A stretch of 64,000 nt of DNA, taken from assembly GCA_040954595.2 (NCBI GenBank), contig CM082580.2:5136783-5200782 (forward strand), in the 5' to 3' direction. The notes under the pieces were generated by a model that was not told the DNA's origin, did not search any database, and saw nothing but the letters and a program-made list of their open reading frames with translations. The translations under genes were made by a program, and so were the position numbers. Below are positions 1-64,000 of this stretch, piece by piece; the first letter of the stretch is position 1, and each line of letters opens with the position of its first letter. Source of the DNA: Balanoglossus misakiensis. Taxonomy: Eukaryota; Animalia; Hemichordata.

Positions 1-338
1 AAGCTAAGTCAATGGTCACTCACTGTTTACGCGTAGCCAGTGGTGTGGTGGACATGGTGACAGTTAACAGTGCCCTACCAATTGGACAATGGGGCTGGCC
101 ATATCAGTTGTTAAAAAAAATTAAACATAGTGTTGTATTTCAAGAGTGACATTTTCAAGCACAGCACTTTGGATTGTGGGTGTATTACATATGTCTTTGG
201 AGAATTACAGTAAAATGGTTTGTTTGTTTGGTTGTTGTTGTTTTTTTTTTTTTTTGGGGGGGGGAATTCGCTTTCAAGTGTGTATCATTCTTCACTGCTT
301 AATCTGTTTTGTTTGTTGGCAAATTGTAATATTTGTAG

Positions 339-1400
339 ATGGAGAGATGGTTTCAGAAGATGAAGATGATGATGATGAAGGTGACGAAGCAGATGAAGAG
401 GAAATCTACAAAGAAGCTCAACAGAAACTGGAAGAAGAAAAGCAGGCCATATTGAATAATAAAAACATGCTTTCTGAGGTCAGTGCTTGATAAATCAATT
501 TTATATATAGATCTTGTGTCAGCTAATCGTGGTATTTTGAATTGGCATAGCCCAATAACAGATGATAGCATTCTTTCTCCAAGTAAAACTTTTGTCGTTT
601 TGAGTGGGGAATATTAGATTTACCAACAGCGGAAATGCTGTTTTCCAGCTTTGTTGAGTTTGCCTGAAAAGTCGCCAATGTTACCTTTTATGAAAACAAA
701 GTCACCCTTGCAAAGGACTTAAAATCTTTAACCCTTTCACCAACATGGTTTGGTCCAAACCCATTGTATTCTATGGTAAAGTTGGACCTCTATAGAGGGA
801 AATGGGGATGATAGGGTTAACTCGAAAAAAAGCCATGGAAAGCATATTATTTCAGAAGTGCACCACCGGGTAATTTCAGTTGTTACAACACCGATTGGTA
901 TTTCTTTTCAGGAAAAAGAGAAACTACTCTACGAAACCCAGGAGAAGCAAAAACAGTTGAAGGACCAACAGAAGGCCAAGGAACAGTTAGCCATCAAGAT
1001 CAAAGCCATGGAAAGTAAATTATTGGTTGGAGGAAAGAGTATTGTCGATCACACCAACGAGCAACAGAGGCAATTAGAACAGCATCGGTTGCAGATTGCT
1101 GAACAGACGGTAATTAATTAAGTGTTGTAAATTCAACCAATCCTTAATTGGCGTTGCCTTCCCGACAGGTACAGCTCTGAAAACATTTTTGAGTTTCATT
1201 CAGCGTGTGAAACCTCATATTAAGTACGGTGACATTTCCCTAGTGGTGCTGTGTAGAAATGATGTTGGGTTCCATGTTGATATACTTTGATTTTCTGAAT
1301 GTAAGTGAAGTGTTGCTCCTTGCAATTTCTTGTACTTTGAACTAAAATGTCAGTTTTAGAATGAAACTAAAACAGAAAAGAGCGCCACTAGCAAATGTGA

Positions 1401-1436
<36 letters not shown>

Positions 1437-4077
1437 AAATATGAAAGTCATAACAAGTGAATACAGATTCACCATCTCCAACCAGCGAGCTGATCATTCT
1501 GTTCATAACATTTAACAGAGAAAAGAAAGAGAGATGGAACAGCAATTGATGACAAGAAAAGAAGAAAAACTAGAAATGACAGAGACGTACACATCGTTAC
1601 AACAAGAAGTGGACATCAAGACGAAGAAACTCAAAAAGGTAAAAAATTTGTCTGAATCTGTTGTACATCCACATTGCTGTATAAATCAAGGATGACTAGG
1701 CCAGACTTTGTGTGATTTTGTAAATCTTTCATCACAGAGTGATAGTTTTGGTTGGAAAGTGATCAGTGTGCTCTCTTAAACAAAGTTAACATAATTTTAA
1801 AAGCTTTGAGTCAATTTCAGGAGTTCTAAACATTTCTTTGCATGTATTGTGGATAATTTTCTTGAATCGCCAGTGAGTTCGTTGAGTCAGTGGTGCGTCA
1901 TATGGGCTTAGGGGACACAATAGGAGTGGTTGTTGGTTGATATCACATAAATTAGATGTGGGAGAGTACAGGTGTATTTTCAATGTCTTCATTCCTGTCA
2001 TGATTTTTCAGCTGTTTGCAAAACTGCAAGCTGTCAAGCAGGAGATACAAGACCAGCAAGAAGAACACATCAGGGAAAGACAAGAGTTGGAACAGACGCA
2101 GAACGAGCTGACCAGAGAACTCAAACTTAAGTATGGCCATTGTCACATTTTCCCCTTAAAAACTGTCAGGATATGAGTTCAAACGTATACAGTCAGTCAC
2201 CTGTGCAAATCTAGCCAACCTGGAGAGTGGAAATCTGACCAATCACACTTGGATTTACACTTGGGTGGATGGCAAAAAAGAAGTGTGTTGCCAATTTTAT
2301 TCCTAATTACCATTTCTACTCTCAACTGACTAGTGTAGTCTCTTGACTAAGTTCAGTGCTAGTGTTTCCTTTCATGACGACCTGTTGTGTATTTCTCCCA
2401 TTGACAGAATGCTCATCATAGAAAACTTCATTCCTCCGGAAGAGAAGCACAAAATCACAAACAGGAGCGTGTTCGAGGAGGAGGAAGACATCTGGAAGCT
2501 GACTCCGCTGGCAAAGACGGAAGGGTGGGTTGCAAATTTCCAGCACTACTTGTTTTCGTACATCTCATTGGCGACGACGACAGTGATGGTTATGATGATG
2601 ACCAGTTGAAACATCCTTCACAGTTTAATCATTTCTCTGTTTATCAATGTCTTCCTTTTCAGACATATGCAAATGGCCAAGAGACCGATATCTGCCTGTG
2701 GCAACCGTAGACCCATGTCGGAATATTCCAGGATGGCAGCTGCTATGGGTGGACACTACAGATACAAGGTATTAAAAAGGGATCTAAGTCAACATTTTTT
2801 TTTAAATCTCTCAGTGTAAGCATTTTTCTCTTTTGATGTTTGATATTTGGTAGAAGAATTGCTGGTCATGAAAACATGATTCACTGTCGGTGTCAGACTG
2901 AATTGGAAAAGAGTTGGCCAAATTGTTGAGGTTTCACCATGTCTCTTATATTGTGAGCCCAGTAGCTTCCTGCGTACAGTGCAATGATTTCTGGTAGAAA
3001 CAACACATTTCGTGACCCGTAACATATCAAGAGTTTTGTTCTTCGTTTTGTCATCTGTACGTCAATAACTTGTCTTTTTCACCCCCCCTCAACCCACCCC
3101 AGGGAGAGAACATTTTGATTGTGGAGCTGGACATGCCGAATCGCACAACTCGCGACTATGAGGGTCCGGCCGTGGCGCCGCGCGTACAGGCAGCGTTGGA
3201 TGCTGCTCTGCAAGATGAAGAGGACATTGATCTTGACATTCAGTAAGTACGATGGTCATTTGTAGAGGCTGAGCACACTGCCATCCTTTGCTTTGACCAC
3301 TGCCTGCGTTACCAGAAAAACGGAAATAGACTGCTTCGAGACAAATGATTGAAACGACATATTTTTAGTATCTGGACTGTGGGGGCGCTGTAATATTGCA
3401 ATGGGAGATGATTCTCTCGGATTTTGTATTATGAATTTTCCAGGATATGGCCAACCTTTCATGTTTCATTTGGTTCGCTACAGTTCTTACTTTTTTTTTC
3501 TGGACAAGAGAACCGTAAATTTAATGTTGCATATTTTCTGTGCTTGTGCAGACCTGATGTATTCAAAAAGGCGGCCAGGAACAAGAAACGAGACAAGCCA
3601 GGAAAATCACGGTAAGAATTTGCTTTGGTGTCACATTAGTTGAGAACATAGGCCATTGAGTGTTTAACCCACATGGTGTTCTCAGGTGAAAACCCTGACA
3701 TGTCGTTCTGAAATTTTGGTCTTGTATTTAACCTTTTCCAAAAAGGACAGCATAACAGCTACACAATTGTATTCATTCAGTAGAAGACAATGTACTGTAC
3801 GATACAATAATGAATTTATATAGCGCCTGGTATTCACTGGCGCAATACACAGTAGTAGCGTATGTAGTGTATGGACATGGATTAACTGCTCTAGGTGTGA
3901 AATTCTGCCATTTTAAATGCAGTCATTTTGAGCATGGAGAAAACTCACTGATGTTGCACTTACCCCATTTGTTTTGTCCACAGGCCAACAACGGGTAAAC
4001 GTCAACAACAACAACAGCAGCAGCCACCTAGCCAATCAGAGCTTTATCCCAAGGCAAGAGGACTGATTCAAAAATAA
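339..4077 (+). CDS. KIF3B: Kinesin-2 motor subunit KIF3B/KRP95-like, 3' part (coiled-coil stalk and tail); motor-domain exons lie upstream of the window
   Basis: Exons join(339-478,912-1109,1519-1638,2012-2130,2408-2524,2663-2768,3103-3242,3552-3611,3984-4077), all AG/GT-flanked with matching phases. Translation includes [112 protein letters not shown] and ends [11 protein letters not shown]. These match recalled KIF3B/KRP95 stalk and tail motifs. Confidence 0.93.
728..820. mobile_element. TTAA-flanked piggyBac-like MITE, copy 1
   Basis: TTAACCCTTTCACC...GATGATAGGGTTAA with shared core ATGGTTTGGTCCAAACCCATT...CTATGGTAAAGTTGGACCT. Confidence 0.75.
1404..1434. repeat. (GATT)n microsatellite in a KIF3B intron
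   Basis: About 7 tandem GATT units. Confidence 0.9.
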
Positions 4078-6319
4078 CACGTCACAAGCAGCAGTTTTGT
4101 TCGTAGCGGAGTTTCGGTGCCCAAGAGAAAAATTGATAAGTGAGCGTTGCTGGACAAAAGCTCTTTCAAGATATTTCAATTTTATCCAGCGTTTAATGAT
4201 TATTTCTTGTTTATTTCTGTGAAGCAGAGAGACTAGACAGGTTGCATTGTCCAAATATGGAAATAAGAATTGTTGGTTTCATTCTTTGAAGGGGGAGTAG
4301 GGTGGGGGGAGAGACTTGTAATTTTGTCCAGGTTAGATATATCTCAGCACAAACCAGTAGTGTCTTATGATTTCAGATTCACTTAAAAACTGTCAGATAT
4401 AAAAAATACTGCGATTTTGGAAAGGTGTACAGTTTGCAGTACTTGGCAAAATCTACTTTTAAAAGATGTCCATCTTTCCTGACAAGGATATTTGAACTAA
4501 TACCACGGACAGATGTGTAGAAATTTTATAAAGTACCCTAGCCCCTGCATATGTTATCGTCGATAAAAGTACCTGCCTCCACGTGGATATTGGCAGCCAT
4601 TGTAAAATGCTGTCTGTCAGTGATTTCTGGTCACCGTACTCAGAACAAGTAGATATGCAATCTGGGGTGGTTTAATTCTACTTTGCCCGGTCTGTGTCTA
4701 TCCCTCATAGACAGTCCACTCCTCGCTATAGATCTTATCACATCAGCTGTTTTCTACCCCCACTCCCACCCCCAATTGATAGCCATCCATCCATCCATTC
4801 TGAAATGTCAGACTTATCAGAACATTAGATGAGGTTACCCTAGCAGATGGATGGATTGTACAGGGTAACCTGTGAAATTACTGCAATATAGTATTCCTTC
4901 CAACCCTTGTGTGTGTCTTTCAAATTACCATGTAATGTTTTAATATTTTTTATGAGTACTTTCGTCCGTTGCAGTTTTGTTTTACCAAATAGAGCTGCTG
5001 TTTATTTACTTAATACCTGACAAAATAGACATTTGTTTTAAAGTATAATTCACAGAACCCATCAAAACTTTTTTGTAAATGATCCAGATTTCTCTGCCAT
5101 GTCTCGTTTTAGAGGGACTTTATTTAGATCTTTAATATGTTGCGTTTGATACTTCAATAGTCCCTATCATGGCCATCTTTTCACCCAAAGAAAATCTTTA
5201 GATTTGTCTTCACTGTTAGTTACAAAACTCATCTCTGAAGTGGCCCATTTTTATTTGATTGAAGTAGGGTTTAAAATGTAGCATTGAGAGTTTGACTGCA
5301 TTATGCATGTTACTGATTTTTTTCAGTGTTTCTCCATTTGTAATGGACACTCTTGTTGTCCAGAATCATCCTTTTTCTGATGCCCCCTGATAGATATGAC
5401 CCCATCAATTTCACTGTTTAGCTTTGACCCTTGACCCCAACATCCTGAACTCTTTGGTGATCAAAAGTTCACCACTTTTGATACAGATTTTTTTTTTGTA
5501 AAATTGTATGTTCACATTTAATTGAAAACTACTTAGAGTATGCAAGCTATTTCTCCACAATAAATTATTTAAATATGTGTTTTGTTCTGTATATAGGTTG
5601 TACAGAAAGATACAGTTATAATTATAACAGTTTAACCCATACAGATTTGTGAGATCACGTGAGAGGGCTTTTTTTTTACATACCAGACATGAAAGGGTGT
5701 GGGAGCATATTTGTAATAGGATTATACAAATTATGTTCTTGAATATTCCACTTGAGTTGTTTAACTTGGGTGACATTCGTATGGGTACAGCCATGTGTCC
5801 AGCAGTATGCTTTGGTTCGTATGCCAATTGTCCAGACAGGAAGTGACATCACTGCTGTCAGAGAAGGCCTCCCTATAGACTTCAGTGTTTTAAGATTATT
5901 CTCAGTCAGTCCCTCTTGTTGTCAGTAGGAGTCTCGACGAATGAGATGCAGTGGAATTTTCCCCTCGTTTATAACTTGCTGGTTGAATCCATAAGCTCAA
6001 ACTATCAGTTTTGACAAAAATGTCATGTCTTGATGTAAACCATATATATTGCAGTTAAGCGGGACGTTGCTTCCACCCCATAGTCTAGTATAATAGAACA
6101 GTTTCCTGGGGAAAAAAATGAGGAAAGGGGGAGCTAGATCTTATAAGTTCTGGCAATATCAAAAGAGGGCATAGTCTTGTATGTACATTTTTCTTTTACA
6201 ACAGCCAGGTGTGTGGGTGTTTCTCTGTATTGTGGTATTTTCTAGTAGTTGTAACTTATTACAAGCTTTGTAATATTTCATGAACTTCGTCCTCCACGAT
6301 CTATGTATATTATGCTTGA

Positions 6320-6325
6320 AATAAA
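6320..6325 (+). terminator. Candidate polyadenylation signal of KIF3B (3' UTR about 2.2 kb)
   Basis: AATAAA at the end of a U-rich stretch downstream of the stop at 4077. Confidence 0.5.
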
Positions 6326-6944
6326 AAAATAATAAGATTACACCTGAATGTGATGTGGCTGTCAGTGATTACTCCTGCAAGTTATGAAGGATGAATATTT
6401 ACTCTTGAACATTAAGATTTTTAACATGTACACCCACCAAAACTGTTGAGTATATTGGTGATTGATATACTCTTGAAGAAAAGATAAGGCTATTAGTATT
6501 CTGGTTTTGTCCAATTGCAGAGCGCCCTCTACGGCAAATCACTTTTTTTACTTTCACTAAAATAATTAAATACAAGATTTTTGCATTCGCCAGCCCACAG
6601 CAGACAGTGAATCTGCAGTCTTTACTTCTATATCATGTCAATTTGTCCTTTACCTCCCCCAGCCTCCCCTCTCTCTCTATGGAGGTTAGAGACTGTCTGA
6701 CCAGTCTATCTTGATACCAAGGACAAGGCAATAATGATCTCAATCCCTATACACATCTGATTTTAATCAGATTGAAGTGTGCAACTCTGTATAATGATCA
6801 TCTTCGCCTGCCAAGGTCTAGTCGATGTAACAACCCATGCGAGCGGACGATATAATGATATACATCTGAACTTATATGCAGTAGTAGCACACATCCAAAG
6901 AACAAACATCAAGCATCTGTGTATGGTATTCACAATATACTGTA

Positions 6945-6950
6945 TTTAAT
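6945..6950 (-). terminator. Candidate polyadenylation signal (ATTAAA) of the DDT-BCL9 gene (3' UTR about 3 kb)
   Basis: Plus-strand TTTAAT, preceded on the minus strand by a U-rich region (plus A-rich 6980-7100); convergent with KIF3B. Confidence 0.35.
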
Positions 6951-8570
6951 TGTAAATACAATTTTTGAATAGTAATTTTTCTCAAAAAGAAAAAAAAATG
7001 AAAACACTGGAAGAAAATTTCATAGTGTCAAAATCCCCCGTACTTTTCTGCCAAATATACAATATAAAAATTCCAACAAAAACAAGCACTGGTTATAAAT
7101 ATATAACCGTTTTGTTATTAGATTAGGAAAAATATATGTGAATGTGATGGATAATAAGCAAAAATCATCACATGGGAATCATGTGACTACCATGTGACAG
7201 CAGCCCACTTTCATATTTACATTTAAGCCACTGTCGGTTGCTGACAACCATAAACTGTCAAAGTTCAATTTACGGTACAAAATGCTACAAAACTATTTCT
7301 GTAAAGTCTTCTCTCTATAGTTACGACCAGTGGCATAGAATCTTCAAAAAAAAGAAAATCAAATCAAGACATATATCTTGAAAAAGTCTATGGTACAAGA
7401 TTTCATACAGTGTGTACAAGTCTCCCTCGTTGAAACCCCTAACCCTAAACTGGGCTATCTTTGCATAAAAATATTTTTAAAATTTACAGTAGGCTAAATG
7501 CAGACCTAGCGTCATACAAACTTGTGGTACCAAACTTGATCTTTCTGTGAAGTCTCTCTTTACTATACATATAAAACTGCAGAGAGCCGTGAAGTACATA
7601 GAAGAAATGCTGCCCTCACTGGCAGAATTACAATATCTTTCTCATAAGTACAAATCAAAGTTCATTATTTTTTTATCTCAAGGCTGCTGGCATTTCTGTG
7701 TGAAATACAGGTCTGTCATTTAAAACAAGGAAACCACAGTGGCATAGCAGGCAGCTTGGCAAATACACCCGGAAAAAAACTGGCAGTACTTACAATGGCT
7801 TTAATTCTGACAAAGCGGCATTTAATTGAGGGCCATATTAAAAAGATAATCTGGGTTTGCATGGCATTGCAATGGTATGTACACGGATCTTAAAATCGCC
7901 AAATGACTAGAAAAGTTGGACAGCTGAAGAGAAAATGCACAACCGTAAATTTCTGTTATTTACATGTAAGTACCAGGCTTAAATCAAAAAACGTCTCCCT
8001 TTGTTGGTCATTTGCATAGAGTAAGGGTCGACCTCTGAGAAAAAAATAAATACCATCAAGGTTTATTTTTCCCCCAATTTTCCAGAGGTCAGAGTCCGAG
8101 GAGAGCAAAACCCATTCCAGTACTAGGCGCGAATGCCGCATGCAATGCTGCACATCAACAAACAGTGAGCTGATAAACTGAACGTTTCAGTCTTGTCATA
8201 AATAAACACACTCTTCACACGTGCCAAAGGTATAATTTTTTACGTAGGTATCAACCAAAATTTATCACCACATTGTCTGCGGAATACCCTTACTTGATGT
8301 TCGGGATCCCAGAGTCAGTTGTTCTTCAGGAGGTCAAAAAGAGATCATTTGTCTACTGTTTGGTTTGATTTGATTTAAAAATTTCAGGTAATTTGTTTTC
8401 TGGATGATGGGTCCCGCACACTTTAACTTCACCATCACTGTTATTATTACTATATAGCACCAGTCAGACCTTTTTTTTCCATAATCATCATCGTTGCCAT
8501 CATTGTCAAGAATTCACCAAATTCTGAACTTCTATCACGTGTACCACCAAATATATGAAGTGGGCTCCTT

Positions 8571-8636
8571 CTAGAGGCACAACTTGACCATAGAAAACAA
8601 TAGATTTGGACCAAACCATAGTGGTGAAGGGGATAA
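8571..8636. mobile_element. Partial, reverse copy of the same MITE in the BCL9 3' UTR
   Basis: CCATAGAAAACAATAGATTTGGACCAAACCATAGTGGTGAAGGGGATAA matches the family core. Confidence 0.6.
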
Positions 8637-9910
8637 TCTGCCCTATCGATATTAAACTTTTCCAACTTTAGTGAACACTCTCTCCCATCACCAACCAACA
8701 CTTGACAGAGATCCCCTGACCTTCCTGACATATTTGCACAGTTTTTCGTTTCGTATCATTCCAATGCATATTTTTGTGTGATCAGAGCTGGGTTGGAAGA
8801 CAGACAATCTGAGCCTGGAGACATCGGATAAAATTTGTTCTCCCAAATTAGAAAAAAAAAGATGAGGTAGTTGTGATCAGAATCAGGGACCTCTCTGTCA
8901 TTTGTCAGTTGATGCTAATGATGGATGCAATATCAAAGATGTACTTTCTTTTGCTTGATTCAAGGCAGGGCCTCCTCACATAGCCAAATAAGATTACCCC
9001 CCGGTACATCGCAGTTCCTTACTGTAGGTTCACTCAATGCACAAATTTCACCCTCTAGTCAAAACGACTCCAAATCTCACCCACGTCTCTGCAAACACTT
9101 GGCTTATTTCTGGACATTACCACGCAAACTCTAAATCAGGATGTCTATTGATTAGTCCCCACAGCTATGCAATAACCAGGATGTGAGAACTTTAACCTCT
9201 GCCCTCTGACCCACACGACTTCTGTACATATCTGACTCTCAGTGTGCCACGAAACTAGTGCGATGGTCTGCCATACAAGTGACTTGCACTTTCACCTTTG
9301 CACTCTGACCCGATGCTCTGCTTTTGTTCATTCACACAAGTAGCTTAGGACTGCAGCTTTGTGAATTAATACATAACGGCAAGTATTAAACGAGACTATG
9401 ATATCATTCACTGCCATGCCTGATGTTCTATAAAAAAAAAACCTTCACATCTCTGTACAGTTTCGAATTGTCAAAGCTATCAACTTTCATGAGTTCTCCC
9501 CTGAAAAAGGCACATTTGTAGAGTAATAAATACAGATACAGTAACCCTCAATTAGCTCAGCAGCCCGTGAGCAAAGTCTGGAAGGGCTGTCACATATTCT
9601 CCGTGCTTGTATGTATAATTATTACCATTGCGATTAGGGTACAGATTCTGGTGTCATTCTACATTTATCAACATCCCCCTTCTGCAGAGTACAGTCAATT
9701 CCAATTTTGCGGTCAACCAGCCTGATAAATTATACCTAAAATGGCTGACAGTCCAGACCACATTATAAATACTGAAGCTCTGGATTTGATCCTGCAGTTG
9801 GTCCAATCGTCTCTTTTTGTGTGTGTGACAACTGCAATGTGAATGACACCAAAAAAAATCTGCAATGTATTCTTTTAGAAAGTACTGACGTGAGATCCAT
9901 TCATGGTGTA

Positions 9911-12900
9911 CTACCTGCCCATGTTCGGCATCACTGGGTTTTGCGGGCCGTACGGCGACATTTGGAAATTTGGAAACTGTCCCTGCTGAAGCATGGGCAT
10001 AGGAGTCTGTGATTGTTGCAGTTGCTGGGGCTGCCCAACAAAGCCAGGACCACTGGGGGGTCCCGGCATTCTAGTCCTCACAAACCCCGGCTGTGTAGCC
10101 TTGGGGGGATAGTACATTGTCACTGATTGGCTGGAGTTTGGCATTAAGTGTCTCTGGTGCGCCATGGCCTCCGATTGGCTCATTCGCAGACCCTGCATTC
10201 CTGGGTAGGGGTAGTTCTGATTCACGCCCATGTTGGGATTGACCATGTGCATCTCGGCGGGCATCCCGCCTCCGCCTCCCATTGGCATCTGCTGCCTCTG
10301 CCTGACTGCGATGTTGGGGCTCATTCCGAGCATGCTGGGATTCATGTTGGGGTTCTGCATGCCGGTGTACCTGGGGTTGGGCAGCATCTGCTGCATTTGC
10401 TGCAGGTGAGAGAGCTGCGTCTGCTGCGGTGGTGGTGGGGGTGCCTGTTGCTGTTGGGGCAGCATGGGCGGCTGCTGTTGTTGCTGCTGCTGCTGCTGCT
10501 GCAGCTGCTGCGACACCCCGGCTCCCGGCGGGGCGCCACCCATGTTCGGGTTGGGAAAATACTGCAGAGTCTGTTTTGGTCCTTTGCCGTCCGGCAGCAG
10601 CGGCGGGTCAAAGCCCAGCATGGGGTTGGAGCTCGTCGGGTTCTGTGACTGGGAATAGTGGAGGGTGCTCGACTGCGACATCATGCCGGAGCTTGGTGGG
10701 TTTCCGCGGCTGAGGGGCACGGGTGGCATATTACTTCCCTGTTGTTGTTGTTGCTGTTGTTGCTGCTGCGCTTGTTGCTGCGCTTGCTGTTGTTGCAGTT
10801 GTGCTTGCTGCTGCGCTTGCTGTTGTGCTTGCTGTTGTGAATAAATCTGACTCGAAACGGTAGATGTTCCAGCCAAACTACTCTGCGAGGTCGCGCCGGC
10901 TTGCTGAACATACATATACGTCGAAGTTCCCGACATCATCGGCTGTTGCCTCGATGCCGGCGTCTGCACCATCATCTGGGGACTCTGCGACGGGGGAATG
11001 GGCTGGGAACCCTGCATCATCAGCATCTGCTGTGGACTCTGCATTGGCGGCATGCGCTGGTGCTGCGTCGGTCCTGCAACTCGCATGTTCATACCTGGCT
11101 GGCCGGGATTGGCCAGGCTCGTGGGCGGCCTGAGGGGACTGCCCATGTTGCCGTCTAGGTACGCCAGAGGCTTGCTCATGGAGTTTCCTTGGGGAGGCAT
11201 TCCGCTGCCGGGCAACGGCGGCATGTTTGGAGGAGGCTGCGGCTGTGTGGGTTGCTGCGGCTGAGACTGTGGCGGTGCCGGCTGCGGAGGATGGCTCAAC
11301 GGCGACGGCTGGGGCGGCGCGCTGGATGCCGGCGGCGTGAAATGCTGCAGTTTCTGAGACGCCGCCCCCGCGCTGCCCGCCTTCTCGACAGTCGGCTTCT
11401 GATAGAACGTCGACGCGTACTGGTGAAAGTCCTCGCCCCTGGGGGGAAAGTTCGGCGCTTTGTCGCGGTTCAGAGCGCTCGGGGGGAAGTTGACCAAATG
11501 CCTGTTGGATGAGGACATCTCTTCGGAGACTTTCGGGGCCACCGTGACGGCTGCTGCAGTCGCTGCAGCCGCCGACACAGCCGCGGCTGCAGCCGACGCG
11601 GCCGCCGCAGTGACGGCCGCCGGCTGTTGGGGATTGCTGAGCGGCGGCGGCTTGGTGGTCATCGGCATTATGGGACTCTGTTCCCCGACGGACTTGGACG
11701 AGGAAGACATCATCGGACTGCTGACGTTGGTGGGTCCTGAGGTAGCTGCGGAGGACGCGGGCGACGGCTTGGGTCCCATCTCGGGAAACATGCCCTGCGT
11801 CGGAGGAGTAGGCACTGACGGCTTGGCGCTCGTCTTGTTGCTGAACATCCTCTGCGCCGCCGGGGGCACAGACGGCGGCAACGGCTGCGAGACCTGCTCG
11901 ACGGGAAACGGCCTGCCGGGCTTTTCCATTCCCGCCGGCGGCAGACTATGCCTCACGGCGGACATCGGCGGATTGTTCGAGTTCACCGCCGCGGGCTGTC
12001 CGCTCGGATATGGCGTGACTTGCGACGGCATCCTCGGAGGCACTGACGAATTCGGCCCCGCGACTCCCGCCGGGACCGCTTGGGAAGGCAGGGAGCCCGT
12101 GCTGGCCGGTCTGGGCGACGACTGGGCTGGAGGGGGCCAGTGCGCGGGTGACTTGGGCAGATGCGGCGAGGTGGGCGACGGCATGGGTCCTGACAAGCTG
12201 CTCCGCCTCTGAGCTGGGTTGTGGGTGAGGTGAGGTGCATAGTACGGAGGTGGGGGCATGCGCTGGCTCTGCATCTGTTGGGGGTTCATCGAGGCGTTCA
12301 CGGGCATATCTCCTGGCCCTCCTGGCATCATGCCACCTGGCACTGGAGGACCACCTGGGACTTGACCGCTCAGGACTTGACCGCCTGGCATTGGACCGCC
12401 TTGACCGCCTGGCATTGGACCGCCTTGACCGCCGGGCATTGGACCGCCTTGACCGCCGGGCATTGGACCGCCTTGACCGCCTGGCATTGGACCGCCTTGA
12501 CCGCCCGGCATTGGACCGCCTTGACCGCCCGGCATTGGACCGCCTGGCATTGGCCCACCTGGGATCGGACCACCTGGGCCCGGACCACCTGGACCGACCA
12601 TGACTCCAGCCATCTGCTGTTGCTGCTGCATGTGGTGTCGAATTTGTTCCTGCTGGATGTGCCTCCTCTTGTTGCTGTAGAACTCCTGCTGCAGCCGGTT
12701 CCACTCCTGCTGCGCCTGGACTCGGTCCATCGGCGGCGGCGAGTGGGGCCCGCCGGCCGAGAGCTGCGGGGGCCCCACATTCTGCGGCGACATCATCGGC
12801 CCCTGCGGCGATCGCACCATATCCGGTTGGCCGTGCGGGGACATCATCCCGGGCATGTACTGGGCCGGCCCGCCGGGCATTGTACTCATGTTCACGGAAG

Positions 12901-12961
12901 CCTGAGGTGGGACAACGTTCAGCGGTGAGGCCATTCCCATATTGTTGCCGCCGGGAAAGTT

Positions 12962-12998
<37 letters not shown>

Positions 12999-13833
12999 GG
13001 AAACAGCAGCCTTTGCATTTCCTGTAAAGTTTGCAACCTTTCTTTCCTGTGCCTCAGCTGTTCAGGTGTCGGGTTGTCAATTGTCTTTATGGGCGCTTGG
13101 GAAGGTCCGTGCGGTTGGGTCGGAGAGAAAGGCTGTTGAACTTGCTGCATGTCCATATTTACGCCGTGCGGTGGCATTCCTCTCGGTGGCTGCGGTTGCC
13201 CGGAAAACCCCATCCCTGCCTGCAAATATTCCTGTTGTGAGGGAAACTGGGGCCTTTCGCCCGGTCCCATCTGCATACTCCTTTGCATCTGCTGAAACTG
13301 TTGCTGTTGTTGTTGTTGCTGCTGCTGTTGTGGGGACAACTGCCATGACAGTTTATTATTGCTCATCGGAGATTCCCACAGAGCGGTTGGGTCGAGATTT
13401 TCAGTCTCTAAAGAGTCCCGTTTGGCCATCGGACTATCCATAGGCATTTGAGGTGACAGGTATTGCTGTTCCAAGGGCTGCTGCTGTTGCGGCTGGGGCT
13501 GAGGCTGCAACGGTTGCTGCAACCTCTGCTGAAGTTGAGAGATTGCTCCGCCTTGCATCATGGCTGCCTGCGACGGCTGCTGCTGCTGCTTCTGTTGGTG
13601 CTGCGACGGCATCATGTGCTGGCTGCCCACGGGTGGCTGCTGCTGTTGTTGTTGTTGTTGTTGCTGCTGCTGGGGCATCTGTTGGGACTGCTGCTGTGCC
13701 ATGGGTGATCCGAGCTGCTGCATGTGTCGCTGCTGTTGCTGCTGCAGTTTCTGTTTCTGCGCCGGACCCTGCTGCGGCTGGTGCTGGTAGTGGTGCACAG
13801 TCTGGGAGCTTCCTTGAAGCTGTGGGTTTGGCC

Positions 13834-13873
<40 letters not shown>

Positions 13874-14161
13874 AGGTGTGAGCGGCTGCTGCAGCTGCTG
13901 TTGGTTCGGCTGCTGGTCCTGCTGGTGGTTCTGAAACATCTGGTGCTGCTTGCTCTGAAACTGTTTCTGGTGCTGCAGCTGTTTCTGTTGGTACGACTGC
14001 TGTTGTCGGAGCTGTTGCTGCTGCTGCTGTTGTTGTTGGTGATGATGGAGTTGCTGCGTTTCCACAACCGGATGCGGAGACATAGTCTGCATCTGTAGTT
14101 TGTCTTGCACAAGTGGTGACTGGGAATTTTCCATTGTCAAAGATGGCCGCCGTGTAATTTC
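9911..14161 (-). CDS. BCL9: BCL9 large terminal exon (HD2, HD3, Q/P/G-rich low-complexity region)
   Basis: Part of the 1433-aa ORF, acceptor AG at 14163-14162. HD2 (beta-catenin binding) PTPEQLRHRKERLQTLQEMQRLLFPE at about 13075-12995; HD3 QEWNRLQQEFYSNKRR at about 12710-12660; MPPPPYY; C-terminal KQTLQYFP. Confidence 0.93.
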
Positions 14162-17100
14162 CTGAAAAATACAAACAGTATATTGTCTTGAAAAACTACC
14201 CACACATTTCACAAAATATATGTCTAGTCCAAACTACCAAAATTTACAGAATTTCATGTTTGTGTCTACAAGCACATATGCGCAGGCACACTCACAAACA
14301 CACATTAAAAATCTCTTGACTTACCGAAGGTCTACTTACATTGTCAACTGGTAAGTACTTCCGTTTAGCTGCTTGACTTCGATGAAACGAGATAATCGAA
14401 TCAGTTTGCCCTGAGAGAACGGCTTCTGCAGCCCTGTTGGCTAGCGACGTGGAGAAGACAAACACTTGCTGCTGCTGCTGCTGCACAGACATTGTCGGCA
14501 CAATGGAAGTTGCTGGCAACAGCCTCGGACTGGGTTCCAGAACTGGTGAGAGAAGAGCGAGTGTTTTAGCTTAACGTAGAAGATGAACGTGGAACTATCT
14601 GGCTGTTTAAAATGTTGAAATTTTGAAAGCCTATAAATATTTTCTGTGTATTAAAAGTTCAAGACTATGATTTTTTTCTGAAAATCTGTCCCCAAGGCAC
14701 ATACTTCCTTAAAGACCAGCAAGATTGTCTGTCTTTTATTCATACCTTTTGTGTCGTTGACTTCCAATTTCTTTGGTTTGTCATCGTCAACATCAGAGCA
14801 CCATTCGGAATCATCCTTTTTCTTGTTCTGCCGAGCAACCACGCATTTCCTCTTCACCCTCGATAAGGGTTTTCCCTTCTCGTCTAAAACGGCAAAACAT
14901 GCAGGTGCAAAGTCAGCCATGTTTGACATGATATTGTTGCCATAGAAACCATATTTTATTACACAAAAACGTGAAAAAGTTGGTCCTTGTCATCCCAAAT
15001 GGCAAAAAGGCAAGTCAGCCATGTTTGACATGCTGTTATTGCCATAGTAACTAATATAAAAAATATGTGAAAAGGTTTGATATTCATGACAAATTGTGAC
15101 GTCAACTGCTGTCAGTGCTATTTCTGCCATTTTTTATGGTCTCCATTGTTCCTGTCATCGTCAGTGACCACAACATTTCTGCAAATTTCACAAGATCACA
15201 CCCATGGGAAGTCATCTTTGCAGCGTGTTGCCAGATTAAGCGATCGCTGGCAGGCACAGATGTTAAATACATATCAGGCAGTGCATCCTCACAGCCAATG
15301 AAAAGGAACATTGTTTCTCTCTGTTTATCCTTCACCTTTCAAATTACACAAGTAATGTTGATTACATTTTATTGCCATTTTTCATTTCATACGGATTTGC
15401 GATGTAAAGAAACGGCCCTACTGAGTCTGTATCTGTGTATGCCTGTTAGATTTTCAATGTAAGAAAAAATAAGTGGTTCTTGTGAATTTGAAAAAATGCT
15501 AAGCAATGAATCTGGATCTGGTGTTACTTTCATCCTTTCAAATCAACCAGGCATTTGCACAAAATGGATGTTATTAAACATTTCACGATAATCCACGCAA
15601 CATCTGTGTTATCTGCACGACCCAACAGCTAGCGTAGTGAGCAAACACTACGTGTTAAACAGATGGAGCAGTCAAATATACTGGGATTTTTTATAATGTC
15701 ACAAATATTCCCTCCGTACTGGCCACAGGCACTCGTGTCATTATGGCCTTTGTTTCACCTGCGGAACTGTTCAAAGTTGGCGCGGTCAGAATCACGTGTG
15801 CCTGTGGTTCTCGCTCGGCTGTAGCATTGTATAAAACAGTAACATATCTGCCTGGATGGCCCAGTGTACAACCTTCATTCTTCCACACACATCAGACAGA
15901 TTTCACTTCTCTGGCTACATACAGATACATGTACGTAAAATGTACTCTGTTTAACTGTCAGCTAATTGCATGGGTATACAGCAACATGCTTAGCAGATTA
16001 TGTAAATAATATCACCTTTTGCTTGCTATCATCACAATAATTATTCATAAATTGCTACAATAACAACAACACCTGCCAAGTACACACTGAGATATACTAT
16101 GATGAATTTTGGATGGCTACAAGACCATAAAACCACTGGCAGGGTGGATCCAGAATGAGATCGTCTGCTTCTCGCTTACCTTTGTAACTTTCACTATCGC
16201 TGTCGTACCCCAACTCCACGTCCGAAAAGTTTCCCCTGTCGTCTTTTTTCTTCCGTTTCTTCCGGACATTATCATCAATGTCCTTGCCCTCCTCGGGGCC
16301 GTTCACGTTAAAAATGTCCCCTCCGTTCACGCTCAGTTCGCTCTTGAAGAGTCCGCCGTTGGCGTGGAACGCTTCTGTTTCTCGCGACAAAATCATGGCT
16401 TCTTCCTCGTCAAAGTCAAATGGATTTGATTCGTTGAGAATGGCCTCTTCATTCTGTTAAGATGGGGGGAAAAAACAGTCACATTTGACATCCTGTACCA
16501 CGGAAACTCCAACATTTCCACAAACACTGAGGAACCATCAGTTGATTCTGAAAGAAATCTATAAATGGCCGCTATACTTTTCACTGATTGCAAAGCATGC
16601 AATGTCAGAAATTATGTCTGCCTCTCAAAATGAACGCACACTGGAAAATGGAAAATGTTTCCATTCCTTCATTATTTACAAAAATCAAAAGAAACCAAAA
16701 TGCATTTCCTTAATTCAAAAACACCTTAAATTTGGCTTTTAAAGCTCTAGGGCATTTCCTAAAGGAACACCTTTAAAATCTCAACAAGCCCCCCCCCCCC
16801 CCCCCCCCCACACACACACACAAAAAAAAAAAAAAAACACCAGTCAGGAAATTTTAGTCTTCAATTGTGTTGTCCACTTCTATTTTCAGATCAAGATTCC
16901 TCCTGAGAGCCTACGCAATCGATTTGAACATTCGCAATAACAATCCAGCTATTTTTAACATTACAGCAGCTACCAAAACAGCATTTTATTTTGTGATAAT
17001 AACAGGTAACATCATCCTGAAAGGCATCTTGGGTAAAATATCAACTCCTGGTTGGTGTGTTTTTGCATCAATCACAACAGGTTGAGCATGTCAGCTTTTT

Positions 17101-20100
17101 ATGTGTATGAAAGTTTGTAGAATTATTTCTTGCTCTGTTTGCGGAATAAAGTTCTCAATTCCTTGATTGGACTTTGTCTAGCCTCATCATATTGGTAGTA
17201 AAATAAATCTCATTTTTAGATAGGTTAAAATGGACAAGTACATGGACTGTAATTTTCACTTTTATTCATGCTTAAAATGGCCTTTGGACAGTTTCAACGT
17301 GAAGCGAATCTCACCTCCTCTTCCATTATTCTGAGCCTTTCAACTTCTTCTCTTTCTTTTGCCTGAAAATACGAGTGCAAAATTATATTTTACAGCAAGT
17401 GAAATCACACCCAATCTTCACAGGTGGAAACACAGCGATGAAAGGGTTAAAGATCAACGCACATGAAAAAAATCGTCACAGCCCCTCTCTGTACCTACCT
17501 CCAGTTGGCCTTCCACTAAAGGCCATAAAGCATTCTGTATATAATCGAACAACTCCCTTTCCTGTGGGTGGGACGTTTTACGATACTGCTTCAAGAAACA
17601 CTGCCAGTCTTCCAGAGACGCACAGACACACTCCCACGTCCTCTTGTTGGCCTTTTTCGTCGGTCCTTCTCTGTACAGCCTCAAATCTGAACAAGAAAAA
17701 CAGATACACACATGCTCCTAGTTTACAAACACATTTCATCCTCGATTCACCGATCACAAAAATCAGTTTTGACCAGTGATAAACAATTGCCATCAGGCAA
17801 AATGTTAGTAAAATTTATAAAATTCTAAAACAATTATTCCCTCAGGCATAGTTCTCTGTGAAATTCACCTCTCTTACATACACTTCACTTAATTATGACC
17901 TTTGACATAATGAATCTACATATCCTTTGATATGCAAATTTACCAGTCTGCAGAGTTAGTATACCAAACGACTCTAAACTTACCATCAAAATACCAATAT
18001 GAGTTGTTCACTGCATCCTGCCCCAGAAGGGTTGCTCGCTGGCAAAAAAATGGAGAAATATGAATTATGTACAGGAAATTTTTTAAAGTAATATTTCTCA
18101 TCAAACATCCATAAAATCCAATTAATCACACATTTCCAGAAAGCTGAGTATTTTACTGTGGTTATAAGTTCACTCACTCAAGCCCCATCATTGATTATAT
18201 TTTTTGCCTCAAACCTTAATATTTGGCATTGGGGAAAAATAACATTGAGAGTTGACATGATATCCCCTTGCTAAAATAAATATCTCATTTGGAGAAGGAG
18301 CTCACATAGAAAAAAATATGGACTGGTCAACTAAATGAACATGTATTTTGGAAGGATTAGGCTTAGATGGTGGGATGCATTTTTCAGCCAGAAATGTTTG
18401 TGTGGTGTCAGTGGGAGACAGCCAAATTATCCAAAAGTGAGAAAATTGGCTGAAATTGCCATTCTAAAGTGTATCATGCCACCATTTGCATAAAATAAAT
18501 ATATTCATCTGTCTTTGAATAAAATTGTGAACATAAAACATATAATTATTTGATCAGGTAATAATCTGTGCGTTGGTTTGGTGATCCTGTTAAAGCCATC
18601 TGTTGCATGTGTGCACATACATGGGTTAGCTAAATAAATAAACTTCTGTAGACCTGTGGGTGTACAGGGAAGTACATGTATCTGTAACAATCACCTAACA
18701 GTTGTTGAATTTATGAAAGTGATTTTCTCTCATTTCTCAGAAGATCTGCTTTGTTGCGAAATACTGAATTACTTTTTTGGCCTACGGCTGAAATTCTCTA
18801 ATGACAACAGGTACAACACTAGGGACAAAAATAATTGTAAGGATATATTTTCTATTGAATTTTCTATGAATTCAGACGTAGACTTTTTTCTTTCATCATT
18901 TTCATTTTTCCCCACAGACTGACCCACTTTGGTGAATGATATGCCCAATAGCGAAACCTGCAACTGTTTGGTTTACAAGTTACGTGTTCAGATTACAACG
19001 GTCTTTTCGTCACAGTCTTGCTGACACAGGCAGAACATGTTTGGAACAGAGAGGTTTCAGCTTCCAGTACATTTACCAGTAATCAGTGTTTGGTTCTTGA
19101 CACATGGTGGAATCACACCCACTCATTTTCCAGGCTTGCTATTATAACAACAATATTTCCTCATCTATTTCTTGTTCAACACAATCAGGGCACTTACCAT
19201 ATCATCTGCATCAAAATAATCATTTAAATATTCTGCTAACTCTTCATCTTTTTCTTCGTGAACTACATCTACAACTGATTTAAGTAGTATTAACTGTAAG
19301 AAGTGAAAAAAATCGAGATTTCTGTTATGGTGGAATGCACCTGAAAAATCAACGTCTTAAAGTTTTTGAAAAGCAACTTCAACCCTTTCACCGCTATGGT
19401 CCAGTCCAAATCAATCATTTTCTATGGAAAGGTTGGACCTGTAAAGAGGGAACTGGGGGTGAAAGGATTAAAGCCTTGCCAGGTGTTACTTGAATTTTAG
19501 AATTCTACTTTCAAACTCAGATTGGTCCATCGCACTGATGGGTAAAAACACAAACGTCATTTGACGATGCAACTTTATGCTGGAATTACAATATGACAAG
19601 TTTGATTCACATCATGCATCTTCAGAGTTCCGAACCCTGATTTACAGAACACCCTCAATCACACCGTGGGAAAAACCACAAGTGCCCACAGACACAAAAG
19701 AGCAAATGGCTAGCCAACTTGAAAAAAGTGTGTGATTTGGTTTGCCATGTGGCACACTCTGCACATTCCAAATCAAATAAGATATTAATGCGGTGTCTCT
19801 CCCTGTGTCAATAATGACGACTGCAAAATGATGAAATCACTGCACAATTTGTGTCATCAAGTGCCCACAGATCAAGTCTGGTTGGCTTACGCGCTTCCTA
19901 AACTTCACACTTTCCTGACAAAACACACAAATTGCCCATTTTCCTTAAAATAGTAGACACTTTTTGTAATGTTACAATTTTATCTCATAGACAAGTCGCA
20001 ACCAGGTCATCAACCTTTAACTACCACAATTTCCACCAAACTATCCCCACATAATATATTATAATCATCAGCATAACGATATTACGTTTTTATTGAAATT

Positions 20101-23100
20101 ACAGCATTGGAAATGAGAAGGGGGAGTGGGAAGGGGGAGGGGGGTAGTGGGAGGGACAAGGTGGCAAAAGAAAGTCTTACCTTATTTTCTGGAGACAAAT
20201 TTTTGAATAAGCCGCCTTCTCCAAAGGAATTACAGGGGATCCCTCTGCCTTTTAATAACCTACTGACATGCTCCTCCCAGTTTGTAAGTCTGAAAAATAA
20301 AAATAAACAACATCCATTTAAAGCCCCAGTATTTCTCGTGTGCATCCATTTTTCATCATCGAAAAAAGCCCGTTTTCCCAGTACATCCATCATGGAATAC
20401 TATATAATGAAGATGTAAGAAAGGTTTGGGCAATTGTAGCTACATGCAAGCCGAAAATATCGCCCGTAACACTTGAAATGATGCGCGGGTTTGTTTACAA
20501 CGGAAGTGTTGTACATGTCGATCAGCAAACGTGCCACTTTGACATTTTGATGGTCAGACCATTTTCGGATTTGATCTGGTTCCATCGACTGATTTCTCCC
20601 ATAAAGTTATCTTCCCAAAATTTCGCCGAATTAGTGCGCATTTCTTCGTTGAGTCGCTTGATTTGGGGCGACCAAACCTCTTCCGCATAGATTCACATTT
20701 GAGTGCGCATGCGCACTAGTCACGTGTGTCAACATTAGCCTGACTCACGTGACTTTCTGTCCGGACAGAAAGTCATTCTTCACTCGTTATATTGTAAATT
20801 GTATGAGTTTATCAGCAGAGCTGGGGATGATGACTGTTCGATTCAGTATCAATTATCATATACTTTTAGAAATTATAGATGCCGTTTCAAACAAAATTTT
20901 GCCCCTACGAGAAATACTGTGGCTTTAACATTTGCGAGCTGGAAACATTTTTTGCAAGCAGATGTTTCTTACAGGCTGAAAACAAACATCAAGTTTATTA
21001 GTTTCAGTTCTGCGATTATAAAGCACATTATCGTTACAATCTTGCTTTCTACATTATAGGTATACTTGGTATTACAGTGTTCACAGACTATATTCCCACT
21101 GCAGGGCATGTGGCCACAAAAAAAAGAACTTATCGGTGTATGGGGCTTGTACGGATAACATGAACTTCTTGAAAATTTTCCCAACCTCAAAGCTGTCACA
21201 TAGTAAGTATATAAGATGCAAAACGTGGATATGATAGGATTTGAGTCGAGTATTTTCTGTTTGAAAATATGGGGATAAACTGTTTAGTCACCTCTTTACA
21301 AGGGTCACTGGAGGTCAAAGATCTGTCACGGTACACAACAAACACTGGGTGCTTTTTTCATGAACAGAGCGTGTTTGAGTGGTGCGTAAATGGCTGCCCG
21401 GAGGTTAGCCCTGTACAAGCTGCATTTACAGTTACAAAAATTTGCAAATCCTGAGGGCGAAAGTCCAACCCTGGCTGCATGTGTACATTTGAACCCCCCC
21501 CCCCCCCAGCAATAGCCATGTCACCTACACACTGCACCAGCTACACACACACACAATACATGCAGATTTTCAAATTAACAGGTATTGGCTCAGTCATTGA
21601 GTCCCACTTTTCTCTGTCCACTTAACCATCTAACAAGGCAATAATTGTAGAAACAGTGGCAACCTTGGTTTAAATACCCAATTATTAAGAAACGACAACT
21701 CATCGTGGCGAGGGGACGATCAGAACACGAAGCAGAACACCAGGCCTGGCCATCTGAAGTGCGGCGGGCGACACAGTCAATTTGACACACTTCACGCCAC
21801 AAACCAACACATGTATTATTCATAATCTCAACGTGGTGACTGGCCGACCTCTTCACTCTCCTGAGATCTGCTGTGGTCGGTTGATCCAGCCCCATTGACA
21901 AGACAATTTACACCCATTCGTTTAAATTTCTGCACACTTCCAGCGTTCTTAACCGCAGAAAATCTCTTACAGCATCCACTCTCATCGGACACACGTGTGA
22001 GAATAATTAAAAAAAACGCCCAGCGCTATCATCCATGAAACAGGTACAGCCATTCTCATCTCAGCAGGGGCCCATTATCACACTTCAGGCATCAGATCTT
22101 ACTCATATTCACAAGCTCGACTTCAATACTTGGCTTTGGATGACTGTACAGACACAATGACAAGACTTTTCCCCCTTCATCCATTTGAGAGAGAAAAATC
22201 TTCATCTGCAGCAAGAGTACTAGAAATCTTGTTACTTAACGACAAGACGCTGCCACTGAAATGCGAACTTCTCGCCTCCATTTTGGCTCTGACTGCATCT
22301 GACAGTTTGAGTGATAACTCGGCCACTGTAAATTAGATTCCGATCGATTAAAATGCTAAATACACACACATCTGACATTTTATATCTACACGCAAATTAG
22401 AATTTCATTTCAGTACCAAGCCGACAGATCTGACACCCGCTTCCACAACTTTATTAGCAAGATATAATATTTAATGCTCCAAAATAATTCACTTATTACA
22501 TTAATCACAGCTTGGATACAAATGTCTACACTGACCCTATCTTTTCAAGATTTCACTTATAAAACCTTTAAACAGTACACATCTGTAGTTCACTAATAAA
22601 TTAAACTATTATATATAGCATTGATATTTTGCTAATCCAAAATTGAATTACATTTTAAGGTTATTAACATGATCATCATGAAATGGCAGTTTCTACTTTA
22701 AGAATTTTTAAATGGCATAATTTCTTTAATTATTCCTTGAGCGCTATTTAACATCTATATGAAAGATCTTAGATGTCACTGAACTGAGAATACGTTCTTT
22801 TGCTGTCAACACTGAGTGACTCACGCAGTATTACCGTGGAAACGTCGACTGGAACACAACAATCAGCGCAGATAATGACCCTGAGTTGTACAATAATTAC
22901 ACTCCACTAATAAAACTGCAACACAAGGTCTCACAGATTTTATACCATGACTTGACAGAACACAATACCTACCACAGATCAGATCACACAGAAGTTTTAT
23001 ACTATGAACAAAATATTTCGGTACGAGTTTATTTACTGCAATATAAGGAAACTGAAACACTTTCTTGTCAATTTTAGGATTTGGGAGTCACTGTTGCCAG

Positions 23101-26100
23101 GCGCTTAAATACATCCGAGAATTTTAACGTCTTGTTAAAATTTTTCTTCCTTTCTTGCGATTGCAGTATTTTTTGTGCCGAACACTCGTGGGAGACAGAA
23201 CAGAGCAAACATAGGGGTGCCCTCGTGACCGGGCTCATCCTGAAGGACTGTCCAAAAAACGCTGAAGTGTTTACGTGTCAGATGCTGACAGGACCGCTAA
23301 ACTGTCGCTTGGACACGCCATTGTTTCCCCCGGCGACTGACGGAGAAGTCGCGCGGTCAGTGTCCAATGAACCCCAGGCTGGGGCAGCTCTATTTATAGG
23401 ACTTACATATATGTGCCTTGATATTACACACATCACATGCCCAGCATACAAGATCCACTCTGGGGGTCATTGACCTTGAACAGTCTGTTCTATTTCAGAC
23501 AAATTTTTCTGCTTGGACGCAACATAACAGGATCCCTGCACCAACAGTGAACAGTTACAGCAAACCCACCCACAATTACTCAAAAACGAGATTCTCTGAA
23601 AAATAGTTGACAGTAACCATAGCAACACATGAATACATCCTGTGATGTTTTTACAAGCATTTACCACTGGCTCATCATAGCTACTTTTTGTCAAGGATGA
23701 ATAATAAATAAGTTTCCATCAAAATTGAAAATTTCAAGAACACAAAATGTCAGAAAATATGTCGCCGGCCAGTGAAATATTTTTTCCAGTTTACAAATTA
23801 AGCCCAGATTCTTTCTGGTTCTCTGATATTCTTTATAATACAAAATTATTTGGAAAGAGTAACGTCAGACAATTTTTCATATATTGTATTTCAAGTTCTA
23901 CAAACCTGCAAGATGTCAAGAGATGTGATTCACGCTGTCATGATACATGTACCACTTAGTAACCAGTGTTATGATTGGTTGATAATACCCAAGCCAGCAT
24001 ATCCTGACTGCCTTGGCCAATCACTGCCCACACGAAAAACTACCGGATTGTCATTCATGTCTAAAGTTGGAGTACCCTCTTATCTATAAGTGCCCTAATG
24101 AGATGCAAATTGACTTATTGCAGGCTAATAAATCTGCTTTTCAAACAACCGCATCCACATTTTGATAGTGAATATTTTCCACAAGGGCAAAAAAATCACC
24201 ACAACAATACAAACACGTTCTTCAATGTAATTAGACGTATTTTACTGCCAATGAGGTCAAACAGCAAAGTATTTCCTTGTTACCATAGAAACAGAAGCAA
24301 TAAATTCTCCCATTTCAACACAATTTTCTGTGACCGCACTTCCACTTGATGTCTGTACCCCATTACTCCTGTAAACGACACAAAGCTAATTTTTCACGAT
24401 ATCCGCCCGCAGCATTTTATTTTTCTTTGAATTATTTAAAATCAGACACAGCAACTGCGACGAAACCGCAACGTGTACTCAGGACTTGTGTATTACGACA
24501 ACTACCTGGCAGAGTGATGTACAACACACACATCACAAATGGTTTCTTAAAAGATGACCTTTCAGAAACACTTAAGAGATGATCTCTCTCTTGCACAATG
24601 AACAGACTCCTTTCAGGAAAATCTGATCACGACCGACTCAGCTGGTACCATTTTTTGTAAACACAGAGCAGGACGTCGTACGTAGAAATACGCAGCCCCT
24701 CTGAATCATTACAGAATGATGAAAAGACAGCTCTCTCTTTGATATCAGAGGTCAATGTCTTCTGCGTGATTATCCAAGAGTGATGGTTTTCATGGTATTG
24801 AAAATACCTGATAACAGTATATTATATTCCCTTACTTACTTCAAACTGCAACAATACTCTCTTTCTCAGAACAGCTACTGTACACACACACACAGTTTCA
24901 TATTTTAACCCTTTCACCCCCATTTTAGTCTAGTATCTAGCCGTGTATGCCCATTTTGACGGCTAGATACTAGACTACCCCCATTTCCCTTATAGAGGTC
25001 CAATTTTACCATAGAAAACAATGGATTTGGACCAAACCATTACGGTGAAAGGGTTAAACAACAACACCACTGGTGGGATTTACATGTACCGGTAACTACT
25101 TTTGTTAATGTAATAATCGTAGCATAGTAACAACTGGATGCAAAAAAACTGAGAAAAGCAAACATCACTGTCAAATAAATCAGTTTAGGCTGACAAAAGT
25201 TAGATCAGTCCAGCCACAAACAGAAGCCAACCACCAAAGACATTGAAATTAATTGCTGGCTGGCAATATCTGGCATCCCCAATGCTGATGCACAGAATTC
25301 AATCCATTTCAATCTCAGACCTGTCAACGAGTTCCAGCCCTCGCCGTTTCCCGTACGTCTATATTTATACAGGCATTCATTTAATCTCGGCTTTCAAAAA
25401 GATGATGTTTGCTTTGATGACAGCCACTAAAAATACTTAACTCTCTCTCTCTCTCTTTCTCAACTCAGAGTGACCCCATGATGTCAGTACACACGGTCTT
25501 GACAAAACTTCTGTGCAAAATATCGTGTTTGCTTTTCACGTTTGGATTTCATTCCTCGGTTATTGAGAAGTTCCCATCTTTTCAGAGGAGAACACGTTGA
25601 TTGAAAATTGGTTTGTTTGTATTTGAGGAAAGATGGGCGGGTGTGTTTGATGTGTACATGTACAGGGATAGGGAAATGGTGGCCGACAGTGAGAAAAACT
25701 GCCATCACTTATATTTTGGAAACCATTATCAATATTTCACATGTCGTCCTACAGAATAATTTATGAGAATTATCTTGAGCTCTGGAAATATCACAAGGGC
25801 GATTAGCTAAATGTCATTTATCTTTTTCACCTTGAAGTTTCTATGACTAACCATTAGTCAGTGAGTTCTTTTTTGTTTATATCTTTCACCTTATGTCACT
25901 TATTCATGCTTGAAGCAAATATCAGATGCGCTGGCCAGATCTATGGGGACATTCAAAAGATCAATTATGTCCCCCCCTCCCCCCCCCCCCACACACACAC
26001 CATCTCTAACCAAGTGAGAAGTAGTTACTAACATTTCAGCCAGGAAAACGAGGTTAACCCTTTCACCTGCCACCAATGGTTTGGTCCAAACCCATTACTT

Positions 26101-29100
26101 TCTATGGTACGTTTGGACCTCTAAAGAGGAAACTGGGGGTGAAAGGGTTAATTCCCAGTGACAGTGGACTTCAAGTTCAACAGTAAAATGCCATCTGATC
26201 TGATTGATCCCTTGAACCTCGTGAGAGATCGCACACAGAGGTCCAATTCTGGTATCGGGCCATTTTCTTCGTCGCTAAATTTTCCACGGAAAACTCAACA
26301 GTTCTGACTTGAAACTGGATCAGGATGACATACAACTGCCATGTTTTATTTAACCGGCCCACTGCAACAGTGTCAAGTAATACACTGAGCCTAATATCGG
26401 AACAACATGGCTACCTGACACCCGATCAGTTCAGTTATCAATACATCATAACTTCTATTATATCACCACCACTAAAAATAAATGTGCATTGATCCAATGA
26501 AGAGACACACACTGCTTCACACTTCGATTTCGTTCAGATGAAGAGTGGACTGATTAATTAAACACAACCGATCGCAACTTATTTCTCAACGACATCTGAT
26601 GAGAAAACAAGTCCAACCGACTGGCCTCCTTCACCCAGAAAACGAGAGAAGAACTTGGTCATGTCCACAACACGGAGATCAATTTGCGGTGATGTGTTAA
26701 TATGCGGAGAGGAGACGACACTTTCCCCAGATAGGTGCAGAGTTTATTTCACTGAACTCATTATCACCGGAGCTTGAACAAATACCTCTCCATTGCAGCA
26801 ATGCAGAGTAGACTCAATCAAACCGATCCCCAATCAATTTAATTAAACCACACTATTCACCTGTGTATTAGAATGATGAGTGCTGTCACGGTTGCGGGTG
26901 GGGGGGGGGGGGACTACATGTACCTGCACAGTAATGATTTCGTTATCATTTGACATGCTTTTTTTCGACCGGCTGTGCAAATACCAGTGAACTGAGAGGC
27001 ATTCATTATTTACACCTTTCCTACCAAATTCACAGAACTGCCACACACACAAACAAACACCAATATCACAGGCGAAGACCTCAAGGCCCAAGTATTACAT
27101 CACTTTCCATTGTGAAATAAAATATGAAGGAAGACTAGTCTATTGCCACTAAATCTAGAAATGCGTTTTCTAATATTTCTCCTGTTCACACTTCCACCAC
27201 TACCACACTGTTGTTATACCTTGCTATAAACTTTCAACACAATGGCAACAAAAATGATATTCTGTAATTGACAATGTTTATTTCTTCTATTCTAGCCTCT
27301 TAAATTTATTAACTGATATACTATCAAGCAGGGTTATTGCTAACTAGTTATTTTAATTTTTATTATAACTGTCACTGGCAGATGAATGATTCCACTGCTA
27401 GTGCTAGTCATTATAGCAAGTCAGTTCTATTAATTGAATACACATCACAAATATTAGATGAGAAAATACATTTAAAGGAGACTTAATTTCATTTGCACAA
27501 TTAAACATTCAGAACTGTGTAAGAAATCTAGTTATTGGAAACTGCTGCTGGCAAAAGTAATTTGTCTCTTTTTGCAACAGATATTGCTGAAGTGCTGCAC
27601 GTCACTGAGATGTGCCTCAGAAAATTGTAATCCAGGACTTCTTGACGATTAAAAATTCAGTTCTCCACAGAATCCTGTGAGATTATAACAATCAGAAAGC
27701 TTTGGTTGCTGTGGTAACGGGTATCCACTACACTTGGTAGATTAGTAATTGGAAAAGACAATGCACAAAGCTTGAGGATTTGTTTCAAGTAAGAATTCTT
27801 GTAAGCAAGAGGGGGTTTTGAAACTTGGGTGATCGTAGTTCACTACAAATGTACACCTGAATCATGGGATTGACCAAGTTGAAGATTCTGCACAGGTGTC
27901 TGTATGTGTATCTGTGTCAGTATGACAGTATACATTTCTAGACAGGATTAATAACCTACATGTATTGTTTATGCATATTTATGCTATTTAACTATTAAGA
28001 CAAGGCTGCGGTTAAATTGGGTAACCCTAGGTGGCCTTGGGTTAGCCCAGAACTGACCCACTTTGAAATCTGACATCACTACAAGCACATTATTAGCACA
28101 TTATCAACCCAAACATCATTAACATAGCTGTGTTTTGCAAAATCCATTTTTGCAACCACTATACATTTCAACCACACAAAATGCATTTTCACAGAAAAAA
28201 TTACTCTCGGTAAATTCACTGATATTCTGAAAAAAACGTCATCACAAGAGGAAGAAGTCATTTCCTTTTACCTAAAGGGCATTCTCTATCAGATCGCTGA
28301 TGGTTACGAACTGAAACACCTTTCTAAATGGCATCATATGCAGAACGATGAAATATGTACATCACATTTTCTTAATACCTCAAACATAAAAATAAATTCG
28401 AACCTGTATTACTATTATGTAGTTAAAATTGTACCTCTGGAGTGAGTGATGACGCGGACGTAAACAATGAAATGATTAATCATTCCGATAGGCTTGCATC
28501 AAGCTTTTCATATTTCACCCTGGCGGTGACCAAGTAAATCACTTGATAATATTTCAGATCTTTGTATTCTCAAAAAAAAAGTTGTTGTTTTTTTCACACA
28601 TATACAACAATCATTGACAGAAAATTAAAACCCCCAAAAATCGCATCACTAAATTTTTTCTAAATTTTTGTTGTGATGTGGCAAAAGGGCATAATTCATC
28701 GACGTGATACATTTACCCGAATTATGACATTAAAAAAATCACACGGTAGATAAATAATATAATTGTGTGACAGCTGGTAATTGTGCCAAAAGTTACAGAC
28801 GACACCAGATAACATGTGGCAAGTGCAGGCACACAAGACGGCGTTTTTTTTCATTCAACCAACCGTGTGGTTACAGAACAAAACGATATGAGCAGCTATT
28901 AACTTACTAGGTCCCTCGGGGATGTGCGGCGCTGCCGAGACCACAATGGGGCAGAGAGTGGCGTTGACTCCGTATAGGCAGAATGTGTGCCTTGATTCTT
29001 TACTGTTATATTTCACCCTCAGTTGAACCCCCTAACGAGGTGACCCCCCCCCCCCAGGGGGACAGGTGGTGTGAAACGCAAGAGGTGGCTCACATCACAG

Positions 29101-32100
29101 CAACTGGTTTAATCTACCACTTATCAACTCATTTGCTATAATGTATATATAACCCCAGTTGTTGCTATGTTGACTAGGTTATTATTATTTCTACTACATT
29201 ACACTTGATGACAAACGTACAAAACACAACATGCACACACACACAGTCACTATGTGTATGTGTGTATGTGCGTGTGTAAAATGAAGTATAAAGACCAAAA
29301 AACATAAACAGTACCGTTAAAGTCACTTTATAAGACGCAACGGTATTATAAGTCGCACCCCTTCTTTGAAAGACTTGTTTGGGAGGAGATTTTAAGGAAA
29401 TGAATACAACAGAACATTGGTATTATAAGTCGCACCCCCTTTTCGGCACACACTGTCACTCAAAAAAGATGCGTCTTATAAAATGACTTTAACGGTAGTA
29501 GCTGTACTGTCTATGAAAAAACATTGCTGAATGAATGTTAGTACATTAACACAGCCGGGTTTTGGTCAAGTATACAGAGGGGTTGCATGGGCCAAGTACA
29601 GATGCACTAATTTCACATCCTTTTTCTTTGCCTAAGTGAGAACATCCCAGCATCCAAAAGTTGTCTTGACAAAAAAGTCGTTTGCAATCCTGGAAAACAA
29701 CATAATGGGGGACATCCACAAAAAATGTTAGGATTGGTGGCAGCAGCCAATCAGCTTTCATAACAGACACCAACAAAAGTGGGGGAAATAAAACAACAAC
29801 AACCCCAACAGTCTGACCTCTGACCTCTGTCACGAGACGTCATGTCACCAGCCCCGCCATTTCAAACAGACTGACCAGATCCACGCTGACCTTTCACCTC
29901 TGACCTACTTGTCAGGATATTTATTGTAACCAGTTTACCTGTATTGACCCTTCTTTATCAGTAAACAAGACTGGACAGCCACATCAGTGACAACAGTACA
30001 ATACAACTTTGTTTTTATTAGAGGGAGTGGGGCTGGTGTACTATAGTGGGTCAACCTTTTACTGTATCCAGTCTATATTTTTGTCCACCTATATTTTGTT
30101 TTACATATCGCGTATGTTTTTATGCTCAATAACCTTCATAAACCAAGTTCATAGCATCATAATTATTCTTCCTGTGTATGAAAGGGGATATTTTTTATTT
30201 GAAGCCCAAATTTGATATTAAATTTTGCAAATTATTCAGTTTTTACTCTCTGTGAACAACCGATAACAAGAAGACTTTTTCCACTGCAGGGGGGGGACCT
30301 GTTTTATCACATTAAAGATAAAATGATCTACCTGGTACAAAACCTGTTTCAATAATATTATTAGTAAACAAATAGACTGTAACAGCTGCAGACAAACAAC
30401 AACACAACAGTCAAAAGTAAAACATGATGAACTCCACCTAAGTCCAGATTAACTTCAGTTATTATTATATTAGGAAGATTGGCATGAAGGAACGAATCCT
30501 GAAAAAATAACTTTCTTAGTCAATCATACGTGTACTATTTGCTGTCTAGTCTCAACAACAACAATCGCATAAATCAAGATTTGGGGGGGGGGGGGCTTTT
30601 GGATTCACATACAGGGAGGTCTTCCATCATAGAGAGCGATACAAACTTGTCATGCCAAGTCAAGTGTATCATGAAGAACTCCTGAGACATCAACAGTCTT
30701 GGCAGATCAACTACACTAGAGGTTATCCGCTATGTGGGTGAGATTTACAGCAAAAAACCATAGAAGGGGATCTTACACCATACCTTGGCAACAAGCCACT
30801 TGGATTATAAAATCAATGTACAACCTGCTATTTTAACAACATTACTGCCATTAATGACATTTGACCTTACATGTCTTTTCAACAACTAGGTAAATTTTAA
30901 AATTATATCTCGCTGTGCAAATCAAATTATGCCTGAAGGTAAGGTAAGGTAAGTTCAGGTATGGCAACCTATGCAAATCTGATTAACCACACAGTCCACC
31001 CTTGCCATAAACGAGGCAATCTAGCCAATCACAGATTTTCACTTGCATGCCATGCAAAATAAAAAAAGTGTGTCTATGTCCTTAGAAGATGTAGACACCC
31101 CCTTTTAACCAGATATGGGCATATTATGTAAATCAGAGGTGATTGCATTGATAGCAGGACACACAACAGGACCAAAAGAATTTTTATTTTTGATTGACAG
31201 ATAAGTGTACTCTGGACACTCAGGGTATAACAAACAAATCAAACATGTAGCATTAAATGCCAGGGGCAATAAACAGTAGCGCAGGTAAACTGATTCGATC
31301 GCAATTGTAACAACTCCTACAAGAACAGTTACGAACAGGAGGGAGGGGGTGTCAACTATAGCTGGTAGTGCCAGTAAAACATACTCTTCTGAAGCTGTAT
31401 TAAGGACACACCTTTGCTCTTTACAAGTTCTACTTTGCCATTTGTGGATAGTCTGTAGACATACAGTACACACACACACACACACACACACAACATACAG
31501 ACAACAGACACTAACATTTAACCAGGTGGGAGCTAAAATTAGGATTGAATGGAATGACAATATTGCTTCTTATTCTTTTTTTTACACATGCCTTATTAAA
31601 AAAAATATTTGTTTCCATCAGTGCCACAAATAATGCCTTAATTTAAAGATTTACGTGCATGTGATGGGTCTAACGATCTGAGTTATGTACTTGACAAAAT
31701 TGGAAAAACATTCCAGGCAACGCACAACAAACAAGAAGGACAGCGATTCTGAGAAAGTCAGGCAATGATTTGACTTGATTTATAACTGAGATAAACCTGA
31801 CAGCTGAGTCAGACAGGGGATATAATGGCCATCTTTTTTTGCTGCAAAATTGTCAACACTGTTCAAGGTATGATCGCGCTCCTCAAAACGCCGACAGAGA
31901 TCCAGCTGGTTTTCGCCCGGAAGGAGGACACATCCGGAATATAGCACACGCTTCAATCCAGACAAAAGCTTGTCACGCCACAGGACAATACGTACAAATG
32001 CACATTCATGTAACTGTTTGGTTGTTTGTCCCCGAGTTACTCCCCCTACTGTGTCAAAATCTGTCAGATCTGGGACATGCTCACTCCGGTCCGACCTTTG

Positions 32101-35100
32101 ACCCCATTGCACTGTCACTTCATGTGGAAGTTGCCAAGACACGCAAGATTTATTCATTTTACAAAATTAACCAATAAGATTTCTTTTAGAAATTTGAAAA
32201 TGCGCTTCATTTGCAGTACTACAAGATCCCACATCAGAATACCACAAATTTCAGTATTTTGTGCTCTTAAAATTAAATAAACCAAATTTTGTGACCATTC
32301 AATTTTTTTCATTGACACTGCAATGACGAGTGACATTATAGGACAGGTAGCTTATACATTTTGACCTCTCTGGTCAGCAACATCAGTGTGTATAGAACTT
32401 GACAGCCAATTGGTTAATAACCACCAATGACAGCTGAATAAGCCAATCATATTATGCCTTCTTTGCAAAACCTTGTGATGCACTGACATAAGTATCCAGT
32501 CATGAAGAGACAAAAATTGGATTTTATTTCATTTTCTTTGTGCGGTGCAATCTCAACCACCCCAACGCATCACACTTCCCGAATGACTAACACTTATATA
32601 CCAGGGTAATAATAACAGACCTCAAAGAACACACACACACAAAATTTAATAACTACAGGTTGTGTTCAATTCCACAGGGGCCCCAATTTCCTCTTTTTTT
32701 AATTTCCTCTAGAAGGAGCAAAGATGGACAGGTATATCTAAAATTTATATTAAGCTCATCAACAGAGGTATGTGAATTATGTTTCTTAGAAAATGAGGCT
32801 ATCACTCAGAAACTTCCTGTCTGCTGCCATATTTGGATGTGTCCCACATTCTTGATAGATTTTGGCATTCACAGCTCTCTGTTCATAACCATAGCAACTT
32901 GTCACTCAAAATTGATATTTTCAATAATTTTTTTTCGAAACTTGTGATTTGTTTCCAGAAAAAAAATTCAGCCAAAAATGGGCGACTTGTCTGCTAAGAG
33001 TTGAATGATGTAATGTTTTGGACACTGATTGACCTTTGAACTATGTACTGTTATGATGTATTTCATGTTCTGTAAATAAAGATTTCACAGTACCTGGTGG
33101 CAAAAAGAGATGAGAACATTTTCATCTTAAGAAGACAGCCCTGACCTGGTCATTGCGCTTCTAGTCCTATAGAACCCATCTTTCTTTCAAATTAAAAATA
33201 ACAAATTTTACAGTGTAATTACAGGAAGGCGGTTTATTCATCTGCCGCGCGCGTCCCGACAATATACCGGGATCATAAAAAAAATCCTCCGCCCGTACGA
33301 CAGGAATTCAAGGTCTTCCAGTCACTTTCTACAGTGGCAGCAGCATCGACTGCGCATCAATTTTTCATGGCTTTGTTTGTACAACGCAGAAACTACACTT
33401 GTTCTTGTGTGTACAGCGGGACTGCACTGCAAGGTCAATGAACCGGTGGATTCCCGCTTCCTGTGACTGAGTTGATCTAAAACTCAATGTCACCCCATCG
33501 GCATCAGTTCTTATGACTGGATGACACTTTTAATCACTTGGGAAGAGAAACCGGGCTATGACTTGCAGTACTCTTAAACAAACATTTAGTGATTTACCTT
33601 GAAAAAAAAATCACCTGCAGACTGCAGCATTCTTGAATATTATAAGATTTCACACACACTTAAAAAGTCTAAAATATTATTATTCCTCAGATTTTTTTAG
33701 AAAAGAGAGCATTATTTTTCCCCATATATTTCCACGACACAGAATTCCAACTTGTCACATTGGGATAAAATGGCAAGTATGGGAACTGTCTTCTGTGATT
33801 TTATTCATGTGATAATTAAAAACAAATTAAGGTCATAGTTCAAGCATTAACTTGGAAGGCAGATGAAACAGCACCACTTATGACAAAACTGAGAAAATTC
33901 AATGCGGCATTTTAAATTGGATAAAAAATTTAAATTGCACTTTCTGACATTACCTTGCCTTGCCTTATCTGTGACCAAAATCTACAGTGAGTTCTGACTG
34001 GGGGATGGCTCAAAGTGCCAATATGCCAGACCAATTACCCCTTCCCTTTCATACCCAGATTAAACTACATGTAGCAGACTAGCACAGTTCTTGATTTGAC
34101 ACAGCATGTCTACAATTTGGGGGGGGGGGGGGGGGGTTCAGTCAACCTACAATGTAAACCTATACACAGGGTCGATCTAAACTGTCAGATATGAACCCCA
34201 ATTTCTTGCGACACATCAGTCCTACTCGAGATTAGACGGGGGCAGACTACAACAGAAACCAGCAAGGTCCTGTCTGGCTCCAGTTCCGCCACACTCGCAT
34301 GACAAAAGCAGTGACCTTGATATGACAAGACAGTTACAGTCTCGGTAACACACTGTGACACAGTACAGCCTCCGACAGACAGCATTTGCCAAACTGACAA
34401 CAAAGCAACTGCATTTTCCAAACCGCGGCCACAACTGCATAGATCAAAATATCTGCAAACATGCGGAGAAGATTTATCAGCACGGACAAGATTTATACGC
34501 GGGGGTAAAGCTGAAGGTCGCCATGACTTGCCAACAAGACTACCCATTTCTGAATCAGCGGTGATTCCGGGCATCATCAAAAACTCCTTTACGCACTTGC
34601 ACAAATAATCCGCCTATAACAAAACAGCACCAAGGCTCACAGAAAGCCACAATTGCGCATGTACAGATCAACTTCCTCCATGGGACTTCCCCGCAACAGG
34701 AACCAGATACTTGGATTGTCTTTCCTGCATTATTTTCCTGTATTGGTTGAACTGTTTCCCATTCCATAGAGGAAGGCGTTGAATACTTCCAGGAAATTAT
34801 AAATTGAATCATGGAATACTGGAAGGGCAAGTTCAGAAGCGACACCGACCGACCGATGACAGACCTTGGGGTAGCTGCTCCCCAACATTCTTTCCTTATT
34901 CACTCGATGATGGCCAGTTGCAAGAAAAGATTGCCAGTAATTGTCCGGTTTACTTATGAGTACACTGCCGGGGTCAGAGACAGTTCAAAACCCACATGCT
35001 GGCCGTACACACAGAATGAACACCATCGCAGTGTCACACCCAATTTTAGACAACACTGCCCTGAGTTACTATGGTTACTCCTTACGCAGTATGTTTGAAA

Positions 35101-38100
35101 TAATTACACACATGAAAAAGATATGATTGGGAAAAGACTGCACTGGCGCGTTAGTTTATAATTCATGGTTGTGAATCAGAAAAGGCAAGGTATGCATATA
35201 CATAGTGACATCACACACATGTTCCATGTATAAACCCCTTACCTCAATATGAAATAATGGAAACTTCCCAATGTAGCTAGTTTCTGAGATCATGTTTCCC
35301 CCCACTAACTTCATACAACTTTTTAAACAAACAAAATCAGAGGGGATTTTGCCTCAAAGGTTCAACTGCATTTTCAAGATTTCGTCAACGATCACAAGAA
35401 GCTCCAATATTTCCAATTCTATGTCTGTCTAAATCTTCCAAGTCGTTGTGTGACAGTCTGTACTTTCCCCTAATCATCACAAGGCAAACTACAAGTACAA
35501 GGTACTTCCGATACAGATAAGGTGAGAAAAAGCCATCCATATTTCATCTGTAAAGTTTTTTTGTACACCGTAGTCCGACTTTCTATTTTGATTCCAGCAG
35601 GGCCCATTACACATCTTATCATTTCACATCACACTTTTTATCAGCATAATCATCTTTGTACATATGTTTACCTTCAGACAATTCTACCAAAATATTTTTT
35701 TGTAAGTCAGATAAGTAGCAAGCACCAAACAGTTTCTCTGCAAAAGTAGGTCACCATCATTTACATGATACTGCGATCACCGGGCGTCTGAACGCGAAAC
35801 ATATTCTGGCAGTGAACTATACGTTCATCCATCCTTCTTAACCGCGTTGTCAACAACAACCACTCCAATAAACCCATGCGCAGGTCATTTCCACACCATG
35901 CGAGGTTATCACGGCGCTCTTTGCATAAAAATTACATTCCATCACTCAAATTGCCCAGGTATTCAATCATACTTGTACCTCTGCTGTCATCCCCCTTTAA
36001 TAAACCACTTCAACCGGTATTAATGAACCGCCGATATACTTTCTCTCTTACTGATTTCGGCAAAAACCAACATGTATTAAGCAATATACCATGGCATCAA
36101 TTATGAAATGGTAGTTTGTTTTAACCCCTGACTGCATCAATTTATAAAATCACCACCATAGAGAGAGTAAGAGAAGCATAGGTGAACTGAAGTCCACAGT
36201 CTGCCCTCTAACAAACAATTTTTAAAACTGTCTGGGTCAGCCCTATACCTCTGCATGTAGTGTGGAAAATTTTCTGGAGTCACCAGTAAGTTTGTTGAGT
36301 CAGTGGGCTTAGAGGGCACACTGACAGTCTACTGGACAATACTGTAGTCTGTACTTCAAAAAAATGTTCTTGACAGTTTTGTAGTTTTTAAACTTTTTCC
36401 ATGGGGGAGAGGGTCCCCTGCTACATTACAATCAACAAACAAAGATGATCAGGGGATCAGATGCAGGTACTAAGCAAACTATCAATGATGTGGCAACATT
36501 ATGCTATTAATTAATCTTGTACAAGAAATCTATCAGATCTAGGCAAATTTAGCCAATTAACGTCACAGTTCTTCAAATACCATCTAATCATCAGAGGGAT
36601 GTTTGGGATTCCCCTCATTAACTGATCAAGCCATATTACTTTTGAAAACGTTAATACTTCAAAGTTTAATCGTTGACCATGGATATGGGTCGATTCAATT
36701 CAGACACTTGCATATATATTTGAAAAATTAATTATATATTTTATAAAAAATCTAAATTATACGTTCATCGTCAACCTGCTTGGAGAAAAAAAGGTGTTGC
36801 CCCCCCCCCTTTCTAATTTAAATTTTAAGATTTCTCATATTGCAATTACACTTTCAATGTTCACAAATAATATGAGAAAGTTAGACCCTTCAAAGTTACG
36901 GTTTTCTTTGAAGGTCATTTCTGAAATCGTATGATGACAATGCAAGGCAGGTTACACACCATCTGAAAATACAGGGCTGCTTGGTTACTATAATTTTAGT
37001 CAATGTCACTTATTTGCCAGAGACAAGGTTGTACACACTCTCATGGTCTTTCTTCGACACGACGCTTAGATAAAACCGTTGTCTGCCGTTTCTGTACGTC
37101 CGGGGATGCGATTATTGATTTAATTCAGCTTTTTGTTGTCACACCCATGGTGTACTAATTTTAAGGGACCACCTCTGTCTCAATGCAGGCATTGACGTCT
37201 GCCCCGAACAAAAAGTCTGTCAAGGTCGGCGCTGACATTACTTTTGACGTTAAAATCCGCTACGAGCTTCCCCCCGAACAAAGTTGAACGCGTCCGCCCC
37301 ACTGCTTTGTGGCGACGAGACCGACAAATTCTGGGGTGTAGCTCGTCTGAAATTCACATTTGTCTCCCGCTTGTTTTGTTTTTGTGCCAGTTTTCATGTG
37401 TCATTGGTCAGCGATTGTCCCACAATCAAAATAAGCCCTGCCAATATGGCATCCTATTATTAGTTTGTATACACTTCACTCCACTGAAACCACACACACA
37501 CACACACAGACCTTCGATCAAAATCCGGCTCTGATTTAGTTTTTTAAAAAGGTTGAAGCCCTTTCACTGGCAGTGCCTTCACGTGATGGATGTGGCCCAA
37601 AACGACAAACCCAGGGCAAGTGCATGTCTGGTGCCCTTTGTCCAAAAAGAGCGGGTCTGAGACACACACAAAACTACAGTTTTCTTGGCCGGGAACCAAT
37701 TCTGGATAGAGATGTACACTACACTGGCTCAACGTGCACACACGTTATATTCCATTTGACTGAAGTCCAAATTAGCAAACACTGATGAGGGTTCAGGTCG
37801 TACAGGTAGAAATCCTACCCACGTCTCACAAGGATATTAAAGAAGAAACCTTGAAAATTACTCACAGAATATCCGCCGAGTGACAAACAAATCGCATCAA
37901 TTTCGTGAAGGTGTCTGCCAAAAGGGCACTGTTTTCTTCGCATAACTCGATTTCAAAATCCTGCGGGAGGGAAAAACGGGAGAAAGATACGGTGACTCGG
38001 GGTCCTGCCTCAGGTAGCCGGTGGGAATGGGCACATTTCTGGTGTCCAGGAAGAGTGACACACCCGGTAGGAATCACGGAAAAATATGAATAATAACGGT

Positions 38101-38816
38101 GTGTTCCAATGCGTGGGACACAGTGACGTGTTTTGAGTGTGTATACACACACAGCGTATTATCCCTCCGACAATCAACAATGTAGCGATGTCCGTTTCAA
38201 GTGATCGACAGCGGTCCAAATGCGTAAAAACACCCCTTCTCGCACCTTGGAAGCCCTACGAACGCCGCCCAAACGTCGTTTGGGGAGCCTTCGCCACCGC
38301 CAGAGTGCGATCGGGAGTCGGTTTGGGTTAGAATCTGGGCGACAAACGGCCAAAATTCCTATAGATCTCGACGGACGTACCTCTATAGCCACCTTGCTGA
38401 AGTCAAACTTCCCCCTGAACAAACGCAGAAACTGAAACACGTACGCTAGTTCCCACATGCATCGTAGCGACTCCACCGGCTTCGTTTCTGTCGTAACGGA
38501 GCAAAAATAATACGTTATCAATATTCTACAGTGGCCTGTTGATAAATATTTAATCTGTTTGGCGACGAGCGGCAGTGTGGTGGGGCCATGAAAATGAGGC
38601 TACTACTACAAGTCAGACTCTAGAGCTGCCCGTTTGAACTCCATGTTTTATGCAGGAAATGTATGCACATGTAACGCATAAACACAAGCGGGTGTCCGGT
38701 CACACAACTTCGCTAACTTCTCGCAGATCGCCCAGAAAGTAATGAAACGCACACCGACCTAAAGTGCAGAAAACCAAGATTCCCTTGTTACCTGTGTTTG
38801 GTTTCTTGCGTGGCAT
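9911..38816 (-). CDS. BCL9: BCL9/BCL9L/Legless-like Wnt coactivator with an N-terminal DDT-WHIM1-WHIM2/3 (CECR2-like) module; 12 coding exons, about 1862 aa
   Basis: complement(join(38816-38792,38487-38381,37960-37866,20289-20181,19293-19198,18038-17984,17686-17499,17362-17315,16453-16180,14883-14746,14542-14340,14161-9911)) = 5589 nt. All junctions GT-AG, all phases compatible, no internal stop. BCL9 identity is strong; the joining of the two halves is predicted from sequence only. Confidence 0.8.
12377..12544 (-). repeat. Coding minisatellite, 7 x 24 bp, encoding (GGPMPGGQ)7 in BCL9
   Basis: Unit ttgaccgcc(t/g/c)ggcattggaccgcc repeated seven times almost perfectly. Confidence 0.95.
14340..14542 (-). 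CDS. BCL9: BCL9 HD1 (Pygopus-binding) exon
   Basis: VFVFSTSLANRAAEAVLSGQTDSIISFH closely matches recalled human HD1 VYVFSTEMANKAAEAVLKGQVETIVSFH; acceptor AG, donor GTAAGT. Confidence 0.93.
14746..14883 (-). CDS. BCL9: BCL9L-like basic/acidic pre-HD1 exon
   Basis: RVKRKCVVARQNKKKDDSEWCSDVDDDKP resembles recalled BCL9L KRRCVLERKQPYSGDEWCSGPDSEEDDKP; phase 1/1. Confidence 0.85.
14910..15051. repeat. Short intronic direct repeat of about 40 bp, each copy ending in an X-box-like motif
   Basis: AAGTCAGCCATGTTTGACATG exact at 14910-14930 and 15012-15032, followed by GTTGCCATAGAAAC and ATTGCCATAGTAAC. Confidence 0.75.
16180..16453 (-). CDS. Linker exon with NLS-like RKKRKKK
   Basis: NEEAILNESNPFDFDEEEAMILSRE...VRKKRKKKDDRGNFSDVELGYDSDSESYK; phase 0 in, phase 1 out, donor G|GTAAGC. 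Confidence 0.8.
17315..17362 (-). CDS. 48-nt charged helical exon after WHIM3
   Basis: ttttcAG|AKEREEVERLRIMEEE|GTGAG, phase 0/0. Confidence 0.75.
17499..17686 (-). CDS. WHIM2/WHIM3 exon
   Basis: DLRLYREGP...TWECVCASLEDWQCFLKQYRKTSHPQERELFDYIQNALWPLVEGQLE, matching the CECR2-type W..lc.t.eeW....e.f....s..ErqLy..l...lP pattern. Confidence 0.85.
17984..18038 (-). CDS. WHIM2 (GxD...YWYF) exon
   Basis: RATLLGQDAVNNSYWYFD, the R..plG.D..g..YWyF motif; AG acceptor, G|GTAAGT donor. Too short to appear in the ORF track. Confidence 0.88.
19198..19293 (-). CDS. WHIM1 exon
   Basis: LILLKSVVDVVHEEKDEELAEYLNDYFDADDM; 96 nt, phase 0/0, donor ATG|GTAAGT. Confidence 0.82.
19379..19471. mobile_element. piggyBac-like MITE, diverged copy
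   Basis: tcAACCCTTTCACC...GGGGGTGAAAGGATTAA with the family core. Confidence 0.7.
20181..20289 (-). CDS. DDT-to-WHIM1 exon
   Basis: LTNWEEHVSRLLKGRGIPCNSFGEGGLFKNLSPENK; phase-2 acceptor matches the phase-2 donor at 37865; donor AAG|GTAAGA. Confidence 0.82.
20702..20775. promoter_or_regulatory. Intronic promoter-like motif cluster (NRF1, E-boxes, AP-1, 26-bp palindrome)
   Basis: AGTGCGCATGCGCACT 20702-20717, CACGTG 20721-20726, TGACTCA 20741-20747 overlapping TCACGTGA 20745-20752, perfect palindrome 20750-20775; locally CpG-rich. Confidence 0.6.
24905..25057. mobile_element. piggyBac-like MITE (reverse copy) carrying a nested insertion
   Basis: TTAACCCTTTCACC...GGTGAAAGGGTTAA perfect TIRs, interrupted by the element at 24926-24977. 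Confidence 0.8.
24926..24977. mobile_element. 52-bp foldback element with 19-bp TIRs and a 9-bp TSD
   Basis: TAGTCTAGTATCTAGCCGT...ACGGCTAGATACTAGACTA, flanked by CCCCCATTT at 24917-24925 and 24978-24986. Confidence 0.85.
26054..26151. mobile_element. piggyBac-like MITE, full copy
   Basis: TTAACCCTTTCACC...GGTGAAAGGGTTAA with the family core. Confidence 0.8.
29314..29495. mobile_element. Tc1/mariner superfamily (Tc2/pogo-like) MITE
   Basis: TA|CCGTTAAAGTCACTTTATAAGACGCA ... TGCGTCTTATAAAATGACTTTAACGG|TA: 26-bp TIR with 1 mismatch and TA TSD; internal direct repeat GGTATTATAAGTCGCACCCC twice. Confidence 0.8.
37866..37960 (-). CDS. DDT domain exon, second half
   Basis: DFEIELCEENSALLADTFTKLMRFVCHSADI; pyrimidine tract plus CAG acceptor, donor GTGAGT. 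Confidence 0.82.
38381..38487 (-). CDS. DDT domain exon, first half
   Basis: TKPVESLRCMWELAYVFQFLRLFRGKFDFSKVAIE, compare recalled CECR2 ELRSWWEVPAIAHFCSLFRTAFRLPDFEIE; donor GAG|GTACGT. Confidence 0.85.
38792..38816 (-). CDS. First coding exon MPRKKPNT(E)
   Basis: caagATG context, donor CAG|GTAACA, phase 1 matches the next exon, lies in a CpG-rich promoter-like region. Confidence 0.7.
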
Positions 38817-38908
38817 CTTGAGGATGTTTGTTGGGGTCAAATATCACTATCCCTCTAGTGTTGGCGCCATTCCTGTACAGACATTCACACACAAGGTCAG
38901 CGAAAGAG

Positions 38909-38918
38909 GTCACGTGAC
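38909..38918. promoter_or_regulatory. GTCACGTGAC (CLEAR/USF-type E-box) in the divergent DDT-BCL9 / LC3 intergenic region
   Basis: Perfect 10-bp palindrome about 90 bp upstream of the ATG at 38816; a second GTCACGTGA at 39754-39762. Confidence 0.5.
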
Positions 38919-40494
38919 TTTGCACTGTGTAATTGATTGGACAATTAACAATTATTAAACTCATAATTTATTACTAATATCGCGCACAAACATATCTGGT
39001 GCTTCGACTGTGGCCCCGGCGTCGCCCCAGCTACTTTTCGGCGGCCTAATCGGCCGACAGGAGCGAAAAACCACGGATTTCTCGTCGAGTGTCGGCACCT
39101 TTGGTATACAAATGAGCTGGCTTTTGTTCGGGCTGGTGACGCGCAGCGCAGCAAAACTGGTCGCTCGTGCGCCGCCCTCCACACAAGCATTCCTGGAATA
39201 CTTTCGCGGACCCAAGCACTGACGTAACAATGTCGCTCGTCAAAAAAATATCGAGCGGAATATTTCCTCATTCACAAAGCGGGTCTTCAAGACACAGACA
39301 CAGTAAATGGGGACATTTATTATTGAAGAAAAATAAAAGGTACAGCCACAACACGCGCGACCAATGACACCCCAATTAACGAAAATTGTTGCGCTGTCCT
39401 TTGATGCAAAGAATAGAACTGGCATAAAGCCCTGCATAAAGTATAAAGCCTTTTTGCAGGTTTCTCAAACTCCTTTGAGATCAATACGTCTGCAGAGTGA
39501 GCAGGCTAGTGTATATGGTCTTGGTATATGTGTTAGGAAAAAATACAAAGGGATATGCAACAGAATGATAAAAACAATGCAGTAGCCTATATAGCGTGTG
39601 TCTGTGTTCATTGCTTTATAGACCGACCGACATGTTAATTTGATTATCGCAGCATATCCTCCTATAATGATATAACGGACACTGCATGATTTTTTTCTCT
39701 CCGGGGAATATCCGTCAGTACTTTGTTTTTGTCCTTCCAAAATTGAATTTTATGTCACGTGAAATTTCGTCAAAGTTTGGGAAAACAAACCATAAAGCGA
39801 GTGAAGAGAAGGGTAAGAAACGAAACACTGTTTCTATCAAATTCTTCACTTCACAAAGCTACTGTATACGATAAAGCAAAGAGCGCTTCTGTGTGTGTGA
39901 CGTACTGCCGTAATACACAGTCGAAACCATTTCAGACCTGAATTACCAAGCAAGGTTGCCAAGTTAAGAAGCTTAGTACCAATAGTTGGAAGCATTCCTA
40001 AAAATCGTTCCCAAAGTTTGCGCAAGGACCTGTCAGAATATCACGTCAGCTATACCTACCATGTCAGTTTATTACGTGATTTTTTTAAATAAAAAGTTGA
40101 AAAATTCAAACTTTCGTTTCGAGTAGATTTTTACCCCATTTTACAAAAAACGTTGCCAGATTTCCAGTTGAAATCCGTGCATTAACAACAAGTCGACTTC
40201 TTGGACACACCCTCAAAACCGTGTGCGATTTTACCTCCGGATCCTGCAATCGACTTGATGATGACGCGCGCTCAGTACACGCCACCCCACCCACCCCCAG
40301 TTGCACCCTATGTCTCCAAGAGAACATAACCAAAAAGAAAACATACATCAAATCCGAGAATTAAATGCTTCAGCCTATATGGCGCATTCGTTTCACAACT
40401 TCTCAGATATTGTAGAATATGCGACTCATTTATATGACTTTCTTTAGAGACACAGCTTATCAGCATCAAAGCTTGTGACTGAGATATCGTGATA

Positions 40495-40495
40495 T

Positions 40496-40535
<40 letters not shown>
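40495..40535. repeat. (GA)n(GACA)n microsatellite
   Basis: Read directly from the sequence. Confidence 0.9.
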
Positions 40536-40536
<1 letters not shown>

Positions 40537-41659
40537 GGGTAGGCCTACAATATCTAACGCGTATGAACACACGTCAACTGAAATCAACTTATTCCAATCG
40601 CTTACGATTTTTCTTGGAGAAGACGTCGGAAATGTATTGAAGATTGCCACACCAACTTTTCTAGGAGGTTGTGGTTTTGCGTGTGATGGCCAGGGCGGGT
40701 CACATACGTATTGTCAAAAACCGGCAAAATGCGCGTGTCCACACATGGTAACATAGAAATTGACAATAGTTGAAGAGCTTCACATATTGTTTTAAATTCA
40801 GAATTAAATTAAAGATACATTTTAGAAAAATCGTTAAAAAGATAAAAACTGAATATCAATATCATTTTTCTGTCGACTAAAATGTGCCTTTTTCATTATC
40901 AGTTGTATTTTATTAGTCACACTTCTTATTTGACTTACAAAAGCATGCCATATCATGATATAATTTAGTGAATATATGGGGAAAAGGGTAATTTTGTTGT
41001 CATTTTACTGTGACTCTACAATTTTTTCTCACTTTTGGATTACTCTCATATACTTTTTTCCGAAAGTACTATGGGATTTCTTTTTTATCCTGTAACACAA
41101 TAAAACAGTAGAATTCGTAGATTTCTGTCCATCCTTGCACCATAGCTTCCGTATAGACAGAAATAAACCTTTGCAATCGTGACGCATCAACATAACTCCA
41201 AATCGAACGTTCGAACTTCCAAGTGGTATTTTTTATAAATACGCATGACGTGATGACGTTTCATCATGTGGTTTACCCAGCATTCCACGGGTTGTTATGG
41301 CTGTTCCACCAATTGTTTATTTACCCTTCAAAGTTGCAAATAAAACGGATTCTCTCTTCTTTTGGCGGAGTATTACCCGTTTAACTGACAAAAACGTTGA
41401 GTATTTTTTCAGTATAAGTTAATTTTAATATAATATAGTATTGGTAATTCGCTAATTGTGTTTACTTCATCTTATATGTTTACGCTGCGCTGGAGTATTT
41501 ATAGCTGATGACACCGTTCCGTCATTGTTGCCCTTCAGTTCCTGGATCAAAACATTGCAAAAAATTCTACTACGTTTAGGGATTTCCCAGCCATTCTCAG
41601 CCTTTCACTTGGTTTCGAAGTTTATACAGGGTCGTCGGAGGCTGCAACAAACCTTAATC

Positions 41660-42941
<1,282 letters not shown>

Positions 42942-45814
42942 ATCCCAGCCGAATTCCTGGACCAAACCGAATTTGACATTTGAACTGAAAAATATGATCA
43001 GGAGCCTCTGGCAATCATGTTTCAAAGACAATAAGTGATTAACCCAAGATTTTGTGTTCCTTCAAGAATTCCTGAAATTCGCTGATTGCCGTAAAAAAAA
43101 TATCTTACGCGAATAATGTATGGAAATTTATTTATCATGTGGTAATCGATTAAATGGATTTTTAAGTTTGCAATAGTTGAACCCCGTAATTTGAACGCAC
43201 CACAGTACAAACATCACCATGTGTGCTTAATGACTAGACTGCACAAATGTGTGCATTCCTATGTGTGCACTTCTTCAGCATAAATTTTCCATAGAAGACT
43301 AGCACAGTGCGTGCAACATTTTATTTCGGAGTATGCATATTGATAAATTATTATTCAATGAAAGTAAGTGTGGTGGTTTATTTTTAGCAATGGCTTTTTT
43401 TATTCTCACTGGGCTGCCTCCATTCCAGATAATCAGATAATGATTACTTCATTTTGTCTTTGTGCTCACACTCCAGGCTATCCTTGTCTGATCAATCGTG
43501 TTATGGAGTCATGTCCTTGTTAAGTCCATGTATTAAAGATGCATGTCCCTGTTTTAACCCCAACATTAAGGATGTACAGGCTGTGTATATGAAAGTATTT
43601 TCATTTCCTCAGAATGTTGATTTTTGAGTACGTCGTCTCAAAGTTATCAAAATCGACATAACAAGGAATTTGGAAAGTACAATGCTATCTTCAGCTGAAG
43701 AAAATTGGCCCTGTCAGCTTTTTTTCAGTCATTCAAATATGCATGTAAAGATTGGAAAAATTGGCAATAACAGTTCTAACCATGGTTTTGAGCAATTCTA
43801 GGCAGTGCAGTCATATCGAAAGAGACAAATATGAGTCTCAGTTACTGAATGTACATCCTTAACGAACTTAAGTAACTGTCTGGTTCAGAAGAGATTTTTG
43901 ACAATTTTAGTTAAATGTATTTTAATGCTTGATATGTTTTCTTTATAGCACATCTAAAATATATGAATATTATTATGAATAAGATTGAAAGTTGACTTAT
44001 GTTTGTTTTGATCAGCAAAGTTCATTTTAGTTGTTAATCTTCGTACTGTACTATCTTGGGGGTATTCATATAAAGCATTGTGTATATATGGACAAACAGT
44101 TTAAAATCTGAAAATTTGCTGCATATTTTTCACAAAAAGTGAAGAAAATCATGATGGCAGAACAGTTAAGAGGCAATTTACAAATATATTTACAACAGGA
44201 GAGGTTTATATTGCACATTTGGTCTGTTATACAGTTTACTTTTCTCAGCACACCCTGGTAATGGAAAAGTTTTAAATTGTGATCTATCACACCCTACGAT
44301 CTCAAAGTTTGTATTGCATGAGCAGCTTTTAAAAAATGTATTAAATCTTTCTTTTCCTATGTTTTATTAAAAGATTCATTATTATTTCTTATTTCCATGA
44401 GGGGATGAAAGTGCATGGAATCCCGCTAGCATAACTTTCATGGAAGCGTGACATCATAAAATGTCTTGACAATATTATAAAATATAGTAGGGAAGTGTTT
44501 TCCACTGTTGAGTAAAAGTTTGAGCTGTACATGGAATTTGTACCATATAAACTTGTCTTTCTATTTTTTACCCCATACATGTATTCCAGAGATAGTTGCA
44601 TTTGAACACCTTTTCCGAATAGTTACTTTGCAGGTATCTCATTTTGGAGTTCATCATCATCAGTAAATCATCAAAGAGTGTTTTTTCAACCTCTGTCTTC
44701 TGATATCTTTCACAGTCATGTCATTTCTAATGAGATCGACATGTGATGTCATTGTAAATTGCTTTCAACTTCTGGGAAGAATTTTCTATACAGATACATA
44801 TGTTTAAATATCATTTCTGGTCATTGTAATAAATAAGGCATGTAAATAAACTAAGGATAAAAAAAATGAATCACTGTGTGGAGTTTGTTGGGCTGAAATC
44901 ATTGACATGTTTGCGTCATAGCAACAGGAACGGAGGAGACGGGGTGAGCCTTCCGTATCAAAATGAACACCAGGGGGCGCTATACAGCATGCCATGCCAT
45001 GCTGGTCAAGGTGGTCTCTTCAAGTTCAAAGTTAGTTTCGGCCACATCTGACCTTGTAACAGCCTTCACTCTATCAATATATGTGCCCATTTTGTTTGAA
45101 AGCATGGCTGATACACAGAAAATACTGGAAAAATCGCCAGATATAGTGGCTCTCTTTCAATAGGTAAATATATAGTTGCCTTTTCCAGACCTGCAGTATA
45201 CAGTGGAATTTTTTATCACAAGATAGTATACTTTTATTATATAAAATCACCGCGCAACAATCCAGATTACAAAATAATGTATCGTGTGAAGATTCATTCA
45301 AGCTAAAATCACAGTTGCTATTTGGTACTGAATGTCATTTATGTTCAATTTCTTTAATAATATGCATTATTTATTTCTCCCAACAAACACCTGCACTAAT
45401 TTATTGAGCCTCATTCAGGACTGCTGGCTCTGTACTCTGAATCACAGTCCGCGGGACAGTGTCTGAATATACTGCACACATCGGTGAAAGGCAGAGGACC
45501 CGGACAAGCTTAGCCAACTTGAATCTGTGATATACCGGTACCACTTGGTGCCCCATTAAACCTACCTTTTAAATAAACTTGTGAGTTGAAGACACAAATG
45601 GATCACACCAAAAGGGCCAATGACCACACAATATCAATGTATCAATCCTATGAACCTGCATCAGAAAGTTTCCAAATGATGTCACAGGTCATCAGGGGTC
45701 AGGGTGCAAAGGTCACTATTTATACCCCATGTGTGATGCACATAAGTCATTTTCCTGATTTCTACTGCAAACTGCAAATGTCATCTAAATGTCATTGATA
45801 AAACCAACTCCTGG

Positions 45815-48800
45815 CTAGATAGCGTCCCACATGGCCTTGGTTTGTTTTTTGGCTGTTTCATCCTCGCTGTAGTCCAGAGAGTCCGCCTGCCACATGCCGA
45901 CGCCCAGTAAGCCTCTTTGTGACGCGTAGTCATAGCGATACTTCAAACTCTCTGGATCATCGTACCAAACTTGGTATGTCTGCTTTTTGTCCTGGTAAAA
46001 GAGAAAAACAAACAAATTTCTTTTGACACACACGAAATTTGCAATATTATGTGGCCATTTGAGGTCAAATTTTTCGCATGTCAACATCAGCAACAATTGG
46101 TCTTATATTAAAATGAAAATGATATCATCAGACAGTGGGGTGTATAGACAAGTATTGACAGTACCATGCTGCAGATGATCATGGTGTTTACTGTATTGTA
46201 CAGGTACCACCACATGCTGCTAATGAAAACCATAGAACATTATGAATAAATCTGGTCCATTGTAGTATTAAAATTGTCCTCACCTGATAATTAAAATAAG
46301 GCGCTTTAAACGCTTCATTCCATATCCTTCCCGTCGTGGAATTTTTCATCAGCTGGTTGACGGTTTTGTAATCTTTCTGTGTGCCAGCAGCATCACTGCA
46401 GGGAGCTCCTCGAAAAGGCACTTTCTCAATTGTACATGTGTTATTCTGTGGAGATTTCAGATGTGGAGACCCAATGAGCTTTATGAGATTATTTGGGTTG
46501 AAGGGAGCCCTCTACAGTCGGTCATGCGCTCTGCAAACACAACACATACTGATGCTGCAACTTTTGACATTTATTTTTTCCAATGGTCCTGTGTACCAAC
46601 TACAAGTTGCATTCCCAGTTAAGAAATGTTGAGCTCTAATATCAGAAGCAGTGTAACAGCAAATCCAAGTCATCTATAGTGTTCAAACAGTTTACAGTTT
46701 GTATTTCTTTGAAATGAGACGTCTTGTTGCTGCCTGCCCCTCTGAACTTCATCAATAGGACAGGGACCACCCACAGCCCATGGCGATAAACAGCGCCCTC
46801 TATCATCACAGTGAACACCAAACCCACACCCACAGCACCGAACCTTACAGCGCATGACAACCCACCTTGGTTACACTGAGACATGGGTAATCATACCCAT
46901 ACCAAGGCACTCCAAGGACCAAATTCTTGGCCGGTATCTCGAGTTCTATGAACTTCTCCACACCTAGCATCAATGTCAAAAGGAAATCATGAAAAATGAG
47001 TGATGAAACAGGATGAAAAAGACTCTAGGTAGAGAGTCAAACTTAATTTGCATTGTGCCATTCATTATGCAAGTGCCAATTTGTCTGAGTCTGATAATTG
47101 GTAAATGTTCATATATAGCTAAGTTTTCTATAAATGACAGTAGTGGCTCACTTATTCATGTGGCCACCCAAGTGAAAAAGTGATTGCCAGAATTTAATTT
47201 CTCTTGGTAACTGTGGCTAAATTTGCATGGGTGATTGTGTACATTTAGGGTACATATAGGAACCTTTCCACTGAAGACAATTCTGCAAAACAGTTTTCAC
47301 AGTCCCTTCGTGTCCATCTAGACAGGCTTGAAAATCACTGACATTTACGGCAAAGCCAGTCAAATTTTAACACAGTCCTCCCAGTGATAATGTTAGTGTT
47401 TGAATAAACTGAGTAACAGACAGTGTGATAGAGAAAAAAACAACTACACTAACCTGATATTGTTTTGTTGTAAGGCGAGTTGGCCATAGCAATGCAGGGA
47501 CCATAGATTTGACTTTGCTCGTCGTACGACATCACAAACAGGAAGTCCACAGCGTCGGATATTGCCTTGTAGTCGTAGCAACGCTTGTCAATACAGTCTG
47601 GTGACCAGGCGACATCAAAAGTGACCTATCATGAGGAAAGATCTGTCATCATGAGGAGGGGGGAGAAACTTTGATGGGAATGTCTGCATGTGCATATGTG
47701 TCTCATTACTACAAAGTGCATCATTCAATGCATGCCTGCTGTCTCCAAATCATGGTTTGCATATTTCTAAGTATGCAGCATGATAATGAAAACAGGCATG
47801 AATATACGGGAAATGCAATGGGTGTGTCTTGTTGCAAGACAGTGAGAGATGCAATCACCTGGCAGGTTTGGCCTTGACTTTGATCAGCAAGATGCCATAT
47901 TTTATCACTTTGTATGGTGAGCAGCAAAGAAAATGTGTCTACCCCAAAGACCACACACACTATTCAAGTTATACAGTGTGATTTTAACCCAGCGCCCAAT
48001 CTTTCTGTATACGAGTCCAACCAGTGGAAATAAACATGGTATGAAACTCTTGGGATTCAAATTTACAGTACTGTACCTGGGAATATTTATTGAGGACATG
48101 GAAGGCTTTGGAGGTCTGAGTGACCAATTCCGTAAACAGCTTCTGTTCAACGGATCCTTGTTCGAGCGCATCTTCAGTGTCGATGTTGATGCCATCCAGA
48201 TGCTTGTCCACTGCATACTGCAGCTGGTGCACGACCCACAAGTTCCGCGCATAGCTGTCGGTGATGTTGGCAATAGGAAAATATCCTGGTTGAAATAAAA
48301 ACAACGGGAAACAATAAAACAATTAGTGGATTGAAAATTGCCAACAAGAACCTACTCAAATATTTTGATAACCCGAATAACTTCATCGAAGAATTTAAAG
48401 GCTGAGGATAATTAAAGCATGCACATGATTGATAAACAAAACTATGTAGCATTATTGCATTTGACCTCAAAATCATCTCCTCGAAACAAACGTTTGTACA
48501 ATGAACAATGTGTTCAGTGTTACCTTTGTACACTGCCCTGACATTCTTGGAATGAGCAAAGCACATCAGTTCTGCATCATAATACCCAAACATTACCACA
48601 GTGGTGACCTTGGACCAGTCATAGTGCTTCCAAGTTTTGTTCCTACTCACTGAGAATACAAACACCTGCAAAAAAATAATTTTGGCTACTTCAGGAAGTG
48701 CTTTTCATTTTTTGTCAGTGCGTGTGGAACACCCCCCTCCCCTTCCCATGTGATTCGCATGCTGGTTATGAGTAAACTCTCGTCTCGCCGAAATCGGCGA

Positions 48801-49057
48801 GAAAGCCATTTTCTTGATTAAAAGACTAAATCAAAGGTCTTGATTTCTACATTATCACGTAACATTTAGCCTAGGCAGTAAAAATCACGAAAACGTACCT
48901 CTCTATCGGGTTTTGTAGTTACAGGCTCACACAGTTTCGGATCCGAACACGGACACTGGCTTGGTGGATCCAATGAGAAAGTTGTCAAAACAAAACATGA
49001 CAATATACATGTAATTGAAATGATACAGATACGGGGAAATTCTATTCTGTACATCAT
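45815..49057 (-). CDS. CTBS: Di-N-acetylchitobiase (GH18, lysosomal), 7 exons, about 372 aa
   Basis: complement(join(49057-48899,48665-48524,48285-48077,47625-47454,46963-46866,46445-46284,45991-45815)). Hydrophobic signal peptide, CPCSDPKLC, WKHYDWSKVTTV, catalytic LDGINIDTE, VTFDVAWSP, FVMSYDEQSQI, LVLGVPWYGYDY, VPFRGAPCSDAAG, QVWYDDPESL. Confidence 0.95.
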
Positions 49058-49973
49058 TGGTGATATGGAGGGGGCTGGGTCCTGGATGGGACAACACACT
49101 CACTCTTTCTTTTTCCCCAGTCAGTCCTTGGCCAGGTGACCCCAAGGTGACCCCACTGGTCCACGAAGAGCGCCCTCAAACACACTCCCCATGTTATTTG
49201 TTGGCCTACATTCAAATTTCCCCGTACGATTTCTTGTGAAAGCAAACACAAACAGAACATGAAACTGAAAGAACCACACTTGCAATGGAAACTAAAATCA
49301 CGAAAGAAAATGCAAAATTGGGCCTGCACATGTACCGAATCTTTAATACATGTACATAACTTTTCACTCATTATTCCATTCATGCTAAAGTCAACCGATT
49401 CATTCCCGTCTTTTCAGTGATTTCCTGAAAACTGTTAGGCCTATAGTATGAGTACCACTGGACGATATATTGACCCCTCCCCCGGGATTGAAGATATGCT
49501 GACACTTATCACAAGAAAGGTCGCTATATATTCTCGTTTATTGAGTTCAACTTGAAGAAAATGGGTTAAGTCAAAGATTTGCTGTCCGCAAATGCAGTTT
49601 AAATTTCTAGCTTTGATTTGACATTTTCTTCGAAGCTTGCTAAAATACGGTGCCATAGCACTATGACTTACATATACACACTGACCCTTTTTTCTCATAA
49701 GATCTTAGTGATCATTTGAATATATGGGTCAATTTAATCAAAGCCTATATACGCAGAGTTGGGTTTGAAACGTTTTCATCATCAAAGGTGTTCAATATGA
49801 CGCCTCATCAGATATTTAGTGAGGTCAACCCATCGGTTCACGCCACCACACTCAACTACAGCCGACATAAACGACACCTGAGTGGACCATCCATAATATC
49901 AGGTCTATGCTTTCAGCACATCACAGGTTGGTGAATTGCCACGTTCGCTCTCATCATCGCCCCCATCCATAAA

Positions 49974-50174
49974 TCACGGTTCTAGAAACGTCGACAGCGC
50001 TTCCCACATGTCCCTGGTCTGTTTCTTCGCCCTCGGGTTGTCGCTGTAGTCGAGTGCGTCGCCATTCCAGGGACCGACTCCCCTCAGCCCGCGCTGTCTT
50101 GCGTACAGGTATTTGTACTTCAGGCTCTCCGGGTCGTCGTACCACATCTGGTGGGTTTTGTTAGTCGAGGACTT
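49974..50174 (-). CDS. Terminal exon of a second CTBS-like paralog; no upstream exons found in the window
   Basis: ttttccAG|KSSTNKTHQMWYDDPESLKYKYLYARQRGLRGVGPWNGDALDYSDNPRAKKQTRDMWEALSTFLEP*, homologous to CTBS exon 7, same phase-0 acceptor, open frame. Confidence 0.8.
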   Translation of the reverse strand, partial: KSSTNKTHQMWYDDPESLKYKYLYARQRGLRGVGPWNGDALDYSDNPRAKKQTRDMWEALSTFLEP

Positions 50175-50261
50175 CTGGAAAACACCAGGTTAAAAAAGAA
50201 AGCCTGACTGTGAAAGATATCATAAGATGGCATATCGAAAAGAAAACGTAGAAGGAATAGC

Positions 50262-50468
50262 AATTTTAGAACAACCCGACAATCTAGAGGAAAACTTTAT
50301 GCGCTCAGGCCTTCGTGTTCTACGCATAACAAAGGAATTCCATAAACAAACAAGGTGTTTAGAAGCATCCATGGAAATTTTAGAACAACTCGACAATCTA
50401 CATAGTCTAGCGGAACACTTTCTTATGCGCTCAGGCCTATGTGTTCTACGCATAACAAAGGAATTCCA
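50262..50468. repeat. Local direct duplication of about 80-90 bp
   Basis: AATTTTAGAACAAC(C/T)CGACAATCTA...TATGCGCTCAGGCCT...GTGTTCTACGCATAACAAAGGAATTCCA at 50262-50342 and 50376-50468. Confidence 0.85.
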
Positions 50469-53400
50469 GTTCATACGACTCTCTTCCTTTAAATTGTACG
50501 CGCACATCAAACAAACTGAGGGTCATGATTTATCGTGTGATCCAGACACCAAACATGTCAAAGACTGCCACTTGCGGCTGATCCAAAGAGGTCAACACAC
50601 TAAAGCTACAGTTCACAGAGCAGAAATCGCGTAAGGAAGATATACACTATAGACAAGCTTTATCTGCAAAGTCCCAAGTGAAGAAAACGTGAATGACGAT
50701 GTTGATGAGCTGGGGTGTAATAAACTACCTGTGCGTCACCGTGTTTTCAAAATTCAAAAAGGGAAAAAGGAAAATATTGCATTATTCAGTACCCATTACT
50801 CTAAATGCCAACTTCTTTTTGGTTTGGTTTGTAACAACGCCCGTGCATTATAGACATGAAACGCGAACAGAACATCTCGAAAGGTGATAGACTGTTGTAA
50901 ACATGACAGATATGCATAACTAATGCGTACGTATTTACGTACACACGCACACATACGTCAGTAAAATGAATTAGGATAATTGTCTGATCAAAAGCGTCTG
51001 CACAACTGCTCATGAGAAGTGTTTTTTTTAAACAATTACTGCGATTAACCTCTCAGGTCTGATAATACAGCAGCTGGTTCACTTGTGCCTTCTGTTTTGT
51101 ATCACTTTTACTTCTTCAGAAACATTTAAAAGAAAGTATCAACAACGCTTTAATTGTTTTTACCTTAAATGAAATGCGTTATTCACCCTGGTATTACCGC
51201 GAAGATGGGTGTCGTTTTCGTAATGAGAAAATAAAAGTTTTCAAATCATAACTGATATAGGTATTTCTTATATGCACTTATTAATAAATATTAGAAAGGG
51301 ATTTGATATGGCTACTAGGGGAGGAATACGCGTCCGTGCAATTAGACACACATTTAGGTAGAAACCCCTTCATAACAGGTAACGTGTATAGAATAGCATT
51401 TATTCTATGTAGAAAACGGATCCAGTTTGGTTAAATTAACAGTAAGCCTCTAGGGCAGGGTTTTAATATCTAATATATATCTTTGATTAAATCTCGACGG
51501 TACACGCGTTGCTGGACGTAATTTCCCTCGGTCCAACTTTCTGAAATATTAATACAGGGATGTAGCTGGATAGTCTTGCCTCGCACGGTACGCTATCTCT
51601 TGAGTGAGAGTTTATTTCACAAGAAGATTTATTCGCTTTTTTGACAAAATTACCAATGCTCGTTATGCATTTCCCTTGTCGCTTTCACAAAACAAGATTC
51701 AGTTCAGGATGTCAGAGTAATTTCTTGATTTTTTCAAGGCTGCATTTTAAAATCGTTCCGGGTGGGTATTTTTGGCCCGTGAAACTGTATACAACAAGTG
51801 TGCCGCGTGTTCGTTATTGTTATTTGTTGTGTCGTTGATGAACATCAAAGTACGGGTACCCCCTTAATCGACAATCATCGCAAGTTTAATCAACGTGGAC
51901 TACTTGCCGCGTAGAGGGCAGAACGAGACCGCTGTAACACTCCATCATCCGTCGGAGAGAATTGATTTCGCGCGAATCGCGAGATGCCGTCTCATTTACG
52001 TCCGTGGCCAACTTTGTCGGGTATGACGAATTTACCGTGTGCCGTGTTGCACGCACTGAGAAGGTCGAGTGGTTTGTAGCTGTATTTCCCCAACTCCTCA
52101 ATTTCAATTTGCAGAGAATGGATTGTGTATGAAGACGCATTTTCTGGGAAATGGTGTAATACAAGGCGAACAATGCTTGTCTTAGATGGTTCCATGGCAA
52201 CCTAAGCGAGACTCTTTTTTTCACCAACTTCCATAAGAAGCTCAGCGTTCGTCACGTGATACTGGCATGCCTGCAAGGAGAGTTCATTTGGCAAATTGGA
52301 AACACAAATCTCCGTATCGAAAAGCATCCATATTTTATAAGTGCAATATCCGTGATGATAAAATCTGGCATTGTGCACACTGACAAAAAAATCTAAATGA
52401 AATTGGTTGAATACACATAGCATATAAACAAAGCTGAGCCACGCGCCAAAAGGGGTTATTTGTAATAATTATGAGTACGATTTTAATAAAACCCTGACGC
52501 GTTTAGCGCAGCCATTATTTCCGTATCCTCTAGCCTAGCTTTTATGGTTTGATCACATGTAGTGGTCGCGGAGAGAAAAATATTCGTACCTGCTTACCTG
52601 TAGGCCTATACTATAGTGCGTACAATAAGGTAGAAGAAGGCACTAACACTAACAGAGACGGGTATGGAAATAAAAACTAAAATAACGGTTGGTGTTTAGT
52701 CGACGAAAGTCCGAAAAATTTCCCCTTTCTTATACAGACCCATTTTACCTTAGCAAATTGAGATCTAGCCGATGACAGATCACACAGATCACAGAGTGGC
52801 CACGCGAAAAAAAGTGCGCCACCAAAGGATTATTTGAAAACTTACATTGGTATACGTAAATTAGAGTGTACCTTTAAGGTAGCGATATAATTTCTACCTG
52901 CACTATTTCACGAATATTTCAACTGTCTCCAGCGGAAAATACAAGTTAGCTCAAATGCCGTTCATTATAATTCCTCGTGTGTTACACTCACCGTCTTTAC
53001 TCAAAGCAATGCATCCCACATTGGACACAAATCTCTGGACTAGGAAAACATATTTTAAAATACAAATCAATAAATCTTTTAATCTTTTAGTAGTTCACAA
53101 TGGCAATAATAAAGGTCAAGCTGGCTCCAATGCCCTTTGGTATAATTTCTCATCTGTAATAAATACTATAATTTCTCAATGCCATATCATCAAGGGCAAC
53201 CTGGGAATCCCGAATATCATTCAAAGCGCTGGTGTGTTTACTCGACTCTAAAAAATATGACATCTTTCCCCTTAACAATATACATGTATTTTGTACCTTA
53301 CCATTAAAAATAACTGCGGTTGTTATATGGCGTTTTCTAAACAGCTTATCATCCATCGGATAAGAAACTTTACATAAAGGAAGACTATTTTTCTTCTTAT

Positions 53401-56400
53401 CTATTTCTCGTTCTTCAGTGACAGTGCTCGAAAGATCGAATTTGAATATAATCGCATTTAGCAAAATTCAATCGACGGGATCCCTGCTCTGGGTACCTGA
53501 TCCGTGATCAGCTAAATATGGCGATTATACGTGGATGTGATGTGTTTTATCATCTCAGCGGAAACCCCCTGTATCAGACTACACTGTTCGATATAGCCAA
53601 TGATTTCTGCTAACGACTAAATGAACCAAAGACCTTTTGCGCTACAAGTCGAGGTAAAATGGGAAGTTTAAATCTGCCCTTGCAAGGTGGAACTGAAGTC
53701 GCGTCGTCACCACCTCGCCGAAAGGAACGAATCAGTCAATGGCAAACCTTCAAAGCGGGAATGTTTCGAAAAAAAAAGGATCCGGATAGATCTGATGATT
53801 TGGAGAGCGCGCGTCACACCTGACGACTTCGACGACAGATGTCATCGGTGATATTCAATCACTTGGTGCTAAAGGAAATTTGGAAAATATCGAAGAGAAG
53901 GAGACGACCCTGGCGCTTATTATTAATAAAACCCCGATGCACCTGTGACCGAGGCTCAATCATCGGAAAGTAGTCATCGAGCCTTTCATATGCGTCCGTG
54001 AAGAATTTTACCAGGAAATCAACAGGTTTGAATAATCATCGATCACCCAAACGTCGGTATACCGCGGTACTTGATCCCGAATCAAATAATATAAACAGAA
54101 CCACACTGTCAGTGGACGCTTTTTCTGCGTATAATATACGCCCATAGTGCCCAACCTCAGGTGTATAGGGCCATGTCAAATGCTTATTGATTCGTCCAAA
54201 CAAAACGAGGCTTTTTAATAAAAAAAATAGTAAATCTAGAGCTCGGGCATCATTTATTTCAGGGATATGCAGTGTTTTATTGCTTTTCGGACGTTGTCAT
54301 CGAGAAACTTGCTGTCTGATACGCTCATAGAAGTTCTTACACGGCTTGCGGCAGATACAAATATATGGTACAGATACATGTACGAGATTTTGGCTCCCGT
54401 GTTTACCGTTGTTATAGTGCGGTAAACTGTCGTGCGAGCTTCACATAGGCGTAGGAACCGGGGGTAGGTGTGGCACTTGCCCCCCCCCCCCCCCCCCCAT
54501 GCTGAAGTTGGGGAGGCAAAGACATACTTTACCCCCGCCTATAACTTTAGGGACTTTTAATTGATTTTGAGTCCACAAAACGCAGTTTCGAGCTTTTTAT
54601 ATTACAACATTTTCTAACGTGGGAGGGCGAACTAGCCGGATCGCTTTCAGTTCTTCTGTGCAGACTCCGCAAATTGTAAATTTTCATTCACCAAAATCAA
54701 ATATATTTCCATGAACCAAAGAAAGACTAGCTCTCACAGACGCTATTTTTATTCACCAACTTCAACTAAGTCCATATATGTTAACATCCAATATCCCCTC
54801 TTTATGGTTGATATTCATGGATTAAGTGAAAAATGAATAAAACGCGTTTATCTTTCCTTCAGAAATATTTGCAGCGAACTTTCACGATGGTATCTTGGCC
54901 TGAAAACGTCAGAAGAAAAAGACGGATGAGTTGCCCTATGATATCATCTCGGAGTGAATTCCACCAAAGCGTGAGAAATAGCCATTTTGCTGATCCGTGG
55001 TTGATAAGGACGTTCCGCGTATGACAAAGGTATGTCGGTCGTGTGAAAAGAATGGGCATATATATGTTAGATCGGTTCATTTTGTGATCATAAACTGGAT
55101 TACGTGGGTATTTTGTAGACAAATGGAAGGAATTCCAAATGATCTACATTTAAGCGTGGGATGAGTAAACTCGACCACACTGAACTGTAGCAAAACGCGG
55201 CTTGGTGTTGAGTATTTATTTCCATAGGAACCGCACGTACGTTTTTTTCCGAATGGGTTTCTCGCGTCATCTGTTTCTAGGCCCTTGCACTTTCACGGGT
55301 AAAATGCGATTGCGTCTAAGCAATGCTGAAAACAACTACGGTATAGTACTTGGGGGGGGGAGGGGCTACAACACAATTTGAGTAAAAGATTCGGCGGTTC
55401 TTAACCTTGTGACGTCACTCTGATGATGAGAAATACTGTCAAGTTTGAAGGTACGCTGGATTTATATGTGCTGTTGACTGGCCAACAGCAAAAAGTCGAT
55501 TACAAGTTAGAAAGCTTCATGGCACAAATGAGAGAAAATACGAATGGTTTTGCCACGTGTGTTCGGAAGCTTCTGCACACGCGCACTACATCTTGCTGCT
55601 TTACAGCTTTACACAGCTTTAATTGCAAACAAAACATCATTGGCTTTTTTTTCAATAGAACTTTAATGTTGCTGCGTTTCATACTTTAGCCGAAACATTG
55701 CCAACAATCGGTGACGTCTTCACCGATACCAAAATAACGCATGCGCGTTGTCCAACATAGAAGAGTGTGATTATTTCCTCATCTGAAAAAGGTCAATGCG
55801 TCACCTACACACCCACTAACAGCAAAACGGCAATTTACAAGAAATGCGATAAATCAATTTTCCCTGGGACATCTGGGGATTTGCGGTGAAGCGAGAATTA
55901 TCCCTGCTTGTTGATACGTGACCAGAGGTGGATTGTCACCTATTCTGGTAGTGCGGGCGGGAATCTGGTCGCGATGAATTTCTTACAATTGTGTATTAAC
56001 CCCGGCACTTCCATCGTCGAACTCGTCCGTGGAGGGCTCGAAAGTGTGTTCAAACCGATAAATTGGATTTAAAGAAGCGCGCTTCGGAACGGAACTCTGC
56101 CCGGCAACAGGTTGATGACTCGTCAAATCGAAATTTCGCCCATCAAAAGAATCGATTTGGTGTAAACCTCTTTTTAAAAAAAAGTTGTGGCAATGCATGG
56201 GCGAAGATCTCCAAGGGTATTTAAAATATTATCTGTTTGTCGTCATTGGAAATATCACGTACGAACGGATGGAGAAACCTTCCCCCGATACATGAAGCGA
56301 GGTCGACACTTGAATCAGTTGGAGGCGTATCTTGCTGGTCGGGTGACTAAATTCAGATTGTCACGGTACTCTTGCCAAAATCAAAATGGCGCATGCGTTC

Positions 56401-58017
56401 TGAGGGTGGGGATAAAAGTCGAGCTATGCCGAGTCACGTTATATCCATTTGAATTTTTTTTAATACACCAACTTGTGCGTTCATTTGTTGAAAGATAAGG
56501 CAGCTGACACGTTTCAACAACACGCAAATTTTCTTTGTTTGGAAAAAATAAAACTAAAGCACAAAACTTGTTTTAAACAGTGTCCCAATTCATTAAATTC
56601 ACCTCTAAGTCAACTACACATTGCGCCGATAGACACGGAACAAAAAGATGACATAGAGTGCGTGTATGAACACCATGCAAAAGTATCCCTCCAAGTAAGC
56701 ACAAGCACCGTTAACTTTGACACGTTCAACTTCAAGACGTTAAAATGGCTTGTTTTGCAGACTCGGCGGGGGGGGGGGGGCGGGCTGTGCTATGGCCACG
56801 TGAGGGCCTCAAGTGTCTTCCCTCTTTTAAGTACGTAAGTGGATTTGGCGCATAATTTTTGTTTCATGTAGATATCCGCTGTGTGTTTCTGAAGCCGGGC
56901 GGGTAATAATGGCTTGTCACGTCTCTACCTCTCCTATAGGTATTCCGAACGAAAGTCAAGCGACGTCAAACGCTGGAAAAAAGGGTGCAATTTGCGCGAA
57001 GTGAGAAAAAGCATCGAGCCGTTCAGGTGACAAGAGACGATCGACGACGCGGGGCAATGCTGGCTTGCGTTTTAACACGCGTTTCCCCTGGTTGCAGCTC
57101 CCTAATTGTGAAAATCACTCAAAAGGGGAAAATTCAACAATCACTCTGATCTCTGTAAGAAGCGTTGCAAGTTCCCGTAATGACACACACTCACTCAGAT
57201 AAATGGGCCTTTTTGACAGATGTTCAAAAGATGTTTCCTGAAGCAACCGCGTAACGGGATGTTATCTCAACTTTTGCACTAGGAAAATCTGACCCGGTTT
57301 AGCTAGCTACGCGTGTACGTTTAGAAATGCGAGAGTGAGAGATGATACAAACGCAACTGACGACCCCAAATTTTGGCGGGAAAGTTTTTATATAAACGAA
57401 CATTGTGAGATGTCGACGCATCACATTTGGTATTTCGCTTTCAACTCCGGTATTACTGATTGTGATTTATTTTCAGAGCTTTTATATCTGTGAAATCAAA
57501 ACCAACACTTGCAGCAAATGAGACGCTTTGTTGTAAAATTGGGTGAAGACGTCACGTTTGCCATTTACCCTTGAATCGGAATTAATGGTGCACTATGGGG
57601 GCACACTATACCAATCGTTACATGCGTAATAGAAGAGCGAAACTGTGTCAGAAAAATATTAGTAATCGACCTTTACTACACCTTTTGGTGACAGCAGTGG
57701 GATTCGCAGTTTAATACCAGAAATGCTTGGATTTTACCGCCAAAACATGCGAACAGAAGTTTGAGTACAGGTATGCGCACGACAGTAAACGTTTGAGGAT
57801 TGTTCAGCGCACCAAGAGAAATACGCAAGAATCTAGTGAGGGATGGAACAGGAACAACGTTTAGTTTAATATATGAGTCCAAATAATGCCTTTTAATAGA
57901 ACGAGGTGGTCCAAATGAAGGAATATTATTTAGCTAATCAAATATGATGGTTAATTTATTAAAGAGAATATTAAAAAGCAGAACAGCTGAGTAGTTTATC
58001 GTATACATCAGTCTTTG

Positions 58018-58082
58018 CAGACGCCTTTGCTTCTTCCGCTGCTCTCTTTTCTGGAGAGCAGCTGAAGAAGCAAAGGCGTCTG
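58018..58082. repeat. Near-perfect 29-bp-stem hairpin
   Basis: CAGACGCCTTTGCTTCTTCCGCTGCTCTC, 7-nt loop, GAGAGCAGCTGAAGAAGCAAAGGCGTCTG; one mismatch. Confidence 0.85.
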
Positions 58083-59473
58083 GGTAACCGAAACTAGGGA
58101 AATACTATAGAAAAATCTCCGGCCAAAGATGGCCGACTCGAGGCAAAAGCGATGCATGATGGTCGATATTTATGACATTTGATATTATGATATGACGATA
58201 TTAGAAAACTATTTACGAAACTTGTCTCTCTCTTCAATTTGTAGACATTTTTAGCAGATCCAGCACTTCTCAGCATGTTTTTTTATGTTTGAGCCTACAA
58301 CCATCATGTGGGCGTCGTCTGCCGTCAGGGGCACGTTAGTAAGTGCGGGAAGAAAATAAATTTATTTGAGTTCGGCCATCAGCTAATTGGAATTCTTTGT
58401 GCGCCGTCGCCTTGAATTGGATCCCAAACACTTCAGTTGAGTTGACGCTGTTATCAAGTGGCTGATTCCACCTTCTTACTGCGATCTATTATCGCAAGCC
58501 AGGCGTCTGTAACGCTAATTGATTTAATACTAAGGAGACAAACGCCATGATATACTCTCGTGTCGATTTGACGGTGTCGCTGATAGTATGATCGGTGCAC
58601 ATAATAGCTATCTGCCGCAATCTTACGATATCCATTCGTATTTTGCAGTTTGTACGCACATGCAAGGATTTAACAGTCAAAAAATAAAAGTCGTGAACTA
58701 TTTTCGCTTGCCCGAGGACATTTTAAAGAAGCATTACCTTTCTTGAAAAAAAAAACACACTGCAAATTGTCTGTTTGCCGTTTCAGTTATGCACGTACAA
58801 AGCAATCTGTATAATTACCCAATCTTCGCAAACTGTGAGCGACAGATTGTTAGTCGCGAGGTAGCACTGCCCGAAGACGCTCGCCATACCATATTTTCTG
58901 GGCCCACTTGGTCTGATTTTTTTTGATTGATTGTTAATTTTTGCTATCCGATGTTCCCTAGATAATCTTTGAAGACTAATCACTGAAAATCTAACAATCT
59001 TCTCTACGTTTAAAGTAAATTTCCCTGGAAATTCCTCGAAGACAAATGAAAATATTGTGATTAATTTTCTCGAGCACGACAAATGAACAGCCGGATTATT
59101 TGTAAGATTTAAGCATTCTACAGAAGGTCTCCTAGAAATGGAATTTGAATATGATGACTTGTAAGTGGAATCTCGAAAAAAGCAGGCAGCTGGTCGAGGA
59201 AAGTGGTGAACGGCTGACGTCACCGTCTACTGAATTCCCGCCGGAATTTTGGAAAACTTATCCACGACGAACACCAAATCACACATGGCTCATTCCTTTA
59301 AATAGGACTAAGGGCACCCGGGTATCACTACAAAAATCTGCAGAGTTTATACCAAAGCCTGACAGATTTTCGCCCTAAATTTGAAAATATTACACATGAC
59401 GAAGGAGATGCTCTCCACTGAGATTTTTATCTTCCTGAAGGTCACCGCTAACGTCACCGCCAGCTTCTCTTAC

Positions 59474-59700
59474 CTTCCCTGGGGATGCTGATTTTCGTTT
59501 TATTGTCGAGGTTTTTTGTGTTTTTGTTATCTCCGGGTGTAATGGATGGTCAAATCTGACGTCAGTCCAATTTTTTCGAAGTAAAAAACGTAGATACGGT
59601 CTGCGCTTGCGCATTCCTTTTCCTAGTAACCGTTGCTGAAGACCACTCAATGCCTTCTTGTGTCTGCTCCTGTCTCAACGGGAAGGAGCCGCCATCTGTT
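59474..59700 (-). promoter_or_regulatory. Candidate promoter or first exon (CRE, NRF1-like and YY1-like motifs; strong minus-strand donor)
   Basis: TGACGTCA 59557-59564, TGCGCTTGCGCA 59602-59613, GCCGCCATCT 59688-59697, donor AAG|GTAAGA at 59474/59473. Confidence 0.35.
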
Positions 59701-59914
59701 GGAATTATTTTGATTTATTTGTAAAATTTTACAAAACGAGCAATACCCAAACTAATTGGGCGGGTGCTATATTAAGTGAGGAAGAAATACCCCAGCCATT
59801 TTGCAGGATAAAAAAAGTTATATTAATTCACCACATGAAAAGGAACATAAACTGCTATATATCACATGCGGATACATTTGCGGATTGTGTAGGACCAGCT
59901 GCGCTCAGATTATT

Positions 59915-60123
59915 AGGGGAGAACCATTTGATTTCTGGGGGGGGGGGGTGGATGGAGGATTTTTGGCAGATGGTGCACGGAGGGAAGGAAAATTTGCAAT
60001 GCCTCGAGGAAAAAAGGTGTACTGGCTATCAAATAAAAAATGCTGTAAACAGTGGCTGAAAATAATCTGCTGACAAAGTACAAAAATCCTCTCCCTCCCC
60101 CAGAAATCAAATGGTTCTCCCCT
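59915..60123. mobile_element. MITE with about 27-bp TIRs, possibly PIF/Harbinger-like
   Basis: AGGGGAGAACCATTTGATTTCTGGGGG ... CCCCCAGAAATCAAATGGTTCTCCCCT; TSD unclear (TTA versus TTG). Confidence 0.7.
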
Positions 60124-61479
60124 TGTGAGATTAGATGAACTCAGACAAGATGCTGTTGGAGGGATAAAGACATGATTGAGAAGAATGGAAAGAATATAGA
60201 GGAGTGGCATCCCCCCTCCCCCTCCCCCCCCCCCCACGTACACAGGATACCGGCTCGTGAGGTTGAAGTCGCCATTCTCAAGTCTCGTCTCTCGCATCAA
60301 TGGGTACTCCACCCAGACATATTTGAACACATCTTTGTTCTTCCTAAACTAGCCACTTTCATCAGGTTGAAGATTTTGCTTGATTTACAAGAGCCGGTAT
60401 CGTGTGAATGGTTGACGGAGAAGGGCCTGGCGAATGTCACGATTTCAAAAAATTCTTTACCGACAGGCATTACGTCACCATTCACGTGATCTCGTCAATG
60501 GGGAAGGAAGTTGGCGGGTGGTGGAGGTGTGACACTCGATGCCCTGTTCCGAGTCACGTAGCGGCCACTCTTTTTTCGAAAGAACCTACTTGTTATTGTC
60601 GCCCGGATGTTTGCTTTTCCTACTCGTGATGGAGGGAGGGGTTTGAGTAACAATAGTGCAAGATGGGTCGGTCACATCATCACGCAGTGACAAATTCATT
60701 TTAGCTTAAAGCCCAACCGCAATTTCCCACGATATTAAAGTGATTTGATAGAGTTTTGCAGTGTTTTTTTTGTTGCAGCATATTTGCTCCAAGACATTTT
60801 ACTGTCTCTTGTGAGATCCCAGGTACATGTACTTCTAGTACATTGAAATTTACCTCTACTCTACTCCTGTAGATTACAGTAGAGGGTTTCAAACTAAAAT
60901 CGTCAGAATAGCGTGAACATTACGACTATACTTAAAATCTAAGGCCAAACGTCATAGTCTAGTCAACCATATAATGTTTACGAATACTTCCAGTTTTGCA
61001 CGCTTGATTGGGTAAAAAATTCACTGCTTCCGAAGACGCGTATAAACGTCAATAAACGCGTCTAATTCTCACCGAAGAAATCATACCACCACGTCATATA
61101 AAATGTCGATCCTAATATGTCAACTTCATGCGAAAAACACATCATCACGCCAATTGTTAATCAGAGTTAGCAATTTGTAATTTACTGAATTTCATATAAA
61201 TTTACAATAATGGCACAATCTCAGGCTGTTTTCTGCCCTGAAACCGCCCAGACGTGTTCGCACAACGGTGACTAATGGCTGCGGCTGCGTTAATTCAGAG
61301 CCCTCCCCTACCGCCCCGACTCTGCATATTGTTTAAAATAATCTCCCCCGTGATCAGCGAAAAACACGCATCAATATGTCGTATTCTGACAGGTGGCAAG
61401 GAAACAACACGGGCTGCGCGTGTTCCGTTACCACGGCAACACTACCGGCTTCTCGGCCGCCGCATGCTAAGTAGGTGGG

Positions 61480-61671
61480 TGATGAAACGCGGGAGAGAGT
61501 TAAGAGAAGCTTCACTCACAGATCAAACCGACAACCGAGGCAACCACGACGAAGACGAAGACGACCAAGTTTGGACCTCTCAGCGTTTACTGAACAGGCA
61601 GACAGCAGCATCTCACATCCGAATTTTGCCTTCGGTGGTTAAGCTCCTCCGGAACCAAGCACTGCATCGAG
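61480..61671 (+). other. Candidate non-coding first exon of a gene continuing past the window
   Basis: CpG-rich region ending in a perfect donor GAG|GTAAGT (61672), followed by a C-rich intron start; the 5' boundary is approximate. Confidence 0.4.
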
Positions 61672-64000
61672 GTAAGTCCAGTCGGTAAGCCCCGCACAGA
61701 CTCCCACGGCCCCTCCTCCCCTCACCCCTCCCTCCCCTTTCTGCTCCAGACTTAATCTATACGCGAGCTTTATCGATTGCCTACCCGCGGTCTTCCGCTC
61801 GCTCGTTCGGTCAATTCTAATGATTTACGTCGTCCATCTGCGTTCACGTAAGAGAAAACATTCTTGATTCCTCGAGCAGTTGCTTTGTCTTTTCAGCGCA
61901 ACATTGCAGTTACTAACGTATAGGCGTTTACCTGTGCATCATGGCAAGTTTAGTCAGAAAACTATTGCTGATGGTAGAATTTACGGAATGATCACTAATG
62001 GACAGGACACGTCCTTTTCTGACGAGACGTTCGTTCGCCCAAGCGCAGACGCTTCCACATCTGAAAACAAGAACAACCAAATTTAGACTGACAGACATAT
62101 ATTGGTTTGCACGCTCGCATGTTCTTTATCTTCGCCACCCTGGAGGTTCATGTTCAACTTCGTTTCATGACTTTTCAATGAAAAGTAATCGCTAAATGAC
62201 AGTAGTTTAAGTTGTTACCCCCCCCTCCTGTTCTGTCTGTTTGCTTCGGTTCCTTCTTCTAACCACCCCTCCCATAGAATATAGGTTAAAAACACCAAGA
62301 GTTTGGCCAGTCAACACCTGTATTTTGATGTTTTGGATGAACAAATGCTTTAGAGGTGGAGACAACAAGAAAGACGAGCCGACATACATGTTCTGTGATA
62401 AATCATTTGCCTGTACCTTTATAGGTTTTGCAATCGGTTAACAAATGAATGATTTGTCGGAAACTTTTCATGGTAACAAAGAACGTCTCCAAAAGGGGAA
62501 AGTGGTGACATTTCAAGATACACCAAACCCTATCTTTAATCTCTGCCGACAGCTTTGAAACGGCGAAAATGACAGAGGTCGCTCGAAAGATCACGTGGTA
62601 AAAATTTGTATGGACGAATTGCAAAGTGGAGCAGAACATTGTATCAGTCGTATTGAACGCTGATTCGTTCGGAGATACAAATAGTTATACTGGACAGAGC
62701 TTAAAGTTTTGTATGATAAAAATTATTATACTTTCATAAGGCGTATTTCTTCTGGCATTCTTCCAACAGGGTGAATTATATTCTGACATTCGCAATTAGG
62801 CCCTTGTTTCGTTAATAACCCCTTCAAAGTACTTTGATTCAAAATTATGTGCACTATTTTCTCTTTACACCTACAATTATTGTATTATGAATCGCACCTA
62901 TCGAATACCATTGCAATCCTCTGGTGGCGGGGGGCTAATACCAACCACCGGTTATTATAATAGGTAATACTCATTGTACATGCGTCAAGGACTTGACGGG
63001 CCGGGGAGTCTTATAGTTCGCTCTGTGTGTCATAGAAAATTGAGGTAATATGCCACGCGCGTCCATTCAAGGTATGATACGCTGAAACTATCCTGAACGA
63101 CAATCTGGACAGGTTCTCTATCTCCGAAGGATGTAAATGACCTTAGCTCCTAATTACTACCGCATCCGACAAAACTCTCACGCGGTTTTTGGAATATCGC
63201 TCCACGGGAACAGAGTCGGTCATTTGTAACACGCGAAGGTCGAATGACGCGACCCAAGTCGGCATATTTGTCATCACGACTCGCACGATAACCCTTTGGC
63301 GCGCAAAACCTTTACGATAATTGATTAACAATACGACAGGCTGTCGGGTATCCTGCGAACGGCTGTAATTCGATTCAGATTAAACTAAATGTGATCAGCT
63401 AACGAGTTGGGGATATGAGGCACGCGTACCTGGAACTTTCCAATGCCATATTTCAATCGAAGTCGCGCCGTTTTTCTTCATTGTTAAACGCCAGTCATCG
63501 ATGCAATTTATAACAAATGTAGTGGCACTCAGTCTTAAATATTATTTTCAGAAGGTCGTTCTAGTATCAGATGATCGACGATTTGTAGACCTCACCAAAC
63601 AAACAAGCTGCCCTTCGAAATAATGTACCTAACCATAGACAGATTTTGTTCTCATAGTGGTGCAAGTTTTTCTGTGAACTCTCGCAGCTCAACGCATCCC
63701 GAAACCGTTTATGGCAAAATAATGGAGAGAAAATAATCTTAATGCCCCATAATGCACTAATGGCATCTTTTAATTTTCACATCTTCGGCAATATTTGAAC
63801 TGAGCGAGCGTTGTTACATTCACCATTGAACGACCCGTGTAGTACCGGAAAAACTGAACAAATTAATTTTTGCGTTTCTTTGGGGAGTGACAGAGTGAAT
63901 TGGAGAGACGAAGAAACTAAGAAACGCGATGAGGAGTTAGTAAGATGCTAAAATTCAGAATGACCAACAAAATGGCATATTATTTTATTATCCTACACTC

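Follow-up and report, generated by a model that had tools for sequence, protein, structure and literature searches.

A predicted BCL9/Legless gene with an N-terminal DDT-WHIM module in the hemichordate Balanoglossus misakiensis

The predicted gene

The analysed window, 64,000 nt of contig CM082580.2 of the Balanoglossus misakiensis assembly GCA_040954595.2 (positions 5,136,783 to 5,200,782), contains a chain of 12 predicted minus-strand exons (Table 1). As the original prediction had it, the exons join into one frame of 5589 nt that encodes 1862 aa and has a single terminal stop, all 11 introns are GT-AG with compatible phases, and both halves of the protein, an N-terminal DDT-WHIM module followed by the BCL9 motifs HD1, HD2 and HD3, lie in this frame. 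Intron 3, after exon 3, is 17,576 nt long. Splice sites were scored with rough generic, untrained weights. Ten of the 11 donors rank within the best 1.4% of the 2142 GT sites, and ten of the 11 acceptors within the best 1.9% of the 1927 AG sites; the donor of intron 3 (top 8.2%) and the acceptor of intron 9 (top 4.0%) score lowest. The CpG-undepleted region around exon 1 is likely the promoter; introns 3–11 are CpG-depleted (o/e 0.32 in intron 8 and 0.52 in intron 9), resembling a methylated gene body, and a CpG-rich patch lies at 20.3–21.0 kb. An Rfam search gave no matches.

Table 1. Predicted features of the locus, in window coordinates
Feature	Position	Strand	Content
CpG-undepleted region around exon 1	37900-42000	.	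CpG o/e 0.99-1.13
Exon 1 (coding part)	38816-38792	-	Start codon, aa 1-8; similar short basic N-terminus in relatives
Exon 2	38487-38381	-	DDT first half, aa 9-44; coral-protein tblastn match E 1e-5 in window; coral equivalent matches Pfam DDT
Exon 3	37960-37866	-	DDT second half, aa 45-76; joined model aligns gapless to coral proteins
Exon 4	20289-20181	-	DDT-WHIM1 linker and WHIM1 start, aa 76-112; coral equivalent WHIM1 E 0.018, below cut-off
Exon 5	19293-19198	-	WHIM1 helix and next helix, aa 113-144
Exon 6	18038-17984	-	WHIM2, GxD signature G150-Q-D152, aromatic strand
Exon 7	17686-17499	-	WHIM2 end and WHIM3 (strands, then two helices), aa 163-225
Exon 8	17362-17315	-	Short charged helix, aa 226-241
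Exon 9	16453-16180	-	Acidic/basic linker, aa 242-333
Exon 10	14883-14746	-	Basic/Cys/Trp motif common to coral proteins
Exon 11	14542-14340	-	HD1 (Pygo-PHD-binding motif), aa 405-433, about 14465-14379
Exon 12	14161-9911	-	1416 aa, Q/P-rich; HD2 about 13078-12995; HD3 about 12727-12662; PPPY 12253-12242; LQYFP 10570-10553; stop 9911

Identity of the module and of the BCL9 motifs

Domain-profile matches had been expected along the joined protein. Pfam searches on the individual exons found no match to DDT, WHIM, WSD or BCL9 in any of nine pieces, and the DDT/WHIM assignment therefore draws on homology to uninterrupted relatives; the expectation held for DDT in the coral orthologue (24.9 bits against a cut-off of 22), whose WHIM1 and WSD scores are below cut-off. 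The window model matches a coral-only profile with 175.7 bits and no gaps, and its residues 3–220 align to residues 2–219 of the Oculina protein at 38% identity, also with zero gaps. From coral to chelicerates the 215-aa module is conserved without gaps, and it can be aligned residue by residue to CECR2 and to a fungal paralogue. WHIM1, WHIM2 (GxD) and WHIM3 are present by end-to-end alignment with CECR2 and with a fungal protein matching WHIM1 and WSD. The WHIM motifs were reportedly defined by Aravind and Iyer in 2012. The GxD signature has been described, and found dispensable for ISWI binding in Paramecium ICOPs (PMC11789628), so its presence proves little.

Structural comparison was made with a model of the coral module, of moderate quality (pLDDT 68.6). 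Among the 50 matches listed, the only one that spans the whole model is Ioc3 from the yeast ISW1a complex (2y9z_B; Z 8.7, rmsd 7.1), a likeness that is structural only, lies in a predicted coral fold over 209 aligned residues and is tied in Z with calponin-homology domains, which match the helical half of the model. Foldseek with the same model returned nothing at E <= 0.001. PDB sequence searches with exon 2 and exon 7 were blank, and searching with the module profile brought up just two matches, both weak and unrelated. Exon 7 taken alone was uninformative, both as a structure model with Foldseek and in an ESM Atlas search; of the ESM Atlas clusters that carry a family name, the closest are DDT/WHIM1/WSD, which are leads only because all score under 0.9.

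In PDB sequence searches, exon 11 matches the solved BCL9 HD1 (E 8e-8), with the invariant HD1 threonine present, and HD2 matches its solved counterpart (E 9e-6); Pfam PF11502, run over the whole of exon 12, missed HD2. HD3 is recognised by motif, not profile: W933 and F940-Y941 fit both the orthologues and the published signature of an invariant Trp and a Phe/Tyr doublet (PMC5352222). PPPY and LQYFP are present in exon 12. The exon-10 motif around EWCS aligns with the coral proteins, and a pattern written for it found it in none of six named bilaterian proteins tried. Neither exon 7 nor exon 11 gave a match in word-index searches of proteins.

The HD1-HD2-HD3 order, PPPY, LQYFP and the long Q/P-rich disordered body are as in BCL9, BCL9L (B9L) and Drosophila Legless; unlike these proteins as known, the predicted protein has the 215-aa module in front. 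HD1 of human BCL9 lies at residues 177–205 (PMC2927781), which leaves too little room for the module, whereas in B9L (HD1 233–266) and Legless (HD1 321–355) length alone would allow it. The 150 best module matches include no protein recognised as any of the three. With CECR2 (CERF complex) the protein shares an N-terminal DDT-WHIM1-2-3 module. The bromodomain of CECR2 is, as had been noted earlier, lacking: neither the scanned exon pieces nor any of the relatives with HD1 gave a bromodomain match, and HD1 is carried by none of 44 bromodomain relatives. The same module is found in fungal DDT-WHIM-PHD proteins (for example Borealophlyctis KAJ3300476.1, Gigaspora KAF0492196.1), in which a PHD finger stands in the place of HD1.

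Fused relatives and descent

Fused proteins were found in corals, amphioxus, a chiton, an annelid, a nemertean and chelicerates. A search with the BCL9 side alone returned 28 proteins, 15 of them 988–1015 aa long; all seven of the latter that were scanned match Pfam DDT, four at or above cut-off, and the stony-coral proteins returned by this query start with the same DDT-WHIM module. Conversely, a search with the module alone found HD1 in 10 of the best 150 relatives, including eight of the top 10. Named HD1-bearing relatives are Branchiostoma belcheri, Liolophura, Tachypleus, Limulus, Owenia, Tubulanus, Nymphon and Chromosphaera, and six of nine HD1-bearing proteins scanned also pass Pfam BCL9. 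The element following the module in these 150 relatives is HD1 (10), a bromodomain (44), a PHD finger (50) or none of these (46); two occur together in no protein. The position of intron 6 is common to the window and corals, and phase-1 intron 10 to the window and a cnidarian-like locus.

In the module tree the animal fused proteins form one clade (support 99/97), as do the bilaterians within it (100/95), and the branching follows animal phylogeny. The window module falls outside the bromodomain (CECR2) group; forcing it together with 15 bromodomain rows costs 56.6 log-likelihood units and, under the model used, is rejected by the AU test (p 3e-5). Of the two origins proposed originally, the tree and the occurrence of fused orthologues in corals as well as in several phyla of bilaterians support an ancestral architecture and reject a lineage-specific fusion. 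Because the fused modules are one animal clade apart from CECR2, the architecture is ancestral and no recent capture from CECR2; in the tree, the module is a paralogue of that of CECR2, not a piece of it.

Proposed function, alternatives and origin

BCL9/Legless is regarded as a largely unstructured adaptor, a description that stems from its study in humans, mice and flies. The exon chain, module homology, HD1 and HD2, the common architecture and vertical descent are established here at sequence level. The preferred reading, to which a probability of about 70% is assigned, is that a single BCL9/Legless gene has kept an N-terminal DDT-WHIM module that likely docks an ISWI ATPase, the protein being an ISWI-remodeller targeting subunit at Wnt enhancers. 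By analogy with Ioc3, Itc1 and ACF1, DDT and WHIM1-2 would wrap the SLIDE domain of ISWI. Human and fly work suggests that HD1 would bind the PHD finger of Pygo, a reader of methylated H3K4, that HD3 would bind ChiLS and that HD2 would capture beta-catenin. HD1 would fill the histone-reader slot of the paralogues (PHD in fungi, bromodomain in CECR2 and dikar, which we take to be the fly homologue of CECR2), with the reader provided in trans via Pygo. ISWI would then already occupy enhancers marked by Pygo ahead of the signal, and nucleosomes would be repositioned upon beta-catenin docking.

A fused gene whose module no longer binds ISWI has a low, though appreciable, probability; the module would bind DNA or nucleosomes, act as a scaffold or interact with a different protein, and BAF and separate ISWI complexes would do the remodelling at Wnt enhancers. 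The sub-threshold coral WHIM1/WSD scores and the calponin-homology resemblance of the helical half fit this reading, as does the reported contact of WSD with linker DNA (PMC11789628), but the gapless conservation of the whole module, its alignment with CECR2 and the fungal paralogue, and the whole-length match to Ioc3 speak against it. It could also appeal to human BioID, none of whose three files lists SMARCA5, SMARCA1, RSF1, BPTF or BAZ1A; however, the human baits are without the module, so these lists cannot test its ISWI binding. CECR2 is listed in the B9L and PYGO2 BioID, which favours the preferred reading weakly, but many other proteins there rise with Wnt as steeply as CECR2. Human BCL9 works without an intact module, which is thus dispensable in some lineages.

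It is unlikely that the locus chiefly makes two products and little or no fused protein, the first being a short DDT-WHIM protein that stops after exon 8 or at 16097 and the second a BCL9 transcribed from a promoter within the gene. Introns 8 and 9 do contain read-through stops and the hexamers AATAAA/ATTAAA, but hexamer density is about that of chance (29 in the 17.6 kb of intron 3); two in-frame ATGs just upstream of exon 10 sit in a 40-nt duplicated element. The low-scoring donor of intron 3 and acceptor of intron 9 and the CpG-rich patch could be taken the same way, yet introns 8 and 9 are CpG-depleted and the one CpG-rich 5′ region is at exon 1. Three further species have split or shortened database models (Stylophora isoform X2, one of the Limulus paralogues and a B. 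lanceolatum model of the module alone); against these stand fused coral proteins of about 1000 aa encoded on Logan contigs of 3.3–5.7 kb, which are probably spliced transcripts, since the genomic gene is interrupted. A recent lineage-specific capture of CECR2 5′ exons by BCL9 would account for the resemblance of the two modules and for the UniRef name of the Stylophora protein, CECR2; it is extremely improbable in view of the AU test and of the grouping of the module with fused orthologues from coral to chelicerates.

If the ISWI-docking form is the wider animal one, the model organisms are derived cases, and a nucleosome remodeller would already have been built into the Wnt switch of the common ancestor of cnidarians and bilaterians. 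Vertebrates and flies are then predicted to bring ISWI to Wnt enhancers via a separate subunit, and the intact form could be assayed in amphioxus, annelids, chelicerates and corals. A literature search found no description of a BCL9 fusion with DDT/WHIM within its reach, beyond which lay most subscription papers, InterPro architecture pages and the figures and supplements of Aravind and Iyer 2012.

BCL9 likely began as a chromatin-remodeller subunit, and the module was likely lost in humans and flies. The protein of the ichthyosporean Chromosphaera has the module and an HD1-like motif without HD2, and HD2 is weak in corals; the architecture of module and HD1, without HD2, appears to be older than animals, which offers a testable origin for a nuclear component of Wnt signalling in a unicellular relative of animals. 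A literature search on Chromosphaera with BCL9/Pygopus gave no mention of Chromosphaera among the matches listed. At somewhat less than even odds, we propose that pre-animal BCL9 was an ISWI accessory subunit whose own PHD had been replaced by HD1 recruiting a PHD reader in trans, that Wnt signalling co-opted this remodeller by the addition of HD2, and that vertebrates and flies each dropped the ISWI-binding part; at its core, the Wnt enhanceosome would be an old, targeted nucleosome-sliding machine, intact in most invertebrates. Descent of the Pygo PHD from the fungal DDT-WHIM-PHD family was considered and rejected, the fungal PHD (one protein) having no Pygo match among 27 solved structures. 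The Chromosphaera protein has a charged coiled region in common with the fungal DDT-WHIM-PHD proteins.

Gene model and products of the locus

All 12 minus-strand exons of the original prediction were found at its coordinates, and their join comprises 5589 nt, or 1862 aa. As it had claimed, the introns are GT-AG (11/11) and have compatible phases. With rough generic weights, the splice sites are mostly within the top 2% of local GT/AG sites, the intron 3 donor and the intron 9 acceptor being weaker. Of the proposed BCL9 motifs, HD1 and HD2 are also borne out: exon 11 matches the solved BCL9 HD1, the Pygo-binding motif (E 8e-8), and exon 12 the solved HD2, which binds β-catenin (E 9e-6). The hallmark of the ChiLS-binding motif HD3, a Trp plus a Phe-Tyr doublet according to passages of PMC5352222, corresponds to W933 and F940-Y941. 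The expected DDT, WHIM and BCL9 domain matches were not obtained from the window itself; Pfam searches with nine single-exon pieces gave nothing relevant, as is expected for domains split into exons of 30–60 residues, so the DDT assignment rests on relatives. Exon 12 contains a 24-nt tandem repeat (12328–12569) encoding a Gly/Pro/Met/Gln octapeptide in about eight copies, with a core 96–99% identical.

The CpG o/e ratio is about 1.0 at 37.9–42 kb, whereas it is 0.2–0.7 across introns 3–11; the introns joining the two halves have values of 0.32 and 0.52 and lack a promoter-like patch. This combination of a CpG-rich 5′ region and CpG-depleted introns indirectly favours a single predicted unit spanning the module and BCL9 halves. 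Minor split isoforms are possible: read-through stops and polyadenylation hexamers (at roughly chance density) might serve as exits for a short product, in-frame ATGs within a 40-nt repeat upstream of exon 10 as a start, and there is a CpG-undepleted patch. The patch (20300–21000, o/e about 1.1) lies in the 17.6-kb intron, immediately 5′ of exon 4; it may have been inserted recently or may act as an internal promoter for a DDT-less isoform.

Taxonomic range and descent of the fusion

Exon 11 as a query identified three metagenome loci. The next query, 141 aa from one of these loci with HD1 but no DDT, matched 28 proteins out of 747 candidates. Fifteen of these are 988–1015 aa long (named: Oculina, Pocillopora), and the clusters of long coral proteins include Stylophora, Acropora and Montipora; the remaining 13 (509–607 aa) begin at or past the HD1 exon, as would single-exon gene calls. 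Pfam DDT matched all seven long proteins scanned (16.8–24.3 bits; four reached the cut-off of 22). Window residues 3–220 align with Oculina 2–219 at 38% identity and with no gaps, and the joined window model scores 175.7 bits against a coral-only profile. Many of the long coral proteins are carried by Logan contigs of 3.3–5.7 kb, which we infer to be spliced transcripts because the gene has interruptions in genomic DNA. Coral variants have a break point at the position of window intron 6 too, and intron 10 recurs in identical phase in a cnidarian-like metagenome locus (L002). Database names conflict: UniRef names one Stylophora gene CECR2, and its shorter isoform is labelled BCL9-like. Three coral variants (P0037, P0039 and P0045) begin at the exon-7 equivalent, without DDT, WHIM1 and GxD; they may stem from genuine alternative first exons or be artefacts of intron retention.

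Searched against 1.84 billion representatives, a module profile built from five coral stretches and six window exons gave 949 matches at E ≤ 0.001. The best 150 of these 949 carry a bromodomain (44), a PHD finger (50), HD1 (10) or none of these (46, many being fragments), and none carries two. Eight of the ten HD1-bearing proteins are within the top ten ranks. The ten comprise a coral representative, Branchiostoma belcheri, Liolophura sinensis, Owenia fusiformis, Tubulanus polymorphus, Nymphon striatum, Tachypleus/Limulus (two clusters), Chromosphaera perkinsii and an ENA relative of Chromosphaera; six of nine scanned passed Pfam BCL9/HD2. Names were put directly on 19 of the best 150, so the taxa listed are not exhaustive. 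Among these matches we recognised no BCL9 of an echinoderm, bivalve, gastropod, sea anemone, sponge, insect or vertebrate; their absence may reflect loss, split annotation or clustering. For B. lanceolatum, databases contain a module-only model, and one Limulus paralogue model begins at the exon-5 equivalent. Two module proteins from Logan and JGI that lie close to the HD1 group are possible degenerate members: P0107 shows weak HD1-like similarity in one stretch (3.0 bits), and P0092 has an exon-10-like basic/Cys/Trp stretch and no HD1.

The original prediction offered two origins, an ancestral architecture or a lineage-specific fusion. Two trees concur: a quick one of 144 rows, made from the 142 of the best 150 matches that were sufficiently covered together with the window and Oculina, and a careful one of 43 selected rows. 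The window module groups with amphioxus (97/92) within bilaterians (100/95), and corals are the sister group (99/97), as the first alternative would have it; the bromodomain (100/99) and PHD (100/98) proteins form separate groups, and placing the window module with the former is ruled out (p-AU 3e-5). Fused orthologues spanning corals to bilaterian phyla speak against the second. Judging from these groupings and the rejected placement, the window probably derives from a deuterostome other than a vertebrate, and the fusion was inherited from at least the cnidarian–bilaterian ancestor.

The Chromosphaera protein, from an ichthyosporean, is 672 aa long and combines the entire module with an HD1-like motif. 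Against the animal HD1 profile this motif scores 37.2 bits and that of the ENA relative 33.2, the next non-member reaching 3.0 and the top of 1000 shuffles 3.8. Its four best PDB matches are all BCL9/B9L HD1, each weak (E 0.09–0.4), and the placement of the pair within the HD1 group has support of just 51/35. A search of this protein for HD2, including Pfam, found none. The coral proteins gave no Pfam BCL9 and no PDB HD2 match; by eye, their HD2 is at most partial, with a similar C-terminal half, and may be incipient or decayed.

Putative ISWI link and model organisms

As predicted by AlphaFold (pLDDT 68.6), the Oculina module combines a bundle of helices with a four-stranded sheet and closing helices. 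Foldseek gave no significant match with this model. VIA-align placed Ioc3, a subunit of yeast ISW1a, at rank two (Z 8.7, 209 residues, model 4–229, rmsd 7.1); among the matches listed it is the only one to the whole model, its Z being tied with calponin-homology domains that cover just residues 11–137. For this predicted model, the Ioc3 match is supportive, not decisive, of an ISWI-partner fold.

Fly NURF/ISWI is linked to Armadillo. That HD1 may occupy the histone-reader slot is hinted at mainly by the mutual exclusion of PHD finger, bromodomain and HD1 behind one module in the best 150 matches. Predicted ISW2 and ACF complexes have DDT and WHIM1-2 in contact with the ISWI SLIDE domain (according to parts of PMC12093815), and HD1 not only binds the Pygo PHD finger but also tunes it allosterically (according to parts of PMC2927781 and PMC4571689). 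By analogy with these contacts, one end of the BCL9 protein would hold ISWI via the module, HD1 would borrow the Pygo PHD as a histone reader, and β-catenin at HD2 would switch the complex. The window module has GxD; in Paramecium, GxD is described as dispensable for binding in passages of PMC11789628. In the BioID tables of PMC5352222, CECR2, the bromodomain paralogue, has counts for B9L of 2 (no Wnt), 31 (Wnt) and 21 (LiCl), against 0 in the controls, and of 8 and 14 for PYGO2; it is absent from the BCL9 list and unnamed in the main text. This is weak support for the ISWI link, since many matches rise equally and the three supplementary files searched contain no ISWI ATPase.

Human BCL9 HD1 comprises residues 177–205 (according to parts of PMC2927781), too close to the N-terminus to accommodate a module of 215 aa. 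There is more N-terminal space in B9L and fly Legless, neither of which is among the HD1-bearing proteins in the best 150 of 949 module matches. Targeted literature searches gave no description of DDT-WHIM combined with BCL9. The protein family and both parts are known; the ancestral architecture is apparently undescribed, and the combination and its age are apparently not in print.

Other features of the window

Features flanking or interspersed with the BCL9 gene
Feature	Position	Strand	Remarks
Kinesin-2 gene, 3′ part	131–3600	+	Convergent with BCL9 gene; one exon vs KIF3B, E 2e-5
Glycosyl hydrolase family 18 gene, presumably chitobiase-like	45800–49200	-	Upstream of BCL9, same strand; one exon vs PF00704, E 1.6e-5
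Dispersed element, ~95 nt	726–820, 8567–8636, 19377–19471, 24978–25058, 26057–26151	both	TTAA-flanked inverted ends
14-kb stretch	50000–64000		CpG o/e 1.08; Pfam blank on four ORFs scanned

The 14-kb stretch is likely unmethylated intergenic or upstream DNA, and the dispersed element resembles a small DNA transposon of the non-autonomous kind.
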